Shown: piece after piece, positions 1 through 64,000 of the stretch | How the letters are laid out: each line of letters opens with the position of its first letter | Numbering within the stretch: the first letter of the stretch is position 1 | Source: Dehalococcoidales bacterium | GTDB taxonomy: Bacteria > Chloroflexota > Dehalococcoidia > Dehalococcoidales > Fen-1064 | Assembly (NCBI GenBank): GCA_020342155.1 | Contig: CP070842.1 | Span: 1,108,594 to 1,172,593, forward strand | Direction of reading: 5' to 3' | Length of the DNA stretch: 64,000 nt | Position numbers and translations under genes: made by a program | Notes under the pieces: model-generated | The model's database searches: none | What the model was told of the DNA's origin: nothing | The model's input: the letters and a program-made list of their open reading frames with translations, nothing else

Positions 1-1
1 C

Positions 2-2422
2 CTGGGATTACTCCAATCACAACAAGCACCACCTATCGACTATATCTTAACTATAATAATTAACGAAATGAGTGAGGTGAATAAAGATTTCGCTCTTGTC
101 CTTGATGACTATCATATGATAGAGGCTCAACCGATTCATGACTTCATGACTTTTTTGCTCAACCATTTGCCGCCACAGGTGCACTTAGTTATCGCCAGCC
201 GAATTGACCCCTCCATATCACTAGCTAGATTGCGTGTACAGAATCAGTTAATGGAGATTCGTGCTGACGACCTGCGTTTCGTCCCTGAAGAAGCAACTGC
301 TTTCCTGAATGACGTTATGAGTCTTGGACTTTCTGATGTAGATGTTGCTAAACTAGAGTCCCGAACTGAGGGATGGATCGCCAGTCTACAGTTGGCCGCA
401 ATCTCGATGCAGGGACGAGAGAATGTCTCCGCTTTCATTACCGAATTTAGCGGCAACAACCGTTACATCATGGACTATCTCATTGAGGAAGTAATCCATA
501 GACAGGAAGAAGGAATTCAAACCTTTTTACTGGAGACTTCAATTCTCAATCGCTTCACCACTTCACTGTGCAATGCCGTTACCGGACATGATGACAGCCG
601 AGAAAGACTGGCTCAATTAGAGGATACAAACCTGTTTCTCGTGCCCATGGATGATGAGCGGCAGTGGTATCGCTATCACCATCTATTCGCTGAACTGCTT
701 CGCAACCAACTTCTACTTTCTCAACAGAAGCGTATGATCGAATTACACCTCAGGGCTAGCTGGTGGTTTGAACAGGAAGGCTTAACAGGAGAGGCTATCC
801 ACCATGCCTTTGGTGCGCAGGATTTTGAGCGGGCGGCAAACCTGGTTGAGTCAGTCGCTTTTACAACGTTCATGAATAGTCAATGCCTCACGGTTTTAGG
901 CTGGTTGGAAAAACTACCCAGCGCTCTGATTACTGATCGCCCGTGGCTCTGTCTTTCCGGTGCTCTTGCCAACCAACTTAGCGGGCACTATGATGCTGTG
1001 GAGCCGCTTCTCCAATCCGCCGAATCAGCAATGTCCAGAGTTGAAAAGAGTCAACCATCCAAGTCTTTTCCGGACCATGCCAAAATACGCAGCTACATAA
1101 TAGCAGCACACAGTACCCGATCTTTAATTGAGGGAAATACTAAACGCACCATTGAGCTCTGTCATGAAGCTTTAAAATACCTACCAGAGGACGACCTGAT
1201 AGCACGTTCATCAGTATTAAAAGACCTCGGGATTACCTACTGGACAATCGGAGATACGTCGTCTACCAGACGTTATTTGGAGGAAGCCAACACACTCGGT
1301 CAATCAGGACGGCATCTGTATATTTCTCTCGCTGTTATGAGCTACCTAGCTAACATTGATCGAGTACAGGGGCATCTCCACCAAGCTGCTGAGAAGTTTC
1401 GAGAGGTAATCCGGCTCGGGTCCCAGTGGGGTGGTGCTGAACCACTACCGGTAACAGGGAATGCACATGTCGGTTTGTCTCAAATACTCTACGAGTGGAA
1501 TGACATCAAAGGAGCGATTTATCATGCAGGTATCGGTACCAAATTAGCTGAAAGAGGCGGAGTAATCAGAACCTTAGTGCTTGGTTACTTATTATTAGCA
1601 TGGCAGAACCAGGCCTTTGGAAACACCAAAGAGATGATGGAAGCACTCCAGCAGCTAAAAGAAATCCCTCCAAAGTCTATTGATGCCTATACTCTCGGCA
1701 AATCAGCAGGCTGGAAGGCTCGCTTATTGCTGGTACAGGGTGACCTGAGCGCCGTAAATAGCTGGGCTACCTCGCAGGAGTCAAAGGTGAACCTGTGGGA
1801 TATACCCGATTTCTATTTGGAGCTATCCCATCTTACTCTCGTACGCTTACACCTCGCTCAGGATAAAGTTGATGAGATACCTGGCCTATTGGAGCGTTTA
1901 AGGCAGAAGGCGGAAGCGGAGCAACGAACAGGCAGCTTGATTGAGATTTTGGTTCTACAATCGATAGCTTTGCATTCGCAAGGGGATGAAAACCAGTCCC
2001 TTACTATTCTTGAACATGCTCTTTCTCTTGCCGAGCCAGAAGGTTACGTGCGAACCTTCATAGACGAAGGCGAGCCGATGGCTAAACTGCTACGCCTGGC
2101 AGCATCACGTGGTATTGCTACGAAATATGTCAGGAAATTGCTGGCTTCATTTCAGAAACCCAATACTAACGCCAGTGCCCAGCCTAAGATTGTATCTGCT
2201 GTGGGTGCAGTAGTTCCCTCACCTCTTGTCGAACCTTTGAGCGAGCGTGAACAAGAGGTACTACAGCTCATTATTGCAGGTATGTCGAATCACGAGATTG
2301 CAGAAAGACTTATTATCGGACAGAGTACGGTTAAGACGCATATCAACAATATTTATAGCAAATTAGATGTAAATAGCCGCTCCCAGGCTATTGCCCAAGC
2401 CAGAGAATTAAAACTGTTCTAG
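2..2422 (+). CDS. LuxR/MalT-family transcriptional regulator (large STAND/TPR-like body + C-terminal LuxR HTH), 5' end cut by window edge
   Basis: The frame is open from nt 2 through the ATG at 68. The body has MalT-like motifs (LVLDDYH, EGWIASLQLAA). The C-terminus LSEREQEVLQLIIAGMSNHEIAERLIIGQSTVKTHINNIYSKL is a canonical LuxR/GerE HTH. Confidence 0.8.
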   Translation: MGLLQSQQAPPIDYILTIIINEMSEVNKDFALVLDDYHMIEAQPIHDFMTFLLNHLPPQVHLVIASRIDPSISLARLRVQNQLMEIRADDLRFVPEEATAFLNDVMSLGLSDVDVAKLESRTEGWIASLQLAAISMQGRENVSAFITEFSGNNRYIMDYLIEEVIHRQEEGIQTFLLETSILNRFTTSLCNAVTGHDDSRERLAQLEDTNLFLVPMDDERQWYRYHHLFAELLRNQLLLSQQKRMIELHLRASWWFEQEGLTGEAIHHAFGAQDFERAANLVESVAFTTFMNSQCLTVLGWLEKLPSALITDRPWLCLSGALANQLSGHYDAVEPLLQSAESAMSRVEKSQPSKSFPDHAKIRSYIIAAHSTRSLIEGNTKRTIELCHEALKYLPEDDLIARSSVLKDLGITYWTIGDTSSTRRYLEEANTLGQSGRHLYISLAVMSYLANIDRVQGHLHQAAEKFREVIRLGSQWGGAEPLPVTGNAHVGLSQILYEWNDIKGAIYHAGIGTKLAERGGVIRTLVLGYLLLAWQNQAFGNTKEMMEALQQLKEIPPKSIDAYTLGKSAGWKARLLLVQGDLSAVNSWATSQESKVNLWDIPDFYLELSHLTLVRLHLAQDKVDEIPGLLERLRQKAEAEQRTGSLIEILVLQSIALHSQGDENQSLTILEHALSLAEPEGYVRTFIDEGEPMAKLLRLAASRGIATKYVRKLLASFQKPNTNASAQPKIVSAVGAVVPSPLVEPLSEREQEVLQLIIAGMSNHEIAERLIIGQSTVKTHINNIYSKLDVNSRSQAIAQARELKLF

Positions 2423-2607
2423 TAAGTCATATTAAAACAACTCACAGCTCCATTTATTCTGAATAACCATACTAGTGGTTATTATTCTCTTTGATCTATC
2501 CCCTCTCCACCCCCCTAATCCACCTTTTGGTTGATAAAATCCTCCCTGATCTGTATGTATTCTTTGTACAGGTACAACAGAAACTAATAAAAGGAGGTAT
2601 CAGGACG

Positions 2608-2754
2608 ATGACAAAATTAGGTGAGGATTTTCGCAGAGCCGACGCGGAAAAGGGCGAAAAAGATGAACGTTCCTGGGGACCATGCAAGTATTGTCCTCTG
2701 TCCCGCATAGGGTGCCCCATGTCAAGCTTCTGTGAGAAATTGTTTCGCAGATAA
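2608..2754 (+). CDS. small Cys-rich hypothetical protein (48 aa)
   Basis: The ATG lies 7 nt after AAGGAGGT. The sequence is MTKLGEDFRRADAEKGEKDERSWGPCKYCPLSRIGCPMSSFCEKLFRR with C-x2-C-x6-C-x5-C spacing. The longer 87-aa ORF-track version has no RBS. Confidence 0.4.
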   Translation: MTKLGEDFRRADAEKGEKDERSWGPCKYCPLSRIGCPMSSFCEKLFRR

Positions 2755-2818
2755 TAAAGCAGATAATAAAAGGGTAATTACCTCAATGGTAAATGGAAAT
2801 AAAGGAGGTGAAAGGAAA

Positions 2819-3262
2819 ATGATCAACGAGGAGAAAACTTCCCAAGAGCAAACCTATTCTCAATTTGAAGATATGACATACGCTAAGACAATGTCAAAGA
2901 CTGCACGGTACAAACGGAGGGGTTGGCGCCTGGGCGACAGCCTCGATGCTTTCGGCTGGGCTGTCTTTTTCATCTGGGGTGCACTGGTGGTAGCAGCTAA
3001 TATAACCGATTTCTCAGAGAGTTACAACTGGTGGGATGGTTGGGGCGTGTTCTTCACAGGCGTAGCGGCGATCGTACTGGTCGGGACTGCCATTCGATGG
3101 CTGGTCCCGAAGTACAGACGCGCGGGTCTAATATGGGGGCTCGTATTCGGACTCATCCTGCTGGGCATCGGCTTGGGTGATATCGCGGTATGGATCTGGC
3201 CGCTTCTCTTAGGTGCCATAGGTATCAGTATCCTTTACCGATTATTTGTCAGAAGGCGTTAA
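2819..3262 (+). CDS. small integral membrane protein, unknown function
   Basis: An internal ATG is preceded by AAAGGAGGTGA. There are about four hydrophobic helices (AVFFIWGALVVAA, GVFFTGVAAIVLVG, LIWGLVFGLILLGIGLG, IWPLLLGAIGISILY). Confidence 0.55.
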   Translation: MINEEKTSQEQTYSQFEDMTYAKTMSKTARYKRRGWRLGDSLDAFGWAVFFIWGALVVAANITDFSESYNWWDGWGVFFTGVAAIVLVGTAIRWLVPKYRRAGLIWGLVFGLILLGIGLGDIAVWIWPLLLGAIGISILYRLFVRRR

Positions 3263-3425
3263 CGGATTGACCGATGTACGTAGATGTTCCACCTTGGGGA
3301 GTTAATATACGCTATACAATTCATAATTTGGAGAATAATAAAACATGTGAATATGGATTACACAATTGCTATTGGGTGACTTGAATACTGCATTAATGCC
3401 CATGTAATGAAAGGAGGCATAATTT

Positions 3426-4262
3426 ATGAGTATATCAGGAAAAACATGTGTGGTTACCGGGGCGAGTTCTGGGTTAGGACTTGCAACAACCAAGCAGTTT
3501 GCCAGATTGGGGGCAAATGTAGTTTTAGTCTGTCGTTCCCCCAAAAAGGGTGAAAATGCTGTTGCTGAAGTCCAAAGAGAAGTACCGAATGCATCGGTTG
3601 AGCTTATGATTTGTGATTTAGCCTCAATAGAATCTGTCAGGAATTTTATTGAAAAGTTTAAAGCGAATCACCCTAAACTGCAAATCCTTTTTAATAATGC
3701 CGCTGTCATGAAGATGCAGCGTACTGTTACCGAGGACGGCTTCGAGACCATGTTTCAAACGAACTATTTGGCACCTTTTATACTTACCATGTCTTTTCTT
3801 AATCTAATGAAGAACAGTTCGCCGGCACAAGTTATCAATATAGCTGTGCCATCGCGTAAACTTCGGCTGGATTTTAATGATTTACAGTCTTCCAACCATT
3901 ATGGAGCCTGGGATTCTTTCTTCAAAACGAAGCTTTGTCTTCTCCTGTTTAGTATCGAGCTTTCACGAAGAGTAGATAGTTCCGGGATTACGGTAGTTAT
4001 TACCGCCCCTGGGTCATTCAAATCTAACCTTGTACGAGAAGCTCGATGGCCGATAGGCCAGATAAAGAATCTATTTTCGGGAACTGTAGAAAAGGCTGCC
4101 GAGAACATTGCTTTCCTTGCCTCTTCGTATGAAGACCATTCACGAAACGGGAAAATATATGTGAAAAAACAGGAAAAACCTATCATCCCATACTGGAATA
4201 ACAGCAGTATCAGTAAGCGTCTCTGGTCAATTACCGAGTCTCTGGTTGGCGAGACTCCCTAG
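3426..4262 (+). CDS. short-chain dehydrogenase/reductase (SDR)
   Basis: It has the TGASSGLG Rossmann motif and the NNAA motif, is of SDR-typical length, and has an AAAGGAGG RBS. Confidence 0.85.
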   Translation: MSISGKTCVVTGASSGLGLATTKQFARLGANVVLVCRSPKKGENAVAEVQREVPNASVELMICDLASIESVRNFIEKFKANHPKLQILFNNAAVMKMQRTVTEDGFETMFQTNYLAPFILTMSFLNLMKNSSPAQVINIAVPSRKLRLDFNDLQSSNHYGAWDSFFKTKLCLLLFSIELSRRVDSSGITVVITAPGSFKSNLVREARWPIGQIKNLFSGTVEKAAENIAFLASSYEDHSRNGKIYVKKQEKPIIPYWNNSSISKRLWSITESLVGETP

Positions 4263-4350
4263 AAAAGACAACTTATACAAGCATGGTTTCAAATAACAAA
4301 GAAAGAGCTTTAGAAAAAGCGGACACATTAAAATAAAAGAGGCGTGCAGG

Positions 4351-4563
4351 ATGACACAGGGTGTATACCAGATTAAAGTCAAAGGCAAACTCGATAGCAG
4401 TCGTTCGGAATGGTTTGAAGGATGGACCATTACACATGAGGAAGATGGCACCACAGTATTGTCCGGCCAAGTAGCCGACCAGTCCGCCCTACACGGAGTG
4501 CTTGTTAGAATTCGCAACCTTAACCTACCTATAGTCTCAGTCCATTGTGTAGAGCCGCAATAG
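4351..4563 (+). CDS. small conserved hypothetical protein (70 aa)
   Basis: The ORF has an upstream purine-rich RBS. The C-terminal half (GQVADQSALHGVLVRIRNLNLPIVSV) resembles a widespread small protein family of unknown function. Confidence 0.5.
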   Translation: MTQGVYQIKVKGKLDSSRSEWFEGWTITHEEDGTTVLSGQVADQSALHGVLVRIRNLNLPIVSVHCVEPQ

Positions 4564-4614
4564 GCAAAAAGCTAAATAATAAAAAGAAAGAGAAATAAAG
4601 TTGAACCACGAATA

Positions 4615-5073
4615 TTGCAACGTATTAAAGGCTTAATAGGCGTAGACACATATCAAAATATTGAGCACGTGTATACTAAAGAACAGGTAAACAAGCTCTT
4701 AGAGGAATACCAGGTTAATTTCCCTGAAGCTATGCATAGAAATGTTAAATCCATGTTCAAGCCTGATTCAAATCCTGATTTAGTTGAAAAAGTTACCGCA
4801 GACATGTCTGCAGTTCTGCCTAGAATAGCATTAGAAATAGCTAGAGCATTCATGGAGCCAAAGCTGAATCTAGCCCAAGTATTGGATAAAGTGAAAACTC
4901 CAATACACTGCATAGCTTCTGATAGGGAGATAATTGATATTGAGGTTACACTTAGACATGTTTCATCTTTCGAAGTGTCATATATGTCAGATGTTGGACA
5001 CTTTGTTATGATTGAGGATCCTGATACATTTAATCGTCTAATTAACGAGATTTTTAATGAATTCGTTAGCTAG
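4615..5073 (+). pseudogene. alpha/beta-hydrolase C-terminal fragment (5'-truncated)
   Basis: Only the cap and C-terminal His region of the fold is present (VGHFVMIEDPDTFNRLINEI). There is no nucleophile-elbow G-x-S-x-G half. The ORF begins with TTG directly after the preceding gene. Confidence 0.4.
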
Positions 5074-5168
5074 GTTTTATTCGGCGGGATAATTTTAAGT
5101 CCAAACGAACTGATATCCCGATGTCTGCCCAGTGGTAACAAAGTAGTAAACTGTGAGGTAACTAACTA

Positions 5169-5696
5169 CTAGGATGTCACTATCGATTTCTGTTCAGCGA
5201 TGTCAGTTGCTGTAATGTCTGCATGATGATATCTTCCGTTTTGGTCAGTATATGATTTTAGCCACCATCTTGACTTAATCTGAATCGATTCTAACTGACA
5301 ATAATTGAAGCATGCAAAACAGCCTTGACACTTGACCGTTTCTTGCCATATTGGCTTGCCATCAGTCATCTGTACTTTCTCAGATAGACAGATGTCTTCA
5401 CATAATCCACAACCTGTGCACTTATCATCGTAGTAGAAATCAAACGTAGTTTCGACTAGCTTGCCAAAGCGTACTAGCAGCGGACTTATAGCACTAATAA
5501 GAGGTAAGAATGGAACCAGGAGTATAGGTGGTGGAGTTCCGTCACCTGTATCTTTTTCGCGACTGATTTCTTGGTCAACGTTTATCGTCTGAATCGAATC
5601 AAGTCTGGCCAGCATCTCGGATTCGAGTTTGCGTATTCTTTCCTCTGTTATCCTGCTGGCATATCGTTTAAGTATTGGGTCACTTCCGCTAGGCAT
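5169..5696 (-). CDS. 4Fe-4S dicluster ferredoxin-domain protein (EFR1-like C-terminal architecture)
   Basis: It has two Cys clusters, CTGCGLCEDIC and CQGCFACFNYC. Confidence 0.7.
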   Translation of the reverse strand: MPSGSDPILKRYASRITEERIRKLESEMLARLDSIQTINVDQEISREKDTGDGTPPPILLVPFLPLISAISPLLVRFGKLVETTFDFYYDDKCTGCGLCEDICLSEKVQMTDGKPIWQETVKCQGCFACFNYCQLESIQIKSRWWLKSYTDQNGRYHHADITATDIAEQKSIVTS

Positions 5697-5734
5697 TGTA
5701 ATGGCAAAAGATGACTAAGATCTAGCCGGTGTTC

Positions 5735-6838
5735 TTAACCGGTCGCATACGGCAGGCCACCGGGTTCAGGGATGTGCTCGGGTGGTCGCACCAGTCTCAT
5801 TTCACGAGCTTCCGTCGGACAGGTGAGCACACAAAGGCCACAACCGATACATTCATCGGTATCGATGTAGGCCCGTTCTTCACCGTACTCGGAATAATGC
5901 TTCATCTGGGCGGCACCGATAGGGCATCTCGAAACACAAATTTTGCAGCCACGGCACTTCTCGGGATCAACGGCAGCAATAAAACGACTCTTAGCCAGCG
6001 TTAACTGATTCAATTGCGCTTTCGTCTTGGCGCTGCTCTGGAATATGCCGCAGCAGCAACTATGGCAGTTGCAAATCAAGGGCGACATGGAATTGGTATT
6101 GCCCGTCAAATGAACAAGCGGATGCTGGTCAAGTTCATCGAACAGCTCCAACAGCTCCTCATAGGAGAGTTGTCTCCCGGCTCCCCTGTTCAAATTATAC
6201 TGGCCAGACCGCCTGTTGGTAACACAGGTCTCGGTAGGTATCGTATCCTGACATTCACGGCTCCTGTCAATCTTCTTACAGGCGCAATTCACCACTACTA
6301 TCGGGTCGGCCCCTTTAAATATCTCCCTGATATCCTCGCAGGGCATTACGCCGGGGATATCCTTGATAGACTTCCATCGCGGTACAACACGCATAATCTG
6401 CCTTACGGCAGACCGTTCTCCCCTTAGAACAGGATCTATCCTGTTCTTTTGATGCGTCTCCTCACTCTTGACAAATGCCAGGTCAAAGAATTCATCATTG
6501 TCATACTTGGGGTTGGAGGAGGCGGCATTATCATGCAGCGATCCCCAGCTACGAGTGAGATGCCAGCCGCTCTTACCGGGCATGACAAGACCCCTCTCGA
6601 ACATGACCTGAATTTGCTTCTCGACCGTCTCTTTATCCAGGCCTAATTTCTCTACTATCTTCTCGATTGGAGATTCTATCATATTGAGTATATTGGCTTC
6701 CTCTAAATCGGCCAAGCTCTTAAATACACGTGGCATAATCGGTGAATCGGCCTCTCCAATCTTGGAGGACAACTCGACATAGACGGGTTCGACCTCTTCC
6801 CGTAATAGCTTCTGGATTTCCTCATCTGTCCTGCGCAT
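5735..6838 (-). CDS. Cys-rich Fe-S protein with C-terminal 2x[4Fe-4S] ferredoxin domain
   Basis: Motifs are CRGCKICVSRCP and CIGCGLCVLTCP plus an additional NCACKK / CNCHSCCC cluster. I prefer the ATG at 6838 (GAGGAG upstream) over the TTG at 6859. Confidence 0.7.
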   Translation of the reverse strand: MRRTDEEIQKLLREEVEPVYVELSSKIGEADSPIMPRVFKSLADLEEANILNMIESPIEKIVEKLGLDKETVEKQIQVMFERGLVMPGKSGWHLTRSWGSLHDNAASSNPKYDNDEFFDLAFVKSEETHQKNRIDPVLRGERSAVRQIMRVVPRWKSIKDIPGVMPCEDIREIFKGADPIVVVNCACKKIDRSRECQDTIPTETCVTNRRSGQYNLNRGAGRQLSYEELLELFDELDQHPLVHLTGNTNSMSPLICNCHSCCCGIFQSSAKTKAQLNQLTLAKSRFIAAVDPEKCRGCKICVSRCPIGAAQMKHYSEYGEERAYIDTDECIGCGLCVLTCPTEAREMRLVRPPEHIPEPGGLPYATG

Positions 6839-7057
6839 TTTCCCAGCTACTCCTCTCAAAAATCAACTATGATTAACGGTAACCTCAACCCATTATATGA
6901 CTATCACATCCAGGCTGGATACTCGGTCAGCCAGCTTTACCTATGCCCAATTGTAGCGGTAATGGCGTAAAGTAACAAGCTTATTCTTTGCTCCGTAGAG
7001 TGAATCCCCCGAATCGGACACGCCACATAAGAAGTATTATGTTGAGAAACCAGAACG

Positions 7058-8683
7058 CTAGCGCCGGCTCGCCACTTCCTGCAACACCTCGGGCTTATGT
7101 ATGACATAGCGTCGGTTCTTCCCGCTCAAAATGTCTGACTTTCGAAAGCTTCGTAATAGCTTCCGTACATCGGCTACGGCAATCCCGGCCATGCCGGCAA
7201 GCTCCGATATAGAAAGAGAAACCGATATTGCCCACCCATCCGGCGTCTCCGTGCCGTGTGCCCGCATCAGCTCTAACAGGGTCCCAGCAAGACGGGCCGG
7301 TGGATTGTGGAAGATAACACTTTCCAGATGATAATTCAGGTCACGGATGCGCTGGGTAAGTACACCGAAGATACCGATAGCCGCCTCAGGATACCACCTC
7401 AGAAACTCAAGGAAGTCCCCACGTTCCAGGATAAATGTCTCCGTTGACTCGACTGCAGTGGCCGAAGCAGAGCGGGGTTTCTCATCCAGGAGCGACATCT
7501 CGCCGAAAAAATCGCCCGGACCAAGGTGGGCCAGCGTCATACTCTGGCCTTCTTTCCCAGGCACGCTTATCCTAACATCACCACTTCTGATTATGTAAAG
7601 AGCTGAGCCGACTTCATCCTTTCGGAATATGGTCTGCCCCTTCCGGTACCGCCTTTCCTGAAGCTTTTCCGAAAGCTCAGCCAGGTCATCGGAAGATATC
7701 GAGGCAAACAGAGGAATGCCTTTCAATGCCTCGGCCTTCCCTCGCAGAATCCGGGTATATGAGACGTGTTCCGGTACGGGAGTGCTCTCTGCATCCACCA
7801 GCTCACGCACAGAGGTCTTCAACTCGGTAAGAACCTCATCGATATCGGACGGACGGTTCGCCGGGTTCTTGGCCAGCATCTTCAGGATCAATGAGCTAAG
7901 GCGTTTCGGAATTCCCGGATTCCGCACATCCGGACTGGCCGGTGTTACCTGAATATGCTGGGAAACGAGGGATATGTCATCACTCAACGAAAAGGGAGGC
8001 TGGCCCGTTAGCGTTTCATACAAGACCACACCGAGGGAGTAGATATCACTCCTCGCGTCCACCTCCCGACCGAGGGCCTGTTCAGGAGCCATGTAAGTCG
8101 GTGTACCTCCGACCGAAGCGCCCGGCATGGTTGACTGGTCCTGCTGCATCCTGGCAATACCGAAGTCCATCAGCTTGACCTCATCGCCAACCACAATGTT
8201 CCCCGGCTTGATATCGCAGTGAATGACGCCGTGCCCGTGAGCATATGAGAGGGCAGCAGCAACCTTCGCGATAATTTCCAGCGCTTCGCTGATAGTGAGC
8301 CTCTTCTTACCATCATAGGCACCCTCTCGTATCTCCAGAATCGTGCTCAGGAGTGTCCCCGAGACGTATTCCATCACGAGATATGCCTGGTCTTCATACC
8401 AACCACAATTGTATAATGTCACTATGTTAGGATGGTTCATCCGTGCCAGTGACCTGGCCTCCCGGTAGAATTGTCCCGGGTTCTGGCGGCTGACCGTCCC
8501 CGGTTTAATTAGCTTTATAGCAACCGACCTGTCAAGCAACTCGTCTGTCGCCAGATAGACAGAGCCCATTCCTCCCTGCCCTAGGAGCTTTTCAACCCCG
8601 TACCGGTCGGCAATTGATTTGCCGACTATGCTCAAGGTTTGTAGCTCATCGTCCATTAACCACGGATTCTCTTCTTCATCCAT
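7058..8683 (-). CDS. Hanks-type Ser/Thr protein kinase fused to a complete Crp/Fnr-type module (cNMP-binding domain + HTH)
   Basis: Kinase motifs are GQGGMGSVYLA, VAIK, HCDIKPGN, DFG and APE. These are followed by a cNMP-binding beta-barrel (GDFFGEMSLLD..RSASA) and a C-terminal Crp-like HTH (ISELAGMAGIAVADVRKLLRSF). The start is taken at the ATG after GAGGAA and remains uncertain up to 8758. Confidence 0.8.
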   Translation of the reverse strand: MDEEENPWLMDDELQTLSIVGKSIADRYGVEKLLGQGGMGSVYLATDELLDRSVAIKLIKPGTVSRQNPGQFYREARSLARMNHPNIVTLYNCGWYEDQAYLVMEYVSGTLLSTILEIREGAYDGKKRLTISEALEIIAKVAAALSYAHGHGVIHCDIKPGNIVVGDEVKLMDFGIARMQQDQSTMPGASVGGTPTYMAPEQALGREVDARSDIYSLGVVLYETLTGQPPFSLSDDISLVSQHIQVTPASPDVRNPGIPKRLSSLILKMLAKNPANRPSDIDEVLTELKTSVRELVDAESTPVPEHVSYTRILRGKAEALKGIPLFASISSDDLAELSEKLQERRYRKGQTIFRKDEVGSALYIIRSGDVRISVPGKEGQSMTLAHLGPGDFFGEMSLLDEKPRSASATAVESTETFILERGDFLEFLRWYPEAAIGIFGVLTQRIRDLNYHLESVIFHNPPARLAGTLLELMRAHGTETPDGWAISVSLSISELAGMAGIAVADVRKLLRSFRKSDILSGKNRRYVIHKPEVLQEVASRR

Positions 8684-8830
8684 ATCCGATTCCTCGGCAA
8701 TTGGGTTATGCAACTTTAACAAAGGGACCATCAGTATGGCAAGACCCAAACAGCCCAAAGGCCAGAGAAAAGCAAAAGACTCCTGAAAAAGTAGGGTGAT
8801 TATCGCTAGGTATTAGCTTCTTTCACCAGA

Positions 8831-9343
8831 TTAACGATTTGTCTTCTGGATTGGTGTTCTGAGTTTGTAACCAAAAACTAAACCGCAAACTGTTCCAAAT
8901 ATCAGGTGAGGGATAGTAGAGAAACCAAGAATTTCCGTAATAGGTACGTCTGTTATGATAGCAAATGGTACACAGCCAACAATCGTTAACGCCCCCGCTA
9001 GAAATCCTAGTATAACGCCCCTTCTAATGGTCGTAATACGCAATATACCGATTTTATATACTGCCATCACAAAGAGAAGGCCTAAGAACAAGCTTAATAG
9101 CATATGTAACACCACGCCTAAAGACACGCCACCTCCCAGAACTGAGCCGATGAGCTCCAGGTAAGTATTTAGTGGTTTTCCTGTTATGAGAAATTCTATA
9201 ACCATCACCAGGTCCATCGCTATCATGCCCGCCAAACCACCGATTGCACCTAATATGATTATTCCGGTGAAACCATTACTCGCTGTTCTTGTGGAATTCA
9301 TTGGATTTTTCCTACCTCTATGCCCTCTACTTATTTCTTCCAT
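8831..9343 (-). CDS. integral membrane protein, unknown function
   Basis: The 170-aa ORF has about four Gly-rich hydrophobic helices. Confidence 0.5.
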   Translation of the reverse strand: MEEISRGHRGRKNPMNSTRTASNGFTGIIILGAIGGLAGMIAMDLVMVIEFLITGKPLNTYLELIGSVLGGGVSLGVVLHMLLSLFLGLLFVMAVYKIGILRITTIRRGVILGFLAGALTIVGCVPFAIITDVPITEILGFSTIPHLIFGTVCGLVFGYKLRTPIQKTNR

Positions 9344-9541
9344 TATCGAGTAGTTGGTATTAATTATGGCCTTGGCAGCAGATTATGGCAAAAAACTTGA
9401 ACCATCGTAATATATTCTCATTATTCAAGTCAATTGCTCTACGTCTCATTCAATAAAATGGGCACTTCTTATTGACCTATATATGAAATCCGTAATATTA
9501 TCGTCAGTAATTGCCATAGTTGAACAATAGGAGGTACTGAT

Positions 9542-9778
9542 ATGGATTGGGGTGTTGTTGCTTCAGTGATAGTGGCCAATATTTTGCTGACCTTTGGACT
9601 ACTGTCGCTCATAGGGTTCATGATATTTCTTATTATCAGTGGCATCAAGAAGAAGGCACAAGTAAGAATATCAACCAGTACAGAATCTACTGACAAAGAA
9701 GCAACGGACAAAGAACAACCAGGGGTTGTAAGGAGTTGCCCGATAGCTTTTTGCCCAATGAACAAGGTCGTAGAGTAG
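9542..9778 (+). CDS. small membrane-anchored protein (78 aa)
   Basis: The RBS is AGGAGGTACTGATATG. It has one or two N-terminal TM helices, then a polar tail ending in CPIAFCP. Confidence 0.5.
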   Translation: MDWGVVASVIVANILLTFGLLSLIGFMIFLIISGIKKKAQVRISTSTESTDKEATDKEQPGVVRSCPIAFCPMNKVVE

Positions 9779-9851
9779 ACCTTGACTGATTGCTAAAATA
9801 AATCCCATTAACCCAGAGACCAGAGAAACCAGGGATTACGTCCATCAATCA

Positions 9852-11189
9852 CTATCCTGTGGGGAACATCATCTCATCAGCCGTAGTGTAGCGGCGAGCC
9901 TTCGGCGGGCGGACGGTCGTCATGAGGAACGCCGCAATCGCGAACAAGCCGGCGATGACCATGAACGCCGGTTTGTAAGAGCCCATTACATCGAATACGA
10001 CATTCATAGCCAGCGGCCCGATAGCGCCGAATCCGAAAGCCATAAAGAAAGCAATCGAGCGGACCAAGCCCAGGCTGAAGCGGCCAAAGTAATCTGCCCA
10101 TATCGTCCCCTGCATCACGCCAACCCCCGACATGCCTATACCGTAGACCGCCACCGCCATCCAGAGAAATGCCGGCTGCTCAGCCACAAGGAAGAGAATC
10201 GCTGCCACGCCCTGGATAGCAAAGGGTGTGATACGAACCAGGATTTTCTGGGAATGCTCGATGAGGAGACCCATGAATGGTAGCGATGTTGCCATGATTG
10301 CAGCACGCACCGTCATTACCGATGCCACCATTGTATCCGCATAGCCCAGGTCCTGAATGTATGGCGCCAGGCTGATATTGATTCCCTGAAAAGCCATGCT
10401 GCATGCTCCGAAGGAAACGGCAAGTATCCAGAACGTCCGCGTGGCCAGCACCTCGCGGCGACTCCATATCGGCTCTCTAAGTGGTGTATAGTTGCTGGTT
10501 GTGTTATCCTCGCTGTGGTCCCCTGCTCTGGCTTGATTGGGGTCGATTCCATCGGGGTATAGTCCCATGTCTTCTGGCCGGCGACGCATTAACAGAAGTG
10601 AAGGGATAAGTACCACCAGCCACGTGATGACCGCAAAGACGACAAACATCGTTCGCCAGCCGTGAGCACCGATTATGAAAACAGTCAAAGGCACGAAGGC
10701 CATATTGCTGATGTTGCTACCAAGGCGGGCAATGGCAACAGCCCGGCCACGCTTCTTTACGAACCAGTTGTTGATGGCCACGTCTGTCACCAGATTGCCC
10801 ATCAGGGTGAACCCAAGGGCCACGACGATACCCCGTAAGAGGTAGAACTGCCAGATGGCATCGATTTGGGTTACGGCGAGCATGGCCAGGCTTACAATGA
10901 CGGCCCCGACAGGCATTAATAGCCGGGAGCCGTACCGGTCGATAAACGGGCCAACGATGGGGGCAACCATCGCCTCGGCCACCCTGGCAATTGTCTGCAC
11001 GGCCGCCAGAGCGCTACGGTTCCAGCCAAACTCATTCTGAAAAGGCCTGAAGAAGAACCCCAGCATGGACGAGTGATGCTCGGCGTAGGCAAGATGAGCC
11101 ATGAAAGAAGCCGCGACCACATTCCAGCCGTAGAAGTAACGAGGCTTTTTCTTAGTGGCATCAACCATCTTGCCAGTCATGACCCACAC
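9852..11189 (-). CDS. MFS transporter
   Basis: It has about 12 hydrophobic segments, a central cytoplasmic loop, and an MFS-like GPFIDRYGSR loop motif. Confidence 0.8.
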   Translation of the reverse strand: MWVMTGKMVDATKKKPRYFYGWNVVAASFMAHLAYAEHHSSMLGFFFRPFQNEFGWNRSALAAVQTIARVAEAMVAPIVGPFIDRYGSRLLMPVGAVIVSLAMLAVTQIDAIWQFYLLRGIVVALGFTLMGNLVTDVAINNWFVKKRGRAVAIARLGSNISNMAFVPLTVFIIGAHGWRTMFVVFAVITWLVVLIPSLLLMRRRPEDMGLYPDGIDPNQARAGDHSEDNTTSNYTPLREPIWSRREVLATRTFWILAVSFGACSMAFQGINISLAPYIQDLGYADTMVASVMTVRAAIMATSLPFMGLLIEHSQKILVRITPFAIQGVAAILFLVAEQPAFLWMAVAVYGIGMSGVGVMQGTIWADYFGRFSLGLVRSIAFFMAFGFGAIGPLAMNVVFDVMGSYKPAFMVIAGLFAIAAFLMTTVRPPKARRYTTADEMMFPTG

Positions 11190-11407
11190 TAGTACCTGTC
11201 AGGATTAACAATTCGGGGAATGCGGCCGGAATTAGGATAGTGGACGCAAGCAATTCTTCAGCGAAGTATGTCTGCCGGAAGGTTATCACACGAGGTATTA
11301 TACACTATGCTGGAATATCGCTACTTACAAAAGGGGGCGGGATTACTCCAAGAAGAAAAAGACGACATCCGTACTATAGCGATTATTAGTCTTTTGCTTC
11401 GTCTATA

Positions 11408-12094
11408 TTACCAAGAAACCATGATGATTCCGCCCAGAAAATGAGTTAATATTGCCCACTGTAAGGTGCCCGTCTTTTTAGTTAAATAACTCAGATACAA
11501 TCCCATTGCTACCGGACCTATCATCATGCCCAACAGATTACCACCAAGTACTGAGACAGGTACAAAATGCCATACGCCGAACCATATGCCCGGCCATATC
11601 ATCCTGTAGAAGATACTATCAGGGAATAGTGTTACATATACACCTCGCCACAGCACTTCTTCGAAGAAACCATTGCCAACAGTTGTCGAAAATATAAGAA
11701 TCAAAATCCATAGGCTTGTTTTCTCGTACCCTGGCATTCCTGGTACAAGCCTGGCACCGACTGCACCTAATAAGGGAATGGCCATCAGTAAGAGCATTTT
11801 CTTACTGAGTTTCTGAGGCTTTAGTAGCGCCTTAATATTTTCTTTACCAATAATCACAAGAGGAAAGACTGCGCCCCAGATTAGCCAGTATATTGCCAGT
11901 CCGAGGTACCACGCTACCCTGTCATTAGCTAGTGCCTCTACTAATAAGTGAAAAACAGGGTACATAGAGGCCATCAATATTAGTGGTGCAATAACAGCAA
12001 TTATTCGTTTTTTGTCAGTAAGACTAACCAGCATATTGGCTTTTATTCGACTCGTACATCTAAATGCAGAGTCAGACATCATTACTGCTTTCAT
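11408..12094 (-). CDS. CPBP-family intramembrane glutamic endopeptidase (CAAX protease-like)
   Basis: It is a polytopic membrane protein with the EEVLWRG motif and downstream FGVWH / HF motifs. Confidence 0.75.
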   Translation of the reverse strand: MKAVMMSDSAFRCTSRIKANMLVSLTDKKRIIAVIAPLILMASMYPVFHLLVEALANDRVAWYLGLAIYWLIWGAVFPLVIIGKENIKALLKPQKLSKKMLLLMAIPLLGAVGARLVPGMPGYEKTSLWILILIFSTTVGNGFFEEVLWRGVYVTLFPDSIFYRMIWPGIWFGVWHFVPVSVLGGNLLGMMIGPVAMGLYLSYLTKKTGTLQWAILTHFLGGIIMVSW

Positions 12095-12106
12095 ACTGCA
12101 CCTCCT

Positions 12107-12559
12107 CTAGCCAACTTTCTCGAAGGCTTTTGTTATATTTTGGTAAGCCTCTTCTAGGAAAGGCAGTACTTTATTCAGTTCATCGGAAGGTGTTTTATTA
12201 AGAACATATTCATACCCAGTTTGAATCAAGTCCATCGCTTGTGCACAGGCATTCCTACCACTATTAGTCAGTATCAACCTATTTACTCTCCGGTCGGTCT
12301 TATCCCGTTTGCGTATAAGCCACTCCTTCTTTTCGAGGGAGTCACAGAGTACCATTGCCGTTGTGGCATCTGTTTCCAGTAGTTCAGCCAATTCTCGCTG
12401 TGTAATGTTGTCCTTCCGAACTAAAGCCATTAGTGCACCGAACTGGGGATAGGTCATTTTGAGCGTTTTAATGCGTCGTTCAGTGAATTTTCTAGTCCTG
12501 ATATGGATACCGGCAATCAGTTGAATGAATTTAAAATAGGGCTCATTCTCGAATAACAT
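12107..12559 (-). CDS. MarR-family transcriptional regulator
   Basis: The winged-HTH core is LTYPQFGALMALVRKDNITQRELAELLETDATTAMVLCDSLEKKEWLIRKRDKTDRRV. It lies immediately upstream of the CPBP gene. Confidence 0.85.
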   Translation of the reverse strand: MLFENEPYFKFIQLIAGIHIRTRKFTERRIKTLKMTYPQFGALMALVRKDNITQRELAELLETDATTAMVLCDSLEKKEWLIRKRDKTDRRVNRLILTNSGRNACAQAMDLIQTGYEYVLNKTPSDELNKVLPFLEEAYQNITKAFEKVG

Positions 12560-12709
12560 TCTAATTCTCCTGTATTATCATACCTGTTATTATTATATAT
12601 ATGATTATCACAATTGTCAATATATTTTGGGGAATATTTTCCTATAATTTCACGATATATATAACGTGGTGGTGAAAGGTCAAGAGCAGAGGATTCTAGC
12701 TTTTTACAG

Positions 12710-12785
12710 TGGTACCCTGGTGCGACTCGGACGCACGACACACGTCTTAGGAAACCGTTGCTCTATCCTACTGAGCTACAGGAGC
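12710..12785 (-). tRNA. degenerate copy of tRNA-Arg(CCT), probable pseudo-tRNA
   Basis: It aligns end to end with the intact gene at 30782-30858. However, it lacks one G in the 3' acceptor strand, has TCCGA instead of TTCGA in the T-loop, and has a broken anticodon stem (ACGGT / GACGT). Confidence 0.6.
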
Positions 12786-12840
12786 ATGTAGCCCGGTTTC
12801 GGGCAACCTCACCAGACACTCGCGTTGTACGTTGTCCACA

Positions 12841-12914
12841 CTCACCGCACAGGTGATTACAGCACGTTCTTTCCTTGTCAGTCACCACCGTTGTTGTTAT
12901 ACTGAAATTCACCC
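12841..12914. repeat. copy of the block upstream of tRNA-Arg (partner at 30866-30940)
   Basis: By manual alignment, ctcaccgcacaggtgattaYagcacgttctttccttgtcagtcaccaccgttgttgYtatact... is shared with only a few substitutions. Confidence 0.8.
12875..12903 (+). promoter_or_regulatory. sigma70-like promoter inside the duplicated block (TTGTCA-17-TATACT), facing the fmdE-like operon
   Basis: The hexamers and 17-nt spacer were read directly. The same sequence is present at 30900-30928. Confidence 0.45.
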
Positions 12915-12956
12915 GAAGCGTTGGCACCGTGACTGGCAGTCAAGTGGGATGAGAGA

Positions 12957-13577
12957 GTGATGAAGAACGTTACCTCCTCTGAAATCACCGTTTGCGGCCA
13001 TACTTATGATGAATACATCGAGATGATAAAAGCCTTCCACGGGCATGTTGCACCGGGAATGGTTATCGGTGGATTCATGGTTGACTTAGCCAACCGAAAT
13101 CTTCCGCAAGGTGAGTATTTTGATGCCATATGTGAGACCCGTGCCTGTCTTCCCGATGCCATTCAACTTCTTACCCCGTGTACGGTAGGTAATGGATGGT
13201 TAAGGGTTGTCGACCTAGGCCGGTTTGCCCTGTCGTTATTCGAAAAATATACGGGGGACGGTGTGCGGGTGTATGTGAATAGTCGGAAGCTCGATGACTG
13301 GCCCGAGATCAAAGCTTTCTTTTTCAAACTGACACCCAAGAAAGAACAGGATTCTGAGGCACTAATTGCTGAAATGAACCGCGCTCATACATCAATCCTT
13401 GGCGTTCAAAAAGTGACGATTGACCTGAATGCCATCAAATCCAGCCGCCGTGATGTTTTTACCACTTGTTGGTTGTGCGGTGAAGGTTATCCCGAAAATG
13501 ACGGCGAAATCTGTTTGGGCTGTCAAGGGAAAGCGCCTTATTCGCATTTTGAAATTCTGAGTTCGGGGGAAGATTAG
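12957..13577 (+). CDS. FmdE-family protein with C-terminal zinc-ribbon
   Basis: It has an FmdE-like core (FHGHVAPGMVIGGFM) and a C-terminal CWLCGE....CLGC. Confidence 0.75.
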   Translation: MMKNVTSSEITVCGHTYDEYIEMIKAFHGHVAPGMVIGGFMVDLANRNLPQGEYFDAICETRACLPDAIQLLTPCTVGNGWLRVVDLGRFALSLFEKYTGDGVRVYVNSRKLDDWPEIKAFFFKLTPKKEQDSEALIAEMNRAHTSILGVQKVTIDLNAIKSSRRDVFTTCWLCGEGYPENDGEICLGCQGKAPYSHFEILSSGED

Positions 13578-13622
13578 AGCTACCGCTCCAGTTACGAAAT
13601 AACTGTAGAGGAGGTACTGAGT

Positions 13623-15869
13623 ATGTTATGGAAGAAAACTGCCTGTGTATTGTGTGGCAATAGTTGCGGTCTGGAAGTCCAGGTTGAAGACAACCGTATC
13701 ATAAAAGTCCGCCCGGACAAGGATGACCCCAGGAGTGAAGGGTATTTATGTCGGAAGGGGATGAACATTGCTTTCCATCAGCACAATGCCGACCGTGTAC
13801 TCTATCCACTGAAGAGGGTGGGAGAGAAATTCGAACGGATTTCCTGGGATCAGGCAATCAGCGAGATTTCAGAAAAGCTCAAGGCGATACTCCAGCAACA
13901 CGGAGTGCGCTCTTTAGCCTCACTGGTCAGTATCGGGGAGTTCGGCTATGGCAACTACGGTCTCCAGTATTGCGCTCGCCTTGTCCGTAGGCTTGGCTCA
14001 CGGTACCAGTATTCAGCCGCCAACCAGGAATTTGCCGGTCGCTATTGGGCGCATGGTCTGACGCTGGGAAGTCAGGGAATGGGTCTGGCATCCGACTTTG
14101 AAAATACCGACATGCTGCTACTTGTCGGGAAGAACCCTCTGATGAGTCACAATTTCCCCCAGGCACGGAGAAGACTGACAAAGATGTCAAAGGACCCGGA
14201 GCGGCTCCTTGTGGTGGTCGACCCACGACTGTCGGAGACCGCTAAGATAGCGGATATTCATCTGGCAATCCGCCCCGGCACCGATGCTCTCCTCATCAAG
14301 TCTATGATTTCCATTATTCTCAGCGATGAGATGCATGACCAGGAATTCATAGGCAAATATACAAACGGATTCAGCGAGATACTACCGTGGTTTGCCGACT
14401 TTGATGTAAAGGCTGCGCTGAAGGTCTGTGAACTTGATTACGACCAGGTCTTCAAGGTCTGCCAGGAGTTCACCAGCCGAAAGTCGTGCCTGATTGATGA
14501 CCTTGGCATACTGATGAACCGGCACAGCGCGCTCGTCTCGTACCTGCTAGTTGTGCTGCTGGCTATCTGTGGTCGTATCAGCGTACCCGGGGGGAACTAC
14601 CTAGTAGGAGGTGGACCCAGCTCAGACCCGAACGACCCGCGGACGTGGCGAACACTGATAACGGATATTCCCGCCATCAATGGTCTGTTCCCTCCTAATG
14701 TGCTACCAGAAGAGATTATGAGTGACCATCCAGACCGTATCAGAGCCGTACTTACCTTTGCATCCAATCCGTTGCGTTCGTATGCCGATACAACTGCATA
14801 CGAAAATGCTTTTCGCCAGCTTGAGCTACTGGTTGTCACTGAAATAGCAATGAGTGAGACGGCCGCCCTGGCCCATTATGTTCTTCCTTCCAAGACAGCC
14901 TACGAATCATGGAGCGGCACTCTTAGCTCGGGTTCCCCGGAAGTTTATGGCTGGATACGGCGACCTGTTGTAGAGGCCGAAGGAGAGCAAAAAGAAGGTG
15001 GCGAGATATTCACGCTTCTGGCCGATGCCATGGGACTGATTCCTGAGCTACCCGAATCGCTCTATCAGGCTGCCAGAAGCGGCAACATCAGGGAATACCG
15101 GGATACGTTCAGGGACTATATGACTGCTAATCCTGAGAGCGGTAGATTCATGCAGTTCATCACCGCGAAAACCCTGGGCAATGCAATGGGTTCCGCTCAT
15201 TTGGCCGGTCTTTTCAGCATGTTGTTTCTACCGAGGCCCCGGGCAAGTCAGGAAGAGGCTGCAAAAGCCGGTTTTGCCGTGGGAGAAGACCAGGGCCTGG
15301 ACATATATAAGGCCATCATCGACCATATAGATGACCAGGAAGGCGTGCTGGTAGGAATACGCAGCCCAGCCGATCCATACAAGAATATCGAGTCAATAGC
15401 TACAGAGAACGGGAAAATCCAGCTTTATAATTCAGAGGTTGACGATTGGGTAAAAAAGATTAATGCGGATGCTGAAGAAAAATCACTAAAGCCCGATGAT
15501 GAATTCCCCCTGATTCTGATGGCAGGACGGCACATGGACATGAACGCCAATACGGAGATGCGAGACCCGGTATGGAACGAGGGCAGAAGGGCATGCACAC
15601 TGGCTATGCACCCGGCGGATGCAGAGGAACTGGGGCTTGCCGACAAACAGATGGTGAAGGTTATGACTGAAGCAGGGGAAGAAACAATAGAGGTCGAAGT
15701 GACCAAAGATACCAGGAAAGGGCAGGTCATCATTCCCCACGGATTTGGCCTAATCTATGATGGGGTGAAATACGGTGCCAATGTCAATCGGTTAACCAAG
15801 AACACCCATCGAGACCATGTCGGAACGCCAATGCATCGTTATATCCCCTGTCGTGTAGAACCGGTATGA
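13623..15869 (+). CDS. molybdopterin-dependent oxidoreductase (MopB superfamily, formate-dehydrogenase-like, cytoplasmic)
   Basis: It has the N-terminal Fe-S motif CVLCGNSCGLEV....CRKG, is 748 aa, and has a C-terminal molybdopterin dinucleotide-binding region. There is no Tat signal and no in-frame TGA. The RBS is GAGGAGGT. Confidence 0.85.
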   Translation: MLWKKTACVLCGNSCGLEVQVEDNRIIKVRPDKDDPRSEGYLCRKGMNIAFHQHNADRVLYPLKRVGEKFERISWDQAISEISEKLKAILQQHGVRSLASLVSIGEFGYGNYGLQYCARLVRRLGSRYQYSAANQEFAGRYWAHGLTLGSQGMGLASDFENTDMLLLVGKNPLMSHNFPQARRRLTKMSKDPERLLVVVDPRLSETAKIADIHLAIRPGTDALLIKSMISIILSDEMHDQEFIGKYTNGFSEILPWFADFDVKAALKVCELDYDQVFKVCQEFTSRKSCLIDDLGILMNRHSALVSYLLVVLLAICGRISVPGGNYLVGGGPSSDPNDPRTWRTLITDIPAINGLFPPNVLPEEIMSDHPDRIRAVLTFASNPLRSYADTTAYENAFRQLELLVVTEIAMSETAALAHYVLPSKTAYESWSGTLSSGSPEVYGWIRRPVVEAEGEQKEGGEIFTLLADAMGLIPELPESLYQAARSGNIREYRDTFRDYMTANPESGRFMQFITAKTLGNAMGSAHLAGLFSMLFLPRPRASQEEAAKAGFAVGEDQGLDIYKAIIDHIDDQEGVLVGIRSPADPYKNIESIATENGKIQLYNSEVDDWVKKINADAEEKSLKPDDEFPLILMAGRHMDMNANTEMRDPVWNEGRRACTLAMHPADAEELGLADKQMVKVMTEAGEETIEVEVTKDTRKGQVIIPHGFGLIYDGVKYGANVNRLTKNTHRDHVGTPMHRYIPCRVEPV

Positions 15870-15917
15870 CGCTAACGACAGGGTATTACTTTATCAGAAG
15901 GTATAAGGAGCAAAACA

Positions 15918-16619
15918 TTGAAAGAAGTGAATCAAAAGAGGCTTGGTAATCTACATTTTTCGGTCCGCCTAATCATCGGGATTCTGGTATTTGGTTCTAT
16001 CTGGGGATTCCTGGAGGCTACTCTGGGCGGATTTCTTCACATGGTTGTATTCCCTAACAAGGGTGCCATTATGAGCGGCATCGGTGTAGCTATTATGGCC
16101 TCGGCTTTAGCCATTTACAGGAAGCCGGTTATGCTGCCGGGAATAGGTATCGTGGCTGCCTCGTTTAAGCTACTCGACGTCTGGTTGTTCTCCTTGCCTA
16201 TTGGCAGCATCCATATAATAAACCCGGCCATGGCCATTGTTTTTGAATCGCTAGCTTTCGGTCTGGTTGCGATAATTATAACGAACAGAATAGCGAGGAA
16301 TGCCTTCATCGGGATTGGAGCAGGAGCTTTAGTAGGTATTATTAGCGCCATTGCCTGGGTCTATTTTGCCATATACGTAATGAATGCCCCTGCCTATGCC
16401 CGTGTGGTGTTTACAGCCGGGGAATTCATCACGAACCAGGGAGTACTACAGGCGGCCTTCTCTGCCATATTCCTGCCTCTGGGCTATCTGGCCAGTGAGA
16501 AGCTGGCGGCAAGGACTCCTCCATTGTTATCACGTCGGCCTGTCTACTTCGCTGTGTCAGCATCCGCAGTGATGTTCTGCTGGGGGATTAGTGCTCTGGC
16601 CATCGCGGCCGAGCTTTAG
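15918..16619 (+). CDS. polytopic membrane protein, unknown function
   Basis: The TTG start lies after AAGGAG. There are about six hydrophobic helices. It is tightly packed between the Mo-enzyme and the NTPase gene. Confidence 0.5.
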   Translation: MKEVNQKRLGNLHFSVRLIIGILVFGSIWGFLEATLGGFLHMVVFPNKGAIMSGIGVAIMASALAIYRKPVMLPGIGIVAASFKLLDVWLFSLPIGSIHIINPAMAIVFESLAFGLVAIIITNRIARNAFIGIGAGALVGIISAIAWVYFAIYVMNAPAYARVVFTAGEFITNQGVLQAAFSAIFLPLGYLASEKLAARTPPLLSRRPVYFAVSASAVMFCWGISALAIAAEL

Positions 16620-16627
16620 TCAAGGCG

Positions 16628-17149
16628 ATGGTTATTGTTATTACCGGTGCCATAGGCATTGGTAAGACTACTGTTTGTGAGAAGGTAATTGAGATAGCCC
16701 GAAGTCAGGGATATAGCTGTGGTGGTGTCATTGCTCATAAAATACAGAATGAGGACATCATCATTGAAGACGTTCAAACCGGCGAAACAAAGGTACTGGC
16801 CAGTACGAGCAACATCTATCAGGGCACTCAGACGCCGAAGTATTCCTTCAACCCTGAGGGTATCGACTTCGGGATTCAGGCAATAGACAGGGGAACTGAC
16901 TTAGACATTCTTCTGGTTGATGAGCTCGGTCATCTGGAACTACGTGGAGAGGGATTTGCCGATGTCGTTGAGAAGATAGCTGCCGGGAAGGTCAAGAACT
17001 GCATTCTGGTGATACGCAAGGAACTGCTTCCTGCTCTCCTACCTCAGCTGGGTGTAGCCACATCAGTCTTTGAGACCACCATTGGTAACCGTAACCAGCT
17101 ACCCCGAGAGATAGGTATGGTATTAAGCCAAGCAGCTACAGCAGACTAG
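16628..17149 (+). CDS. P-loop NTPase (THEP1/DUF2478-like)
   Basis: It has Walker A ITGAIGIGKTT and Walker B LLVDELG, and is 173 aa. Confidence 0.65.
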   Translation: MVIVITGAIGIGKTTVCEKVIEIARSQGYSCGGVIAHKIQNEDIIIEDVQTGETKVLASTSNIYQGTQTPKYSFNPEGIDFGIQAIDRGTDLDILLVDELGHLELRGEGFADVVEKIAAGKVKNCILVIRKELLPALLPQLGVATSVFETTIGNRNQLPREIGMVLSQAATAD

Positions 17150-17190
17150 AGATCAGTAAATTGGGAGATTGTTAAGTCAAAGGTAAAATC

Positions 17191-17233
17191 TGGTACCCCT
17201 AGTGCGACTCGAACGCACGGCACGCGGTTTAGG
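17191..17233 (-). repeat. 43-nt copy of the 3' half of tRNA-Arg(CCT) (att-like direct repeat)
   Basis: tggtacccctagtgcgactcgaacgcacggcacgcggtttagg matches 30782-30824 except at 3 positions. It ends in the anticodon loop. Confidence 0.7.
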
Positions 17234-17416
17234 TAATCACTCTATGGTTTGCCCTCTTCCGCCATTAGTCAAGAGTCTGTATAATGGCGAAGAGATGCCC
17301 AACTACCCGAGAGATATGACTGCATCCAGGGTTCATATTACCACAGCGACGATTTCAACCGGGCAATAATCGCCATAACCGAGTCAGGCAGATATAACCG
17401 AAAAGGAGTTCAGATA

Positions 17417-18211
17417 ATGGATTATGAGGACATCATCTATACCGAAGATGACGGCATCGCCACCATGACCCTTAATCGACCGGATGAAATGAATGCCCTC
17501 ACCCCCGGTATGCGGGAAAGCATGTACCAGGTAATCGAAAATATTACGAAGGATAAAACTGTGAGAGTGCTGATTATCACCGGTGCCGGTCGTGCCTTTT
17601 GCTCCGGTGCCGATGTTAAATCACTGGCTGGGAATGCTAACCGTCCAGTCAGCCAGAGAAGACCCGCTAGAACAGGCAGCGGTCGTGTCTCAGTTCATGT
17701 CCTCATGCAGAAATGTGAGAAACCGATAATTGCGGCAGTTAATGGAGTGGCCGCAGGTGCCGGGCTCGACCTTGCCCTAGCCTGTGACATCAGGATTGCT
17801 TCGGATAACGCCAGGTTCACAGAAGTCTATATACGCCGAGGACTTCTCCCTGTTGAAGGAGGTATTTATTTATTACCAAGAATTGTCGGAGTAGACAAAG
17901 CCTGTCAACTGATCTGGACAGGTGATATGATTGATGCCAGGGAAGCCGAGCGCATAGGGCTTGTAACTACGGTCATTCCCCATGACGAATTGGAAATCGC
18001 TACCAGAGAACTGGCCGAGAAGCTGGCCAAAGCAGCCCCGCTGGCGATTCAAAGGGCTAAACGTGCTATATACGCCGGGTTGGACATGAATCTGGAATCA
18101 AGTATGGAGTACATTCAGCCACTAATGAGAGAAATCATGCATTCGGAGGACCATAAAGAGGGAACGAAAGCATTTCTGGAAAAGAGAGAGCCAATATTCA
18201 GGGGAGAATAG
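17417..18211 (+). CDS. enoyl-CoA hydratase/isomerase (crotonase) family protein
   Basis: It has crotonase motifs (ITGAGRAFCSGADV, AAVNGVAAGAGLDLALACDIRIA) and an AAAAGGAG RBS. Confidence 0.85.
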   Translation: MDYEDIIYTEDDGIATMTLNRPDEMNALTPGMRESMYQVIENITKDKTVRVLIITGAGRAFCSGADVKSLAGNANRPVSQRRPARTGSGRVSVHVLMQKCEKPIIAAVNGVAAGAGLDLALACDIRIASDNARFTEVYIRRGLLPVEGGIYLLPRIVGVDKACQLIWTGDMIDAREAERIGLVTTVIPHDELEIATRELAEKLAKAAPLAIQRAKRAIYAGLDMNLESSMEYIQPLMREIMHSEDHKEGTKAFLEKREPIFRGE

Positions 18212-18263
18212 GCAGCGATACTAAAAAATGCCTACCCCCCCCCACTCAACATTGGAGGGATAA

Positions 18264-18380
18264 TTATCTTCGTCAGGACATGCAACAGTGGCATTTACAC
18301 TTGACACCTACAGTCATGTAGTGCCTGGGTTGTAGGAGGCTGCTGCAAGAGCTTTTGATGAGAATCTCAAAATCATTACT
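18264..18380 (+). pseudogene. relic of the C-terminus of a tyrosine recombinase (phage-type integrase)
   Basis: It translates to SGHATVAFTLDTYSHVVPGL*EAAARAFDENLKI. This is the GH..(x)TLDTYSH catalytic-Tyr box with a TAG where homologues usually have Gln. No upstream part of the gene remains. Confidence 0.6.
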
Positions 18381-18402
18381 CATTCGGGCGGAGGATAGAT
18401 AA

Positions 18403-19101
18403 ATGTCATATAAACGTTTGAATTCATATAAGGGACATCTTGGGCCTGCACAAGTCAGCGAAGGCATGAACCTTGCTCGTAAAAACGCTATTCGTTTGCT
18501 GGAGGATGCCAAAATCCTTTACGAAAATAACCGATATCCGTCCGCCACTGCCTTAGCTATTCTTTCCATTGAAGAATCTGGTAAAACGTCTATTCTCCGT
18601 CAGTTGTCTTTAGTTAAACCAGACGAAGAACTAAAAAATACTTGGAAGGAATATCGTTCTCATACCAAAAAGAACGTGCTGTGGACATTGCTTGATATGG
18701 TAAATAAAGGCGCACAACAATTGGATGACTTTAAACCTATGTTTGACCCTGCATCAGAACACCCTTATGTTTTGGATAATATTAAACAAATCAGTTTTTA
18801 CACTGATTGCTTAGGGCAAGCCCACTGGTCCAATCCATCTGAAATAATAAACAGGAATCTAGCCTCAAGTTTGATATTTGTTGCAGAAGCCTTATCTGTT
18901 GGTTATGAGATAACTACAAAAGAAATCGAGTTATGGATTAAACATCTCGGCAATGCAGATATTTCTTATGAAAGTCAGAAAAAGGCAGTACTTAATTGGT
19001 ATTATGATATGGAAAATAACGGTCTGTTGCCATCTGATTATAGCTTCACAGACGTAATGAAATGGCTTGGTTTCAATATCGACGATATATCCTCGGAATA
19101 G
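18403..19101 (+). CDS. AbiV-like (HEPN-type) abortive-infection family protein
   Basis: The N-terminal pattern NLARKNAIRLLEDAKILYENNRYPSATALAILSIEESGK matches what I recall of AbiV-family proteins. The gene is AT-rich and sits between two att-like repeats. Confidence 0.55.
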   Translation: MSYKRLNSYKGHLGPAQVSEGMNLARKNAIRLLEDAKILYENNRYPSATALAILSIEESGKTSILRQLSLVKPDEELKNTWKEYRSHTKKNVLWTLLDMVNKGAQQLDDFKPMFDPASEHPYVLDNIKQISFYTDCLGQAHWSNPSEIINRNLASSLIFVAEALSVGYEITTKEIELWIKHLGNADISYESQKKAVLNWYYDMENNGLLPSDYSFTDVMKWLGFNIDDISSE

Positions 19102-19121
19102 CAAAAGATTAGCAGAAACAT

Positions 19122-19159
19122 GAAGCCCTCTAAACATCTGTAACAAAGAGGGCTTTTTA
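19122..19159 (+). terminator. Rho-independent terminator after the AbiV-like gene
   Basis: GAAGCCCTCT ... AGAGGGCTT stem followed by a T run. Confidence 0.6.
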
Positions 19160-19171
19160 GCTTTAAAAATC

Positions 19172-19216
19172 TGGTACCCCTGGTGCGACTCGAACGCACG
19201 ACACACGGTTTAGGAA
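19172..19216 (-). repeat. 45-nt copy of the 3' half of tRNA-Arg(CCT) (att-like direct repeat)
   Basis: tggtacccctggtgcgactcgaacgcacgacacacggtttaggaa is identical to 30782-30826. It shares extra flanks (aaaatc on the left, taYggtttRccc on the right) with the copy at 17191. Confidence 0.8.
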
Positions 19217-19446
19217 GTAGTATTACGGTTTACCCACGAAAGCCAGTCAATTTGTGCCCGAGAGACGGTGGATATTGGCACTTTTTTCTTCAGATTAGCG
19301 TGTCAACCTCCCGGTCAATTACGGGAGATTTGCAGAAAAAATTCGGAAATAATTCAACCTTTAACAGCGAAAAAAGGCTTGTACAAAATGATAAGGAAAA
19401 CTTAGTTAGTCTCGCTTACTTAGGGGGGTTTATATTCAGTCTGTAT

Positions 19447-20790
19447 TTACTGTGAATGTCTCGTAGCATATAGGTCGGCATCGAATTTACGCCTTAATCC
19501 TTCAGAACTCATAAACCGGACGTTCCCGAATATAGGCCTTGTTGCCCACGGCCTATCGTGTTTCCCGAAGCACCACGCCACACCAGCAAACCCGTTAGGG
19601 TCTCTTCCATCAAGTTCATATTTGTTATTTAGGTAAAGCGCTGTCTGGTAAGCTTTTTCAGGTTCGGTACTCCACTCAAGGATTTTCTTGCCCCAGTACA
19701 TTCGCATATAACCGTGCATTTTCCCAGTGTTCAACATTTCTTTTTGAGCAGCATTCCAATAGTAGTCGTGGGTAACTGCATTTTCTAGGTCTTGCAGCGA
19801 ATATATATAGGCACGGTTATCATTTTTATGCTCTAGAAGCGTTTTCTTAGCCCACGCAGGAATCCCTTCAAACGACTCATATTTTTGATTGTAGTAGACA
19901 TAGTTGATCGACAATTCTCTTCTTACAATGAGCTCTTCCAAATAAGCGTCCTTTACGCCACTACCTGATTTTATCACTTCAAGGGCGATTTCAAGTGGGG
20001 AAATCTGCCCAAAATGGAGATAAGGGCTCATATTGGAAAGGCCATCTTCATTCGGATCATTTCGTAAATCACCATATCTGTCTAGTTTCTTGCTTATGAA
20101 CTCCTCAAGCCGTTTTTTCGCTTCTGAAGTACCTCCATGGAAACTGGCGACAGGTTTGACGGAGTGGTCAATATTCAGTGCTGATACGGTTCTAGTTGTG
20201 TCTGAAATACCATGACTCTCAAATTCAAGCCGTGATGAATCAATTTTTGGCGTTTCTTCTGATAAAGGAACAAGATATTTGTATAGCATGCGTAGGATTT
20301 TACGTCTTAGCGTGGCAGCAGAATATTCCTCCTTATTTGAAGCTCTCTCGATAGGAACCACAACATCACTCTCTACCTGTAATAATGGGCAATCAATATG
20401 TTCAGCAACATATTTGCGCCATTGCTTCTGTATTTTCAGATAGCCCCGGTCGCACACGACAAGAGACGCATTCTTGGCAAACTTCACAGCTCCTATCTCT
20501 GGAGAAATCTGTTCGATTACACAACCTATGCCTCTTGAATGAAAAGCTTGCTGGACTTCTTTCAAACCCTCAATCATGAAAAAATAATGTCGTTCATTTG
20601 CTTCGGGAAACCCATCAGTAAGGCCAAAATAGACTATTAGAGGCAGCTTTCTCTGGTTCGACTGTTCTATAGCAAATGCCAGTGCGTGATTATATTCTAC
20701 GCGCTGGGATGCCTGCATCCAGTAGAGGACATACTTCCCTTCCGTCAGATGCTTTCTATTGAGTGGCTTAATTCTTGTCTCATCAATCAT
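19447..20790 (-). CDS. class II CPD deoxyribodipyrimidine photolyase
   Basis: The N-terminus YVLYWMQASQRVEYNHAL and the C-terminal FAD-binding region (MHGYMRMYWGKKILEW, NGFAGVAWCFG) are typical of class II photolyases. Confidence 0.85.
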   Translation of the reverse strand: MIDETRIKPLNRKHLTEGKYVLYWMQASQRVEYNHALAFAIEQSNQRKLPLIVYFGLTDGFPEANERHYFFMIEGLKEVQQAFHSRGIGCVIEQISPEIGAVKFAKNASLVVCDRGYLKIQKQWRKYVAEHIDCPLLQVESDVVVPIERASNKEEYSAATLRRKILRMLYKYLVPLSEETPKIDSSRLEFESHGISDTTRTVSALNIDHSVKPVASFHGGTSEAKKRLEEFISKKLDRYGDLRNDPNEDGLSNMSPYLHFGQISPLEIALEVIKSGSGVKDAYLEELIVRRELSINYVYYNQKYESFEGIPAWAKKTLLEHKNDNRAYIYSLQDLENAVTHDYYWNAAQKEMLNTGKMHGYMRMYWGKKILEWSTEPEKAYQTALYLNNKYELDGRDPNGFAGVAWCFGKHDRPWATRPIFGNVRFMSSEGLRRKFDADLYATRHSQ

Positions 20791-20924
20791 TTATTAACCA
20801 ACAAGTATTATTATGTGGTTATAGTATAATAAACTGTGCTAGTCTTGCGAGTTTGAGGCATTCCAGGACGAGTAGTAGAATAATTTATGAACTGTTTCAT
20901 GGTTTTGGAAGTTAATAGACAACA

Positions 20925-21359
20925 ATGATCCAAGCCGAGGAGTTATTAGAAGAAGTATTACATACGCAATACTTCGCCGTGCTAAATACACTGGGTGAGG
21001 GCCTGCCTTATAGTAACCTGGTTTCTTTCGCCGTAACCGAAGATCTGAGATCACTGGTCTTTGTTACCAACCGGAATACCCGTAAATATAGAAACATACA
21101 GGAAAATGGAAGTATTTCATTGTTGATTGACAATAGAACGAACCGACCTTCCGATGTTTCGCATGCAATCGCGATAACGGCAATCGGCACTTCCTGTGAA
21201 GAAATAGCGAATAAAGGCCGCCTTCAAGCTATTTTTCTCTCTAGACATCCAAATCTGAAACAATTTGTAAATGCCCCAGACAATGCCATCATGCTAGTGA
21301 CCGTACATGAATATATCATAGCCGGCTTCGATAAGACGCAGCGCGTTGTTATGACATAA
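20925..21359 (+). CDS. pyridoxamine 5'-phosphate oxidase-family (FMN-binding split-barrel) protein
   Basis: It is 144 aa with the pattern FAVLNTLGEGLPYSNLVSF....FVTNRNTRKYRNI. Confidence 0.65.
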   Translation: MIQAEELLEEVLHTQYFAVLNTLGEGLPYSNLVSFAVTEDLRSLVFVTNRNTRKYRNIQENGSISLLIDNRTNRPSDVSHAIAITAIGTSCEEIANKGRLQAIFLSRHPNLKQFVNAPDNAIMLVTVHEYIIAGFDKTQRVVMT

Positions 21360-21597
21360 TAGTATTCATCTGATTGTTTGCCAGTATTCTTAACACTGAT
21401 ACACATCCTACGGCTGATTTGATATATGATAGGGATATAAAGTCATACTGATCATAATTAGAGGATTTGTGCACCATAATCTTAGAATATACGACGGGAT
21501 AAAAGAATATCGGAGATAAAGGTTGTCGATCGATTTCTTTCACAAAAAACCGTCATAATGGCGGAAGATTAAGGTTCTAATATGGGGAGGCAGGGAA

Positions 21598-22668
21598 ATG
21601 CAATTGTCTTCTCTAAATAAATCTACAAGTGTGATTACTCTTGGTGCTTTTCTAAATACCGAAAGTGAAGAACTTCTCTTTGCGCATCTTAAGGAGGTAT
21701 TGCAAAGCGAAAAAGACAGAGTTATTCTGGATTTTCGTCCAGTAGATCACATGAACAGCGCTGGGGTCAGCGCCCTGGTTAAACTCGCTGCTATGGCAAA
21801 GCAGAATAGAGTAAAGCTCTTTGCATACGGGCTTAATAAGCGCTATGGGGAGATACTGGCTTTAACCGGTCTGTACGAAGGTATTCCGGCACTTGATAGT
21901 GTTTATGAAGAAGTAGAGTCATTGTCCCGGGCTAAGCTTGCCGAGCTTGAGAAGATGGATTTCAAAGCGGGCAAGCAATCTGATGCTGGCTGGGCACCGA
22001 AGGTGCACAGGCTCACGGTCACGGAGAAGCCTGAAGGCGCCTTTGCTAAAAATATGGACGGGCGTAAGATTATCGGTCAGTTTCAGGGATTTGGCCCGAT
22101 GTGGGAGAAAACCTATTGGCTTAACATTAAAAAAGCAGGGATAAGGAAGGAAGACGTGGTTCTGGCTATGCAGGAACACTTCTTAGAGTTTCAGCCATCG
22201 GAAAACTCATTCTATCCGACAAGCAAGGGGATTGCTCCCGGGGAAATTATATTTGTTGATTCTAGGACCCTAGGCGGCATCGTCAGTACCGGCGTAATGG
22301 TGTTGTATATGGATGATAGAAGCTTTACCTTTATCACCCCACATGGCCACCCGGAAGCTGGCTGGGTTACCTTTAGCGTCGATGAGGGGGAAGATTCGAT
22401 TTATGTTCAGATACAGGGGCTGGCTCGTGCATCCGATCCCTTTTTCGAGATCGCCTTTAGAATCGCCGGCTCGAAGTTCCAAGAGACAATTTGGAAACAT
22501 GTATTATCATCACTAGCTAAATATCTAGGTGTGGAAGAAAATGTACAGATGAAGAAGTACTGTCCCGCCACTGATTTGCAATGGAGTAAAGTAAGCAACA
22601 TATTGTACAACTCGCAGATAAGGTCATTCCCACTGAATATAACGACTTTGTTTAAACGGAGCCTTTAA
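21598..22668 (+). CDS. STAS-domain protein with DUF1990-like C-terminal domain
   Basis: The N-terminus is a STAS/anti-sigma-antagonist fold (VILDFRPVDHMNSAGVSALVKL...FAYGLN). The C-terminus has a GHPEAGWVTFSV motif reminiscent of DUF1990. Confidence 0.55.
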   Translation: MQLSSLNKSTSVITLGAFLNTESEELLFAHLKEVLQSEKDRVILDFRPVDHMNSAGVSALVKLAAMAKQNRVKLFAYGLNKRYGEILALTGLYEGIPALDSVYEEVESLSRAKLAELEKMDFKAGKQSDAGWAPKVHRLTVTEKPEGAFAKNMDGRKIIGQFQGFGPMWEKTYWLNIKKAGIRKEDVVLAMQEHFLEFQPSENSFYPTSKGIAPGEIIFVDSRTLGGIVSTGVMVLYMDDRSFTFITPHGHPEAGWVTFSVDEGEDSIYVQIQGLARASDPFFEIAFRIAGSKFQETIWKHVLSSLAKYLGVEENVQMKKYCPATDLQWSKVSNILYNSQIRSFPLNITTLFKRSL

Positions 22669-22669
22669 A

Positions 22670-24097
22670 TTGGTCGTGGGGAAAAAAGAAGCGATCGTAG
22701 TCGGCTCGGGGCCTAACGGACTGGCGGCAGCTATCGCCTTGGCGCAGGCTGGCTTAGAGGTAACCGTTTATGAGAAGCATGAGATAATCGGGGGAGGCTG
22801 CCGTTCCCTTGAACTGATACAAAAAGGTTATATCCATGACGTGTGCTCCACGGTTCATCTACAGGCAAAACTTTCACCATTTTTCCGGAAATTACCACTT
22901 GAAGAGTTCGGACTAAGGTGGGTTACACCCCCCTTTGCCCTAGCCAACCCCTTCAATGATGGCACAGCGGCAGTTGTATCCCAGTCTATGTCTGAGACGA
23001 TGGCAACCCTGGATGGCATCGATGAGGAGACGTATGCAAAACTAATGTCCCCGCTAGTTAATAAATCACAAGAACTCATGGATGAAATCATGCGATTCCC
23101 TAGTATTCCCTGGCGCCACCCGTTCATAATGTTGAATTTTGGCAGAAGAGCTTTGACTTCTACTACCAAGCTTGCCCGAAGTCTTTTTAGAGGAGAGCGG
23201 GCTAGAGCATTGATTGCTGGTATGGGAGCTCATTCGGGGATGGATCTTGATCAGATAGGCAGTTTCGCATCAGGTTTTTTAATGAGCATAACGGCCCACT
23301 CTGACGGCTGGCCCTTCCCAGAGGGTGGCTCACAGAAAACTGTCAATGCCTTGGCAGGTTATCTAACCAAATTGGGTGGCAAAATCATTACCGGCTATGA
23401 AGTCAAATGCCTAGAGCAGTTACCGCCGCACGACGTGGTCTTGCTGGATATAACCCCCCGGCAGTTCCTTCAAATGGCTGAGAACAGACTACCCTACGCT
23501 TATGCCAATAAGATGAGACAGTATAAATACGGATGCGGCGCGTTCAAGTGCGATTGGATTTTAAGCGGACCTGTTCCCTGGAAAGCCAAAGAGTGTTATA
23601 AAGCTAACACCGTGCATATTGGCGGGTATCTTGAAGAAATAGCCGCCGCCGAACGAGAGGTAAATCAGCAGAAGCACCCAGAGAACCCATTTGTTATTCT
23701 AACCCAGCCGAGCCTTTTCGACCATACTCGGGCAAGCGATGATGGTCATATCGTTTATGGGTACTGTCATGTACCTAATGGCTCTACTATTGATATGACA
23801 GAGCGAATCGAAGCTCAGATAGAGCGTTTTGCTCCTGGCTTTAAGGATATGATAATCGGCCGGCATACCATGTCCACCGCAGACTTAGAGAGGTACAATC
23901 CTAACTGTGTAGGGGGGGATTTTCTAGGAGGGGCACAAAGTCTAAAGAAATTGATTCTGCCCCTATTATCCTATGAAACACCAATTAAAAATACTTTCCT
24001 TTGTTCTAGTTCGACACCCCCCAGTCCTGGCGTCCATGGTATGTGCGGTTTCCGTGCTGCACAGACGGCAATAAGAAAACTAGTAACCTCTCACTAG
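22670..24097 (+). CDS. phytoene-desaturase-family FAD-dependent oxidoreductase (CrtI-like)
   Basis: It has the dinucleotide fold VVGSGPNGLAAAIALAQAGLEVTVYEK..IGGG and is 475 aa. Its TTG start abuts the upstream stop codon. Confidence 0.75.
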   Translation: MVVGKKEAIVVGSGPNGLAAAIALAQAGLEVTVYEKHEIIGGGCRSLELIQKGYIHDVCSTVHLQAKLSPFFRKLPLEEFGLRWVTPPFALANPFNDGTAAVVSQSMSETMATLDGIDEETYAKLMSPLVNKSQELMDEIMRFPSIPWRHPFIMLNFGRRALTSTTKLARSLFRGERARALIAGMGAHSGMDLDQIGSFASGFLMSITAHSDGWPFPEGGSQKTVNALAGYLTKLGGKIITGYEVKCLEQLPPHDVVLLDITPRQFLQMAENRLPYAYANKMRQYKYGCGAFKCDWILSGPVPWKAKECYKANTVHIGGYLEEIAAAEREVNQQKHPENPFVILTQPSLFDHTRASDDGHIVYGYCHVPNGSTIDMTERIEAQIERFAPGFKDMIIGRHTMSTADLERYNPNCVGGDFLGGAQSLKKLILPLLSYETPIKNTFLCSSSTPPSPGVHGMCGFRAAQTAIRKLVTSH

Positions 24098-24185
24098 TAG
24101 TTGTACCATTACCGCAAATCATGGAATTTATCATTTTAAGAACAATCCCAAGATTGTAATGCTGAACAGGTTATAGAAATCGATC

Positions 24186-25166
24186 ATGTTAGCTGCAGTA
24201 ACCGGCGCCGCCGGACATCTGGGAGCGAATTTGGTTCGTTCTCTAATAAATAGAGATTGGCAAGTTAGAGCTGTTATCCATCATGATACCAAAGCTCTTG
24301 AGGGGCTTAATATTGAACGTGTTTCAGGAGACATCCTTGAGGAGGAATCTCTTAAGAGAGCATTAAACGGCGTTGATGTGGTCTTTCATCTTGCTGGACG
24401 AATATCAATTGTGAGCTGGGACCGTAAAGAGGTAGAAGCAGTCAATATTACCGGAGTGAAAAACGTGGTGGAAGTTTGTAAGTCCGCTGGAGTGAAAAGG
24501 CTAATACATACGAGTTCCTTTCATGCTCATAAACAGGAACCACTTGATGAACCACTTGACGAATCACGCCCACTCTATGACGGGAAATATCCGCCCTACA
24601 ACCACTCCAAAGCTGAAGGAGAAAAAATAGTTCGGGCAGCAATCGAGCAGGGTCTTGACACAATTATCATCAATCCGGGAGGAATGCTGGGCCCAAATGA
24701 CTTCAAACCTTCTCACTTCGGTTCAACACTACTTTCAATAGCTAAGGGTAAACTGCCGGCCCTGGTCAATGCTGGATTGTGCTGGGTAGATATTCGGGAC
24801 GTTGCTGAGGGTATGATAATTGCCTGCGAACATGCTGAAGCCGGGTCAAAGTTCATATTGAGCGGTAACTGGGTATCACTGGTAGATATAGCTCAAAAAG
24901 TAGCCACCATGATTGGCGTTAAACCACCTCCAATGGTATTACCTATGTGGATAGCCAAATCAAGTGCACCTTTAGCAACACTCCTCGATCAAATAAGAGG
25001 CAAACGTCCCCTGTTTACTCCAATTGCCATGAAAGAACTCGAGAGTAATCATAATATTAGTTATGCGAAGGCTAATAGAGAACTGGACTATGAGCCCCGA
25101 CCATTGGAGCAAACCTTATCTGACACCATAGACTGGTTTCAGAGAAACGGATTTCTAACTACATGA
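24186..25166 (+). CDS. NAD-dependent epimerase/dehydratase family (dihydroflavonol-reductase / HpnA-like)
   Basis: It has the VTGAAGHLGANLV motif and the YxxxK motif (YNHSK). Confidence 0.8.
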   Translation: MLAAVTGAAGHLGANLVRSLINRDWQVRAVIHHDTKALEGLNIERVSGDILEEESLKRALNGVDVVFHLAGRISIVSWDRKEVEAVNITGVKNVVEVCKSAGVKRLIHTSSFHAHKQEPLDEPLDESRPLYDGKYPPYNHSKAEGEKIVRAAIEQGLDTIIINPGGMLGPNDFKPSHFGSTLLSIAKGKLPALVNAGLCWVDIRDVAEGMIIACEHAEAGSKFILSGNWVSLVDIAQKVATMIGVKPPPMVLPMWIAKSSAPLATLLDQIRGKRPLFTPIAMKELESNHNISYAKANRELDYEPRPLEQTLSDTIDWFQRNGFLTT

Positions 25167-25179
25167 TATTGACACAATT

Positions 25180-25938
25180 ATGAATGACTTGGTATTGCGT
25201 TACGTATTGATTGCCTGGATTATCGTCGCGATTCTCGTGTTTATTTCCCTATTCTTCATAGACGCTCCTTACGGACGCTATTTTAGGCGTAGCTTTGGGC
25301 CATCTATCAAGGGAAGGCTCGGCTGGATGATTATGGAAGCACCTGCTCTACTGGTATTTGCTGCCATTTTTGTTGCAGATACTGGAACGGTAACTGTCGT
25401 ACAGATCACTTTCCTCACTATGTGGACAACTCACTACCTAGATAGATCATTCATCTATCCAATCAAACTAAGGATTTCTCCAAAACCATTACCACTAATC
25501 ATACTAATAACCGGTTTTGGATTTAACGTTACGAATGCCTACCTGAACAGTGAATACATTATTATTAATGCCCCAAAATACTCCGAAATCTGGCTATATG
25601 ACGCACGCTTCATCGCCGGTCTCGCCCTCTTTGCATTGGGCTTTATTATGAATCGCCATTCTGATTACATACTGTATCGTATAAGAAAAACGTTACGACA
25701 ACAATATCATATCCCGCAGGGAGGTTTATACCGATGGGTATCCTGTCCAAACTACCTTGGGGAGATTATTATGTGGTCCGGCTGGGCTATTAGTACGTGG
25801 TCGCCAGTAGCCGCCGCGTTTTCATTGTGGACCGTAGCCAATTTAGTACCACGAGCAAGGTCGCATCACCAATGGTACCAGAAACATTTCGTTGATTATC
25901 CCGGTGAAAGGCGTGTCATCATACCCTGGATATGGTAG
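25180..25938 (+). CDS. steroid 5-alpha-reductase-family membrane oxidoreductase
   Basis: It is polytopic. The C-terminal GGLYRWVSCPNYLGEIIMWSGWAI is the family signature. Confidence 0.65.
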   Translation: MNDLVLRYVLIAWIIVAILVFISLFFIDAPYGRYFRRSFGPSIKGRLGWMIMEAPALLVFAAIFVADTGTVTVVQITFLTMWTTHYLDRSFIYPIKLRISPKPLPLIILITGFGFNVTNAYLNSEYIIINAPKYSEIWLYDARFIAGLALFALGFIMNRHSDYILYRIRKTLRQQYHIPQGGLYRWVSCPNYLGEIIMWSGWAISTWSPVAAAFSLWTVANLVPRARSHHQWYQKHFVDYPGERRVIIPWIW

Positions 25939-26008
25939 CTAGCAGTTCACATAAGTCGCAGATTTAGGTATTATTAAGTACAGGTTTTTCTAGGGGAGGT
26001 TCGTTGAA

Positions 26009-26542
26009 ATGGAGACTCAGCATATAATTCTTCTAATTATCAATATCGTAGGAGGTATTGCCGTAATTGGTAGCTATATCGTTGGAATCAAAACACAACC
26101 GGGTGGGGCCAATGCCCTCTGGGGTGGAGTTCCACCGAATGTTAGACCAGTATACGGTGTTTCAATGGTCCTGTCAGCTCTCGGATACTTCGCTTTTCTC
26201 TATTTTATCCTATTCGAAATCGTACCTGACGAAGTATTAATTGGTGGACGATTTGATTTCAGTGTTTTTTACGTGATATTCCTCGTTATTCTCTTGCCCT
26301 CAGCATTATGGATGCCACTTACTAACGTGTATATCGGTAATCATAGAACAGGTATCAAGATCGGAGTTCGTATTATCCTGGCACTGGTAGGCCTGGCTTC
26401 GATAGCCCTTGTGTGGTCGATTCTCAGTCTGGAAACTAGAACTCCAAACGTTCCCTACTGGCTCGCGGTCGCCGGCAGTAGTTATTTTGCTTTCCATACC
26501 GCTATTTTAGACGGTATAATCTGGTCAATACTATTTAAATAG
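26009..26542 (+). CDS. integral membrane protein, unknown function
   Basis: It is 177 aa with about five hydrophobic helices and a GGGGAGG-type RBS. Confidence 0.5.
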   Translation: METQHIILLIINIVGGIAVIGSYIVGIKTQPGGANALWGGVPPNVRPVYGVSMVLSALGYFAFLYFILFEIVPDEVLIGGRFDFSVFYVIFLVILLPSALWMPLTNVYIGNHRTGIKIGVRIILALVGLASIALVWSILSLETRTPNVPYWLAVAGSSYFAFHTAILDGIIWSILFK

Positions 26543-26610
26543 GTTTAACCGAATAACTTGTAGTGAATCGTGAATCGAAAATGTATAGGAAGGAAAATCA
26601 AGAGATAGCC

Positions 26611-26955
26611 ATGAAAGTCGACTTCTATTGCTGGGCAAAATGAAATACCTGTCGTAAGGCGAAGGAGTATCTTTCGCAAAAGAACCTGGAAATCAACGAG
26701 CGTGATTTCTTCAAGAATCCCTTCAACCGGACGGAGATCGAGGAGTTGCTCCAAGGGAAATCTGCTTCTGTGATGTTCAACTTCAGAAGCCCCAGCTTCA
26801 AGCAGCTCGGTCTGGAGCGAGATAAACTTAGCGATAGTGAACTAGTCGATTTTATGTTAAAAGAACCAAGACTTGTCCGCAGGCCTGTGGTTCGTATTGG
26901 TGACAGAGTATATTATAGCGCTGATAAGTCAGTTCTGGAGGGTTTAGTAGGTTAG
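26611..26955 (+). CDS. ArsC/Spx/YffB-family thioredoxin-fold protein with in-frame TGA at codon 11 (candidate selenoprotein, otherwise a pseudogene)
   Basis: The sequence reads MKVDFYCWAK-TGA-NTCRKAKEYL... in a single frame through to the ORF-track fragment 26746-26955. The TGA (26641-26643) aligns with the first Cys of the family CxxC motif. The downstream RSPSFKQLGL and EPRLVRRPVV match the family. Confidence 0.55.
26659..26677 (+). other. hairpin 15 nt downstream of the in-frame TGA (possible bacterial SECIS)
   Basis: GCGAAGGA-GTA-TCTTTCGC forms 8 pairs including one G-U. There is a GU in the apical region. Confidence 0.35.
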
Positions 26956-26956
26956 T

Positions 26957-27418
26957 ATGGAGCGGTTGAACCCGGAGAAACTCCATGTAACGTACTTAAC
27001 CGGCACTACTCCTGAGAGTCTCGTGTTACCCAGACGTTACACGCTGACTCACTCTGATATTTCAGGCAAGCTCTTTCTCTCCATCGGTAGTGATTATGAT
27101 ACACGGAAGACTTCTAAATTATATACCAGACTAATGAGGGATGAAGTATTGGCAGAATTAGTAGACGAGGGAGAAGGTCCTGTATTCAGGGTGCACTGTC
27201 ATGTCAGTGGAGGATTTGTTTTTGGTAGGGCTAAGTGGCGGTATGATATCTTCCAATCTGAACTACCGCTCGTGTTGGAAGCTATAAGATACGGTGATAG
27301 GACACTATTTGAATATAATCCAGAACTCGACAACAGCCTGATATTCATAAAATTCCATTCAACTGATAGCAAGTTTGATAAGGTCGAAAATTGGGGTACC
27401 ATGCTCAGATACAACTGA
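26957..27418 (+). CDS. Staygreen (SGR, Mg-dechelatase) family protein
   Basis: RRYTLTHSDISGKL, RDEVLAE and VHCHVSGG are hallmark SGR motifs. The ATG lies 1 nt after the ArsC-family stop codon. Confidence 0.8.
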   Translation: MERLNPEKLHVTYLTGTTPESLVLPRRYTLTHSDISGKLFLSIGSDYDTRKTSKLYTRLMRDEVLAELVDEGEGPVFRVHCHVSGGFVFGRAKWRYDIFQSELPLVLEAIRYGDRTLFEYNPELDNSLIFIKFHSTDSKFDKVENWGTMLRYN

Positions 27419-27512
27419 GGTAACAAAATAGTAGATTGTTATATAACCCTAATTATCCAGCAACATGTTAGGCGGTTAGGCGAAGAGAAAACGACCGTAT
27501 ATCAGCGTATCA

Positions 27513-27554
27513 GAGCGGGCGCTCAGTCACAAGGAGATTCTGGAGGCGTAGGGT
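27513..27554 (+). repeat. cassette-junction repeat, copy 0 (3' part only)
   Basis: gag cgg gcg ctc agt cac aag gag att ctg gag gcg tag translates to ERALSHKEILEA*, which aligns with copies 1-3. Confidence 0.65.
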
Positions 27555-27576
27555 CTCTCAGTAAAGGAGAAGGACC

Positions 27577-28395
27577 ATGCCATTCGCTAAAGTTCGTGAT
27601 ATTCAGATGTATTATGAAATCCACGGGGCAGGGCCTCGTCTGCTCTGCATCAGTGGTACGGGTGGTGATCTTAGACAAAAGCCAAATGTTTTTGATTCAC
27701 CACTATCAGCCCACTTTGAAATCCTAGCCTATGATCAACGCGGTCTTGGTCAAACAGATAAACCAGACATCCCTTATACTATGACGGACTACGCCTTAGA
27801 TGCCGACAGCCTACTAGATGTCATTGGCTGGGAAGGCTGCTTTGTAATCGGAGCATCGTTCGGTGGCATGGTGGCCCAAGAGTTCGCATTACGCAGTCCC
27901 CAACGGGTGGAGCGGTTGGTACTAGCCTGTACGAGTAGTGGTGGTGCAGGAGGGTCGTCATACCCGATTCACGAATTTGTTGATCTATCTCCACGGGAAA
28001 GGGCACTTCGTTTCCTGCAACTCAGTGACACCCGACTTGATACGGCATGGCAATCCGCAAATCCAGAACGGTTCGCTCAACTGATCGAGCAAATGGTAGA
28101 AGGATATGTGATCGGCGCAAACGAGTCAGGCCAGGAAATAGGTGCTCGCCGCCAGTTAGAAGCGCGTATCGGACACGACACTTATGATCGCCTTCCCAAA
28201 CTCCAGATGCCTGTTTTTATCATTGGTGGCCGCTACGACGGTATAGCTCCAGTCTCAAATCTCGAAGCAATGCACAAGCAGATACCTCATGCCCGTCTAG
28301 AGCTGTTCGAGGGTGGGCATATGTTTATGCTTCAAGATGCCCGGGTGTATAGTCGCATTTCGGCGTTCCTGCATGATGAACTGGACCAAGCATGA
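27577..28395 (+). CDS. alpha/beta hydrolase
   Basis: It has the nucleophile elbow GASFGG, a C-terminal GGHMF His region, and an AAAGGAGAAGG RBS. Confidence 0.85.
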   Translation: MPFAKVRDIQMYYEIHGAGPRLLCISGTGGDLRQKPNVFDSPLSAHFEILAYDQRGLGQTDKPDIPYTMTDYALDADSLLDVIGWEGCFVIGASFGGMVAQEFALRSPQRVERLVLACTSSGGAGGSSYPIHEFVDLSPRERALRFLQLSDTRLDTAWQSANPERFAQLIEQMVEGYVIGANESGQEIGARRQLEARIGHDTYDRLPKLQMPVFIIGGRYDGIAPVSNLEAMHKQIPHARLELFEGGHMFMLQDARVYSRISAFLHDELDQA

Positions 28396-28437
28396 TATAC
28401 GGAATCCCATGTGCTCGGATACCTCGACTTTGTCATC

Positions 28438-28520
28438 AATGAAATCCGCGAGATGGATATGCAGCCCTCACTGGAGAGGGCGCTGAGAGAAAAGGAGACT
28501 CTGGGGGCGTAGAAAGATAC
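28438..28520 (+). repeat. cassette-junction repeat, copy 1
   Basis: It encodes ...NEIREMDMQPSLERALREKETLGA* (micro-ORF 28459-28512) and contains the hairpin GCCCTC-actgga-GAGGGC (28464-28481). Confidence 0.75.
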
Positions 28521-28622
28521 AACAACCGTAATTCTGAAGCTTGTAATCTCCTTGACAACACACCCTTCAAGCCCTACCATTAGCCCTGGTCACATATTAC
28601 TGCTGAATGGGGGGACAATACC

Positions 28623-29693
28623 ATGTCCAGTGGTGCAGCCATCGGACGTATCGGTATACTCTGGCGGGGTGATACAACAAAGCCACCTCCACCTCGCGAA
28701 GAGAACAGGTTAAGAGGCGTTTTCGACGCCTTGGAAGCCCGTCAAATCGTTGGGGAGCCGGTGGTGTATTCGGATGAAGCTGCTGATCAAGTGTACAAAC
28801 AGCTTATCGACTTGGACGGTGTACTCGTTTGGGTGGATCCGATTGTCAGAGGCCAAGACCGGTCACGGCTGGATGCCATACTACGGGACGTGGTGTCGCA
28901 GGGTGTGTGGGTAAGTGCCCATCCCGACATCATCATGACGATGGGCACAAAGGAAGTCCTCCACCGCACACGTGACCTAGGGTGGGGAACGGATACCCAC
29001 CTATATCACACTCCCGACGAGTTGACGGAGGGACTTTTCCGGCTTCTCCCGTCAGGCCCGAGGGTGGTGAAGCAGCATCGCGGTAACGGAGGTAATGGCA
29101 CGTGGAAGGTGGAGTTGATACGCAGTGCCTCCCCTATAAATGAAATCGCCGTGCGGGTACTTCACGCACTGCGCGGTAGCGTGATTGAGGAGATGCGGCT
29201 TGGTGACTTCGTCCAGCGTTGTCAGCCCTACTTCGACAATTCGGGCTGTTTAATCGACCAGCCGTTCATGGAACGTTTGGGAGATGGGATGATTCGCTGC
29301 TATCTTGTACAAGACAGAGTAGCCGGTTTCGGATTTCAGTTTGTCAAAGCGCTTTTAGCTCCGCCACCAGGGGTCAACCCTGAAGATGTGGAAGTCCCGC
29401 CGCGCCTGTACTACGGGCCGCAGAAACCCGAGTTTCAGGTGATAAAAGCCATACTTGAATCGGAGTGGATTCCCCAGATGCAGCGGTTGCTTGATATTGA
29501 CACAGAGTCGCTTCCGGCTATCTGGGATGCCGATTTCCTGTATGGGTTGAAGACCGCGACTGGCGAGGATACCTATGTACTGTGCGAGGTCAACGTTCAG
29601 TCGGTATACCCTTTCCCGGAGGAGGCATTGGAACCGTTGGCACAGGCTGCCATGGAGAGGATGGTCGTCGCCAAGAGTATACGCCAACGCTGA
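28623..29693 (+). CDS. ATP-grasp-like protein, unknown substrate
   Basis: VVKQHRGNGGNGTWKV and a late YVLCEVNV segment resemble ATP-grasp nucleotide-binding elements. The family assignment is tentative. Confidence 0.5.
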   Translation: MSSGAAIGRIGILWRGDTTKPPPPREENRLRGVFDALEARQIVGEPVVYSDEAADQVYKQLIDLDGVLVWVDPIVRGQDRSRLDAILRDVVSQGVWVSAHPDIIMTMGTKEVLHRTRDLGWGTDTHLYHTPDELTEGLFRLLPSGPRVVKQHRGNGGNGTWKVELIRSASPINEIAVRVLHALRGSVIEEMRLGDFVQRCQPYFDNSGCLIDQPFMERLGDGMIRCYLVQDRVAGFGFQFVKALLAPPPGVNPEDVEVPPRLYYGPQKPEFQVIKAILESEWIPQMQRLLDIDTESLPAIWDADFLYGLKTATGEDTYVLCEVNVQSVYPFPEEALEPLAQAAMERMVVAKSIRQR

Positions 29694-29743
29694 GAAAAGT
29701 CACAGGCGCTCGTACCTGATCAACCAATATAATATTGGGATTA

Positions 29744-29802
29744 AGATGCAACCTTCACTGGAGAGGGCACTGAGGCACAAGGAGATACTAGGGACGTAGG
29801 GC
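29744..29802 (+). repeat. cassette-junction repeat, copy 2
   Basis: The micro-ORF 29746-29799 encodes MQPSLERALRHKEILGT*. The hairpin is retained with a U-G pair (CCTTC...GAGGG). Confidence 0.75.
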
Positions 29803-29889
29803 TCCGGTTATATTCAACACCTCTTCCAGATAGTTGCCGTATAGTACTAAAGAAAGAAATATTATCTATAGATATCGGGAGCCTCAACA

Positions 29890-30675
29890 ATGGAGAATCG
29901 ACGAAATAATTCCCAACAAGCCTCCCACCCTGGAGGAGATACCCAGTTCTGGCAAGATGAGAGAGTGCAGAAGTACGACTACCAGCAGCAGCTTCTCTCT
30001 GAGAAAAAGGAAGATGTACAAGCAAATATCACCAGAATAGTAAATTACTTCTGTCAGTTGCATTCGATAGGTGAGCCCAAAATACTCGATGTTGGGTGCG
30101 GCCCGGGAACCCCGATGACCCTATCCTCATATATTCTAGATAGAGTTCCGCGAAGTATCTTGGTTGGAGTAGATTCGTCAGAACAGATGGTTGAAGCTGC
30201 TAAAGGAATCCTCGTACCGAAATATGGTAACAGGTTTTCAAGTTTTGTTAGTGACTTTAACTCCGACAGTTTCTGGATGCCAGAGATTGATAGCAAGTAT
30301 GACTTTATCGTATCGTCTGGCACACTTCACTACCTGTCAGATAAGAGAACACTTCCATTCATGAAGGAAATTTTCAATCATATCAAGGACAGGGGTGTAT
30401 TTGTTAGTTGTATGGGAAGCCACCCCACAATTCAAGAGATTGCTGAAATGGTACATCTCTTTCGTGTAGAGTTTACCTACAATCAGCTTGAAGAAGAGAA
30501 ACGCCCTAGGGAGTTCCCAGAGTTTAAGAAGATATTTGAAGAAACAGATAGAAAGGCAAATGTAAATTGGCGGAGCTCCAAAGATTGGTTAGGCGCTATA
30601 CAGAGTGCCGGATTCAGGAAAGTCGATATTGTCTGGCATCTGTGGGTAAGAAGCATCTATCTGGCGCTAGCCTGA
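29890..30675 (+). CDS. class I SAM-dependent methyltransferase
   Basis: It has motif I ILDVGCGPGTP and the post-I acidic motif VGVDSS. Confidence 0.8.
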   Translation: MENRRNNSQQASHPGGDTQFWQDERVQKYDYQQQLLSEKKEDVQANITRIVNYFCQLHSIGEPKILDVGCGPGTPMTLSSYILDRVPRSILVGVDSSEQMVEAAKGILVPKYGNRFSSFVSDFNSDSFWMPEIDSKYDFIVSSGTLHYLSDKRTLPFMKEIFNHIKDRGVFVSCMGSHPTIQEIAEMVHLFRVEFTYNQLEEEKRPREFPEFKKIFEETDRKANVNWRSSKDWLGAIQSAGFRKVDIVWHLWVRSIYLALA

Positions 30676-30682
30676 TATGTAG

Positions 30683-30765
30683 AACGAGTTCTGCGAGATG
30701 AAGATGCAGCCCTCGCTAGAGAGGGCACGGAGGCACAAGGAGATACTGGGGGCTTAGAAAGGTAC
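30683..30765 (+). repeat. cassette-junction repeat, copy 3, ending about 17 nt from the tRNA 3' end
   Basis: It encodes NEFCEMKMQPSLERARRHKEILGA* (micro-ORF 30704-30757) and contains the hairpin GCCCTC-gctaga-GAGGGC. Confidence 0.75.
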
Positions 30766-30781
30766 CACGAATTTAACAATT

Positions 30782-30858
30782 TGGTACCCCTGGTGCGACT
30801 CGAACGCACGACACACGGTTTAGGAAACCGTTGCTCTATCCTACTGAGCTACAGGGGC
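30782..30858 (-). tRNA. tRNA-Arg (anticodon CCT), CCA encoded
   Basis: The reverse complement folds by hand as a 77-nt cloverleaf. Its parts are acceptor GCCCCTG/CAGGGGT, D-arm GCTC-AGTAGGATA-GAGC, anticodon arm ACGGT-TTCCTAA-ACCGT, T-arm GTGCG-TTCGAGT-CGCAC, and A-CCA. Confidence 0.9.
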
Positions 30859-30865
30859 TTGCAGG

Positions 30866-30940
30866 CTCACCGCACAGGTGATTATAGCACGTTCTTTCCT
30901 TGTCAGTCACCACCGTTGTTGCTATACTAAACTTCACCCC
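30866..30940. repeat. block upstream of tRNA-Arg (partner at 12841-12914)
   Basis: See the partner feature. In this copy the block starts 7 nt from the tRNA 5' end. In the decayed copy, 55 nt intervene. Confidence 0.8.
30900..30928 (+). promoter_or_regulatory. sigma70-like promoter TTGTCA-17-TATACT facing the TolB-like gene
   Basis: Read directly. It is a duplicate of 12875-12903. Confidence 0.45.
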
Positions 30941-31045
30941 GAGTATGCCGCGCGTCTTCCTCATCAATTGCGAACAGAAGGTATCCGTGCGAGGGGAAGG
31001 GAAGACAGATATAGTCTGGCAATCGGTTATTGCCGAACTGAAATA

Positions 31046-32254
31046 ATGAAAATTATTAGAAATACACTGCTCGCGCTCCTGGTTTTAATAATTCTTATCG
31101 GCGGTTGTGTGCCGCAGGAGGACCCGGACACACCCCCAACAGGAGAGAAACAGCCACCACCGGAAATCCCAGAGGGCATTCTGTACAAAGAGTTTCCCGA
31201 AAGCGCCGATATCATCTTCACTTCGATAAGACACGTACTCAGTGACATCGACTGCCTGGACGACAACTATGACTTAAAAGAGAATTTCATCAATGACCCC
31301 GAATGTAACCGGAAGATTTATGCCCCTGATGGCGGGCTGGCTTCACCCCGGCAGCTTTTTGTCATTGACCTGGAAACCGGCCAGGTTATTCAGTTAACCA
31401 ACAACGATTGTTTCTTCATCACCGCTCAGGTGGTGAACGTCACCACCATCATGGCCCTGGCTGCCTGCTCGGACACGGACGGTAACGGCCTGATTAACGA
31501 ACAGGACGAGACGGAGCTCTACCTGCTGGACCTGACGGTTGGAGAGATGGGCTGTCTTACAGACGACCTGGAGCTAGCGGCCATAAACAACCCTGACTAC
31601 TCCCCGGTACATGATAAGATTGTTTTCTCGGCACAGCAGAACGGAATATTCCATAACTATCTTTTTACCATAGACGCGGACAAAGAGCTGGTACAGATAA
31701 CCGATGATGATGACTATATGGACTTTGATTGTGCCTGGTCGGAGGACGGCAGCAAAATTGTCTTCAACCGGTTACCTCTACCGCTATTCTCCAAGCCTTC
31801 GCAGGTGTGGCTGATGGATGCGGGTGGAACCGACGCTGAAAAGATAACCGACGGTGGGCCTGATACGAACCTCGAGAGTACTCACGGGCAGTATCCAATC
31901 GGCACCGATGCCGACCCAGACTTAAGCCCGGATAACAGGCAAATCGTTTTTTCCAGATTGAAAACGGGAGGGCAGAATGAACCTATTGGTGTCTGGGAAC
32001 TTGTCATCGTCGATATCGATACCAAAATAGAAACAGTCCTGGATTCTCAATACGCCAACATGATACCGGAATGGAAATCCGGGGGCATCCTGTTTATCCG
32101 GCAGCAGGGCGTAGCCGATTATATCTCCAATCCTCTGGAAATAAAGCAGAGCCTGTATCAGTATAAGGACGGACAATTCACGGAACTGGAAGAGTATCCT
32201 TATAACGTATTCCCGATTGGAGCCTACGGCGGAAGCTGGATAGATATTGAATGA
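31046..32254 (+). CDS. TolB-like beta-propeller lipoprotein
   Basis: It has a lipoprotein signal MKIIRNTLLALLVLIILIGGC. PD40/WD40-like repeats follow (DYSPVHDKIVFS, AWSEDGSKIVFNR, DLSPDNRQIVFSR). The 56 upstream codons in the ORF track overlap the promoter block and were dropped. Confidence 0.65.
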   Translation: MKIIRNTLLALLVLIILIGGCVPQEDPDTPPTGEKQPPPEIPEGILYKEFPESADIIFTSIRHVLSDIDCLDDNYDLKENFINDPECNRKIYAPDGGLASPRQLFVIDLETGQVIQLTNNDCFFITAQVVNVTTIMALAACSDTDGNGLINEQDETELYLLDLTVGEMGCLTDDLELAAINNPDYSPVHDKIVFSAQQNGIFHNYLFTIDADKELVQITDDDDYMDFDCAWSEDGSKIVFNRLPLPLFSKPSQVWLMDAGGTDAEKITDGGPDTNLESTHGQYPIGTDADPDLSPDNRQIVFSRLKTGGQNEPIGVWELVIVDIDTKIETVLDSQYANMIPEWKSGGILFIRQQGVADYISNPLEIKQSLYQYKDGQFTELEEYPYNVFPIGAYGGSWIDIE

Positions 32255-32317
32255 AAAGCAGGTAACCAATTAGCAGGGATAGAATGCATGGTGTCACATA
32301 GATAAGGGGGAATAAAA

Positions 32318-33868
32318 ATGGTATGGCAACCAGAGATTGACGAATTAAAATACCGAAAGGAACTCGCCGCCCAGATGGGTGGCCCGGAGGGCATCGAGCG
32401 GCAGCGTAAACGGGGCAAGCTTACTGTCCGGGAACGAATCGAGACAGTGGCCGACCCCGGTTCTTTTCAGGAAATAGGTGGCCTGGCTGGTGCCGCCAAG
32501 TATGAGGATGACAAGCTGGCCTCCTTCACCCCGGCCAACTCGGTGCTGGGTCTCTGTACCATCAACGGACGTAAGGTAGTGCTCAGTGGAGGCGACTTTA
32601 CTGTCCGTGGCGGTGCTTCCGATGCTGCCATCGGCGACAAGCGAGGCCGTGCTCAAAAAATGGCCGCAGAGTGGAAATTGCCCTTCGTCCGTCTCCTCGA
32701 TGCTACCGGGGGCAGTGTCCGCACCTTTGAACAGATAGGGCGTACCTACATACCCATCAATCCGGGCACCTATGGCATCCAGCGAGTCCTGTGCCAGGTA
32801 CCGGTCGTCTCGACAGTGCTAGGCTCAGTTGCCGGACTCCCGGCCGTCGAGGCCTGTCTCTCCCATTTCAGTGTAATGGTCAAGGGTATCAGCCAGGTCT
32901 TTCCCGGCGGCCCGCCCGTAGTTAAAGCTGCTCTGGGGTACGATATCACCAAAGAAGAGCTCGGTGACGAGCGGACACAGGCCACCAGCGGGGTGATTGA
33001 CAATGTAGCCGAGACCGAGCAAGAGGCCTTCGACATGGTCCGGTGCTTTCTCAGCTACATGCCGCAAAATGTCTGGGAGTTGCCACCCCGCACCGAGCCG
33101 ACCGATGACCCCAACCGCCGTGATGAGGAATTGCTCTCTATTATTCCACGAAACCGCAGACGAGGCTACGACCCCCGTGCCGTACTAGAGCATGTCCTCG
33201 ACCACGACTCCTTCTTTGAGATAGGTCAGTTCTCAGGACTCTCCCGGCTCACCGGACTGGCACGGGTCAACGGTTACCCGGTAGGCGTGATGATAAACAA
33301 TCCTATGTTCCTCGGTGGCTCGATGGACGTTTCCGCCGGGCTGAAGGTGATTCGTTTCATGCAACTGTGCGACACCTTCCACCTGCCCATGGTCTACTTC
33401 GCTGACGAGCCGGGGTTTCTGGTCGGCATCGAATCACAGAAACAGGGTATCGTTCGCGCCGGAGCCAAAATGGTCTGTGCCACCTACCAGACTAGAATGC
33501 CCTGGATAACGTTCGTTATCCGCCAGATATACGGTGTTGCCGGCCAGTGCCACGACCGGCCTGACGGGATGTTCAAACGCATGGCCTGGCCTTCAGCCAA
33601 CTGGGGCTCGATGCATATCGAGGGCGGCGCCACCGCCGCTTACCGACGAGAGATCGACAGCGCCCCTGACCCGGAGGCAAAGCGTCAGGAGATTGAGCGT
33701 AGACTCCAGGCTTTAGCCTCACCGTTCCGTACCGCCGAGGCATTCAACATCGAGGATATTATTGATCCGCGTGATTCGCGCCCGATATTGTGCGATTTTA
33801 TCGAGATGGCACAGGCGGAACTGAAGACCCAGCTCGGACCCACCAGCGGTCCGAGCTTCATGCCCTAG
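32318..33868 (+). CDS. acyl-CoA carboxylase carboxyltransferase (beta) subunit
   Basis: It is 516 aa with typical propionyl/methylmalonyl-CoA carboxyltransferase patterns (RERIE.L.DPGSF.E, GGDFTVRGGA, ADEPGFLVG). The RBS is AAGGGGGA. Confidence 0.85.
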   Translation: MVWQPEIDELKYRKELAAQMGGPEGIERQRKRGKLTVRERIETVADPGSFQEIGGLAGAAKYEDDKLASFTPANSVLGLCTINGRKVVLSGGDFTVRGGASDAAIGDKRGRAQKMAAEWKLPFVRLLDATGGSVRTFEQIGRTYIPINPGTYGIQRVLCQVPVVSTVLGSVAGLPAVEACLSHFSVMVKGISQVFPGGPPVVKAALGYDITKEELGDERTQATSGVIDNVAETEQEAFDMVRCFLSYMPQNVWELPPRTEPTDDPNRRDEELLSIIPRNRRRGYDPRAVLEHVLDHDSFFEIGQFSGLSRLTGLARVNGYPVGVMINNPMFLGGSMDVSAGLKVIRFMQLCDTFHLPMVYFADEPGFLVGIESQKQGIVRAGAKMVCATYQTRMPWITFVIRQIYGVAGQCHDRPDGMFKRMAWPSANWGSMHIEGGATAAYRREIDSAPDPEAKRQEIERRLQALASPFRTAEAFNIEDIIDPRDSRPILCDFIEMAQAELKTQLGPTSGPSFMP

Positions 33869-33912
33869 TCAGGTTATCACTACTAAAAAAAATAGAAGGA
33901 GGAATTTCAACA

Positions 33913-34200
33913 ATGATAGTTCTCATAGCACAACTAAACGTTGCCGAGGGTAATGGCAACGATGTCATCGAAGCATTCAGTAAGGTCGTACCCCTGATAC
34001 GGCAGGACCCGAGAACGGTCGCCTACAATATCCTCCAGGCGGCGGACAACCCAGACAAGATAACCGTCTACGAAAAGTACGAGGACCGTGAAACTCTTCA
34101 ATATCATGGACAGACGGAGCATTTTAAAGAGTTCGGCCGGAGTACCCGTGATTTATTCGCAGGGCGTGCTGAAATCACGCTATATGAAGAGATCGTCTGA
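33913..34200 (+). CDS. antibiotic-biosynthesis-monooxygenase (ABM) domain protein
   Basis: An internal ATG follows AAGGAGGA. It is 95 aa with the YEKYEDRETLQYHGQTEHFKEF pattern. Confidence 0.7.
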   Translation: MIVLIAQLNVAEGNGNDVIEAFSKVVPLIRQDPRTVAYNILQAADNPDKITVYEKYEDRETLQYHGQTEHFKEFGRSTRDLFAGRAEITLYEEIV

Positions 34201-34256
34201 GAACAGGATATACTATAACCAATAATTAAGTGTTTATCATCTCAGGAGGTAATAAC

Positions 34257-34535
34257 GTGACTGAGAGAAGAATTGGATTTAGAGTAGTTGGTACCATAAA
34301 AGCAGTCAAAGGGACCTGCAATGCCGGGCATAAAGTCGGCGACACAATAGAGCTCAGCGCCCATAACACCGGCGGCTTATGTGGATTCTTGTATCATGAT
34401 GTCTTTCCTTACATCGTAATGCTTCAATTTGGTGGCGCCTTCCCGCCAGAGTGGGGAGACCCGGATAGGGTGGAGCTGGACTGCATGGACAAGTGGAGCC
34501 TGGTCACTATAGAGTTACGCCGTATTAAAGAATAA
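34257..34535 (+). CDS. TIGR04076-family protein
   Basis: The GTG start follows AGGAGGT. The patterns GTCNAGHKVGD...GGLCGFLYHDVFPYIVMLQFGG are as recalled for this family. Confidence 0.65.
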   Translation: MTERRIGFRVVGTIKAVKGTCNAGHKVGDTIELSAHNTGGLCGFLYHDVFPYIVMLQFGGAFPPEWGDPDRVELDCMDKWSLVTIELRRIKE

Positions 34536-34612
34536 AACCGCCATCGTATCCTCATAGCAATCTATCGTCCCGCCTTGTATAATGATGTGGAAAAATCACA
34601 GGAGTACGTAAC

Positions 34613-35578
34613 TTGGAAGACATGACTGTCGGTCGGATACAGGAGATAGGGGCCAGGGTCAAGGAGAATGTCGAGAGGGTAATCGTTGGTAAGGGCGAGG
34701 TTGTTGAGCTGGCGATAGTAACACTGCTCTGTGAAGGGCACCTTCTCCTCGAAGATGTGCCTGGCATCGGCAAGACGATGCTGGCCAAGTCGGTCGCCCG
34801 GTCACTCGGTTGCAGCTTCCGGCGTATCCAGTGCACCCCTGACCTGCTTCCCTCCGATGTTACCGGGACATATATCTACAACCAGAAAACAGCGGACTTC
34901 GAGTACCGGCCGGGACCAATTATGGCCCAGGTTATCCTAGTCGACGAAATAAATCGGGCGACCCCACGCACCCAGTCCGCCCTGCTCGAAGCGATGCAGG
35001 AACTCCAGGTCACCGCCGAGGGCGAGACCAGGCCACTGCCACGGCCTTTCATGCTGCTGGCTACCCAGAACCCGATAGAGCTCGAGGGTACCTTCCCTCT
35101 GCCCGAGGCCCAGCTCGACCGCTTTCTCCTCAAGGTCAGCATCGGCTACCCATCAGCCGAAGATGACCGGCTTATCCTGTCCCGCTTTCGAGGGGCCGAC
35201 CCGCTGGAGGAACTGACACCGGTGGTCTCCTCCGAAGAGCTCCTCCAGATACAGTCGGATTGCCACATGGTCCACGTCGCCGATGACGTGGAAGACTATG
35301 TTATACGCCTTATCCATGCCACCAGGGAGCATGAGTCGCTCCAACTCGGAGCCAGCCCGCGGGCGATGCTGGCGCTGTACCGGACAGCCCAGGCTCTGGC
35401 AGCGCTTAGAGGGAGATCGTTCGTCGTCCCGGATGACGTCAAGTACCTCACCCCCTTCGTCCTGATCCACCGGATTATTCCCCGAGCCGAGAGCCACCTA
35501 CGCGGCCACACCGTTGAGGAGGCGCTGAGAGAAGTTATCGACTCAGTACCGGTACCTGTCGAAGAAGAAGTCAGCTGA
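34613..35578 (+). CDS. MoxR-family AAA+ ATPase
   Basis: It has Walker A GHLLLEDVPGIGKT, Walker B ILVDEINRA and ATQNPIE.EGT.PLPEAQLDRF. Confidence 0.9.
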   Translation: MEDMTVGRIQEIGARVKENVERVIVGKGEVVELAIVTLLCEGHLLLEDVPGIGKTMLAKSVARSLGCSFRRIQCTPDLLPSDVTGTYIYNQKTADFEYRPGPIMAQVILVDEINRATPRTQSALLEAMQELQVTAEGETRPLPRPFMLLATQNPIELEGTFPLPEAQLDRFLLKVSIGYPSAEDDRLILSRFRGADPLEELTPVVSSEELLQIQSDCHMVHVADDVEDYVIRLIHATREHESLQLGASPRAMLALYRTAQALAALRGRSFVVPDDVKYLTPFVLIHRIIPRAESHLRGHTVEEALREVIDSVPVPVEEEVS

Positions 35579-35591
35579 GGAAGGGTGAGGA

Positions 35592-36824
35592 ATGCGAGGC
35601 AGTTACTGGCCGTGGCTAGGTGGAGGCCTTTTTCTCATCGGCGTAATTCTGAACCAGATACCACTAATGCTGGTGGCGCTGTTGCTCTTTCTGGTGTGGG
35701 GTGCTACCCGACTTTGGGAACGCTATGCCCTGATACGAATTGAGTACCACCGCCATCTCAGTGCCAGGCGCGCCTTCTTCGGAGAGGAGTTACTGCTAGA
35801 ACTGGAGGTAGCCAACCGGAAGCTCCTGCCACTACCCTGGGTAGAAATCGATGACGAGATGCCGGAGGAAATAACCTTCCTCAAAGGCAAGACAAGCTCG
35901 TCACACAAGACTGCTCGCGTACACCTGACCAGTCTCCTTTCCCTTAGCTGGTACCACCGCGTGACACGACGCTACCCGATATACTGCGACCAGCGGGGCT
36001 ATTTCACCTTCGGGCCAGCACGTATTCGCTCTGGCGACCTGTTCGGTTTCTCCAGGCAAGAGATTGAGGTTACCGACATCAACCGTCTCATCGTCTATCC
36101 CAAGATGGTACCGCTGGAGCAACCGGGCATACCCTCAAAGCAACCACTCGGCGACATTCTCGTTAAAAGGTATATCTTCCAGGACCCGATTCTCACCATG
36201 GGCGTCCGGGACTATCATTTCGGTGACAGCCTGAAGCGGATACACTGGAAGACCACCGCCCGCCTTGGGAAGTTACAGACCAAAGTCTACGAGCCGACCA
36301 CCTCGGTAGATATGGGTATTTTCTTTGATGTCCGTACCGTAAAACCACCTATGTGGGGAACGATATCACAGCGCCTCGAACTGGGTGTTATGGCAGCAGC
36401 ATCAATCGCCAATCATGCTATGACCGCCGGTTACCGCGTGGGCTTGTATGCTAATCAGCGGCGACAACCCATCGGCGAGTCGGTGAGGATACCTCCCAGC
36501 CAGCACACCGAGCAGATGGTGAATATACTCGAAGCACTGGCCCAGATTCACTCGGCGGCTGAGTCCATGCCAATATCGCGGTTCATCTCATTGGAAAGCC
36601 GGAACCTGCCGTGGGGAAGTACCCTGGTACTGATAACCGCCATGCCGACAGAGACCCTGCTGGCTACCCTGCACAGGATGAAGCGGGCTGGACGTCGGGT
36701 GGCACTGGTTATTATAGGCGGGCCAGAAACACCCAGTCTAGATGGCCTGCCTACGTACCGTATTTCTGATGACGTACCCTGGCGTGAAGTGGAAACACTG
36801 ATCTTGCAGAGGGCGATACAATGA
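35592..36824 (+). CDS. DUF58-domain protein (vWA-like MoxR partner)
   Basis: It has two N-terminal TM helices and the RDYHFGDSLKRIHWKTTAR motif. Confidence 0.8.
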   Translation: MRGSYWPWLGGGLFLIGVILNQIPLMLVALLLFLVWGATRLWERYALIRIEYHRHLSARRAFFGEELLLELEVANRKLLPLPWVEIDDEMPEEITFLKGKTSSSHKTARVHLTSLLSLSWYHRVTRRYPIYCDQRGYFTFGPARIRSGDLFGFSRQEIEVTDINRLIVYPKMVPLEQPGIPSKQPLGDILVKRYIFQDPILTMGVRDYHFGDSLKRIHWKTTARLGKLQTKVYEPTTSVDMGIFFDVRTVKPPMWGTISQRLELGVMAAASIANHAMTAGYRVGLYANQRRQPIGESVRIPPSQHTEQMVNILEALAQIHSAAESMPISRFISLESRNLPWGSTLVLITAMPTETLLATLHRMKRAGRRVALVIIGGPETPSLDGLPTYRISDDVPWREVETLILQRAIQ

Positions 36825-38359
36825 ACGTCATAGCACGACGACTGACGAGGCTGAACTGGATAGCTACTGTCGTTATCCCCGTGGCGGTCATCCTCATGGA
36901 GGTGTACTGGTTCTATCCCTGGTTCCTCTGGTTGGGAAAAACGGAACTGTTCTCAGAGCCGCGTGCGCCGTTCAGTATCGGGGGTGTTATCTTCCTGCTT
37001 GGCGGTGGCTTTGTCGCTACCCGATACCTGCTCAGTCGGGAATGGTCCCTCAACCGGATTCGCTGGGGCGTCATCCTCTGCAGTCTGGTAGTGGTCTTCA
37101 CCGTAGTCCGCAGCGAATACCACGCTGGGTACGGGCTGCTCGACGGCGGGTGGTTTGTCTATGCCTCAGGAGTACTGCTCGACTTCAGTCAGGCCCACGC
37201 GTTGATGGTCGCACTACCGGCCGGTGCCTACCTGTGGTGGCGAGGCATTAGATACGGACGGGCCCCCCTTTATACGACCAGTGTTTACCGCACCTTCATG
37301 GTTGGTATCGTCTCCTTCGTCCTTCTTGTTATCGTCTGGCGGGTAAGCATGGGGGAGGGCTCCCTGGAAGAGCTTGCCACAACTGTCGCTCCCCACGTAG
37401 CTGCCTTTTTCTTCTTCGCCCTGGTCTCGCTGGCCCTCATCAACCTGCAATCAATCCGGCAGCAAATGACACCTGAGGACATGGGACCATCATTCAACCG
37501 TCGCTGGTTGCCCATCCTGATAGCCGTCATTGGTGGAATCGTCCTTATCGGCATCGGCATCGCTAGCATCTTCTCACCTGAGTTCGTTGCCTTCTTATCA
37601 CGCCTGCTCGGCTCTATTGGTGACGTTGTTCGCACAGTAATCGGTTTTATATTAGTACCCTTCGCATTCATCGCTGCCGGCTTGTACTGGGTAATCGAGC
37701 TGATAATAAACCTTATCCGTAGCAAAAATATCCCTGAATTCATGGGGCCGGACTTCGAATTCGAAGAAGAAGCCGCAGCCGAGGTCACACCGGGACAGCC
37801 CATCTCCGAGGTCATCATCGTGGCGCTGAAGTGGATACTCTTCGCTGCCGTCGCCATCGTTATCATCTACCTGCTCGCCAGGGCGGTATCGCGTTTCCGT
37901 GCTTCCCGGGCAAGGATTGACATCGAAGAGGTCAACGAATCACTATGGAGCTGGGGGAGCCTTATGGCGGACGTTCGTCTCTTCCTGAGTGCAATCTGGC
38001 AACGTCTCTGGCGAAGGCGAAAAGAAGCCACGCCAACCGGCACTGTACCACGCCGGTATTTGGAAGAGGATGAAACAGACACACTCGACATCCGCACGAT
38101 ATACCGGCGGATGCTGCGACAGGCATCCCGCTTTGGCATGGGACGCCGGGACCCCGAAACGCCTTACGAGTACCGGGGGCGGTTGGGGCAGATAGCGCCC
38201 GATAGCCATGAGCCTCTGGCGGAACTCACCGACCTCTACGTAACTGTCCGCTACGGTGAAACTGAGCCCCAACAGAGGCAGGTAAGTCGGGCTAACAGCC
38301 TGTGGCAAGTCCTGAAAAGGCTACTGAGACCACCGGCACGAAGTCAACCGCAGATATAA
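36821..38359 (+). CDS. polytopic membrane protein with C-terminal DUF4129-like domain (TgpA-like without the transglutaminase core)
   Basis: The start overlaps the upstream stop in ATGA. There are many TM helices, then IYRRMLRQASRFGMGRRDPETPYEY. Confidence 0.6.
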   Translation: MNVIARRLTRLNWIATVVIPVAVILMEVYWFYPWFLWLGKTELFSEPRAPFSIGGVIFLLGGGFVATRYLLSREWSLNRIRWGVILCSLVVVFTVVRSEYHAGYGLLDGGWFVYASGVLLDFSQAHALMVALPAGAYLWWRGIRYGRAPLYTTSVYRTFMVGIVSFVLLVIVWRVSMGEGSLEELATTVAPHVAAFFFFALVSLALINLQSIRQQMTPEDMGPSFNRRWLPILIAVIGGIVLIGIGIASIFSPEFVAFLSRLLGSIGDVVRTVIGFILVPFAFIAAGLYWVIELIINLIRSKNIPEFMGPDFEFEEEAAAEVTPGQPISEVIIVALKWILFAAVAIVIIYLLARAVSRFRASRARIDIEEVNESLWSWGSLMADVRLFLSAIWQRLWRRRKEATPTGTVPRRYLEEDETDTLDIRTIYRRMLRQASRFGMGRRDPETPYEYRGRLGQIAPDSHEPLAELTDLYVTVRYGETEPQQRQVSRANSLWQVLKRLLRPPARSQPQI

Positions 38360-38382
38360 GGAAAGCCGTTCCAGATAAAGCC

Positions 38383-38994
38383 ATGAAAGACAAATTGACA
38401 CCAACCACGGACACACTACTCGAGGAGACATTCCAGCACTGGACGGGCGGAAAGGACGCCATCCAGTCACGAATCAGTATCTACGAGAAGATTCGAGATA
38501 TCCCCTATGCAGTTCTCCCCGAGCTGGTCGATGCCGAAAGGTACACAGATATTCTTACTCTAGGTCGGGGCTCCTGCACGCCGAAGCACTTCCTGCTATG
38601 CAACCTGTTCCAGAGACTGGGACTGCTGGTCCTCTTCGCTGTCTATCCCTTTCGGTGGATTGATAACGCCGAGGTTGTGGACAGCTACCCACAGCCGCTC
38701 AAAAAACTGACCGGGGGACTACCGATGAGCCATCACCTCGCCTGCAGGGTGGAGATAGGCGGCAGGCTCGTCCTGGTGGATGCCACCCTGGACTCACCTC
38801 TGGGGAAAGCAGGCTTGCCGGTCAACCACCACTGGGATGGCTTCAGCGACACGTTGCTGCCGATGATGCCCTGCGGGGAGGAGCAGCTTTACCACCCATC
38901 CGAGGCATACCTCATGGAGCCCCGTTCCGGCAAGCCATGGCTTGAGTTCTATACCGGGCTTAACGCCTTTCTGGAAAAAGTGAGACAGTCCTGA
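38383..38994 (+). CDS. transglutaminase-like cysteine-protease-fold protein
   Basis: It has the GRGSCTPKHFL catalytic-Cys context and a later H..D region (SHHLACRVEIGGRLVLVDAT). The start is chosen after the upstream stop codon. Confidence 0.55.
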   Translation: MKDKLTPTTDTLLEETFQHWTGGKDAIQSRISIYEKIRDIPYAVLPELVDAERYTDILTLGRGSCTPKHFLLCNLFQRLGLLVLFAVYPFRWIDNAEVVDSYPQPLKKLTGGLPMSHHLACRVEIGGRLVLVDATLDSPLGKAGLPVNHHWDGFSDTLLPMMPCGEEQLYHPSEAYLMEPRSGKPWLEFYTGLNAFLEKVRQS

Positions 38995-39029
38995 AACCCC
39001 AAATAGTCCAGAATATCGCATAACTACGT

Positions 39030-39227
39030 TCACCATTCCTCCCTGGGAACCTTCCTCATACCACGGGAATCGGTGAAAGCATAGGCGAATACCGCATCCT
39101 GTGGAGCTGCCTTGAGGATGCTCTCCTTGACATCTTCGTATCGGCCGTGGTACTCAGGTAATCGGTCGCCACGACTATCAAATGTCATAACCATATTATC
39201 CTGAAAGCGTATAACGGCTCTAATCAT
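39030..39227 (-). CDS. small hypothetical protein (65 aa)
   Basis: The sequence is MIRAVIRFQDNMVMTFDSRGDRLPEYHGRYEDVKESILKAAPQDAVF.... The upstream 37 codons of the ORF-track version look like read-through of the intergenic region. Confidence 0.4.
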   Translation of the reverse strand: MIRAVIRFQDNMVMTFDSRGDRLPEYHGRYEDVKESILKAAPQDAVFAYAFTDSRGMRKVPREEW

Positions 39228-39319
39228 AGCGTTGCCTGCCTCTTCTCGTTCCGCACACGGTCTTTCCTGGCTAGGCAACACCCTTCGGCAACCCCTTTTA
39301 GTCAGCACCTGCCGTCGCC

Positions 39320-39714
39320 TCAACTCGCCTGGTACCAAACGGATGCAGCCTGTGCAGTACGTCTCAACTTCGCCTTTATTCGAGCGACCAGTTCGACGGC
39401 ACTGAAGGGCTTGGTCACGTAGTCATCAGCACCGAGATTCAGCGCCTTTCGCAGAGTAGGCCCTTCGCATCGTCCTGTAACCATAACTACAGGGATATTA
39501 CTGTGCTCACGGATGAGGTCGAGCACCTGAAATCCATCTAGGTCATTCATTACGATATCGAGCAGCACTAGGTCCGGTTGCCACTCGTCTATCTCTGCCT
39601 CCGCCCTACCGAGACCCTGATAATGAAATCACGCGAAAATCCCCGTCACGTCTGCACACATGATTTACTGCGCAGACAATTCCGGAGGAATCTCCTGTCG
39701 ATTACACCCTCCAT
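39320..39714 (-). pseudogene. decayed stand-alone response-regulator receiver gene
   Basis: The C-terminal two thirds are intact (PDLVLLDIVMNDLDGF...VVMVTG...GADDYVTKPF). The N-terminal third is interrupted by in-frame TAA and TGA and is out of frame with the only upstream ATG (39714). The acidic DD pocket is unrecognisable. Confidence 0.55.
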
Positions 39715-39923
39715 TGCTACCCGCCGGAGACTGACTGGCATGCGCCAGAACTGTTCTCACCTATCATCAAGATAACTCAGTCTGGCAGAGTGTGCCATTG
39801 GTAGGTATACCTAATTAGATTCGAGACAGTTCCCTAGTTCTAACACGAAGGCTTCTGGAGATGGCCTGCCACCTAAGAATTGGAGTCCAGCTAGTCTCAT
39901 CTTTCCTTTTGCAAGCAGGGTGT

Positions 39924-40140
39924 AAACCAAGGGGGACACCCCCTTGAATTCCCGTTCCAAAGGGGTTACACCCCTCTGGACTCCCCAAAACGGTGTGGGA
40001 TCAATTCTCTAGCAGGGACCATTCGCATCTAAAAAAGAGCCCGAAGCCGGGGGCACAAATGCACTTCCCTAGAGACAAGGTCTCCAAATGCTGCTAAAGG
40101 GTAGTCAAAGAGGGGCTGTACCCTATCTGAACGAGCACAT
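39924..40140. repeat. hairpin-rich inverted repeat, copy 1 (partner 43515-43707, inverted)
   Basis: By manual alignment, its reverse complement matches copy 2 with a handful of substitutions and small indels. Nested palindromes are CAAGGGGGACACCCCCTTG, CCAAAGGGGTTACACCCCTCTGG and TAGAGACAAGGTCTCC. Confidence 0.8.
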
Positions 40141-40144
40141 TTCC

Positions 40145-40174
40145 TTGACACTCGACTGGCAAAGGACTTACAAT
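40145..40174 (+). promoter_or_regulatory. sigma70-like promoter TTGACA-18-TACAAT for the CoA-transferase operon
   Basis: Read directly. It is preceded by ccctatctgaacgagcaca, which is also found before the dsrE-like promoter. Confidence 0.55.
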
Positions 40175-40256
40175 CACCGCATCAAACTACCGAGGTTCGT
40201 GGCTATCGGTAGAAACCGACCCTGTATTGGAATTTTGATTGGAGCAGGAGAAGAAC

Positions 40257-41471
40257 ATGGAGCAAGCGTTATCTGATATCAAGGTGTTGGACCTCACACA
40301 TTACATAGCCGGTCCTTACTGTACCAAGCTTCTGGCTGACTATGGTGCCGATGTCCTCAAGGTAGAGAGGCCTGATGGCGGAGACTGGGCAAGAAGGATG
40401 GGTCCGTTCCTCGGGAATGAACCTCATCCTGACAAGAGCGGACTCTTTCTTCATCTTAATACTAGCAAGAGAGGCATCACTCTTAACCTGAAGGCACAAG
40501 ACGGGAAGAAGATTTTCCGGGAGCTGGTGAGAGATGTTGACATCCTCGTGGAGAACTTCAGTCCCAGGGTAATGCCGTCGTTGGGGCTGTCCTACGAAGA
40601 GCTGGAGAAGATAAACCCGAAGTTGGTAATGACGTCAATATCCAATTTCGGCCAGTCGGGCCCCTACAGGGACTTCAAGGCTTCGGAGCTGATTATCTAT
40701 GGGATGGGTGGTGCCATGAATGAGACCGGTATGTTCGACCGCTATCCCCTGAAGAAAGCAGGCAACGTTATACAGTACCAGGTAGGGACGATGGCAGCGG
40801 TATCAACCATGGTGGCTCTCTTTGCTAGCCAGGCTCAGAGCGCCGGTCAACACGTTGATTTGTCCATGTTTGAAAGCCAGGCAGGCACTATCGACCGCCG
40901 GATGAGCCACTTCATCACCTATCAATATAACAATGAGACCAGCTACAGACCGGACCCGGAGATAGACCCACCCGGATTTCCCTATGGAATCTATGCCTGC
41001 CAGGACGGTTTCTTCCAGCTTACCGGGGGCTTTGTTTTCTGGGACCGAATCTGCAAGATGATGGATAGGCCTGACCTGGTAGATGACCCCGGGTTCAGCA
41101 CTCAGGAAGGGCAGCGTGACCCCGAAAACCTAGAGCGGTTCAGCATCATCTGGTACCCCTGGATTGCCGAACGCACTAAGCTGGAGATTATTACCGCCGG
41201 TCAGGCGGCCGGCGTGCTCTGCGGACCGATAAACGATCCCGGTGATCTGGTGAATGATCCCCACTGGAAGGCAAGGGGATTCTGGGAGGAAATAGAGCAC
41301 TCCGTAGCTGGGAGACTTACCTACCCCGGAGCGCCTTTTAAGATGGACGAGACTCCCTGGCGGGCGAGCCGGCCGGCTCCCCGATTAGGTGAGCACAATA
41401 ATGAGGTCTATGGTGAGTTAGGGTACTCTGGTGAAGATCTGGAGAGATTGAAGGAGCAAGGGGTAATCTGA
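40257..41471 (+). CDS. family III CoA-transferase (CaiB/BaiF)
   Basis: The N-terminus LSDIKVLDLTHYIAGPYCTKLLADYGADVLKVERP is the family signature. The ATG follows GGAGCAGGAG. Confidence 0.85.
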   Translation: MEQALSDIKVLDLTHYIAGPYCTKLLADYGADVLKVERPDGGDWARRMGPFLGNEPHPDKSGLFLHLNTSKRGITLNLKAQDGKKIFRELVRDVDILVENFSPRVMPSLGLSYEELEKINPKLVMTSISNFGQSGPYRDFKASELIIYGMGGAMNETGMFDRYPLKKAGNVIQYQVGTMAAVSTMVALFASQAQSAGQHVDLSMFESQAGTIDRRMSHFITYQYNNETSYRPDPEIDPPGFPYGIYACQDGFFQLTGGFVFWDRICKMMDRPDLVDDPGFSTQEGQRDPENLERFSIIWYPWIAERTKLEIITAGQAAGVLCGPINDPGDLVNDPHWKARGFWEEIEHSVAGRLTYPGAPFKMDETPWRASRPAPRLGEHNNEVYGELGYSGEDLERLKEQGVI

Positions 41472-41513
41472 GGTTGTTGTGGATAGTATTACGCTTTTAG
41501 AAGAGAGGAGCTA

Positions 41514-42824
41514 GTGATGGTTAAGTTGCCTTTAGAAGGAATTAGAGTTGTTGATATTACGGTAATCTATGCTGGGCCGTTTGCTACCATGAACCTGGCT
41601 GACTGGGGGGCTGAGGTTATTCGCGTAGAATCAATCAAGCACTTTCAGGTCCTTACCAGGGGAGGTACCGCGCACCCCAACCAGGATATAGTGTCTGATC
41701 CGGTCAGGACTGGAGGAATAGCCACTTATTGTGGTCGAGATGTTAGCTTTCGGCCGTGGAACCGTTGGACTCTTTTTAACGCCCATGCCCGGAACAAGCT
41801 TGGCTGCACCATGGACATGACACAACCGAAGGGCATTGAGATTTTCAAACGGCTTATTGCGATGAGTGATGTCTTCCTTGAGAGTAATGCTCCCCATGTC
41901 AAGGAAAACCTTGGTCTGACCTACGACGTTTTAAAAGAAATAAATCCTAAGCTGATAATGCTCTCCATGCCCGGCTTCGGTGGCTCCGGACCCTATAAGT
42001 ACTACCGGGCGCTGGGTGTCCACCAGGAAGGTTTTATCGGCCACACCGCTCTCAGGGGTTATCCCGATAGCGACCCGTCGACCACGTCTACCGTTTATCA
42101 TGCCGACGAAGCTGCCGGGGCAACCGCCGCCCTGGCAGTGCTGATGGCCCTGCACTATCGTAACCGCACCGGTAAGGGACAGCACATCGACATGGCCCAG
42201 GCTGAGGCCACTATGCCCCATCTCGGTGAGGCTATCATGGACTATACGATGAATAATCGTGTCCAGGAAAGTATGGCAAACCGCATGCCTGGAGCAGCCC
42301 CCTGTGGCTGCTACCGCTGTACGGGAGAAGACCGTTGGGTAAACATCACCGTTACCTCCGATGAGGAGTGGCAGGGACTACGCCGCGCTATGGGCGACCC
42401 GGAATGGGCTAAGGATGAGAAGTTTACTGACAGCCTCAGCCGCGAGAATAATCAGGACGAGCTAGACGAACATATCAGCAAGTGGACCACAAACCACAAC
42501 CACTACGACCTGATGCACATGCTGCAGAAAGAGGGAGTCCCCGCCGGGCCGATAATATTCGAAGATGATGCCTATACCGACCCTCATCTCAAGGAGCGAG
42601 GGTTCTTCCAGGAAGTTACCCAAGAGGAGTGCGGCACTCATATCTACCCGGGGTACGGTTTCAAGATTTCGGGAGTGCCGAACAGTATTCGCCGGCCACC
42701 GGTCCGACTCGGTGAGCACAACGAATACGTCTATAAAGAAGTCCTTGGGGTATCCGACGAAGAGTACCAGCAGCTTGAGGAAGAAGGCCACATCGGCATG
42801 GACTTCTTGCCAGAGGTTCGTTAA
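41514..42824 (+). CDS. family III CoA-transferase (CaiB/BaiF), second paralogue
   Basis: It has LEGIRVVDITVIYAGPFATMNLADWGAEVIRVES and is 436 aa. Confidence 0.85.
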   Translation: MMVKLPLEGIRVVDITVIYAGPFATMNLADWGAEVIRVESIKHFQVLTRGGTAHPNQDIVSDPVRTGGIATYCGRDVSFRPWNRWTLFNAHARNKLGCTMDMTQPKGIEIFKRLIAMSDVFLESNAPHVKENLGLTYDVLKEINPKLIMLSMPGFGGSGPYKYYRALGVHQEGFIGHTALRGYPDSDPSTTSTVYHADEAAGATAALAVLMALHYRNRTGKGQHIDMAQAEATMPHLGEAIMDYTMNNRVQESMANRMPGAAPCGCYRCTGEDRWVNITVTSDEEWQGLRRAMGDPEWAKDEKFTDSLSRENNQDELDEHISKWTTNHNHYDLMHMLQKEGVPAGPIIFEDDAYTDPHLKERGFFQEVTQEECGTHIYPGYGFKISGVPNSIRRPPVRLGEHNEYVYKEVLGVSDEEYQQLEEEGHIGMDFLPEVR

Positions 42825-42854
42825 AACTAACTGGCATTATTGCTGCATAGTTTG

Positions 42855-42890
42855 AAGGGGATTTCGTTTGAAACGAAATCCCCATTTTTA
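42855..42890. terminator. bidirectional terminator between convergent genes
   Basis: GGGGATTTCGTTT/AAACGAAATCCCC is a perfect palindrome flanked by A/T runs on both sides. Confidence 0.7.
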
Positions 42891-42894
42891 TTAG

Positions 42895-43317
42895 CTATAC
42901 ATACCAGTTCACGACGGCAGTTCGGGCAATCTCAAGGAATGTTCCCAGGCCGATGTCCCCATCCACTTCAGGAATAAGGTCTTCGCGCCGGATATTAAAG
43001 GCAGACATGACGCCAACACAGGCATACAGGTTCAGTCCCAGCTCCTTGGCATCGGCAAGCAGCTTTCCCAGAGGGTTGAGGGCACCTGTCATCAGACCGA
43101 ACTCGATGTCTTTCCTGGATTGTGCTGTGGTCTCTTCACCCATTTCCTCAAGGTGGCCGAGGGTAAACCGTCTCAGGCCGCCGTGGGTCAATAGCATGTG
43201 TGCCTCCATACCTGTGGCCAGGGCAACTAAAGCCATTGTCAGGGCATAGCTGGTACGGTCGTAGCTGTCACTGTGCAGGATAATAGTCACCTTTTCCGAG
43301 TCACGTTTTATGGTCAC
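42895..43317 (-). CDS. DsrE/DsrF-like family protein
   Basis: It is 140 aa. KVTIILHSDSYDRTSYALTMALVALATGMEAHMLLTHGG is typical of the DsrE-like fold. The GTG start follows GGGGGAGGGAAA. Confidence 0.55.
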   Translation of the reverse strand: MTIKRDSEKVTIILHSDSYDRTSYALTMALVALATGMEAHMLLTHGGLRRFTLGHLEEMGEETTAQSRKDIEFGLMTGALNPLGKLLADAKELGLNLYACVGVMSAFNIRREDLIPEVDGDIGLGTFLEIARTAVVNWYV

Positions 43318-43374
43318 GGTTTCCCTCCCCCTGTGGACTGCATCATATTGTCGTACCTAAGGTGGTGGTCGTCT

Positions 43375-43404
43375 ATGATACCCAATGTTTGGCGGGACGG
43401 TCAA
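43375..43404 (-). promoter_or_regulatory. sigma70-like promoter TTGACC-18-TATCAT for the dsrE-like gene
   Basis: Read on the minus strand. It is preceded by ccctatctgaacgggcaca, homologous to the sequence before the CoA-transferase promoter. Confidence 0.5.
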
Positions 43405-43493
43405 GTACGTGTGCCCGTTCAGATAGGGCTCTGCCCCTGCTTAGTGGTGGTAGCCCTATCCCCCTGTATCCCCCTTCCCTAGCGGGGAAGGGG

Positions 43494-43525
43494 GAATAAA
43501 CTAAAAAGAGGGGCACAGCCCCTCT
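43494..43525 (-). terminator. terminator-like hairpin (minus strand) inside the extra segment of repeat copy 2
   Basis: AGAGGGGC-tgt-GCCCCTCT followed by TTTTTAGTTTATT on the minus strand. Confidence 0.45.
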
Positions 43526-43707
43526 TTGACTCCCCTTCAGCAGCATTTAGAGACCTTGTCTCTAGGGAAGTGCGTACCCCCGGCTTCCGGCTCTTTTTTA
43601 GGTGCGAATGGTCCCTGCTGGAGAATTGCCCCCACACCGTTTTGGGGAGTCCAGAGGGGTGTAACCCCTTTGGAACGGGGTTTCAAGGGGGTGTCCCCCT
43701 TTGGTTT
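43515..43707. repeat. hairpin-rich inverted repeat, copy 2
   Basis: See copy 1. Weaker homology continues on both sides (about 43360-43428 and 43716-43790). Confidence 0.8.
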
Positions 43708-43827
43708 CCCATTCATCTCGAAAAGATAGTGAGATAGCCAGGGAAAGAAAGCTATAATACTCTTGCTTGTTCCTGCTTGCCTGCACATGATACTATCAGG
43801 TGAAATACGGTTAGAACAGGCGGTGTC

Positions 43828-44490
43828 GTGAAGGGGGATAAGCTCGTAATAAACGAGGGGCATATCAGGGCAGCGCATCGGGCGCTGGAATTGCTCCTTC
43901 CCGGAATAACCAGCAGTCAGGGACGATTTGTTATTACCATCGCTGGTGAGTCCGGTAGTGGGAAATCGGAAATCGCTGCGGCTTTATCAGAGGCACTCTC
44001 ACAGAAAGACATTAAAAGCATCATCCTCCAGCAGGACGACTACTTCGTTTACCCGCCGAAGACAAACGAGAACATGCGGCGTAAAGACATTGGTCACGTC
44101 GGGATGTCCGAGGTACGCCTCGATCTGATTGACCAGAACCTCAAGGTTGCCATCACAGGTCAGAGAACTATCAGCAAGCCTCTGGTAATCTTCGATGAAG
44201 ACCGCATCACAGAGGAAACGGCCAACCTCGAAGGAATCAAGGTGGTCGTCGTTGAAGGGACTTACACTACGACGCTGAAACATGCTCACCAGCACATTTT
44301 TATTGACCGGAACTATATTGATACCATGGAGGCACGCCGACAGAGGGCCAGGGAAACCCAGGATGACTTTCTCAAAAAAGTACTCGAAATCGAGCATGGT
44401 ATCATCCAGCCCCAGAAGAAGCGAGCCAGTATTATCATAACCAGAGACTACGAAGCAAAATGGAATGAATCAGAAGACAAGCAGTCTTAA
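43828..44490 (+). CDS. uridine-kinase/phosphoribulokinase-family P-loop kinase
   Basis: It has Walker A IAGESGSGKSE and the QQDDYF motif. The start is GTG. Confidence 0.6.
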   Translation: MKGDKLVINEGHIRAAHRALELLLPGITSSQGRFVITIAGESGSGKSEIAAALSEALSQKDIKSIILQQDDYFVYPPKTNENMRRKDIGHVGMSEVRLDLIDQNLKVAITGQRTISKPLVIFDEDRITEETANLEGIKVVVVEGTYTTTLKHAHQHIFIDRNYIDTMEARRQRARETQDDFLKKVLEIEHGIIQPQKKRASIIITRDYEAKWNESEDKQS

Positions 44491-45745
44491 GAACATCTGC
44501 ATGCTGAGCACCCACGGTTACTTCGACCCGGTCCCCCAGCTTGGCAGGACCGACACCGGCGGTCAAGTTGTCTACGTGCTGCAACTGGCCAAAGCCCTGA
44601 CCACACACGGAATTAAGGTCGATATCTATACCCGGTGGTTCGACCGGGACAAGCCCCAGATCGACCCAGTCCCTGATAATGTCGACGTCAGGATTGTCCG
44701 GATACCAGCCGGACCGTGGGAGTTTATCCCCAAGGAGGAAATTTACAATGTCCTGCCGGAACTGGCCGGGAACATGACAGGCTTCATCCGTGAGCACAAT
44801 CTGGACTACAACCTTTTTCACGGCCACTATGTTGACGCCGGGATTGTCACGCTCGATGTCGCCAGAGCACTTAACAGGCCGGCCTTCTTCACAGCCCATT
44901 CCCTAGGAGCCTGGAAGAAAGAACAGATGGGCGGCGACCCGGTAGAAATGGAAAAGAAGTTCAGGTTCAGTCACCGAATAGCCGAAGAACTCCGAGTCTT
45001 CAGGTCGGTGAGGGCACAAACAGTCACTACCGACGTACAGAGAGAAAAACTCCGAGAGCTGTACGGGTTCACATCCGATGATATCACCGTTATCCCGCCA
45101 GGAGTAGACATTCATACTTTCCGCCCAATGGAAAGCGAGGAAGCAAGTATGGACATCGGGCTGGTGGACAGATATATCCTCTGCCTGAGCCGGATAGACT
45201 CCAATAAGGGGCACGACCTCCTTCTTAACGCCTTCGACCTCGTGTGTAAATCAGTCCCGGACATCCATCTTGTTATCGGCGGCGGTTCAACGAGTAAGGC
45301 CGGACCGACCGAGCTTGAGGTCCTAGCCGACATGAAAAGAATCATCGCTGAGAAAGACATGGGGCACCGTGTCCACATCACAGGTTATATCCCGGATGAA
45401 CACCTGGTAGCGACCTACCGCCAGGCGGCGATGTTTGTCCTGCCATCTCTCTTCGAACCGTTCGGTATGACCGCCCTGGAGGCGATGGCCTGCGGCAGGC
45501 CGGTAGTGGCCTCCCGACTAGGCGGCATACGGGAGGTCGTTACCTCGGAAGAAAGCAGCCTGCTGGTTGACCCCGCCGACCCCAGGGAATTCTCCGCCGC
45601 CATCATAAGGCTCCTGAACGATGAGCAGCTTTCCCAGCGTATTGGTGAACAGGGACGCTACATCGTGCGCGAAAGATACAGCTGGGCTGCGATAGCAGCC
45701 CAGCACATCGAGTTCTACGAGCAATACCTGAACAGGCAAATGTAG
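44465..45745 (+). CDS. GT4 glycosyltransferase of the sucrose-phosphate-synthase type
   Basis: STHGYFDPVPQLGRTDTGGQVVYVLQLAKAL is the SPS-type N-terminal signature. The C-terminal E-x7-E region is PSLFEPFGMTALEAMACG. It overlaps the kinase gene by 26 nt. Confidence 0.75.
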   Translation: MNQKTSSLKNICMLSTHGYFDPVPQLGRTDTGGQVVYVLQLAKALTTHGIKVDIYTRWFDRDKPQIDPVPDNVDVRIVRIPAGPWEFIPKEEIYNVLPELAGNMTGFIREHNLDYNLFHGHYVDAGIVTLDVARALNRPAFFTAHSLGAWKKEQMGGDPVEMEKKFRFSHRIAEELRVFRSVRAQTVTTDVQREKLRELYGFTSDDITVIPPGVDIHTFRPMESEEASMDIGLVDRYILCLSRIDSNKGHDLLLNAFDLVCKSVPDIHLVIGGGSTSKAGPTELEVLADMKRIIAEKDMGHRVHITGYIPDEHLVATYRQAAMFVLPSLFEPFGMTALEAMACGRPVVASRLGGIREVVTSEESSLLVDPADPREFSAAIIRLLNDEQLSQRIGEQGRYIVRERYSWAAIAAQHIEFYEQYLNRQM

Positions 45746-45846
45746 CCGCATTCGGCTCTCCCTGCAATGACCTCAAACCCCCACTATTTGCGTAGAGTAA
45801 CATCCAACGTGTAACATCTAATAAGTACGTGAGTATCGGAGGCGGT

Positions 45847-46995
45847 ATGGAAGAAATACCCTTTACAAGACCCCTTATCGGCGAAGAGGAGGAAGCAGAA
45901 GTCGTCGCTACCCTGCGTTCCGGTCTGATTGGTACCGGAGTAAAGACCGAGCATCTGGAGCGGGAGTTTGCTGCCTACCAGGGAACCAGACACGGCATTG
46001 GTACCAACTCCTGCACGGCGGCGTTGCACCTCAGCCTCCACGCTCTTGGTATCGGTCCGGGTGACGAGGTAATAACTACCGCGATGACGTTCGTGTCAAC
46101 GGCAAGCTCAATAGTATACACCGGGGCTAAACCTGTATTTGCCGATGTCGAGCCGGATACACTATGTATCGACCCGGCCCGTATCGAAGCCGCCGTAACG
46201 GAACGCACCAGGGCAATCATACCCGTACACATCTACGGACAGCCCTGCGACATGGACGGGATACTGGATATTGCCCAACGCCATAACCTGAAGGTGGTCA
46301 GCGACTGCGCCCATGCCATCGAGGCTGAATACAGGGGCAAGAAGGTCGGCAGCCTCGGGGATACTGCCTGTTACTCCTTCTATGCCACCAAGAATATGAC
46401 GGCTGGTAACGGCGGGATGCTGGTGACCGATGATGACAATCTGACACAGCTTATTCAGTCACAGCGGGACCACGGGATGGCCTCCGGGGCCTGGACGCGG
46501 TACCAGACGGGAGAGTTCCAGGAGTACCCGATGATACAGCTCGGTTTCAAGTACATCTTGTGGGACCTCCCCGCTTCCATAGGGCTACACCAGCTACGAA
46601 AGATTGAACAAAGGCACCAGAAGCGTCTCGAAGTGGCTAACCGGTACGGTGCGGCGCTCAAATCCCTGTCTGACCACGTAGAGGTATTAAAGACCCGAGA
46701 AGGTGTACGGCATGCCCACCACCTTTACGTTATCAAGCTCAAGGGAGTGGATCGAAACCAGGTAGCTGCCGGAATGGAGAAAAGGGGCATCGGTGTCGGT
46801 ATCCACTACCGGCCCGTTCACCTTGAACCGTACCACCGGGAGGAACACGGGCACGCCCCGGGTGAGTGTCCGGTCGCTGAGGATGCCGGAGGACGAGTGC
46901 TGTCACTACCATTCTGGCCGGAGATAAGCGAAGAGGAAGTCCTCAGGGTGGTCGAGACACTCGGAGAAGTAATCACTGAGTGCCGGGAGAGTTAA
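45847..46995 (+). CDS. DegT/DnrJ/EryC1/StrS-family PLP aminotransferase
   Basis: It has FTRPLIGEEE, a DCAHA context, and the SFYATKNMTAGNGG Lys motif. The ATG follows GGAGG. Confidence 0.85.
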   Translation: MEEIPFTRPLIGEEEEAEVVATLRSGLIGTGVKTEHLEREFAAYQGTRHGIGTNSCTAALHLSLHALGIGPGDEVITTAMTFVSTASSIVYTGAKPVFADVEPDTLCIDPARIEAAVTERTRAIIPVHIYGQPCDMDGILDIAQRHNLKVVSDCAHAIEAEYRGKKVGSLGDTACYSFYATKNMTAGNGGMLVTDDDNLTQLIQSQRDHGMASGAWTRYQTGEFQEYPMIQLGFKYILWDLPASIGLHQLRKIEQRHQKRLEVANRYGAALKSLSDHVEVLKTREGVRHAHHLYVIKLKGVDRNQVAAGMEKRGIGVGIHYRPVHLEPYHREEHGHAPGECPVAEDAGGRVLSLPFWPEISEEEVLRVVETLGEVITECRES

Positions 46996-47005
46996 GAGGA
47001 AAGAA

Positions 47006-48010
47006 TTGGCAGACTCAGGAAAGTTATTGAGGGTGGCTGTCATCGGCTTCGGCACGATGGGTCGTAAACATACGGGAAATTGCTCACGAATCGAGGGGGT
47101 TGAGGTGGCGGCGGTGGTCGGTGTCGACGAGGCCGAGGCAGAAATAATTAAAGCTGAGGCAAAAGTCCCTGCCTATACCGACGCAGACATGATGCTGGCT
47201 GAGGTTCCGTTGGATGCATTAATTCTGGCCACGCCACCGGGGGTACGCCGCGAGACCGTGATGGCGGCTGCCAATATGGGCAAGGCCCTCTTTCTGGAAA
47301 AACCGATTGCCCTTAACCTGCCGACCGCCAGAGAGTATTGCGACATCGTTAAGAAGCAGTCACTGGTGAACGCCGTCGGCTTCCAGCTACGGTACTCTCC
47401 GCTAACGGAGCAGGCCAGACAGATGATTAAAGGTCGGACGGTAACCCATGTCCGTACCGCCTGCACGACCTCTTACTACCTGAAGCGGGACGTGCCGGAC
47501 TGGTTCCTGCAGCGTAAACACAGTGGCGGGCCGCTGCTGGAGCAGGCTATACACCCCTTCGACATTGCACGTTTGCTGGTAGGCGAGATTACTAATGTCT
47601 TCGCCCGTGCCGAGCGGTTGCTTTTCGCCGATACCGGTGAGCTTGACTCGGAGGACACGATTGTGCTGGCATACCGGTTTGCCAGTGGTACCCTCGGGAC
47701 GCACGTCGATAGCTGCGCCATGACCGAGTTCAACTGGGAGGTCGAGTTACTCGGGTCGGACTGGCGACTGCTGGTTGACTATGCCCGGAAACGGCTCACC
47801 GGACACATTGGCGAGGAGACAATCGAGCAGGACTTCCCCGATATCGACCTGCACCTGTTGGAGATGCAGGCATTCATAGAAGCGGTGCGTAGCCACAAGC
47901 CGGACATGGTACGTTCCGATTTCGCCGATGCCACCAGGACACTGGCCGTCGTCCTCGCGGGCGACCGCTCCATCAAGACCGGTGCCTGGGAAGCCGTCGA
48001 GGAGGTGTGA
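47006..48010 (+). CDS. Gfo/Idh/MocA-family NAD(P)-dependent oxidoreductase
   Basis: It has the N-terminal LRVAVIGFGTMGRKH Rossmann motif and the EKP motif (LFLEKPIA). Confidence 0.85.
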   Translation: MADSGKLLRVAVIGFGTMGRKHTGNCSRIEGVEVAAVVGVDEAEAEIIKAEAKVPAYTDADMMLAEVPLDALILATPPGVRRETVMAAANMGKALFLEKPIALNLPTAREYCDIVKKQSLVNAVGFQLRYSPLTEQARQMIKGRTVTHVRTACTTSYYLKRDVPDWFLQRKHSGGPLLEQAIHPFDIARLLVGEITNVFARAERLLFADTGELDSEDTIVLAYRFASGTLGTHVDSCAMTEFNWEVELLGSDWRLLVDYARKRLTGHIGEETIEQDFPDIDLHLLEMQAFIEAVRSHKPDMVRSDFADATRTLAVVLAGDRSIKTGAWEAVEEV

Positions 48011-49029
48011 AAAAGATGGCCGATTGGAAGTCCGCATTGAATGCCGACCCGACCAACTGGCTCCTGGAACAGGATAACCCTTCGGCGCGTTACTTCACCC
48101 TGGTCGACTTGATGGACACGCCCGAGGATGACCCAGAGGTGCAGCAGGCAAGACAGGCCATCATGGAATCCGGCGTGGTGCCCCGAATACTGGCAAAACA
48201 GGAAGAAGGCGGCAACTGGGAGCCACCTCACCGTTTTTACACAGGCAAGTACCGCAGCACCGTCTGGCAGCTTATCATCCTGGCGGAGCTGGCCGCCGAC
48301 GGAAATGACGAGAGAATACGAAAGTCCTGCGACTTTATTCTTGAGATAAGCCAGGACAGGACCAGCGGGGGTTTTTCCACGCGGGGAAGTGTCCAAGACG
48401 GCGGAGACCCTTCCCGTGTTATCCCCTGCCTCACCGGGAACATGGTGTGGAGTCTGATGAGACTGGGTTGCCGGGATGCACGGGTAGAGCATGGCATCGA
48501 ATGGATTGCCCGCTATCAGAGGTTCGATGACGCCGAAGGCAAACCGCCAAAGGGCTGGCCCTACGATAATCACGAGCGGTGCTGGGGACGCCATACCTGC
48601 TCGATGGGAGTAATTAAGGCGCTCAAGGCCCTCGCCGAGATACCGCCGAACACCCGCAGTACGGAGGTTGTTGCCACGATTGAGAATGGCGCTGAATATT
48701 TCCTGCGCCACCATGTACATAAACGGAGCCACAATCTGAACAGGGTCTGCAAACCAGAGTGGCGTAGGTTCAGCTTTCCCCGGATGTGGCATACAGACGC
48801 CCTGGAAATTCTACGGGTTCTCACTCGACTTGGCTATCACGACCCCCGCATGCAGGAAGCCATAGACCTGGTCATCTCGAAGCAGGACGACCAGGGGAGA
48901 TGGACGCTGGATGACACCTTCAATGGAAGCTTCCAGGTAAACATCGAAATCAAGGGCCAGTCAAGCAAGTGGGTCACGCTCAATGCCCTGAGGGTGCTGA
49001 AGCGGGTACACGAACTGGCTGGTAGATAA
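48007..49029 (+). CDS. hypothetical protein, possibly alpha/alpha-toroid (prenyltransferase/terpene-cyclase-like repeats)
   Basis: It is 340 aa and overlaps the upstream stop codon. Recurrent GGW/GGF-type turns (EEGGNWE, SGGFS, DDQGRWT) support the fold. The assignment is weak. Confidence 0.35.
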   Translation: MKKMADWKSALNADPTNWLLEQDNPSARYFTLVDLMDTPEDDPEVQQARQAIMESGVVPRILAKQEEGGNWEPPHRFYTGKYRSTVWQLIILAELAADGNDERIRKSCDFILEISQDRTSGGFSTRGSVQDGGDPSRVIPCLTGNMVWSLMRLGCRDARVEHGIEWIARYQRFDDAEGKPPKGWPYDNHERCWGRHTCSMGVIKALKALAEIPPNTRSTEVVATIENGAEYFLRHHVHKRSHNLNRVCKPEWRRFSFPRMWHTDALEILRVLTRLGYHDPRMQEAIDLVISKQDDQGRWTLDDTFNGSFQVNIEIKGQSSKWVTLNALRVLKRVHELAGR

Positions 49030-49163
49030 CGGGAGACGGCTGTATTAAGGCCGGCACCTTCAACCTTCCCGCTTCCCAATCATCCCGTGATGCTGTATAT
49101 TCTGAATAACTATTTGGTTTGATTTGATACAGACTTAACCGGCGGAGAGACAAGGAGGTAGCT

Positions 49164-49823
49164 ATGGCAATTACACTGATGCTGGCGGGGGTGGTCTTGT
49201 GGCTGGCCATTTTCTGGATAGGCTCTATTGCCCTGGAGGCCACCGGCCTGGAGCGTACCAAGGCCCGCTTCCAGGTGCTGTCGGCCATCACGGGGACAGG
49301 CTTCACCACCAGCGAGTCCGAGGCTATCGTCAATCACCCCAGGCGGCGCCGGATAGCTACCTGGTTGATATTCATCGGTAATACGGGTGTTATCGGTTGT
49401 ATTATCGTGCTACTCGTCTTCTTGCGAGTCGGTATTAAAGCCCCAAGCCCGGTGCAAGTCATAGTAATCGTCGCCGTTGTCTTGGCCATAGTACTGTTTA
49501 TCACGCTGGGGCCTATGAACAAACTCACCAATACTATCATCAGGCTGATACGCAAAGGGCGGGCCAAGTCTTACCTGCTGGCCGAAGAAGTCCTCCACCG
49601 GTCGGGTGAATACGGCGTAACCCGCGTGGCGATAGGCCAAAAGGACCTGCCGTCGGGTCTGACCGCAAAGGACACCGGTCTCGGCGAGCGGGGGGTGGTA
49701 GTCCTCGCCATCGAGAGGGGAGACACGGTACTCCCCTTCCCCATGGGCGAAGAGACTTTGTCGGCAGGGGACTACCTGCTGTGCTACGGTAAGATTTCAG
49801 GGATGCCCGGTGACACATCATAG
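49164..49823 (+). CDS. membrane protein with C-terminal TrkA-C (RCK_C) domain
   Basis: The RBS is AAGGAGGT. It has three TM helices with a TGTGFTT loop and a C-terminal VVLAIERGDTVLPFP....GDYLLCYG. Confidence 0.55.
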   Translation: MAITLMLAGVVLWLAIFWIGSIALEATGLERTKARFQVLSAITGTGFTTSESEAIVNHPRRRRIATWLIFIGNTGVIGCIIVLLVFLRVGIKAPSPVQVIVIVAVVLAIVLFITLGPMNKLTNTIIRLIRKGRAKSYLLAEEVLHRSGEYGVTRVAIGQKDLPSGLTAKDTGLGERGVVVLAIERGDTVLPFPMGEETLSAGDYLLCYGKISGMPGDTS

Positions 49824-49933
49824 CTGGAAGCAGGTTAACCTCAAAGACAACACGTTTACAGAAGGCAACTCATTGGATACAATGATATATCGTTATGTCG
49901 AATGGTGCTATCATGCCAGTTAGGGAGTCCTGA

Positions 49934-51172
49934 ATGATTCGGCGTTTTTCTCTGTACGGCTTCCTGAAGAACCAGCGGTACTTTGAGCCGTTTATTATCC
50001 TGTTTTTTCTCCAGCAGGGGCTTTCCTTCACCCAGATAGGTTTCCTCATCGCCTTCCGGGAGCTTTTTATCAACCTCATGGAAATCCCCAGCGGTGCCGT
50101 TGCCGATTTATTTGGCCGTCGGCGCAGCATGATGCTGTCATTTGTTTCCTACATCATTTCATTTACCATCTTCGGCTTCAGCCAGGACTACTGGCACATG
50201 TTCCCTGCCATGTTTTTCTTCGCTATCGGCGAGGCGTTCCGCACCGGCACACACAAAGCGATGATATTCACCTGGCTCCGCATCGAAGGAAGGCTCGACG
50301 AAAAGACTAAAATCTACGGCTACACCCGCTCCTGGTCCAAGATAGGGTCAGCGGTTTCCACCGTGCTGGCAGTCGCTATTGTTTTGCTGGCCAATGACTA
50401 CTCCTGGGTCTTCTTCTTCGCCATTGTCCCGTATGTTGCAGGGCTGGTTAATTTCATGTTCTATCCCAAAGAGTTGGAGGGCCAACCCGACCCCGAAGCA
50501 GGCGTCCGTGAAGTCGTGGCACATCTCTGGGAATGCATCCGTCTGGCAGTGGCAGTCCGCGAACTTCGCCGCCTAATCATAGAGTCAATGTCTTTCGAGG
50601 GAGTGTATAAGGCAGTCCATGACTATCTCCAGCCCATAGTGCAGAATATGGCGCTGTTGATTCCTCTTTTCGTCGGATTGGAGGATATAGGCCGCGGCGC
50701 TATTATGATAGGGGTTGTTTTCGTGGTTTTAAACCTCCTGTCTGCCTACGCAAGCCGGAGCTCCCATCGGCTGGCCAGTTATGCCGGAGGGGAGGAGGGA
50801 GGAAGCCGCCTGCTCTGGAAAGTGGTCTCCGTTCTCTATCTGGCACTCATTCCGCTGCTGGTGTTCGAGTATTACTACGCGGCAATAATCGGCTTCATCG
50901 TCCTTTCTCTCATCCAGAATCTCTGGCGGCCTATTTTAGTAAGTCGCTTCGACGCCTTCGCCAGCGAGACACAGGGCGCCACCATACTATCTATCGAAAG
51001 CCAGGCAAAATCAGTCGCCACAATGATAGTAGCGCCAATCCTGGGGGTGGCGGTGGACTTTATCCGGAGTCAGGGTGAAAGCTGGGGTGGAGAGTTCTGG
51101 CCGGTAGCTACAATTGCGGCAGTAATCTCACTGATTATCCTGTTTACGCCGCTTAAAGAAAAAGATAAATGA
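49934..51172 (+). CDS. MFS-type transporter
   Basis: It has about 12 TM segments and an ADLFGRRRS loop motif. Confidence 0.7.
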   Translation: MIRRFSLYGFLKNQRYFEPFIILFFLQQGLSFTQIGFLIAFRELFINLMEIPSGAVADLFGRRRSMMLSFVSYIISFTIFGFSQDYWHMFPAMFFFAIGEAFRTGTHKAMIFTWLRIEGRLDEKTKIYGYTRSWSKIGSAVSTVLAVAIVLLANDYSWVFFFAIVPYVAGLVNFMFYPKELEGQPDPEAGVREVVAHLWECIRLAVAVRELRRLIIESMSFEGVYKAVHDYLQPIVQNMALLIPLFVGLEDIGRGAIMIGVVFVVLNLLSAYASRSSHRLASYAGGEEGGSRLLWKVVSVLYLALIPLLVFEYYYAAIIGFIVLSLIQNLWRPILVSRFDAFASETQGATILSIESQAKSVATMIVAPILGVAVDFIRSQGESWGGEFWPVATIAAVISLIILFTPLKEKDK

Positions 51173-51294
51173 GAGACTTCGCACTTCAAGGCAAGTGTTG
51201 CAGGCGCGAAACCCACACGGGTACGCCACACACATACTGAATCTCTGCGGTGTATTCCGAGGGGATTGATTGAGCAGGGAACAGGACTGGGCTC

Positions 51295-51999
51295 CTAGCC
51301 AACGAGGGCGCAATCCGTCAGGACAATGTTTGTCACAAAACCTTCGTACCTGCCCTCGACCGTGAGCTCCTGGCCTACAGTGAGACGGTTAAGCTCAGCC
51401 GCATCATCCTTGCCAAACTTGCAGTAGACTTCTCCAAGGGGATGCGGTTCGTTGTCGGTCAGAGCAACACGGTACTGGCCAACAACATCCTTGTTTACCA
51501 CGCTGTCGACCATGCCTCTTACCCGGAAAACACTGTCCTTGAATTCATCGTGCCCCGCCATGCCGTAGCTCTGGTAAGAGGAGCACAACTCGGCGACGGT
51601 TACTTCCTGTACCGGCTCAGGTTCCTTATCTGCTTTCGGTTCGGGCTCTTCTTCCGAGGTGGGCTCTTGCTCCATGACTGGCTCGGGTTCAGGCTCTTCC
51701 TCTAGAGCAGGTTCCGATACAGCCGTGTCATCGGTAGTCTCCTGCGCTGGTTCGGGTTCTGGTTCCGTGCTTGCCTCGATTTCGGCAACCTGATTCGTTT
51801 CTGGTTCAGGCTCTGTGGCTGGTTCGGATTCAATGAGCAGGGCGGTAGTGATCGCCTCGCCCTCTCTCTCGTGCTTAAGCTCGGCGAATGTTTTCGATGT
51901 CTTCCCGTAAATCCCTGAGACCAGCGGGTAACCACACCACTGGCAAGCCCAGTCCTTGGTCCGCACAGTAGACAGACCACAGTTTGGACAATTTGCCAT
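51295..51999 (-). CDS. zinc-ribbon / Glu-Pro-rich linker / OB-fold-like protein
   Basis: The ATG at 51999 follows GGAGGTG. The zinc-ribbon is CPNCG...CQWCG. A long EPEPEP acidic low-complexity region follows, then a C-terminal beta-rich domain. Confidence 0.5.
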   Translation of the reverse strand: MANCPNCGLSTVRTKDWACQWCGYPLVSGIYGKTSKTFAELKHEREGEAITTALLIESEPATEPEPETNQVAEIEASTEPEPEPAQETTDDTAVSEPALEEEPEPEPVMEQEPTSEEEPEPKADKEPEPVQEVTVAELCSSYQSYGMAGHDEFKDSVFRVRGMVDSVVNKDVVGQYRVALTDNEPHPLGEVYCKFGKDDAAELNRLTVGQELTVEGRYEGFVTNIVLTDCALVG

Positions 52000-52336
52000 T
52001 AAACACCTCCGTACGCCCCCCCTAACTGGCTCGGGAAAAACTCCCTTAGCCGGCGATGTAGTCGCACCGTCCCCCGGCACGTATCTTATTATAACATAAC
52101 ATTGCAATACCTGCCGTCGGCGCCAGTAACCCCACCACCGTATCGCACCTGTAGGGGCTGTAGATGTTGAATAATTGTGACTCTATTGTCAGCACCGGGG
52201 AAGTACCAAAAGTACCAATCTACTGGACAAGAGGGCCAGTTTAGTGGAACTTACATTACCTCCATAGGTTCAGGTTGCTTCTGCTTTATCAGATGGCTAT
52301 ACTGGACGTAATTTAATAGGCGGGGGGTGCAGGCCT

Positions 52337-52759
52337 ATGAGAACAGCGATTATATACCGGTCTTTTCTCGGTTCGACGCGCAAGTATGCAGAGTGGATGC
52401 ATGACTCTATCGAGTCCTCGGACCTTTTCAAACCACGCCAGGCACGTGATAAAAAGCTGATAGAGTACGATATCGTAATAATCTGCTCTGGCACGTATGC
52501 GGGCTGGATAAGCCTTCGGGGATATTTGAAGAAAAAATGGCCTATTCTACAGGAAAAGAAGGTTATCTTACTCGTAGTGGGCCTGGTACCCCCAGAGGAC
52601 GCCGAGAGCGTAGCCGCCTATATGAAGATTCCTGAAAATATCAGGCAAGAAATCCAGTACTTCAAGGTGCCGGGTAGATGGGGGTCCAGGAATCGGGATG
52701 CCGTAAAGAAAGAAAACCTGCAGCCTGTCCTCGAATATATTCAGGGACTGGCGTCATAG
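52337..52759 (+). CDS. flavodoxin-like domain protein
   Basis: MRTAIIYRSFLGSTRKYAEWM... with later IICSGTYAG, as in the flavodoxin_4/5-like fold. Confidence 0.55.
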   Translation: MRTAIIYRSFLGSTRKYAEWMHDSIESSDLFKPRQARDKKLIEYDIVIICSGTYAGWISLRGYLKKKWPILQEKKVILLVVGLVPPEDAESVAAYMKIPENIRQEIQYFKVPGRWGSRNRDAVKKENLQPVLEYIQGLAS

Positions 52760-52796
52760 AAGAAAGGTAACACCGAAATAATCCCTTCTTTCTCGT

Positions 52797-53917
52797 TTAA
52801 GACATCGCTAGGGCGGTCTTTATCTCTCCAATCACGTATTCAGATGTTTCCCGGGACAGGTTCGATTCCAGGGCCCTTTTTGCCTGGCTGCCACCAATCC
52901 TGCCCAGTGCCCAAGCAGCACGTCCCCGAATCAGCTCATCGGGGTCCTGCATTGCCTCAGTCAGTGCTGGCACAGCCTCCTGGCTGCCCTGATTCCCCAG
53001 AGACACCGCCGCATTTCTACGAAAGTAGCGTTTGTCACTGATGTAGTTCATCATCAGTAAATTGGACACTTTGCTAAACTGCTCATCAGTCATATTCAGT
53101 ATTTTCTCCAATTGGAAATCATCAGCCATATATTCGAGAAACGCATTCGGTGGCAGCTCTGCTTTGAGCTTAGCCTGATTGCGGGGGCATACCTGCTGAC
53201 AGACATCACAGCCATAAACCCAGGTACCCATGCTCTCTCTCAGCTCAAGGGGTAACACCTCTGGCCCCTCGATGGCAATTGACCCCGGCGTAGCATACGC
53301 ATTGTATGCTATACAGAGGTGAGGGTTCATCCTCAGTGGCTCGTAAAGTGCTCCGGTCGGGCAGGAATCGATACAGAGAGTACACTCTTCAGGACAATTA
53401 ACGTCTAATGCCGGTGTATCGTATTCAAGCTCTTTGTCTATCACCAGTGAAACGACGCTGACAAAGGAGCCGATACCTTCGACAAAGGCGAAGCAGTTTT
53501 TACCATAGTTGGTTACTCCGGCGCGGGCAGCCGAGGGGCGGCTTGGTAATCCCCACCCCACACGGCAACCCTGATTCGTTAAGAACTCAATCAGTAGGAC
53601 ATTGCGTGCCCGATGAATAGGATAAGGTGGATTGCCACTGCCCCAAGAGAGGTAGTACCGTCCGACCTTACCTGTCATCTCCTCGGGCAAGAGTGCCTGA
53701 AGTAGTCATAGACAAACGCCATTACCGAACGGGCCTCAGGTAGTACGTTTGTGGGGTCAGCGTTCCGCAGTAGTAGTGATACTACCCAGTCATACATATC
53801 TGAACGGTCGTTCAATTCTCTTTGTAGAACAGGAAAGCTGTCAGCGGTGGTAAAACCTACCCGGTCGTAGCCAAGGCTCAGGGCGTATTCTTTGATGTCA
53901 GTGCTTAGTGACAGTGT
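52797..53917 (-). pseudogene. queG: tRNA epoxyqueuosine reductase QueG, interrupted by a frameshift near 53690
   Basis: The downstream part carries Fe-S motifs (CTLCIDSCP, CDVCQQVCP) and C-terminal HEAT repeats. An upstream 76-codon open frame (LSTDIKEYALSLGYDRVGFTTADSF...ARSVMAFVYDYF) is the QueG N-terminus in a different frame and ends at a TGA overlapping the downstream ATG. No canonical start codon was found. Confidence 0.65.
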
Positions 53918-53975
53918 CTACTTACCTCCCGGATTTTACTGAACTACTGGCTTCTGTGCCTGTAATTGAACCCGC

Positions 53976-54662
53976 TTAAATCTTCTCAAAGGCGCTCTTA
54001 GCGGCCCCGCAGACCGGGCACACCCAATCATCCGGTACTTTATCGAACGGAGTCCCCGGAGCAATACCACCGTTCGGGTCTCCCAACTCAGGATCGTAGA
54101 CCCACCCACAAACAGTGCATCGGTACTTCTCCAAGCCTGGTGCCTCTACCCTCTTCTCCTCGGCAACATAGCTGGGGGCGGTCTTGGGTGTAGTCCCACG
54201 CTTGATTTGATGATAGTAATCGTAGGTCATGCAGACATCATCGGTGAGGACTTCGGCGTCAACAACCCGACCGGCAAAGACAGTGTGGGTACCCATATCC
54301 ATCTTATTAACTACTTCGGCTTCAAGGTATGAGACGGCATTATCGATAACAATCGGCGCTTTCGTCTGGCCTGTCTTATGGTTGATGCCTTCGAGTTTAT
54401 CAATATCCCTGCCCGACTTGAACCCGAAGCGCCCGATGAAGTCAAGCGGCGTGTCCTGGCAGAGGACGGATACGGCAAAGACACCGCTCTCATTGATATA
54501 CTCCCAGGTCAGGTTGCTCTTGTTGATGCTCACAGCGACCGTCGGCGGCTCGGAGGTTATCTGAAACACCGTATTAGCTATCTGTCCGTTGAGCTTTTCT
54601 CCCTTTCTCGAAGTAACTACATAGAGACCATAACCTATCTTGTGTAAGGCTTTAGGATCCAT
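53976..54662 (-). CDS. flavin-reductase-domain / rubredoxin fusion protein (high-molecular-weight rubredoxin type)
   Basis: The N-terminus is flavin reductase-like (GLYVVTS...[16 protein letters not shown]). The C-terminus is a rubredoxin, [12 protein letters not shown]....WVCPVCGA. Confidence 0.8.
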
Positions 54663-54682
54663 AATTCTTACCCCCTCGGGTA

Positions 54683-55219
54683 TTAGTCCAGCACAGGCTG
54701 GATTAAGCCGTAGTTGCCATCTTTCCGCAGGTAAACGACGTTGAGTTCGCCGCTATCCGCGTTAGCAAACAGGAAAAACTGATGACCGAGCAGTTCCATC
54801 TGGCTTGCCGCCTCCTCAGGGGACATAGACTGGACCGGAAAGCGTTTTGTCCGGACCAGCGTGGTCGGGATTTCTTTGGACGCGAGAACCTCCTTCTTGG
54901 AACGGTTGACACGCCTCTTTGTATCGTATCTTCTGCCCTTATACCGTTCGACCTGACCCTCCATCGCATCCACAGAAGAGTTAATCGCTGTGTACAGGTC
55001 GGCGGCTCGTTGCTCGGTTCTGAGAAGGGTGTCACGTACACTGGCCGTTACCTGAGCGACGAACCTTTTATCAGCTTCCCTGGTTGGTTCGGAGGTTATC
55101 TCGACCTTCACCATATCAATGCTCCGTAGCCGTCGGGAAAGTTTCCCGACCTTCTTCTGAATGTAGCTTGAAGTTACCTCGGAAATCTCGCAATTCCTGC
55201 CTTCTACGAACACCTCCAA
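54683..55219 (-). CDS. hpf: ribosome hibernation promoting factor, long form
   Basis: The N-terminal RaiA/HPF fold ([17 protein letters not shown]) is joined to a C-terminal dimerisation domain ([49 protein letters not shown]). The TTG start follows AAGGAGGT. Confidence 0.85.
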
Positions 55220-55266
55220 GACCTTACCTCCTTGTACCTGATACAGTACCCAGCCTGTCTGCCACC

Positions 55267-55300
55267 ATTATACCACTATCCCACGGTAGACTAATGGACA
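55267..55300 (-). promoter_or_regulatory. possible extended -10 promoter (TGgTATAAT) for hpf
   Basis: Read on the minus strand. The -35 element is poor. Confidence 0.35.
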
Positions 55301-55417
55301 CGGTGTTTGCTTTACAAAGCTCTTAACCCGATTTCATGGCAGGGTGGTACCTTTGGCCATCGGCGTTGGGTCGAAAGTACTATTCAAATTCGGTGTGACC
55401 AGACCTAGAATACAAGT

Positions 55418-56659
55418 ATGGGTATATTAGGTTCAAAAGATAAAAACAATTCATCCAATGCGCCAGAGGAAGTAAAACAGGCACGACGTAAGCACATCGA
55501 ATTACTTGGCCGGGAATTCAGTATCGTCAAGGACGGACTCGACCCGGAAGAGGTCGCCAATTTCCTGGAGACGACTGCTGGCTCAAGCGAAGCTGCCTTC
55601 AAGCGACTGAACCAATTCACTGCCTTCCAGTCAGTTGCCAAAACGATGGAGGAATCGATACAGGAGGCCAGACAGCTGGCAGAGCATGCCAAGGCACAGG
55701 CTAAACTAGAAGTTCAGCGTGAGAGGACCAAAGCAACCGAGGAGGTAAGGCAGCAGGTTTCCGCGATTCTGGACCAAACAACGAGGAGCTGCGTTGCCTC
55801 TGTTGATGATATCCATTCGGTCCTTCTGGAAGCTATCGCCAGGACCGAAGAAATCCAGCGGGAAGCTTTCCAAAGAACCAGAGAAATGGTCGCTACCAAT
55901 CTGGCGGAAATTCATCAGAATATCCAGGATGCAGTGGATGGAAATAACTATCAGGTAGACTCGGGTATTGAAGTTCGCGAGGAAGTGTCCGAACTGCCGG
56001 TTGAGGTGGCTGACACCATTGACACTGCCGACGAAAGTGAGATCGAAGATGCTGAGTCTGAGGAGGAACCAGCTTTCGATTTGGCAAATCTGCAAGAGAG
56101 CCTGATGAGCCTTGAGGCGAGCCTGTCAAATCTGAGCGAGAGCAAGAACGCGTTTGAGCAGACTCCTGAGATAACAACCGCAGTCCTGGAAGAATCAGAC
56201 GAACAGGAACTGGATGACGTTGAGGATGGCGAAGAGGATAGTGTAGAGAGTGAAAATGATAGTCTGTTGGATACCATCCATCCATACAGCGGTGAAGTAA
56301 CTGTGGAAATCACCGGTGGCGCTGAGGAATCATGGATGCAGGAACTAAGGCAGCGAATGAGTGACATACCTGGTGCCCGGATTCGGGCAGAATCCGGTGT
56401 AGATGAGAAGACAACTATGGTGAGTCTCTCGTTGGATGAGCCCATTAAGCTGTTCCCGATACTGCTGTCGCTACCAAGAGTTAACAGGGTGATACCGGGT
56501 CGGCTAAACGGGGGGTCTGCAGACAAGACAAAATTGAGGCTATGGCCAAAAGCTAAGAAGAATTCTCAACAGAACACCATTACAGTAGAGCTCACCGCGA
56601 ATGGCCTCACCGAACCCTCCATGGTGGAGTCAGAGGATGACATGATAGCAGCGAGCTGA
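55418..56659 (+). CDS. acidic coiled-coil protein with DivIVA-like N-terminal motif
   Basis: LGREFSIVKDGLDPEEVANFLE resembles the DivIVA F..x.RGY..eEVd.FL motif. A long Glu/Asp-rich helical region follows. Confidence 0.45.
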   Translation: MGILGSKDKNNSSNAPEEVKQARRKHIELLGREFSIVKDGLDPEEVANFLETTAGSSEAAFKRLNQFTAFQSVAKTMEESIQEARQLAEHAKAQAKLEVQRERTKATEEVRQQVSAILDQTTRSCVASVDDIHSVLLEAIARTEEIQREAFQRTREMVATNLAEIHQNIQDAVDGNNYQVDSGIEVREEVSELPVEVADTIDTADESEIEDAESEEEPAFDLANLQESLMSLEASLSNLSESKNAFEQTPEITTAVLEESDEQELDDVEDGEEDSVESENDSLLDTIHPYSGEVTVEITGGAEESWMQELRQRMSDIPGARIRAESGVDEKTTMVSLSLDEPIKLFPILLSLPRVNRVIPGRLNGGSADKTKLRLWPKAKKNSQQNTITVELTANGLTEPSMVESEDDMIAAS

Positions 56660-56798
56660 ACTATCTATTTGTTTTGACATCAGGTTTTGAACCGACAGGG
56701 CCTGGCAGAAATCTGTCAGGCCTTTTAACGTTGACAACCGGACGTACAATGACTAGACTGTGAATCTGCCGGACAACGTAATCCTGGAGGAGGCTACT

Positions 56799-57260
56799 AT
56801 GAATAATCTGGTGAAAACGTTGATTATACCCTTGGTTCTATTGGTTATCGTATTTGTAGCATGTAAATTTGAACCGATGACCTTCGACGACGAACCCGAG
56901 GACGAACCGCTTGACTTTGAGAATATAGAGTGGGTTCTGGAGTCCTTTGGCGAGCCAGGGAATATCCGGCTGGTAATAGAGGGTTCCGCAATCACAGCAT
57001 CTTTTAGTAGTGCCACACACGAAGTAAGTGGGTCGGCAGGATGCAACTACTATTCCGGTGATTATGAGGCTGATAACAGCGAGCTTTCCATTCCAGCAGT
57101 GGGGAACACAGAGATGGCCTGCATGGAGCCGGAAGGTGTCATGGAGCAGGAACAACAGTATTTACGATTGCTGATATTGGTCGAGAGCTATGAAACCGAT
57201 GACGGTCAATTACGCATTACATGTTCCGACGGCAGTGTAATGGTCTTTGCAGGCGACTAA
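56799..57260 (+). CDS. META-domain (HslJ-like) lipoprotein
   Basis: The ATG follows GGAGGAGG. The signal has a lipobox-like VFVAC. META patterns are WVLESF....GSAGCNYYSG.Y.....L.I....T.MAC. Confidence 0.7.
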   Translation: MNNLVKTLIIPLVLLVIVFVACKFEPMTFDDEPEDEPLDFENIEWVLESFGEPGNIRLVIEGSAITASFSSATHEVSGSAGCNYYSGDYEADNSELSIPAVGNTEMACMEPEGVMEQEQQYLRLLILVESYETDDGQLRITCSDGSVMVFAGD

Positions 57261-57271
57261 AGGAGTGTATC

Positions 57272-57682
57272 GTGATATACCGTTTTAGCATCAGGACCGG
57301 TGGCGGGATTGAATTCCAGGATATCACCGGGACGGTCCGCGATACGATTTCGTCCAGCGGTGTCAAAAACGGTGTCTGCCACGTTTTTGTACCGCATACC
57401 ACCGCCGGAATCACCATAAACGAGCATGCCGACCCATCGGTTGTCGACGATATTGTGGCACAACTGGACAAAATGGTGCCTCAGCACGGTGGTTACCGTC
57501 ATCTGGAGGGTAATTCTCCCGCTCATATCAAAGCAAGCTTGACTGGTAGCTCCCAGACCCTGTTTGTGGAGGACGGCCGACTGGTACTGGGTACGTGGCA
57601 GGGAGTATTCTTCTGCGAGTTTGACGGCCCGAGAAACCGGTCGCTGCTCATCAAGATTGTGCCTGACAGCACACCTGGATGA
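57272..57682 (+). CDS. YjbQ/UPF0047-family protein (secondary thiamine-phosphate synthase type)
   Basis: The GTG start follows AAGGAG. Family motifs are FQDITGTV, HVFVPHTTAGITINEHADPSV, and GNSPAHIKASLTGSS....DGRLVLGTWQG. Confidence 0.8.
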   Translation: MIYRFSIRTGGGIEFQDITGTVRDTISSSGVKNGVCHVFVPHTTAGITINEHADPSVVDDIVAQLDKMVPQHGGYRHLEGNSPAHIKASLTGSSQTLFVEDGRLVLGTWQGVFFCEFDGPRNRSLLIKIVPDSTPG

Positions 57683-57716
57683 CACTGACTGCACGAGTCC
57701 TGATTAACCTCAAGGA

Positions 57717-59408
57717 TTACTTGTCTTCGTAAGGCAGCACTACAATCCCGCCCACCGTGATCGCCAGCATAATCTTATCACCAGGAGCTGTCTGTATATC
57801 GCTGACCAGCTTATCAATCTCCCCATCAGACAGGACAGGCACAGGTGATTCCCCAAGTTGGCGTAGTAGGCGTATGCGAGTATTAAGCCTAGCTTCAATC
57901 CTGGAGACCACGTCCGCTGCCGACTCATCGGCTATCATAGTAACTCTCTTGCGCAGCTGAACTGTCTCGGCCCCGGAACGTCTATCCTGCTGTAAAATAC
58001 GCCAGTGGTAGACAAGCACGGGGAGCGGTATGACAAGTGTTTGCAGACTCCACTTGGCACCTCGCAGGACTTCTACGCCAAACGTCCCCTGGAGCAGGCC
58101 ATTAATTAACTGATAGACAATGTTTACCAAGTCTGCAGCCAGTGTTATCATGGCTATCCCCAAAACCACATACAGAAAAACGCGCCGTGACCTCGCTCCC
58201 CGCTCCGCCACTCCCCCTTCATCCGTCAGCCGCAGCACACCTCTCCAGTAATACATCCAGATAGGCATACCAACCAATATCAACGCCAGGGAAAGACTGA
58301 GCTGGCTCTGCCACCATTGTGACGTGACCACGGCTGGACCGCTGGCTGCCCTGATCCAGAGGTCGAGGAGTATCCCTATCAACAGTATCAGTCCCGTAAT
58401 CAGCGCACCCAGGCTGAGGAAAGACATAAGATAGTGAAGAACCCGTCGGGCTGAAAGCCGCTGCTGCTGCACCTGAGCTACCTCTTCCTGCACTGCCCGC
58501 TGGTGATAGACCCAGATAACAGCCATTACAACCATGGTGGGAATTGTCCAGCTCAGGAAGAAGAAATCAGTACTAGCAATATCAACCACCCCACCGAAAG
58601 CCATTTCGAATAAGGCGAACAGGATGGTTATCAGTGCTGCCAGCCCGGCGATCGTGCTACCGGTTATGACCAGCAGATACAAGTAGACCTGGCGTAGAGT
58701 AGAATCTGCGTCACCTCTGGCCATGCGGAACCAGTGAAAATACCAACTAGAACCACCGACTAATATCCAGACCAGGGGTCCCTGGACACCCCCATCCCAG
58801 AATTCACCTATACTCCTATGTCCCCACACCGGCAGGTGATAGATGGCAGCATCGAGAAATTGGATTAGACACATGGCTAACGCCCCCAAGCTGAAAGCCG
58901 ACAACCCATACACATACCAGCGCCTCAATGTCCTGGCAGCGGCTGAAGGCTGTCCTTCCTGCTCCTGGACCCGCCAGTGGTAGTACCACATGCCACCAGC
59001 TACAATCAACACGGTCAGTACCCCCGACGGGAACCCTCTGAGCGGCACACCGGCCATAATCCAGTCCAAGAAACCGGCAGCGCCGGATAGGCCTATCGGT
59101 GCTGCCACCAACAGAATTATATTCAGGTATAGCTTGCGTATCGCTGAACCTATCTCAGCGGAGTTACCGGAGACCTGTTTCTGGATGGCCCTCCAGAACA
59201 GGAACCAGAGGACTCCACCTATGATCAGCATAGCCAGACCAAGGCTGAGCTGCCCCCTGTCAAAGCTCCACCTCCCAGCCAGCGTTAAGGTGCTCTCTCT
59301 GACGATTATGTCGAGGCAGAGGCGCAGTAGGATGCCGACACCGGCGGCAAACATACCCAGAGTAACCAGGGAGACCGTATAGAAAAAGACCCTCCTGACA
59401 GTGCTCAT
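57717..59408 (-). CDS. large polytopic membrane protein with a repeated helix-pair architecture
   Basis: It is 563 aa. W/Y-rich paired TM helices recur (…WYYHWRV…, …WYFHWFRM…, …VYHQRAV…, …YYWRGV…, …VYHWRIL…). The soluble C-terminal tail is about 80 aa. Confidence 0.55.
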   Translation of the reverse strand: MSTVRRVFFYTVSLVTLGMFAAGVGILLRLCLDIIVRESTLTLAGRWSFDRGQLSLGLAMLIIGGVLWFLFWRAIQKQVSGNSAEIGSAIRKLYLNIILLVAAPIGLSGAAGFLDWIMAGVPLRGFPSGVLTVLIVAGGMWYYHWRVQEQEGQPSAAARTLRRWYVYGLSAFSLGALAMCLIQFLDAAIYHLPVWGHRSIGEFWDGGVQGPLVWILVGGSSWYFHWFRMARGDADSTLRQVYLYLLVITGSTIAGLAALITILFALFEMAFGGVVDIASTDFFFLSWTIPTMVVMAVIWVYHQRAVQEEVAQVQQQRLSARRVLHYLMSFLSLGALITGLILLIGILLDLWIRAASGPAVVTSQWWQSQLSLSLALILVGMPIWMYYWRGVLRLTDEGGVAERGARSRRVFLYVVLGIAMITLAADLVNIVYQLINGLLQGTFGVEVLRGAKWSLQTLVIPLPVLVYHWRILQQDRRSGAETVQLRKRVTMIADESAADVVSRIEARLNTRIRLLRQLGESPVPVLSDGEIDKLVSDIQTAPGDKIMLAITVGGIVVLPYEDK

Positions 59409-59444
59409 CTGACTCTCCTTATTCTGCCATTAGATATTTAATTA

Positions 59445-59912
59445 TTAGAAGAGGAACCACAAACCAGTAGGCGATATTATACCCCATGAGTCTCCTTCTT
59501 GCTGCAAGTGGAAAATGAGTTGTCGAGTACGTATCGGATCTACAAGGTCTAAAATAGGAGTACTGGGGTAGAAACGAGTGTATGTAACCTCCACTGTGGC
59601 CCCATAGCTCACCACCGAAGATTCTCCCAATGTGACTGTCCACGCAGGCTCTTCCTGGTACCAGCTCATCGATGGAACCCATAATTGATAGGACCTCTCT
59701 GCACGAACTGTCGAGTGTAGATAGCTGTATGCCTCCTCGTAGTCTTCGTCTTCGAGGGCCAGGAAAAATCTCTGCACCACGCCCTCGGGCGTATCTTCCG
59801 GTAACAGAGTGGTGCTTCCCCCACCCACAGTCAGGACCAACACTACGGCCACCACTACCAGAATCCCGATGGCACTCCCAGAAATGATTACAAACCGATT
59901 GGAAGCTTTCAT
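59445..59912 (-). CDS. membrane-anchored hypothetical protein
   Basis: It has one N-terminal TM helix followed by a soluble domain. It lies immediately upstream of, and co-oriented with, the 563-aa membrane protein. Confidence 0.45.
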   Translation of the reverse strand: MKASNRFVIISGSAIGILVVVAVVLVLTVGGGSTTLLPEDTPEGVVQRFFLALEDEDYEEAYSYLHSTVRAERSYQLWVPSMSWYQEEPAWTVTLGESSVVSYGATVEVTYTRFYPSTPILDLVDPIRTRQLIFHLQQEGDSWGIISPTGLWFLF

Positions 59913-60149
59913 AATCCTACTAACTCCGAGGACATCTCATGAGGAACGTCTCCGTGCTGAATCGGTGCCCATAGTCTATGGTGCAAGTCCTGGATTGTCA
60001 AGTTACCATGGTACCATGGGTAGCTGGTCTAGGTTCCTTGACAATCTCCGAGTAAGGACTTAACATAGCCAGTGGGAAACCGGTACACGCGAGCGTAGAC
60101 ATGAAGGTAGCTTGGCCGCTACCACAGGAGATTAAGGAAACTTTATACA

Positions 60150-60872
60150 ATGCCCGAACCCATCGTCATTGAGAACCTGAGCAAGTACTACAACAAATTC
60201 CTCGCTGTTGATAGCCTGAGCCTGAGTGTAACCGAGAATAGTAATGTCGGACTCCTCGGCCCCAACGGTGCTGGCAAGAGCACCACCCTCAAGATAATGT
60301 GCGGCCTTATTCGTGCCTCCTCCGGTACGGTCTATATCGATGGTATCAGTGTCTCCGAGAAGCCGGTGCAGGCCCTTTCCCGAATAGGGGCCATCATCGA
60401 GACGCCGGAGTTCTATACTTACCTCACGCCTGAAGAAACACTCAGCTACCTCGGCAGACTTCGGGGAATGAATGGTGACGAGTTAAGACAGCGGATAGCG
60501 GAAGTAATCAGGCTTGTCAGGTTGGAAGAATGGAGCGCCGTAAGGATAGAGAAATTTTCGCGGGGGATGAAGCAGCGCCTTGCCCTGGCGCAGACCCTGC
60601 TGCATGACCCGCCGGTCCTTATCCTGGATGAACCGGCTTTGGGGCTCGACCCCAGGGGAGTGGTCGAATTCCGGGAGCTTATCGAAGAAGTAGGCAGGGA
60701 GAAGACGGTATTCTTTGCCTCGCATCAGCTCGTCGAGGTTGCCCAGATTTGTGAAGAGGTCGCCATTATAGACCGCGGTCATCTGCTTGCCTACGACAAG
60801 ATTACCCAGCTGGAAGAGAAATACCAGTCGCTGGAGAGCGCCTACCTGCAGCTGACGGGAGAGGTTCTTTGA
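60150..60872 (+). CDS. ABC transporter ATP-binding protein
   Basis: It has Walker A GPNGAGKST, the signature FSRGMKQR, and Walker B LILDEP. Confidence 0.9.
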   Translation: MPEPIVIENLSKYYNKFLAVDSLSLSVTENSNVGLLGPNGAGKSTTLKIMCGLIRASSGTVYIDGISVSEKPVQALSRIGAIIETPEFYTYLTPEETLSYLGRLRGMNGDELRQRIAEVIRLVRLEEWSAVRIEKFSRGMKQRLALAQTLLHDPPVLILDEPALGLDPRGVVEFRELIEEVGREKTVFFASHQLVEVAQICEEVAIIDRGHLLAYDKITQLEEKYQSLESAYLQLTGEVL

Positions 60873-61672
60873 GCGAGTTCGAAAAGCTGAGGGTGGTTAC
60901 CGGCTACGAATTCCTGAAACACATTCGGAGAAGACGGCTGTACATCATTCTTGGGCTTACGATTCTAGTGGAGGCGGCCGTCCTTATCGCTGTGCCACTG
61001 TTGATGGAGGAAGGCTACCCGGACAACGTCATGGTAATGGCTGCCATGCTTTCAATCGGGCCGAGCCTGGCGACGATCGGGGCTGTCTTCTTCGCCGGAG
61101 ACGCTATCGCCGGTGAGTTTGAAGGTAAGACCGGCTTCATACTTTTCACAAATCCGGTGAGGCGAATCACGCTGGTGACAGGCAAGTATCTCGCCGGCCT
61201 GGCAGCGGTGGCATTGCTCATCGTTCTGGGATACGTGATTGTATCTATTTCCCTCCTGATAATATACGGCACTGTCCCGGTAGAGACAGCCAAGTCATTT
61301 GGACTGTGCCTCCTCTATGGTGGCAGCGTGCTGTCGGTGACCTTTTTCTTCAGTTCGATATCTAAGGGGGCAATGGGTGCTACCGTTATCACGCTCGTCT
61401 TCATCATGGTCGTCTCTGCGATTGTCGACAGTATCCTCATTATGGCCGATAAGCCACACTGGTTTCTCCTGTCGACCAACGGGGACAGCATCGCCACCGT
61501 CTACGGCGGATACGAGCTGTTCCTGGAAGGATTCCCGATGGCAGGCATGAATATCCCATCCCAATGGTTCAAAAGTCCCGATATCAGTCTTATGATTGTC
61601 TCCATGATAATCTACCTGGTGGTGGGTTTCGTCCTGAGCGTCTGGATAAGCAGAAGGCGACAGTTAGCTTAG
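60869..61672 (+). CDS. ABC-2-type permease
   Basis: The start overlaps the ATPase stop codon. There are about six TM helices. Confidence 0.7.
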   Translation: MSEFEKLRVVTGYEFLKHIRRRRLYIILGLTILVEAAVLIAVPLLMEEGYPDNVMVMAAMLSIGPSLATIGAVFFAGDAIAGEFEGKTGFILFTNPVRRITLVTGKYLAGLAAVALLIVLGYVIVSISLLIIYGTVPVETAKSFGLCLLYGGSVLSVTFFFSSISKGAMGATVITLVFIMVVSAIVDSILIMADKPHWFLLSTNGDSIATVYGGYELFLEGFPMAGMNIPSQWFKSPDISLMIVSMIIYLVVGFVLSVWISRRRQLA

Positions 61673-61783
61673 CCCGGAATAGGCATCACCTCCCCTAAAC
61701 AACAAAAAGAGCACCAGTTAAAGCCATTCACTCTGACAATTCCGGTACCCTTTACGTAATTCTCCACGCCCTCATAATCCTCA

Positions 61784-62371
61784 TCAATAATTTATTAACC
61801 GCGAATCGAGTAAGTGCTGTGCCATCGTTTGGCAACACCCCCATAATGAGTTCAAGTCTGCAGTGTCTCTCTTGAGTATATCGTGTTGATTGTACATCAC
61901 TATTACCCAACACATGTGGTCGCTGTTGGTATATATATTAATATTGTCAACTAGCGCCTTATTATATGCTAGCGAAAGGTCACCATTTAGACGGTCAATC
62001 AGTCCTGAACCCATGTCATTTCCTTTCCAACACGTCTCAGTGACAGCGCCGAATATTGGGAATGTCTTCTTGTAAAATGATTTCACTCTCAGCTTTAAGA
62101 AATCCGACGTGAGCCTGAGATCAGGCACTCCAAAGATGAAGTAGTGACTACCGCCGGGTCCCCCTTCTCCCCCACGATAAGCTACGCAGATCCACTTAAT
62201 AGGGCCTTTCGAAATATCAATTATCCCTTTAGACCCACGCCCGAAGACCTTCTCTTCTGTTCGTCCTCGCTCTGATAAGCTAGCCTGTACCCCCAAAGAC
62301 TGCAGCATAGTACACAAGTCTTCCCTCGTAGTGTCCCGAAGAGTCTCCTTTGCTTTTCTTAAGAGTTCCAT
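61784..62371 (-). CDS. hypothetical protein (195 aa), AT-rich orphan
   Basis: The RBS is GACGGAGGTAAC. I recognise no motif. The composition is visibly AT-richer than its neighbours. Confidence 0.45.
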   Translation of the reverse strand: MELLRKAKETLRDTTREDLCTMLQSLGVQASLSERGRTEEKVFGRGSKGIIDISKGPIKWICVAYRGGEGGPGGSHYFIFGVPDLRLTSDFLKLRVKSFYKKTFPIFGAVTETCWKGNDMGSGLIDRLNGDLSLAYNKALVDNINIYTNSDHMCWVIVMYNQHDILKRDTADLNSLWGCCQTMAQHLLDSRLINY

Positions 62372-62558
62372 GACAGTTACCTCCGTCTAACCAAATGTCA
62401 TAACGAGGCTCTACAACAATAAGAAAAGCATTAGTCACCGTAACCAAACGGTTAACCAATGCCCTTTAATCTTCCACCACCCACCTCCCGACTTATATTC
62501 AGAGGTCGGGCATGGTCGGGTATTAGTGATGTATGTTAAGAATTGTACTGGGGGATTG

Positions 62559-62587
62559 ATTGTAGTCCTTTGGAGGGCTGTTGTCAA
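62559..62587 (-). promoter_or_regulatory. near-consensus sigma70 promoter TTGACA-17-TACAAT
   Basis: Read on the minus strand. It lies about 190 nt upstream of the ATG at 62371. Confidence 0.55.
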
Positions 62588-62703
62588 TACCTTATCCGGC
62601 ATGACCCTAGGTGATCTTTCGGCGTGATGGCGGCCGTACGGGTATACGGCAAAAAGGCAACGCCCGAATGCCTTATGGGCTGAGCTACGAGTATCAAAAA
62701 AGG

Positions 62704-64000
62704 CTATGTAGTTAGCCACCCATAGAGGGTTGGAAGGCATGCTGGTAGTGACTCGATGTCAGCCAGCACCTCGTACTGCATATCACCGCATATTGTCCCG
62801 AGATAGTCGTGCCCTTCCTGGTCGAAAGTGAGACACAGGGAGGTTACCCCCTTCTGCCTGGCCTCCAGCAGTGCCATCCTCGTATCGTGGATGGCATATT
62901 CTTTCTCAAGCCCTTCCCGACCATAGCTGTGGTCCTCGGGTCGGCCGTCGCTAATGAGGAAAAGGAACTTGCCCTTGGACTCCTGCTGCTCAAGTTTCCA
63001 GGTAGCATGCCGGATAGCCGGTCCCATCCTCGTTCCCCGCTGTGGAATAATGCTGTCAATCCGGCTCTTTACCCGGTCGGAGAAGTCCTCCTCAAGGTCC
63101 TTAATCATGTAGAGTTCTACGTTTTCCCGCCCGTGACTGGAGAAACCGTAGATTCCGTAGCTGTCACCGATTGTCTCCAATGCCCTTATCAGCAGAACGA
63201 TACTCTCCTTCTCGAGGTCGATGATGCGTTTGAACTCTTTTGGCCTGAGCTTACCCTGATGGTCGGACTGGAGCCACTCGAAATAGGTCCGGTAGTCGCT
63301 GGCAAATACCGGACCGATAGAATCTCTCTGTAGCCTATTGATGTATTCGACTGTGGAGGAACTCATATCCAGAAGGAAAGCCACCGATACATCCCGCTCT
63401 ATCTTATTCCTCCGCCAGTAAATTTTGGCATCCGAGCCATGCCCGGCTTTCTTCCCGATAACGAAGTCCACCAACGCATCGAGGTCGAAATCCTCACCGT
63501 CGTGGAGTCGTTTAACCTTGCGACGAGCCCGGGGATTCAGTTGCTCAAATCGCCCTCTGATTTCGGCGACCAACCGGGCATACTCATCGAGGGTAGCCTC
63601 GAAAAAGTCGGGAGTACCTTCCGCTAACGGCATCTCCCGTACCCGGCACCACCTTAACCGATAATCGCTGGCCCTGAAGTCCCACTCGTCATAAAGGTAA
63701 GAGAGAGGGCTATCGACCGTAAGGGATTCACCCTCGTTACTGTCATCTTCCTGCTCTGGCTGAGCCTCACTAAATGGGGTATCCTGCTCACTCAATGCGT
63801 TCATCCCGAAGACATGAGTCTCTTCCGGATCATCAGTCGCGGCTGCCAGCTCGCCGATATCAAGAACGTCATTCATCTCTACCGTTTCCGTCGACGCCGG
63901 CCACGGTGAAGACGCATATTTTGTCTCTTCTTCTTCTACACCTGTCGACTCCGCTTCTCTGATTTCGTGAGCAGGCTCAAGCCTGAAAATGCCCCGGTAC
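62704..64000 (-). CDS. vWA-domain protein of the NorD/CobT type, 5' end beyond the window
   Basis: The frame is open to nt 64000. The C-terminal vWA has a MIDAS-like FLLDMSSST, and later FLISDGRPED. Confidence 0.7.
   Translation of the reverse strand, partial: YRGIFRLEPAHEIREAESTGVEEEETKYASSPWPASTETVEMNDVLDIGELAAATDDPEETHVFGMNALSEQDTPFSEAQPEQEDDSNEGESLTVDSPLSYLYDEWDFRASDYRLRWCRVREMPLAEGTPDFFEATLDEYARLVAEIRGRFEQLNPRARRKVKRLHDGEDFDLDALVDFVIGKKAGHGSDAKIYWRRNKIERDVSVAFLLDMSSSTVEYINRLQRDSIGPVFASDYRTYFEWLQSDHQGKLRPKEFKRIIDLEKESIVLLIRALETIGDSYGIYGFSSHGRENVELYMIKDLEEDFSDRVKSRIDSIIPQRGTRMGPAIRHATWKLEQQESKGKFLFLISDGRPEDHSYGREGLEKEYAIHDTRMALLEARQKGVTSLCLTFDQEGHDYLGTICGDMQYEVLADIESLPACLPTLYGWLTT

What the first reader, a model, noticed from the sequence alone, without database searches (positions are those of the whole stretch)
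12710..30940. Serial island accretion at tRNA-Arg(CCT): intact gene, decayed full-length twin and two 3'-half att-like fragments
Four co-oriented copies of the same tRNA sequence are visible on the minus strand.
- 30782-30858 is a foldable tRNA-Arg(CCT).
- 12710-12785 is a full-length copy with a deleted acceptor base, a TCCGA T-loop and a broken anticodon stem.
- 17191-17233 and 19172-19216 are copies of only the 3' half, ending in the anticodon loop. This is the classic footprint of tyrosine-integrase insertion into a tRNA gene.
- The two half copies also share flanks with each other (aaaatc on one side, taYggtttRccc on the other), which suggests related elements.

The full copies additionally share a block of about 75 nt upstream of the tRNA. 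This fits a Campbell-type insertion over a longer homology, or duplication of the whole locus.

The enclosed 18 kb is a mosaic with visibly uneven base composition. It holds the FmdE/Mo-enzyme module, a crotonase plus AbiV-like gene, a photolyase, a lipid/isoprenoid-type operon, a Staygreen homologue and single-gene cassettes. No intact integrase remains, only a C-terminal relic at 18264-18380. The array therefore appears old and immobilised.
Basis: partly seen in the sequence, partly recalled or inferred. Interest (0 to 1): 0.7.

Follow-up and report, generated by a model that had tools for sequence, protein, structure and literature searches.

The report
Gene islands stacked at a tRNA-Arg gene
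In this uncultured Dehalococcoidales genome, mobile DNA has repeatedly inserted at one arginine tRNA gene, leaving tRNA fragments, a dead integrase stub and a decayed second tRNA copy; this is a well-known way of building genomic islands, here found in a little-studied lineage.

Summary
The minus strand carries an intact tRNA-Arg(CCT) (tA, 30858-30782) and a decayed full-length twin with the same promoter block (tB, 12786-12711). It also carries two 3'-half copies that start in the anticodon loop (h1 19216-19172, h2 17233-17191).

The tyrosine-integrase reading holds:
- 18276-18380 encodes the last 35 codons of an integrase, including the catalytic Tyr; weaker similarity extends back to 18225.
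- In full-length relatives, the 3' end of the gene abuts a tRNA gene.
- The 1.94 kb unit between h2 and h1 (ECH, integrase stub, AbiV) is precisely absent from two related contigs, which keep a single att copy.
- In a third relative the same unit sits beside the intact tRNA, with a different defence cargo.
- The 11.6 kb between tA and h1 keeps its end sequences in relatives, but its cargo differs.

Two points need correcting:
- The FmdE/Mo-enzyme block (12921-17190) is conserved backbone in relatives, not an island.
- tB is an old, independently decaying paralogue. Its promoter block still carries a plus-strand promoter-like site facing FmdE.

"Immobilised" is too strong. The mobile parts are 92-94% identical to a relative, against 83-87% for the backbone.

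Verdict: an ordinary accretion and decay array (CIME-like). It is a new member of a known kind.

The parts
30782..30858 (-). tA: intact tRNA-Arg(CCT) with encoded CCA. It is the attL-side copy, at the syntenic position next to the carboxyltransferase gene.
   Evidence: ARAGORN. Rfam tRNA 65.2 bits. 100% identical to the tRNA of relatives L002 and L003, which lies 150-250 bp upstream of their carboxyltransferase gene.
30866..30940 (.). Promoter block A: a bidirectional promoter-like block upstream of tA.
   Evidence: Minus strand GTGACT-18-TATAAT with an extended -10. Plus strand TTGTCA-17-TATACT. Conserved in L002 and L003.
19217..30781 (.). Variable island between tA and h1 (11.6 kb): photolyase, PNPOx, STAS, FAD oxidoreductase, epimerase, steroid dehydrogenase, ArsC fragment, Staygreen, hydrolase, DUF6815 and methyltransferase. 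No integrase.
   Evidence: Pfam. Both ends are conserved in relatives while the cargo differs. L002 carries a C25-like 1420-aa gene, L187 carries RACo/MTTB genes, and L182 has the same photolyase side at 92-94% identity. GC is 0.41-0.53 by sub-block.
19217..19396 (.). x_A: the distal arm of the island, always attached to the half copy. It contains the GGGTAAACCGTA motif and a terminator-like hairpin.
   Evidence: 85-94% identical next to half copies in L002 (4543-4724), L182 (14282 onward) and L187 (7647-7791).
19172..19216 (-). h1: tRNA 3' half, positions 33-77, 45/45 identical to tA. It is the att copy between the island and E2.
17234..19171 (+). E2: a 1.94 kb non-autonomous integrative unit made of x2 arm, enoyl-CoA hydratase, integrase relic, AbiV and y2 arm.
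   Evidence: Precisely absent from L182 and L187, where the BLAST blocks 12758/12951-17233 and 19166-19899/19361 overlap by 49 nt, the att sequence. Present beside the intact tRNA in L003 with PDC-M24A/B in place of AbiV.
17417..18211 (+). Enoyl-CoA hydratase (crotonase) gene, the left part of E2.
   Evidence: Pfam ECH_1 5e-66. 92.8% nt identity to L003 and 94.5% to L182, with third-position-biased changes.
18225..18380 (+). Tyrosine-integrase C-terminal relic (..GHATVAFTLDTYSHVVPGL*EAAARAFDENL) with in-frame stops. The clear part is 18276-18380.
   Evidence: Translation. Aligns to the last residues of 365-411 aa integrases, including LGH and the catalytic Y. tblastn gives 3e-15 to P0012, and this is the only integrase-like hit in the window. 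114 database homologues, some carrying PF00589.
18403..19101 (+). AbiV-type HEPN defence gene in the cargo slot between the integrase stop and att.
   Evidence: Pfam HEPN_AbiV 5e-41. PADLOC AbiV 4.6e-10. The whole relic-AbiV-y2 block is 74.5% identical to L190, where it abuts an intact tRNA-Arg(CCT).
19102..19171 (.). y2 arm: a terminator-like hairpin plus a tandem ATTAGCAAAAG motif.
   Evidence: Conserved in L003, L190, L192 and L082 next to tRNA-Arg(CCT).
17191..17233 (-). h2: tRNA 3' half, positions 35-77, 93% identical. It is the att copy between E2 and the FmdE block.
12921..17190 (+). S1: FmdE, molybdopterin oxidoreductase, an unknown 233-aa gene and NTPase_1. This operon is conserved backbone, not an island.
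   Evidence: Pfam. Collinear at 78-85% nt in L182, L185 and L187, flanked by MFS/EcKL/MarR and by tB remnants.
12841..12918 (.). Promoter block B. The minus-strand -10 is degraded (TGTAAT). The plus-strand promoter-like site facing FmdE is kept.
   Evidence: B-type blocks in the window and L182 share derived bases.
12711..12786 (-). tB: the decayed full-length tRNA-Arg(CCT) twin, preceded by a 54-nt leader at 12787-12840.
   Evidence: ARAGORN. Rfam 35.4 bits with three defects. In L182 only positions 1-20 survive, fused to the ECH 3' flank. In L187 only positions 38-70 survive.

Best explanation
**What it is.** The tRNA-Arg(CCT) gene next to the carboxyltransferase gene is the chromosomal attachment site for a family of integrative elements in uncultured marine Dehalococcoidales. 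The genus-level source is inferred from MAG record titles.

**How insertion works.** A tyrosine integrase lies with its 3' end converging on the tRNA 3' end. It recombines an element-borne copy of the tRNA segment, running from the anticodon loop to CCA plus about 6 nt, with the gene. Each insertion rebuilds the tRNA and leaves a 45-49 nt direct repeat at the far end.

**What the window holds, in tRNA orientation.**
1. tA.
2. An 11.6 kb flexible island with conserved arms.
3. h1.
4. E2, a decayed 1.94 kb element carrying an integrase stub, an AbiV defence gene and a crotonase gene.
5. h2.
6. The conserved FmdE operon.
7. tB, an old redundant tRNA-Arg(CCT) paralogue that is rotting.

The promoter block of tB probably now serves the FmdE operon.

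**Status of E2.** E2 no longer encodes a recombinase. Any later movement must have used an integrase supplied in trans, or homologous recombination between att copies. It behaves like a cis-mobilizable element (CIME).

**How the cargo changes.** The cargo between the integrase stop and att is probably replaced in two steps. An intact related element inserts at the tRNA. A deletion then occurs between the homologous integrase 3' ends.

**Shown:** the repeats, the relic, the family architecture, the empty sites, the cargo differences and the decay of tB.
**Inferred:** the order of events, trans-mobilisation and the accretion-deletion cargo swap.
For: **Repeats**
- Across 2.03 Mb of fetched loci, the 3'-half copies occur only in related Dehalococcoidales contigs, and most start at tRNA position 33-35; shorter 3' remnants start further in. 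Some integrase-adjacent full tRNAs match tA only in their 5' half.

**Relic**
- The relic aligns to the catalytic C-terminus.
- In 46 of 60 metagenome loci with full-length family members, a tRNA gene lies within 140 bp of the integrase stop. In 31 of these the two genes converge. One locus, L121, has tRNA-Arg(CCT).
- Relic-type ORFs sit 80-500 bp from tRNA-Arg(CCT) in L082-L087, L090, L190 and L192.

**Empty site for E2**
- L182/L183 and L187/L188 are independent assemblies. Both have NTPase | one half copy | x_A, and the flanking homology blocks overlap by exactly the 49-nt att.
- L003 has tRNA, then y2, PDC-M24B/A, relic, ECH and x2, then a half copy.

**Flexible island**
- L002, L182 and L187 keep x_A, and L002 also keeps the tRNA-proximal flank. 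The cargo differs.

**Age difference against L182**

| Segment | nt identity |
|---|---|
| MFS gene (backbone) | 86.9% |
| FmdE block (backbone) | 82.7% |
| ECH with x2 | 92.4% |
| Island | 92.6-93.7% |

**Cargo-swap signal, window against L003**

| Segment | nt identity | Substitutions by codon position |
|---|---|---|
| ECH | 92.8% | third-position biased |
| Decayed spacer | 84.4% | 2, 5, 3 (no bias) |
| Relic | 77.5% | 4, 1, 11 |
| Beyond the relic | none | not applicable |

**Decay of tB:**
**Promoter sites:**
Against: - No intact integrase was found in the window, and the rest of the genome could not be read.
- No excision product or circular form was observed.
- All comparators are MAG or metagenome contigs. 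The empty-site junction is, however, seen in two divergent lineages and four assemblies.
- The order of events is ambiguous. Either E2 entered the tRNA before the 11.6 kb island (classical serial accretion), or it entered the half copy afterwards.
- The integrase mechanism does not explain tB, a full-length copy with its promoter.
- The island next to tA shows no recombinase trace. Its tRNA-proximal flank is the relic of an unrelated gene tail. Part of its turnover may therefore come from plain homologous recombination rather than integration.
- No full-length integrase more than about 70% identical to the relic type was found among 1.84 billion representative proteins.
Confidence: 0.78

Rival explanations
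1. The array arose without site-specific recombination. Segmental duplications and RecA-mediated recombination between tRNA-derived repeats shuffled a native chromosomal region. On this view the integrase stub is an unrelated pseudogene.
For: - tB is a whole-gene duplicate that includes its promoter, which integration cannot produce.
- The FmdE block is native backbone.
- The island beside tA has no recombinase trace.
- L003 could be derived from a two-copy ancestor by deletion across the promoter blocks.
Against: - The 3'-half copies in at least four independent lineages start within 3 nt of one another in the anticodon loop. A few shorter 3' remnants start further in.
- The copies carry conserved arm motifs outside the tRNA sequence.
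- The relic family is physically linked to tRNA-Arg(CCT) in many unrelated contigs.
- Its full-length relatives are tRNA-adjacent integrases.
- Duplication alone would not create a precise insertion flanked by 49-nt repeats.
Confidence: 0.12
2. Both full-length copies are working tRNA-Arg(CCT) genes (a two-gene family), and the half copies are incidental.
For: - ARAGORN calls both copies.
- tB still exceeds the Rfam gathering score when searched with relaxed filters (35.4 against 29 bits).
- tB keeps an upstream block.
Against: - tB has lost 30 bits relative to tA. It has an acceptor-stem deletion, a broken anticodon-stem pair and T54>C.
- Its -10 hexamer is degraded to TGTAAT.
- In L182 and L187 the same locus is reduced to 20-33 nt fragments.
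Confidence: 0.05
3. The integrase stub, the y2 arm and the att copy together form a maintained cassette slot. E2 is still an active, trans-mobilised cargo shuttle rather than debris.
For: - The same stub, y2 and att frame holds five different contents: AbiV, PDC-M24A/B, a GT2 gene, an unknown 140-aa ORF, or nothing.
- Substitutions in the stub are 80-90% third-position.
- E2 occupies three different att contexts in the window, L003 and L182.
- All 114 word-indexed homologues are 90 aa or shorter.
Against: - The stub has in-frame stops here, and other copies have lost catalytic motifs.
- Truncation points differ between lineages, as expected from random decay.
- Third-position bias is also expected if divergence happened while the donor integrases were intact.
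- No helper integrase has been identified.
Confidence: 0.25

Closest known systems
Tandem accretion of ICE/IME elements with decayed cis-mobilizable elements (CIMEs), as with ICESt1/ICESt3 in Streptococcus thermophilus. Reviewed in PMC5704250, which cites Pavlovic 2004 and Bellanger 2011.
   Same: The scheme has three steps: site-specific integration at the 3' end of a gene, decay to an element that keeps attL and attR but has no integrase, and then integration of a further element at an att copy. E2, flanked by h1 and h2, fits the CIME definition.
   Different: The target here is a tRNA anticodon loop in Dehalococcoidales. No conjugation or mobilisation genes are present. Cis-mobilisation has not been shown.
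ssrA-specific genomic islands of Dehalococcoides (PMC3146451).
   Same: Both occur in the same bacterial class. Both show multiple tandem islands downstream of one small-RNA gene, each bounded by a direct repeat of its 3' end. Some islands lack integration genes, and cargo is strain-specific.
   Different: Those islands use a CcrB-like serine recombinase (DsiB), a 20-bp repeat and the tmRNA T-loop. Here the recombinase is a tyrosine recombinase relic, the repeat is 45-49 nt and the target is the tRNA-Arg(CCT) anticodon loop.
Tycheposon-seeded genomic islands of Prochlorococcus (bioRxiv 10.1101/2020.12.28.424599).
   Same: Both show islands next to tRNA genes that hold partial tRNA copies, fragmented integrases and mostly non-element cargo. 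New arrivals push older material further inward.
   Different: No tycheposon replication, primase or PICI-like module is present. The relation of this integrase to tycheposon recombinases was not tested.
Anticodon-loop class of tRNA integration sites used by phage and island tyrosine integrases (Williams 2002, Nucleic Acids Res; cited from my own knowledge).
   Same: The repeat begins in the anticodon loop and runs through the tRNA 3' end. The integrase gene lies next to the reconstituted tRNA.
   Different: The crossover position is inferred from repeat boundaries only.
Defence-gene hotspots at fixed positions of P2/P4-like prophages and satellites (Rousset et al. 2022; cited from my own knowledge).
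   Same: A fixed slot, here between the integrase stop and att, carries alternative anti-phage genes such as AbiV or PDC-M24.
   Different: The host element is a 1-3 kb remnant with no phage genes.

Membership tests
tRNA-targeting tyrosine-integrase integrative element or genomic island | The element is bounded by a direct repeat of the tRNA 3' segment, with one copy completing a functional tRNA. | tested here: met
   tA, h1 and h2 are 45/45 and 40/43 identical and co-oriented. The same holds in L002, L003, L182 and L187.
tRNA-targeting tyrosine-integrase integrative element or genomic island | The element encodes a tyrosine recombinase next to att. | tested here: inconclusive
   Only a C-terminal relic with stop codons is present (35 clear codons, with weaker similarity over about 50). 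Intact relatives show the expected position and orientation.
tRNA-targeting tyrosine-integrase integrative element or genomic island | Presence/absence polymorphism with a precise empty site. | tested here: met
   L182/L183 and L187/L188 lack E2 and keep one att copy between the same flanks.
tRNA-targeting tyrosine-integrase integrative element or genomic island | Excision to a circular form, with recombination at the att core. | not testable with these tools
   This needs read-level data or an experiment.
Cis-mobilizable element (CIME) | [quoted passage not shown] | tested here: met
   h1 and h2 flank E2. Pfam, PADLOC and tblastn show no intact recombinase or transfer gene.
Cis-mobilizable element (CIME) | Mobilised together with, or by, a related element that supplies the integrase. 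| not testable with these tools
   The evidence is indirect only: E2 occupies three att contexts in the window, L003 and L182.
Tycheposon | A tRNA-specific recombinase together with a replication module (primase or helicase) or a PICI-like module. | tested here: not met
   No such genes lie between 12710 and 30940.
Dehalococcoides ssrA genomic island | DsiB serine recombinase module and a 20-bp ssrA repeat. | tested here: not met
   The target is tRNA-Arg(CCT), the relic is a tyrosine recombinase, and no serine recombinase domain was found.
Integron cassette array (considered for the three single-gene units at 27577-30781) | An IntI integrase with attI, and cassettes each ending in a folded attC. 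| tested here: not met
   No IntI is present. The repeated 60-80 nt units are coding relics of a protein C-terminus (..EMKMQPSLERALRHKEILGA*) that forms the end of a 1059-aa gene in L002.

The most novel reading that the evidence does not exclude
The last codons of a dead integrase gene, the y2 arm and the tRNA-derived att copy may persist as a recombination frame. Single cargo genes, mostly anti-phage genes, would be exchanged in this frame across Dehalococcoidia by cycles of accretion and deletion. Integrase-less mini-elements such as E2 would still move between the intact tRNA, its pseudogene twin and orphan half sites, using an integrase supplied in trans.
Probability: 0.25. Interest if true: 0.5.

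Novelty: new member of a known kind. Interest (0 to 1): 0.3.

Why it matters
- It identifies tRNA-Arg(CCT) as a flexible-genome hotspot in uncultured marine Dehalococcoidales.
- It shows that orphan tRNA halves can be used as landmarks to delimit islands in their MAGs.
- It flags a pseudo-tRNA that annotation pipelines will call as a gene.
- It warns that a conserved operon enclosed by att-like repeats need not be horizontally acquired.

The biology itself, integration followed by decay and accretion, is textbook.

Tried and rejected
- **Dispersed-repeat reading: rejected.** There are only four copies in the window. In 2 Mb of fetched loci the 3'-half copies occur only at homologous Dehalococcoidales loci.
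- **Integron-like reading of the three single-gene units: rejected.** The repeats are C-terminal coding relics.
- **Pfam and PDB sequence searches did not recognise the 44-55 aa relic**. Recognition came from homologues and from the alignment.
- **Exact att sequences were absent from IMG/VR**. Viral relatives of the integrase C-terminus are only 50-63% identical, though they do sit at provirus ends.
- **L005 is too distant to serve as an empty site.** There the tRNA is followed directly by hisF, but none of its flanking genes occurs in the window.
- **MarR homologues in more distant relatives are not next to any tRNA**. The predicted arrangement of tRNA followed by marR could therefore not be found.
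- **The leader length (short or long) was dropped as a marker of A-type or B-type identity.** L003 combines an A-type promoter block with a long leader, and L182 has an intermediate leader.
- **Homology between the tB downstream flank and y2 was examined.** It is limited to a roughly 15-nt trailer common to all copies, so it is uninformative.
- **The source NCBI contig (2.3 Mb) could not be retrieved.** Only a Logan contig was returned, and it breaks inside tB.

Full report
**1. Observation check**

ARAGORN finds two tRNA-Arg(CCT) genes on the minus strand, tA at 30858-30782 and tB at 12786-12711. The Rfam tRNA model gives tA 65.2 bits. It gives tB only 35.4 bits, because of a gap in acceptor pair 3:70, a mismatched anticodon-stem pair and U54>C.

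A 35-nt probe from the 3' half hits 30782-30816 and 19172-19206 exactly, and 17191-17225 with three mismatches. None is expected in shuffled sequence. By BLAST, h1 (19216-19172) covers tRNA positions 33-77 at 45/45 identity, and h2 (17233-17191) covers positions 35-77.

A self-comparison of the window shows no other copies. It also recovers the shared block upstream of both full copies. tB differs by an extra 54-nt leader.

**2. Source and comparators**

The MarR and FmdE proteins are 100% identical to proteins of an NCBI "MAG: Dehalococcoidales bacterium" on a 2.3 Mb contig. The comparators are:

| Locus | Source | Similarity to the window |
|---|---|---|
| L002 | Dehalococcoidia MAG W156 | about 87% nt |
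| L003 | Dehalococcoidales MAG | 85-91% nt |
| L182/L183 | ENA assemblies | 83-94% nt |
| L187/L188 | ENA and JGI assemblies | 84-87% nt |
| L185, L190, L192 | more distant contigs | lower |

In L002, L003 and L005 a tRNA-Arg(CCT) lies 150-250 bp upstream of the carboxyltransferase gene. tA is therefore the syntenic copy.

**3. The integrase relic and its family**

The plus strand at 18225-18380 reads ..HSTLEG*LSSSGHATVAFTLDTYSHVVPGL*EAAARAFDENL. Pfam and PDB searches were blind to so short a piece.

A protein search returned 114 homologues. Several carry PF00589 or are named integrase, and they read ..LRLHDLRHTHATLMLKSGVHPKIVSERLGHATVAFTLDTYSHVVPGLQEAAAKAFD. An exhaustive search found full-length 365-411 aa relatives. 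The relic aligns to their extreme C-terminus, including the LGH motif and the catalytic tyrosine.

In 46 of 60 metagenome loci that encode full-length members, a tRNA gene lies within 140 bp of the integrase stop. In 31 of these the tRNA converges on the integrase. One locus (L121) has tRNA-Arg(CCT). Relic-type ORFs themselves converge on tRNA-Arg(CCT) at 80-500 bp in several marine contigs.

The window layout matches this architecture: relic, then AbiV, then h1 on the opposite strand. tblastn with ten family members finds nothing else in the 64 kb.

**4. E2 is a discrete integrative unit**

In L182/L183 and in L187/L188, the NTPase gene is followed by a single half copy and then directly by the sequence that follows h1 in the window. 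The two homology blocks (to window ..17233 and to 19166..) overlap by 49 nt, which is the att sequence. These contigs are therefore empty sites for window 17234-19171.

In L003 the same unit lies immediately beside the intact tRNA and is closed by a half copy. It contains the x2 arm, the crotonase gene and the relic. AbiV, however, is replaced by a PDC-M24A/B pair.

In L182 the crotonase part sits inside tB instead. tRNA positions 1-20 are fused by a deletion to the crotonase 3' flank, and a 31-nt 3' fragment lies on the other side.

More distant contigs keep the right-hand frame next to an intact tRNA-Arg(CCT):
- L190 has relic, AbiV and y2, 74.5% identical over 957 nt.
- L192 has a 25-nt att fragment, the relic, a GT2 gene and y2.
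- L087 carries an unknown 140-aa ORF in the slot.
- L082 carries nothing in the slot.

The slot between the integrase stop and att is therefore a cargo position, and where the cargo is identifiable it is often a defence gene.

**5. The island between tA and h1**

Its distal arm x_A (19217-19396) stays attached to a half copy in L002, L182 and L187. Its tRNA-proximal flank is shared with L002. The cargo differs between genomes:

| Genome | Cargo |
|---|---|
| Window | photolyase through methyltransferase |
| L182 | same photolyase side, with an IS1595 insertion |
| L002 | a 1420-aa C25-like gene |
| L187 | RACo/MTTB genes |

In L002 the epimerase-to-Staygreen genes lie outside the half copy, so the 11.6 kb is itself composite. 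It contains no recombinase trace.

**6. The FmdE block and the twin**

The order FmdE, Mo-oxidoreductase, unknown gene, NTPase is collinear in L182, L185 and L187. In L182 and L187 it is bounded on one side by a half copy with x_A. On the other side it is bounded by remnants of tB and then EcKL, MarR or MFS genes. It is backbone, not an island.

tB is full-length but damaged in the window. It is reduced to 20 nt plus 31 nt in L182 and to about 33 nt in L187. B-type promoter blocks in the window and L182 share bases that distinguish them from all A-type blocks. The duplication therefore predates these lineages.

The minus-strand promoter-like site GTGACT-18-TATAAT is present in block A. In block B the -10 has become TGTAAT. 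The plus-strand site TTGTCA-17-TATACT survives in both blocks, facing the carboxyltransferase side in A and FmdE in B. My inference is that selection on FmdE expression has preserved the block while the tRNA decays.

Integration duplicates only the 3' segment, so the origin of tB needs another event. Candidates are Campbell-type recombination of a circle carrying a whole tRNA locus, or a segmental duplication. This remains unresolved.

**7. Mechanism and history**

The shared repeat boundary in the anticodon loop, the arm motifs (GGKYAAACCRYA in both x arms, a tandem ATTAGCAAAAG in y2) and the relic together argue for tyrosine-integrase recombination.

Two orders of events fit the data:
- E2 entered the tRNA first and the island entered second. 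This is classical accretion.
- The island entered first and E2 later used the orphan half site.

Against L182, the island and E2 are 92-94% identical, while the MFS gene and the FmdE block are 83-87% identical. The mobile parts are therefore younger than the backbones.

Between the window and L003, identity changes along E2:

| Segment | nt identity | Substitutions by codon position |
|---|---|---|
| Crotonase gene | 92.8% | third-position biased |
| Decayed spacer | 84.4% | no bias |
| Relic | 77.5% | 4, 1, 11 |
| Beyond the relic | none | not applicable |

The same third-position excess appears against L082 and L087. I read this as replacement of the right-hand part (relic, cargo, y2) from donors whose integrase was still functional. 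The simplest route is insertion of an intact element at the tRNA, followed by deletion between the two integrase 3' ends. This is an inference.

**8. Comparison with known systems**

The pattern is the integration, decay, CIME and accretion scheme described for ICE/IME tandems (PMC5704250). It also matches the tandem ssrA islands of Dehalococcoides, which use a serine recombinase (PMC3146451). It resembles the tRNA-anchored islands of Prochlorococcus, which hold partial tRNAs and fragmented integrases (10.1101/2020.12.28.424599).

No paper in the searched library links Dehalococcoidia, genomic islands and tRNA-Arg. This is therefore a new member of a known kind.

**9. Caveats**

- The comparators are metagenome assemblies.
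- The rest of the source genome was not readable.
- No excision product was observed.
- GC content is heterogeneous across the whole window, 0.39-0.53 within the locus against 0.50 overall. It does not separate island from backbone.

Noticed in passing
window 28445-28523, 29739-29799, 30690-30768; L002 9698-9756 and 21154-21244: Three 60-80 nt direct repeats each follow a single gene (hydrolase, DUF6815, methyltransferase). They are relics of one protein C-terminus (..EMKMQPSLERALRHKEILGA*). The last relic ends 11 nt from the tRNA 3' end. In L002 the same tail ends a 1059-aa AAA/TPR-type protein. After the hydrolase, the tail continues in frame behind a stop codon. This suggests repeated gene replacement upstream of a retained 3' tail.
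   Followed up: partly
window 31011-31045 and 31037-32317: A lipoprotein gene (MKIIRNTLLALLVLIILIGGC.., weak PD40 match) is inserted between the tRNA promoter and the carboxyltransferase gene. It is absent from L002 and L003. A decayed copy of the first 12 carboxyltransferase codons (ATAGTCTGGCAATCGGTTATTGCCGAACTGAAATAA) marks the old start, and the real gene starts at 32318.
   Followed up: partly
window 39924-40123 and 43511-43707: A 200-bp inverted repeat (91.5% identical) flanks two family III CoA-transferase genes and a DsrE-like gene. This segment is inverted in L003 relative to the window.
   Followed up: partly
one search hits P0001-P0114; loci L082-L092, L190-L192: All 114 word-indexed homologues of the integrase stub are 33-90 aa. 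Many sit on long contigs beside tRNA-Arg(CCT), and their truncation points differ. In the exhaustive search, no full-length integrase was more than about 70% identical over the 85-aa query. Either the search is biased, or this integrase lineage survives mainly as stubs.
   Followed up: partly
L182 14993-17188: An IS1595-family transposase plus two small ORFs interrupt the photolyase gene in this relative.
   Followed up: no
L185 16697-20612: In a more distant relative the FmdE block and a crotonase gene are followed by terminase-small-like, HTH_17 and Prim-Pol/PriCT genes. This is probably another integrated element. No tRNA-Arg fragment was detected there.
   Followed up: no
window 26746-26955: A 69-aa ORF matches only the middle of the ArsC family (profile positions 16-68 of 79). 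It is likely a gene fragment inside the island.
   Followed up: no
L151 1901-1943: A tRNA-Arg(CCT) 3' half (positions 33-75, 91% identical) occurs in a sediment metagenome contig. It lies 4 kb from a family integrase that itself abuts tRNA-Ser(TGA).
   Followed up: no
L001 (Logan SRR14739665 contig, 99.9% identical to window 6814-12776): An independent short-read assembly of the same organism breaks inside tB, as expected where a repeat confuses the assembly graph.
   Followed up: no

Follow-up and report, generated by a model that had tools for sequence, protein, structure and literature searches.

Genes and features at the locus

Within the window, by which we mean the whole 64-kb stretch of Dehalococcoidales DNA analysed here, the list of open reading frames (ORFs) gives for this gene only a frame of 69 aa with a TTG start at 26746-26955 of the plus strand. 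Translation shows that the same frame is open back to an ATG at 26611 with a single interruption, as had been described in a sequence-only reading of this DNA, which noted that the ORF track holds just the C-terminal 69 codons. The frame from that ATG reads MKVDFYCWAK*NTCRKAKEYLSQKNLEINERDFF..., with the TGA at 26641-26643 as the sole internal stop, and is closed by the TAG at 26953-26955. A second in-frame ATG is found further upstream, at 26581, and the frame is open to there. The start at 26611 is favoured because the starts of the orthologues agree with it: they fall either on the methionine of MKVDF or two codons before it, and the closest orthologue has a stop four codons upstream. The features of the locus are collected in Table 1.

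Table 1. Coordinates of the candidate selenoprotein gene, its features and its immediate neighbours in the window
Feature	Position	Strand	Remarks
Predicted membrane protein of 177 aa, conserved upstream neighbour	26009..26542	+	No Pfam match; neighbour of the candidate selenoprotein gene in 17 loci, in 16 of which it lies upstream and on the same strand
Candidate selenoprotein coding sequence	26611..26955	+	114 codons plus TAG; predicted Sec at codon 11; ArsC/Spx/YffB fold; orthologues colinear from Met1 (80 genomes)
Cys7 codon TGC	26629..26631	+	A further conserved cysteine, the third, present in 99% of 83 sequences; lies four residues ahead of Sec (C-x3-U-x2-C)
In-frame TGA, putative Sec11	26641..26643	+	First position of the U-N-T-C redox motif; assigned by comparison
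Cys14 codon TGT	26650..26652	+	Second position of UxxC; conserved as Cys in 98% of 83 Sec-form sequences and matched in alignment to the second Cys of the Spx CxxC
Candidate bacterial SECIS hairpin within the coding sequence	26659..26677	+	5' arm 26659-26666, loop 26667-26669 (GUA), 3' arm 26670-26677
Staygreen (SGR, Mg-dechelatase family) homologue	26957..27418	+	Pfam PF12638, E 4.7e-50; starts one base past the stop of the candidate selenoprotein gene

Upstream in the window are genes for a photolyase, PNPOx, STAS, an amine oxidase, an epimerase and a DUF1295 protein, in an order that is syntenic with the closest relative. A scan of the 64-kb window for other TGA-interrupted genes found no credible second candidate. 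The only other large coding gap in the window, at 39339-40238, was set aside as a truncated response-regulator remnant. Among the related loci, a split AhpC call (L006) was rejected as a Sec-peroxiredoxin; its pieces lie in different frames, on a contig with many fragmented genes. In an all-against-all search of the loci, any conserved TGA/TGA or TGA/Cys pairs could not be told apart from the off-frame conservation among close relatives.

Conservation of the in-frame TGA

A protein search returned 551 homologues that fall into three groups: full-length forms with cysteine at the site (the close homologues P0003, P0005, P0006 and others), full-length entries with 'W' at the site, and many entries of 88-99 aa that start just past the motif. 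When DNA was fetched for the truncated entries, it held the same TGA and an intact upstream N-terminus, as in L001 (MKVDFYCWAK*NTCRKAREFL). The 'W' entries run on past their own terminal TGA as well and are therefore TGA forms translated under code 4, that is, gene-calling artefacts. Fragments of 88-99 aa stand in both NCBI and JGI records under the name 'arsenate reductase'.

A scan of species-representative genomes gave 139 stretches encoding a relative, of which the best 80 were kept. These 80 loci span two phyla: 25 belong to Dehalococcoidia, and the others to Syntrophales, Smithella, Syntrophus and further 'deltaproteobacterial' MAGs. The codon that corresponds to 26641-26643 is TGA in 78 of the best 80 and a cysteine codon in the other two, TGC in L059 and TGT in L077; an alignment of orthologues, which had been suggested as a check, thus brings out both the TGA- and the Cys-containing versions. 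Unrelated lesions in the orthologues, which the sequence-only reading held would speak against a selenoprotein, are not the pattern observed: the TGA occupies exactly the same codon in all 78, and 76 of these TGA-form genomes have no other lesion. The relatives that do look damaged are L019, with a TAG at Trp8, and L080, with a broken N-terminus. One MAG (W156) has two paralogous copies of the gene (L010 and L017), both with the TGA. When distinct full-length members of the family are counted, TGA (Sec) forms make up 120 of 135, with 14 Cys forms and one Ser form.

The ten codons before the TGA keep their residues and drift at synonymous positions (Phe5, TTC 26 and TTT 53; Cys7, TGC 71 and TGT 11; Lys10, AAA 24 and AAG 29). 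This combination of protein-level conservation and synonymous variation indicates that the segment is translated in the same frame as the remainder of the gene. Elsewhere in the 64-kb window TGA is an ordinary stop that terminates 21 of 68 long ORFs, and a reassigned code is therefore excluded.

The candidate SECIS hairpin

The 8-pair hairpin with a GU apex that had been noted 15 nt past the TGA, at 26659-26677, is present as described; it has the form GCGAAGGA-GUA-UCUUUCGC. It had further been said to lie within the range of bacterial SECIS (bSECIS) elements. The published bSECIS model allows a loop of 3-9 nt, a stem of 4-16 bp, a UGA-to-loop distance of 16-37 nt and an energy of -7.5 kcal/mol or lower, with G in the first two loop positions and then G or U (PMC13188914). 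The window hairpin, with a 3-nt loop starting G-U, 8 bp, 23 nt from UGA to loop and -8.3 kcal/mol, falls inside these published limits, in agreement with that reading.

Comparison across the family shows conservation of the hairpin. When 82 distinct TGA-bearing sequences are aligned without gaps, 96.2% of the stem cells are paired, against 34-75% in slid controls; no column shuffle attained this level of pairing or the covariation score of the real alignment. Compensatory changes are seen at alignment columns 30:44 (GC 45, AU 19, GU 16) and 32:42 (AU 42, GC 37, GU 3, no mismatches). The conserved core pairs 26661-26665 with 26671-26675, and RNAalifold independently retains this 5-bp core with the loop A-G-U-U/A-U. 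The loop G at 26667 is invariant, and the loop itself is GUA in the window and GUU in most orthologues.

Codon usage points the same way. The loop G is the third base of the Glu19 codon, which is GAG in 80 of 80 sequences, where other Glu codons are split roughly evenly, and Leu21 uses CTT and CTC only, two of the six possible codons, where other Leu columns use five to six. Ala17 is GCG or GCA in 67 of 68 sequences and Phe20 is TTT in 65 of 69. This restriction of synonymous codons under the hairpin indicates RNA-level selection that is confined to the hairpin. Failure of the hairpin to be conserved among TGA-containing homologues had been named as evidence that would count against a selenoprotein; the compensatory changes and the synonymous-site constraint show the opposite.

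Folded as a single sequence, the window hairpin is not unusual (z = -0.96; 31 of 200 shuffles fold at least as well), and an Rfam search of the region at E values up to 10 gave a chance snoRNA match and no SECIS family. Because the hairpin is not significant when folded alone, its significance comes from the cross-sequence comparison only.

The expected loss of the hairpin in Cys forms was not seen. All 8 pairs are intact in four of the seven distinct Cys forms and 7 of the 8 in L059; clear degradation is confined to L077. The conserved peptide AKEFLSQ could therefore account for part of the stem conservation. Cys forms occur dispersed among the Sec forms (L059 is 89% identical to a Sec form and 68% identical to its nearest Cys form), and remnant SECIS-like structures have been documented in recently converted Cys homologues (PMC1794560). 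For these two reasons, the likeliest explanation is that the hairpin in Cys forms is a remnant left after recent, repeated switches from Sec to Cys; its retention there adds nothing in favour of the Sec reading.

Selenocysteine machinery

No tRNA-Sec gene was found in the 64-kb window, and tblastn searches with E. coli K-12 queries gave no matches to SelA, SelB or SelD in the window or in 1.36 Mb of related loci. Two relatives have a tRNA-Sec gene no more than 10 kb away from the TGA-form gene, at 1126-1223 in L043 and at 3045-3142 in L087; both match Rfam RF01852 with 76-77 bits, compared with a gathering score of 47. Sec-decoding organisms are known within the class Dehalococcoidia from Dehalogenimonas (PMC4918011), and Dehalococcoidia MAGs with 46-49 predicted selenoprotein genes have been described (PMC13326102).

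Fold and family

With Cys in place of the internal stop, the product matches the Pfam ArsC family (PF03960) with an E value of 4.4e-16 and 59.4 bits, against a cutoff of 24. The TGA aligns both to the first Cys of the CxxC motif of Spx (PDB 3l78) and to the N-terminal Cys (in CGTS) of E. coli ArsC (PDB 1i9d), the catalytic Cys12 of the literature. The earlier placement of the TGA on the first redox Cys of the family, giving UxxC, is thus borne out in both alignments. Spx is represented in the PDB by 3l78, 1z3e and 3gfk.

An AlphaFold model of the Cys form P0003, which is 83% identical, has a pLDDT of 91. Its best PDB matches are Spx, followed by ArsC-like and YffB proteins, with TM-scores of 0.76-0.84. 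In this model, the Sec/Cys residue comes after strand β1 and directly before helix α1, which is the classic CxxC site of thioredoxin-fold proteins, and Cys7 is at the end of strand β1. Cys14 is presumed to be the resolving cysteine of the UxxC motif.

Among NCBIfam models, the best for the window protein and its relatives is TIGR01617 (Spx/MgsR-type). Its cutoff is 75.05 bits; the window protein scores 70.7 bits and eight diverse relatives score 63.6-80.3 bits, with three of the eight exceeding the cutoff. Scores are well below the cutoff of 106 for TIGR00014 (arsenate reductase), at 50.1 bits for the window protein and 39-52 bits for the relatives. For NF041106 (ArsC_rel_Se_1), a curated ArsC-family selenoprotein model, the window protein scores 33.3 bits and the eight relatives 28-36 bits. 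These values are far under the cutoff of 85, which places the window protein and the eight relatives outside that curated family.

Genomic neighbourhood

In 19 loci, each of them Dehalococcoidia-type, an SGR homologue starts 316 nt past the Sec codon (317 nt in one). At this constant spacing, the stop-start junction is conserved to the nucleotide. The sequence-only reading had regarded the gene as translationally coupled to Staygreen. The tight junction is real and conserved, but its conservation is limited to Dehalococcoidia-type loci: it is absent from every Syntrophales locus examined, and those loci have no universal conserved neighbour.

A block of genes recurs in the order heliorhodopsin, DegV, (epimerase, DUF1295/steroid dehydrogenase), 177-aa membrane protein, selenoprotein, Staygreen. 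Genes for Fur, catalase or KatG, SOD, ferritin or rubrerythrin, photolyase and MsrA/B are often near the Dehalococcoidia-type loci. Heliorhodopsin, DegV and DUF1295 have been linked to oxidative-stress genes (bioRxiv 10.1101/2021.02.16.431466).

Discussion

The sequence-only reading had put forward this gene as a candidate ArsC/Spx-family selenoprotein, and the conservation of the TGA and the comparison of hairpins strongly support that proposal. We conclude, with a probability of roughly 0.88, that the gene at 26611-26955 is intact and that its product is a 114-residue selenoprotein, a member of the ArsC/Spx/YffB (thioredoxin-like) superfamily, with UGA decoded as Sec11. On the comparative evidence, and with a presumed Sec machinery, the UGA at 26641-26643 would be read as selenocysteine with the aid of the hairpin and its apical loop starting G-U. 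Gene callers would truncate a real 114-residue protein because its apparent stop is read as selenocysteine. The gene appears to be systematically mis-annotated, and its recognition would restore a conserved redox protein in at least 78 species-level genomes.

The truncated calls themselves, 69 aa in the window and 88-99 aa in NCBI and JGI records, could point to a dead gene, formerly a Cys-form of the ArsC/Spx-like kind, that was inactivated by a nonsense mutation to TGA, and two relatives (L019 and L080) do look damaged. A nonsense mutation is nevertheless hard to reconcile with the same TGA in 78 of the best 80 of 139 loci, across two phyla and with 76 of the 78 free of other lesions, with upstream codons that are conserved at the protein level as they drift synonymously, or with the conserved junction to the downstream gene. 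We consider a dead gene extremely improbable. The truncated calls could also be taken at face value if the UGA ended translation of a 10-codon leader and an internal start gave the functional product of 69-99 aa. ATG, GTG or TTG codons are available inside many orthologues and were chosen by annotators, but their positions vary from one orthologue to the next (calls of 88, 89, 93, 98, 99 and 103 aa, and 69 aa in the window). The shortened product would lose strand β1 and the entire UxxC centre, and in the Cys-form proteins the supposed leader is retained as the genuine N-terminus. An internal start thus seems very improbable.

A different possibility is that the UGA is read through or reassigned without selenium, by a Trp or Gly code or by near-cognate insertion of Trp or Cys, and that the hairpin does no more than slow the ribosome or results from conservation of the peptide. 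Several database entries have W at the site, and the retention of the hairpin in Cys forms suggests that the stem is not strictly tied to Sec. The W entries, however, are artefacts of gene calling under code 4, and 21 of the 68 long ORFs in the window terminate in TGA. The residue that naturally stands in for it is Cys, in 14 forms, and no form has a genuine Trp codon. Moreover, the loop G and the stem are under RNA-level constraint at synonymous sites in a bSECIS geometry, and two carrier genomes have a tRNA-Sec gene. Selenium-free decoding is improbable on this evidence, and decoding of the UGA as Sec11 is the reading that we adopt in what follows.

As judged from fold and motif, Sec11 and Cys14 would form a U-x-x-C redox centre directly before the first helix, cycling between selenol/thiol and selenenylsulfide states. 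Spx has its CxxC disulfide switch at this position, and ArsC its catalytic Cys. The selenoprotein is most likely a thiol-selenol oxidoreductase or redox sensor rather than an arsenate reductase. The glutaredoxin-coupled ArsC of E. coli plasmid R773 (1i9d) shares the fold (TM-score about 0.8 with the P0003 model), and its catalytic Cys aligns to Sec11. Two of its oxyanion-binding residues, Arg59 and Arg91 (Arg60 and Arg94 in literature numbering), align to the Arg of LLRK and the Arg of INRP, respectively. The two proteins differ in that the window protein has a second Cys, as UxxC, where ArsC has Ser. Furthermore, the third arginine, Arg107, is replaced by Ala104 in a hand alignment, the TIGR00014 score is 50 bits compared with the cutoff of 106, and the genomic context is not an ars operon. 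An arsenate reductase role is unlikely in view of the second Cys in place of the ArsC Ser, the apparent absence of the third arginine and the lack of an ars context.

The closest resemblance is to Spx of Bacillus and Streptococcus, a regulator that senses redox state and binds the α subunit of RNA polymerase. Spx is the best match in sequence (3l78, E 3.5e-12) and in structure (TM-score 0.76 with the P0003 model), and the redox motif is in the same position, C-T-S-C-R-K-A in Spx and U-N-T-C-R-K-A here. The differences are also clear. Sec takes the place of the first Cys, and the window protein has 114 residues compared with 131-132 in Spx chains, so it does not have the Spx C-terminal tail. 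Its TIGR01617 score is about at the cutoff and far under the Spx equivalog cutoffs, and its clade is found in Dehalococcoidia and Syntrophales, not in Firmicutes.

That ArsC-like selenoproteins already appear in computational surveys, as the sequence-only reading stated, is correct. 'ArsC-like' and 'distant ArsC homolog' selenoprotein families were reported by Zhang et al. in 2006 (PMC1794560), and the GOS survey listed 'Arsenate reductase 1' (UxxS) and 'Arsenate reductase 2, cd03032, UxxC' (PMC2398784). A 2026 review placed the 'Arsenate reductase 2' entry under NF041106 and the UxxS family under TIGR00014 (PMC13188914). The window protein shares with the surveyed UxxC selenoproteins the PF03960/COG1393 superfamily, Sec in the first position of UxxC, the occurrence of Sec/Cys pairs and a SECIS element in the coding region, whereas its clade lies outside NF041106 by score and is nearest to the Spx/MgsR-type TIGR01617. 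With 'Arsenate reductase 1' (PMC2398784) it has in common the ArsC superfamily and Sec at the catalytic Cys position; that family, however, is UxxS and matches the true arsenate reductase model, and the window protein is UxxC and does not. The window gene thus probably belongs to a separate Spx-like clade among ArsC-family selenoproteins, set apart from NF041106 by score. We rate it as an additional member of an established kind of selenoprotein because superfamily, motif and decoding mode agree, while its score is below the NF041106 cutoff and its annotation is truncated. As a selenoprotein discovery it is incremental, with ArsC-like UxxC selenoproteins catalogued since 2006-2008.

Of the points left over, the conserved pairing with Staygreen is the most interesting. 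What SGR homologues do physiologically in bacteria has been stated to be unknown (PMC8531759). In the Dehalococcoidia lineage of the window, the gene arrangement suggests that the selenoprotein gene and the Staygreen homologue form a tightly joined expressed pair amid light/oxidative-stress genes, a module that recurrently includes heliorhodopsin, DegV, DUF1295, photolyase, Fur and catalase or SOD genes. It is conceivable, though we regard it as rather unlikely, that the selenoprotein acts in this module of non-photosynthetic Dehalococcoidia as a Sec-based Spx-type redox switch or as a dedicated redox partner of the Staygreen homologue. If so, it would add a first selenoprotein to the Spx regulator type and would give a physiological handle on bacterial SGR homologues. 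The occurrence of an Spx-like Sec protein together with Staygreen in heliorhodopsin-associated neighbourhoods offers a lead on the function of SGR in bacteria and on the purpose of the heliorhodopsin neighbourhood.

A third cysteine and nearby tRNA-Sec genes

The Spx/ArsC-like selenoprotein carries, in addition to its UxxC motif, a cysteine four residues ahead of the selenocysteine (Cys7, codon at window positions 26629-26631), giving a C-x3-U-x2-C motif. This cysteine is kept in 99% of selenoprotein family members, whereas Spx and ArsC have no cysteine at the matching position. Cys7 could serve as a second resolving residue or as a metal ligand.

At two related loci carrying orthologues of this gene, L043 and L087, the selenoprotein gene is preceded by a tRNA-Sec gene at a distance of 7-9 kb. 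These two genes are 2 of the 13 tRNAs found across all 1.36 Mb of loci.

Coordinates of tRNA genes, repeats, and other genes in the window and in related loci (L numbers)
Feature	Location	Strand	Remarks
tRNA-Sec gene	L043:1126-1223	-	Syntrophales-type genome
tRNA-Sec gene	L087:3045-3142	-	Syntrophales-type genome
tRNA-Arg(CCT), full copy 1	12711-12786	-	Below Rfam threshold
tRNA-Arg(CCT), full copy 2	30782-30858	-	Passes Rfam threshold; intact
tRNA-Arg 3' half, two partial copies	17185-17254, 19166-19254		Between both full copies
74-nt flank, one after each full tRNA-Arg copy	12841-12914, 30866-30939		95% identical
61-nt repeat, three copies	28452-28512, 29739-29799, 30697-30757
AbiV/HEPN family gene (abortive-infection type)	18403-19101	+	PF18728, E 5e-41; between both partial tRNA-Arg repeats
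FmdE-like gene, then 748-aa molybdopterin oxidoreductase	12957-15869	+
Response-regulator receiver remnant, truncated	39320-39568	-	In coding gap 39339-40238

Repeats around the selenoprotein cluster

The selenoprotein cluster (about 19.3-30.8 kb of the window) is lower in GC and is bounded by a partial tRNA repeat on one side and the intact tRNA-Arg on the other. The two full tRNA-Arg(CCT) copies in the window are 92% identical to each other. Taken as a sequence pattern, the full copies, partial copies, and flanks look like the outcome of serial island integration at the tRNA. Pfam identified no integrase among the window genes scanned.

The genes for an alpha/beta hydrolase, a DUF6815 protein, and a methyltransferase are each followed closely by one copy of the 61-nt repeat. 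The repeat encodes a 17-codon mini-ORF, MQPSLERALR[E/H]KE[T/I]LG[A/T], with chiefly synonymous differences between copies, and also holds a 6-bp hairpin, GCCCTC-N6-GAGGGC. It may be a REP-like element or constitute a family of small peptide genes.

Unusual homologues and other window genes

In the Dehalococcoidia MAG W156 (DUEV01), the block of membrane protein, Sec-ArsC-like protein, and Staygreen homologue occurs as two paralogous copies (L010 and L017), with the TGA present in both. Two other orthologues appear damaged: in that of L019 the Trp8 codon is replaced by TAG (L019:10022-10024) and no Staygreen gene follows downstream, and that of L080 has a disrupted N-terminus (L080:7663-7680). 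Both are possible pseudogenes or assembly errors.

The homologue P0043, from a 668-nt ENA contig, has a glutaredoxin-like N-terminus, TSPT-W-PYC, in which the W is probably a TGA, which would give a U-P-Y-C motif. Its glutaredoxin-like part meets the Spx/ArsC-like family exactly at the KEFLSQ encoded by the putative SECIS hairpin. P0043 may be a genuine recombinant, or else an assembly chimera of two selenoprotein genes whose SECIS sequences resemble each other.

Molybdopterin oxidoreductases are an enzyme class with frequent selenoproteins; the window's 748-aa member has no in-frame TGA in its gene. The response-regulator remnant has lost its N-terminal part, with several in-frame stops upstream, and the gap around it is the window's largest non-coding stretch.

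Follow-up and report, generated by a model that had tools for sequence, protein, structure and literature searches.

The locus examined here raises the question of what four short, coding-like repeats are and how they came to lie between unrelated genes beside a tRNA gene. They are direct, co-oriented copies (39-100 nt, plus strand; c1 to c4 in Table 1) within a 64-kb stretch of Dehalococcoidales DNA, the whole of which is referred to below as the window. The earlier note on this DNA had described the element after each of three genes, with a shortened copy before the first, and all the repeat searches bore this out: an 86-nt family (n = 3) and a 41-nt family (n = 4) were recovered at the positions first noted, and a degenerate 35-nt pattern gave 3 matches in the window vs. 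0 in 100 shuffles. No fifth copy was detected in the 64 kb by blastn-short or by a peptide HMM on the six-frame translation. The frame was open and closed by a stop codon in 4/4 copies, and an ATG was present in three; c1 had neither the ATG nor the left arm of the palindromic hairpin contained in the element (GCCCTC-N6-GAGGGC). This hairpin had all 6 of its pairs in c2 and in c4; in c3, the wobble-paired variant noted before, one G-T joined 4 Watson-Crick pairs. No gene body accompanied any copy across the window, again as first described; the sole weak body match was an ORF at 7058-8758 (minus strand) sharing the kinase domain alone.

Table 1. Features of the repeat-bearing region of the window. 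The nhmmer E-values were obtained with a DNA profile made from the 3' ends of 47 full-length parent genes.
Feature	Position (nt)	Strand	Description
Staygreen-family gene	26957..27418	+	Pfam Staygreen, E = 5e-50; synteny anchor for the start of the putatively lost parent
c1	27513-27551	+	39-nt stub (..ERALSHKEILEA*); nhmmer E = 5e-10, match 27513-27562
Alpha/beta hydrolase, cassette gene	27577-28395	+	Pfam Abhydrolase_1, E = 4e-24
c2	28413-28512 (100 nt), with 3' flank to 28531	+	displaced tail; nhmmer E = 2e-26, match 28413-28527
DUF6815 (ATP-grasp-like) module	28532..29721, ORF 28623-29693	+	Pfam DUF6815
c3	29739-29799 (61 nt)	+	stub (..IKMQPSLERALRHKEILGT*); nhmmer E = 1e-17, match 29739-29816
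SAM-dependent methyltransferase, cassette gene	29890-30675	+	Pfam Methyltransf_25, _12, _11
c4	30684-30757 (74 nt), with flank to 30781	+	displaced tail; nhmmer E = 9e-24, match 30684-30777
Stop codons of c1/c2/c3/c4	27549-51, 28510-12, 29797-99, 30755-57	+	
tRNA-Arg(CCT)	30782-30858	-	ARAGORN + Rfam, 65 bits; functional; bounds the array-bearing island

The four copies are orphan fragments of family genes, not genes. They correspond exactly to the C-terminal coding end of a large, multi-copy family of STAND NTPases of the Dehalococcoidia: their stop codons coincided with the stop position of the family, and the last ~25 codons of its members (..INEFREMKMQPSLERALRHKEIL[GK]A*) showed strong conservation of the coding DNA across paralogues and species. 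Searches with the tail peptides gave 795 protein matches, many of them 61-aa ORFs or TPR_12 fragments ending in ..MQPSLERALRHKEILGA, and the exhaustive search gave 2725 cluster representatives, with members of 1046-1272 aa matching at their extreme C-terminus; the full-length parent gene that the earlier note had suggested looking for was thus found, as a family. Genomic matches were confirmed in 243 cases, nearly all in Dehalococcoidia MAGs. Full-length members (about 1050-1300 aa) had, by Pfam, a double zinc ribbon (DZR) plus a Ser/Thr kinase (Pkinase) or a cyclase (Guanylate_cyc), followed by AAA_16 and then TPR_12, and the parent may be described as a putative signalling-ATPase gene with many copies in Dehalococcoidia (at least 14 loci in one MAG, W156).

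The history of the window array was approached through its related loci, designated here by L numbers. Window positions 24185-27418 were collinear with positions 3783-6202 of L026 (W156 Contig4), in which a full-length STAND gene of 1279 codons directly follows the Staygreen gene; the window has no body there. Since this syntenic locus still has the full-length gene, the comparison indicates that the parent body after Staygreen was deleted from the window, and c1 would be the parent-side tail of that gene. After c1 and c3 comes a cassette-type flank (TAGGG..) in place of the native one, and c3 may have been the parent-side tail of another STAND gene, since deleted. Native parent-gene 3' flank was attached to the other two copies. 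In c2 it amounts to 19 nt (AAAGATACAACAACCGTAA), and over 110 nt the copy matched a full-length W156 gene (L030), tail and flank together, at 90% identity, sharing with it the rare ..EMDMQ.. variant; c4, whose right edge abuts the tRNA 3' end, carries AAAGGTACCAC.., and over 37 nt its right end and flank matched the last stub of the L021 array, with the flank of that stub, at 92% identity. The window would thus hold two decayed loci, c1/hydrolase/c2 plus flank and c3/methyltransferase/c4 plus flank, as suggested by flank similarities of just 11-18 nt past the stop codon.

Three single-gene cassettes had been proposed, a description that fits the hydrolase and the methyltransferase but probably not the ATP-grasp-like gene. 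The hydrolase starts 25 nt past the c1 stop codon, with solely a ribosome-binding site upstream, and was 37-39% identical to hydrolase cassettes at the equivalent post-tail position in L047, L065 and L083. The methyltransferase protein was 100% identical to that of an NCBI Dehalococcoidales MAG (2.30-Mb contig), and a homologue (66% identical) was present in L172/L173, with no tails nearby. The ATP-grasp-like gene has its own promoter-like site (TTGACA-17-TACCAT, 28552-28580), and its module recurred with identical ends and 80-84% nt identity in L091, L092 and L093, with no tail copies near it (3/3 loci); it is probably an ordinary promoter-bearing gene between the two decayed loci. The whole array would sit in a tRNA-Arg island, at its border with the tRNA, tRNA-Arg(CCT) being an integration hotspot; copies of the 3' half of this tRNA gene were located at ~19.17-19.22 kb and at ~17.19-17.24 kb, with a decayed full copy at 12711-12786.

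Comparable arrays were found elsewhere. Of some 80 related loci, ~20 had a full-length gene with 1-6 short tail copies behind it on the same strand (3'-anchored copies numbered 3 in L047, 6 in L078 and 2 in L009). The inter-tail segments (n = 28, 0.36-1.56 kb) contained no more than one sizeable ORF each (27 ORFs of at least 60 aa), and 24 of the 27 were co-oriented, the other three being minus-strand ORFs of L078 judged spurious; by contrast, the first ORF downstream of full-length genes generally was on the plus strand in 22 cases and on the minus strand in 19. The median distance from the ORF end to the next stub was ~17 nt, the stub itself measuring ~75 nt. Cassette cargo included GNAT, alpha/beta hydrolases, cupin, DinB, SnoaL and ParDE- or BrnTA-type pairs; L078 also had ORF-less units. 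One hydrolase cassette (97% aa identity) occupied the first position in L083 and the second in L047, and the stop codon and 5' leader travelled together with the downstream cassette. The native flank, GTCCTTGTCTCAGAGTCGTCGGG, followed array-free parents and, in the L047 and L032 arrays, the final stub. Stub 5' limits varied continuously, from 39 to ~165 nt, with no junction motif, and two adjacent stubs of L009 shared three odd substitutions over their whole length.

All but 3 of the ~45 short copies lay downstream of, and on the same strand as, a family gene or remnant; the exceptions were minus-strand fragments in L031, L039 and L040. Copies in both orientations and random contexts, which the earlier note had named as evidence against its view, were therefore not what was observed. 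This one-strand, gene-linked placement does not fit a REP/MITE-type repeat, for which no terminal inverted repeats were seen either. A diversity-generating retroelement was also rejected: no RT domain was present in the scanned ORFs, and the differences between copies involved all four bases.

The comparison of a filled locus (L032) with an empty one (L049) bears on the origin of the copies. One tail of L049 aligned to two parts of L032: the parent tail (88.6%), and the stub with its native flank and downstream DNA (79.8%). The parent-side tail of L032 was L049-like through ..GGAGCGA and foreign beyond, and the stub was foreign before the switch, then 27/27 identical to L049, and then continued into the native flank. 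This pair shows that the insert came in through a reciprocal exchange located in the tail: the resident gene retained an open ORF with a chimeric end provided by the incoming DNA, and its original end was moved downstream together with the native 3' flank. The filled/empty evidence consists of one clean pair, and the crossover mapping of two or three events. The identity switch was 3' of the palindrome in L032 and 5' of it in the hydrolase stubs (L083 vs. L047), so the two mapped switches lay on opposite sides, in a small sample drawn from 20-kb loci. Close to the array, neither the window nor L001 or L008 showed a recombinase, and none was among the ORFs scanned from 9.8 to 33.9 kb of the window; no integrase was linked to the window array, Phage_integrase was found at 1/14 array loci only, and a divergent tyrosine recombinase adjoined the parent gene of L009. 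The earlier reading, in which one gene was targeted repeatedly and its 3' ends were displaced, thereby gained a parent family and, in L032/L049, a diverged replacement tail, and is right in essence; nothing showed its “integrating elements” to have a site-specific integrase, as no recombinase was linked and the crossover points differed between events.

The copies are probably leftover 3' ends, duplicated as single accessory genes were recombined into the conserved tail of the parent. The process would be tail-to-tail homologous recombination or gene conversion, with no dedicated site-specific recombinase involved; this fits better than site-specific integration because no recombinase is linked, an attC-like fold is absent and the crossovers differ. 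Once an insert has a tail on either side, any other tail could receive a copy of it, for instance while a break is repaired or when DNA has been taken up, and stubs would first arise when paralogues lose their bodies through deletion. Homologous recombination over 40-160 nt at 80-95% identity is inefficient, which counts against this explanation. By itself it does not explain the co-orientation of all 24 cassette ORFs or their tight packing against the next stub, and the shared substitutions in L009 call for further gene conversion, or for one cassette tail having been used again; a recombinase acting in trans from another part of the genome may still take part.

Such a recombinase is central to an integron-like system, in which the tail, perhaps its palindrome, would be an attC-analogous site and promoterless single-gene cassettes would be lined up in one orientation behind a STAND gene and expressed from it. 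The polar, compact, single-ORF cassettes (24/24 ORFs judged real being co-oriented), the ORF-less units, a cargo resembling that of chromosomal integrons, the joint travel of stop codon and leader, the mobile hydrolase cassette, the recombinase beside the L009 parent and the location of both mapped crossovers within a few bases of the palindrome are all consistent with it. However, the tails folded no better than shuffled sequence on either strand (z -1.5 to +1.7, only the 6-bp stem), and no RYYYAAC/GTTRRRY boxes were seen; the palindrome was perfect in 12/47 functional parents and missing in L056 and L078, both array-bearing; the switches fell outside its 6-nt spacer, on either side; the stub 5' limits were not fixed; and no recombinase was present within about 10 kb at 13/14 array loci or in the window. 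Such a system is accordingly judged unlikely. A broader reading by analogy, that the STAND 3' end is the docking site of an undescribed Dehalococcoidia gene-capture platform, functionally like attI/attC, deserves slightly more credit but stays tentative. If true, single-gene cassettes with partial tails would form polar, co-transcribed arrays, served by a trans-acting recombinase or homing-like gene conversion, and an integron-like system would have been built from coding sequence, without IntI or attC.

Decay with no insertion at all, each stub being what remains of a separate tandem full-length paralogue whose body was deleted, would account for c1, given the full gene after Staygreen in W156. 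Tandem full-length paralogues 0.2-2.7 kb apart (L024, L049, L059) and the frameshifted full-size pseudogenes and intermediate fragments (250-330 nt) of many loci also agree with this view, but in L032/L049 one ancestral tail was split into complementary chimeras around an insert. The 3' block accounted for ~45 small orphan fragments, against 2 from the 5' block and 1-3 from the middle blocks, counts that may include a 3'-end detection bias, the tail being the best-conserved DNA of the gene. The co-orientation of the inter-tail ORFs also contrasts with the roughly half plus, half minus neighbours of parents in general, neutral two-sided trimming would not yield the asymmetry of a ~17-nt gap left of a ~75-nt stub, and L078 would need seven tandem 3.8-kb genes collapsed into 3 kb. 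Decay as the full explanation is improbable.

The earlier note had also placed most differences between copies at third codon positions and concluded that the copies diverged under purifying selection. The bias was real but weaker: of 81 sites per codon position, the window copies differed from the family consensus at 12 (position 1), 6 (position 2) and 18 (position 3), so that the third position took 50% of the mismatches. At the three positions, mismatch rates were 7.0/4.5/28.2% for the parents (n = 47), compared with 14.2/13.4/29.1% for the displaced copies (n = 37), among which 8 were frameshifted and 4 had premature stops (12-14/37 broken, about 35%). Position 1 and 2 mismatches roughly double or triple those of the parents show that the displaced copies are under relaxed constraint, and their coding-type pattern of differences came from functional parent genes, either paralogues or orthologues. 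It is very improbable that the copies are functional themselves, as 12-33-aa micro-proteins or as a structured RNA/DNA signal kept by selection (two readings offered before), even though frame and stop are kept in the window, the hairpin is intact or wobble-paired in c2 to c4 and an AAGGAG inside the tail provides the following gene of L001 with its ribosome-binding site, given the broken frames and variable 5' ends elsewhere, a hairpin with 4 pairs or fewer in 26/47 parents, the shuffled-like folding and the lack of any Rfam family match for the tails.

Several known systems resemble these arrays. CALINs are clusters of attC sites without an integrase, and chromosomal integrons and CALINs share with the tail arrays co-oriented, compact, mostly single-ORF and often promoterless cassettes ending in a conserved repeat, some ORF-less units, similar cargo (GNAT, hydrolases, toxin-antitoxin pairs) and the presence of one cassette at different positions in different arrays; unlike them, the tail arrays lack attC structure, core sites, intI and attI, and their repeat is a coding-sequence fragment of the gene heading the array. 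The minimal mobile elements of Neisseria lie between two different conserved flanking genes and are exchanged by homologous recombination that leaves no duplicated repeat, and the pdif modules of Acinetobacter are exchanged by XerCD at 28-bp Xer sites in alternating orientation. Both are likewise small, recombinase-free gene modules exchanged by host functions between defined sites on chromosomes or plasmids, but in the tail arrays a single conserved gene end is duplicated directly.

A similar layout is the tandem accretion, at the 3' end of a protein gene, of integrative elements and of cis-mobilizable elements that lack an integrase, described for ICESt1/ICESt3 and CIMEs at fda in Streptococcus (PMC3234194, PMC5812530, PMC7563491). 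As in that case, the direct repeats are the 3' end of the target gene, which stays functional at its end, integrase-less units pile up in tandem, and the oldest end lies farthest from the gene; the rebuilding of the end by incoming DNA is seen in the L032 chimeras vs. L049. The Streptococcus repeats are short, fixed att cores with a cognate tyrosine integrase and a single-copy target, whereas the tail arrays have single-gene units (0.4-1.5 kb), repeats of 39-165 nt, no linked integrase, no fixed crossover point and a target family of more than a dozen copies per genome. In the same bacterial class, the ssrA-specific islands of Dehalococcoides are in tandem and divided by direct repeats of the target 3' end (PMC3146451), and the tRNA-Arg 3'-half copies of the window are the tRNA version of this layout. 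Those islands span several kb or longer and encode their own serine recombinase beside a ~20-bp repeat of a single-copy RNA gene, in contrast to the recombinase-free tail cassettes, which target a protein-gene family. The layout is a new variation on the accretion and integron-like layouts already known.

The concatenated tail peptides matched 795 proteins, many of them 61-aa ORFs ending in ..HLDFAINEFREMKMQPSLERALRHKEILGA; among the other matches were carriers of TPR_12 and some chimeras with unrelated N-termini. When a 129-aa fragment was searched exhaustively, 2725 cluster representatives were obtained, including proteins of 1046-1272 aa which matched at their very C-terminus and whose architecture was a double zinc ribbon plus a Ser/Thr kinase, or a cyclase, followed by AAA_16 and TPR. 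The full-length parent that the earlier note had proposed to seek with the tail peptide was thus found: the parent family is a STAND NTPase, whose C-terminus is encoded by the tail. Two hundred and forty-three tail-encoding stretches were confirmed in the genome collection, almost all in Dehalococcoidia MAGs, with 14 loci in one of these (W156) alone.

The presence of four direct copies on the same strand of the window was borne out by two repeat families at the coordinates given earlier, one of 86 nt in three copies and one of 41 nt in four. A degenerate 35-mer had three matches in the window vs. 0 in shuffled sequences, and a DNA profile built from the final 450 nt of 47 full-length genes matched all four copies (E 5e-10 to 2e-26). 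No further copies were found in the 64 kb at the DNA or peptide level, and neither was a parent gene, in agreement with the earlier description of tails lacking a gene body. The hit at 7953-8613 (minus strand) was rejected as parent: only the kinase domain was shared, and the protein was a kinase-cNMP-Crp. Repeat D3 (26180 vs. 28414) was a chance match within a membrane-protein gene. Rfam at gathering thresholds gave tRNA only, with no known RNA family for the tail, and no promoter or terminator was found within the tail.

Tail copies in the window (limits from the DNA profile), with the sequence directly 3' and the next feature downstream
Copy	Limits (nt)	Directly 3'	Next feature
c1	27513-27551	cassette-type leader (TAGGG..)	alpha/beta hydrolase
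c2	28413-28512	native flank (TAGAAAGrTACmAC)	DUF6815 ATP-grasp-like protein
c3	29739-29799	cassette-type leader (TAGGG..)	SAM methyltransferase
c4	30684-30757	native flank (TAGAAAGrTACmAC)	tRNA-Arg(CCT), minus strand

A short-read assembly made independently from this organism (L171, Logan SRR14739666, 989 nt) corresponded to window 29760-30748, its two ends falling exactly within c3 and c4. The tails thus act as repeats that interrupt assembly, which probably accounts for the many tiny contigs with 61-aa "tail" ORFs.

Among roughly 80 distinct loci, about 20 had a family gene (full-length or pseudogenised) followed by 1-6 short downstream copies on the same strand (3 in L047, 6 in L078, 2 each in L009 and L056). 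These short copies always reached the stop codon, and their starting points ranged from 39 to about 165 nt before it. Between tails there were 28 segments of 0.36-1.56 kb with at most one sizeable ORF each (27 ORFs with 60 aa or more; a few segments had none), 24 of the 27 being co-oriented; the remaining three, all on the minus strand of L078, were judged spurious. Downstream of full-length genes in general, the first ORF was on the plus strand in 22 cases and on the minus strand in 19. The median distance from the ORF end to the next stub was about 17 nt, or the two overlapped, and neither the ORF/stub junction nor the sequence 3' of the stop codon showed a conserved motif other than subfamily-specific native flanks. 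The cargo consisted of varied accessory enzymes, including seven alpha/beta hydrolases, with GNAT, amidohydrolase, beta-lactamase-like, cupin, SnoaL, DinB, MBL, SRPBCC, flavodoxin and methyltransferase genes; toxin-antitoxin pairs were present in L008 and L077. Small orphan gene fragments came from the 3' block (about 45), the 5' block (2) and internal blocks (1-3), a 3' excess that biased detection may explain in part, as no other DNA of the gene is so well conserved as the tail.

A leader of about 195 nt with a promoter-like motif followed the tail in L065 (972-1147) and L083 (1571-1765), preceding a hydrolase gene in one and a C_GCAxxG_C_C-type protein gene in the other, with homology stopping at the ribosome-binding site. 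In L005 (5908-7604; also in L006 and L007) a large serine recombinase gene adjoined a 270-nt tail fragment, and looks like an integrative element that interrupted a family gene some 90 codons short of the stop. Mini-ORFs in which the zinc-ribbon start of the family gene (11-14 codons) runs directly into its final 38-74 codons (L001 9917-10186, P0011), and a 64-nt 5' stub of a family gene within the segment inserted in L032 (10283-10346), are signs of internal deletions and of more complex histories. Full-length genes varied in presence between close relatives: a 5.1-kb insertion with one in W156 (L017 5087-10204) had an empty site in the window (~39111/42825) and in L088 (16654/16665). L074 and L082 differed by a 5.5-kb insertion lying 36 nt beyond the stop codon, which was unrelated to tail duplication.

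The arrival of a cassette was seen by comparing the second gene of L049, an empty site, with its filled counterpart L032. The single L049 tail aligned both with the end of the parent gene in L032 and with the L032 stub, its native flank and about 200 nt downstream. The parent-side tail of L032 was L049-like up to ..CTGGAGCGA and foreign beyond, and the stub was foreign up to that point and then identical to L049 (27/27) into the native flank. These complementary switches indicate an exchange within the tail, the replacement end being supplied by the incoming DNA. Consistent with tail exchange, the native flank GTCCTTGTCTCAGAGTCGTCGGG, directly 3' of array-less parents, occurred in the L047 and L032 arrays only after the last stub; the stop codon and 5' leader co-varied with the downstream cassette; and one hydrolase cassette (97% aa identity) was first in L083 and second in L047, the parent genes of which correspond. 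The earlier reading of the copies as 3' gene ends displaced by small integrating elements thus held in essence, the replacement tail having come with the incoming DNA, but nothing showed elements with a site-specific integrase: a linked recombinase was absent at 13 of 14 array loci, a tyrosine recombinase lying near the other, and none was found near the arrays of the window, L001 and L008.

The position of the crossover appears not to be fixed, going by the two switches that were mapped. Between the L083 and L047 hydrolase stubs, identity dropped (93% to 74%) on the 5' side of a GCCCTC-N6-GAGGGC palindrome, and the L032 switch lay 3' of it. Together with the behaviour of the palindrome and of tail folding, the absence of a junction motif and the scarcity of linked recombinases, this favours homologous recombination or gene conversion between tails, by which an insert flanked by two tails could be copied into any other tail. 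Neighbouring L009 stubs (6423-6510 and 7113-7187) had three unusual substitutions (CTGGCGAGGGCGCTGAGGCACAGGAAGAT) in common along their whole length, which a single reciprocal exchange does not predict and which may reflect either gene conversion from stub to stub or one cassette tail used more than once. The main rival, an integron-like system with a recombinase acting in trans, is kept alive by how strictly polar and how compact the cassettes are, and has against it a crossover point that seems to vary. A recombination or RNA signal embedded in the coding sequence, one of the earlier readings, was not supported: no more than 12 of the 47 functional genes had the palindrome in perfect form, it was absent from L056 and L078, though both carry arrays, and the tail folded no better than shuffled sequence. 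Identity with integron attC sites was rejected, the tail having neither core boxes nor a long hairpin.

Mismatches against the family consensus were scored by codon position (1/2/3), giving 7.0/4.5/28.2% for 47 full-length genes and 14.2/13.4/29.1% for 37 displaced copies, of which eight were frameshifted and four had premature stops. The third-position bias from which purifying selection on the copies had been proposed was present in the window (12/6/18 mismatches, 81 sites each), but the rates at positions 1 and 2, with the frameshifts and premature stops, show that this signal was inherited from functional genes and that the copies themselves evolve under relaxed constraint. A family of micro-proteins was rejected on the same observations; displaced copies are decaying fragments. 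A DGR reading was also rejected.

The history of the window could be read against W156, where a full-length STAND gene directly follows Staygreen in L026. This locus was collinear with window 24185-27418 (epimerase, membrane protein, ArsC-like, Staygreen), indicating that the parent gene of the window was deleted and c1 left behind. Over 110 nt, c2 shared 90% identity with the W156 gene of L030 (tail plus 3' flank), and both carried a rare EMDMQ variant; the end and flank of c4 matched the terminal stub of the L021 array; L030 and L021 were rejected as orthologues of the window locus, the match being limited to tails plus 11-18 nt of flank, and neither has a tRNA. The ATP-grasp-like module (28532-29721) had its own promoter-like site, a predicted promoter in its leader, and the same ends in three other contigs, all without tails; its exact protein was not on record. 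We infer that the window contains two decayed loci, c1/hydrolase/c2 and c3/methyltransferase/c4, with the ATP-grasp-like gene an ordinary gene between them.

The array adjoins the 3' end of tRNA-Arg at an island edge, the other boundary being a tRNA 3'-half copy at about 19.2 kb. Four tRNA-Arg(CCT) copies, all on the minus strand (12711-12786, ~17190-17236, ~19170-19216 and 30782-30858), comprised a functional gene, a decayed copy of full length that retained 135 nt of 5' flank, and two copies of only the 3' ~47 nt, which is the pattern of tandem islands integrated at a tRNA. Between the half-copies, a unit of roughly 2 kb (17417-19101) carried enoyl-CoA hydratase and AbiV/HEPN abortive-infection genes; the close relative L088 had a single tRNA only about 2 kb from its enoyl-CoA hydratase gene. 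Inverted repeats at 39915-40030 and 43600-43713 (95% identity over 99 nt) surrounded a 3.6-kb segment inverted with respect to both L088 and L017. The ArsC/Spx-family gene (26611-26955, plus strand) had an in-frame TGA (FYCWAK-TGA-NTCRK) which its W156 orthologue in L026 kept (..FYCWVK*NTCRK..), suggesting a putative selenocysteine at the redox-active position.

If general, tail exchange would let accessory enzymes enter, leave and move among docking sites, of which a genome would have a dozen or more, all equivalent and all conserved STAND NTPase gene ends, in streamlined and mostly uncultured bacteria: a cassette-like genome plasticity with neither integron integrase nor attC, which would escape IntegronFinder-type tools. 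It would also account for a large class of spurious ORFs of 45-130 aa, labelled "hypothetical" or "TPR", which make up hundreds of clusters in metagenome protein catalogues, and for assembly breaks at tail repeats, and the window repeat would be readable as a history of two genes lost, two captured and one tRNA-Arg island.

Literature searches found no description of such a system in Dehalococcoidia. Neisseria minimal mobile elements are modules without a recombinase. At the 3' end of fda, integrative and cis-mobilizable elements accrete in tandem (PMC3234194, PMC5812530, PMC7563491), and Dehalococcoides has ssrA islands (PMC3146451). These three, with integron/CALIN arrays, are the closest described systems, but none of the four combines a multi-copy protein-gene target, single-gene units without an integrase, coding repeats of variable length and apparently non-fixed crossovers.
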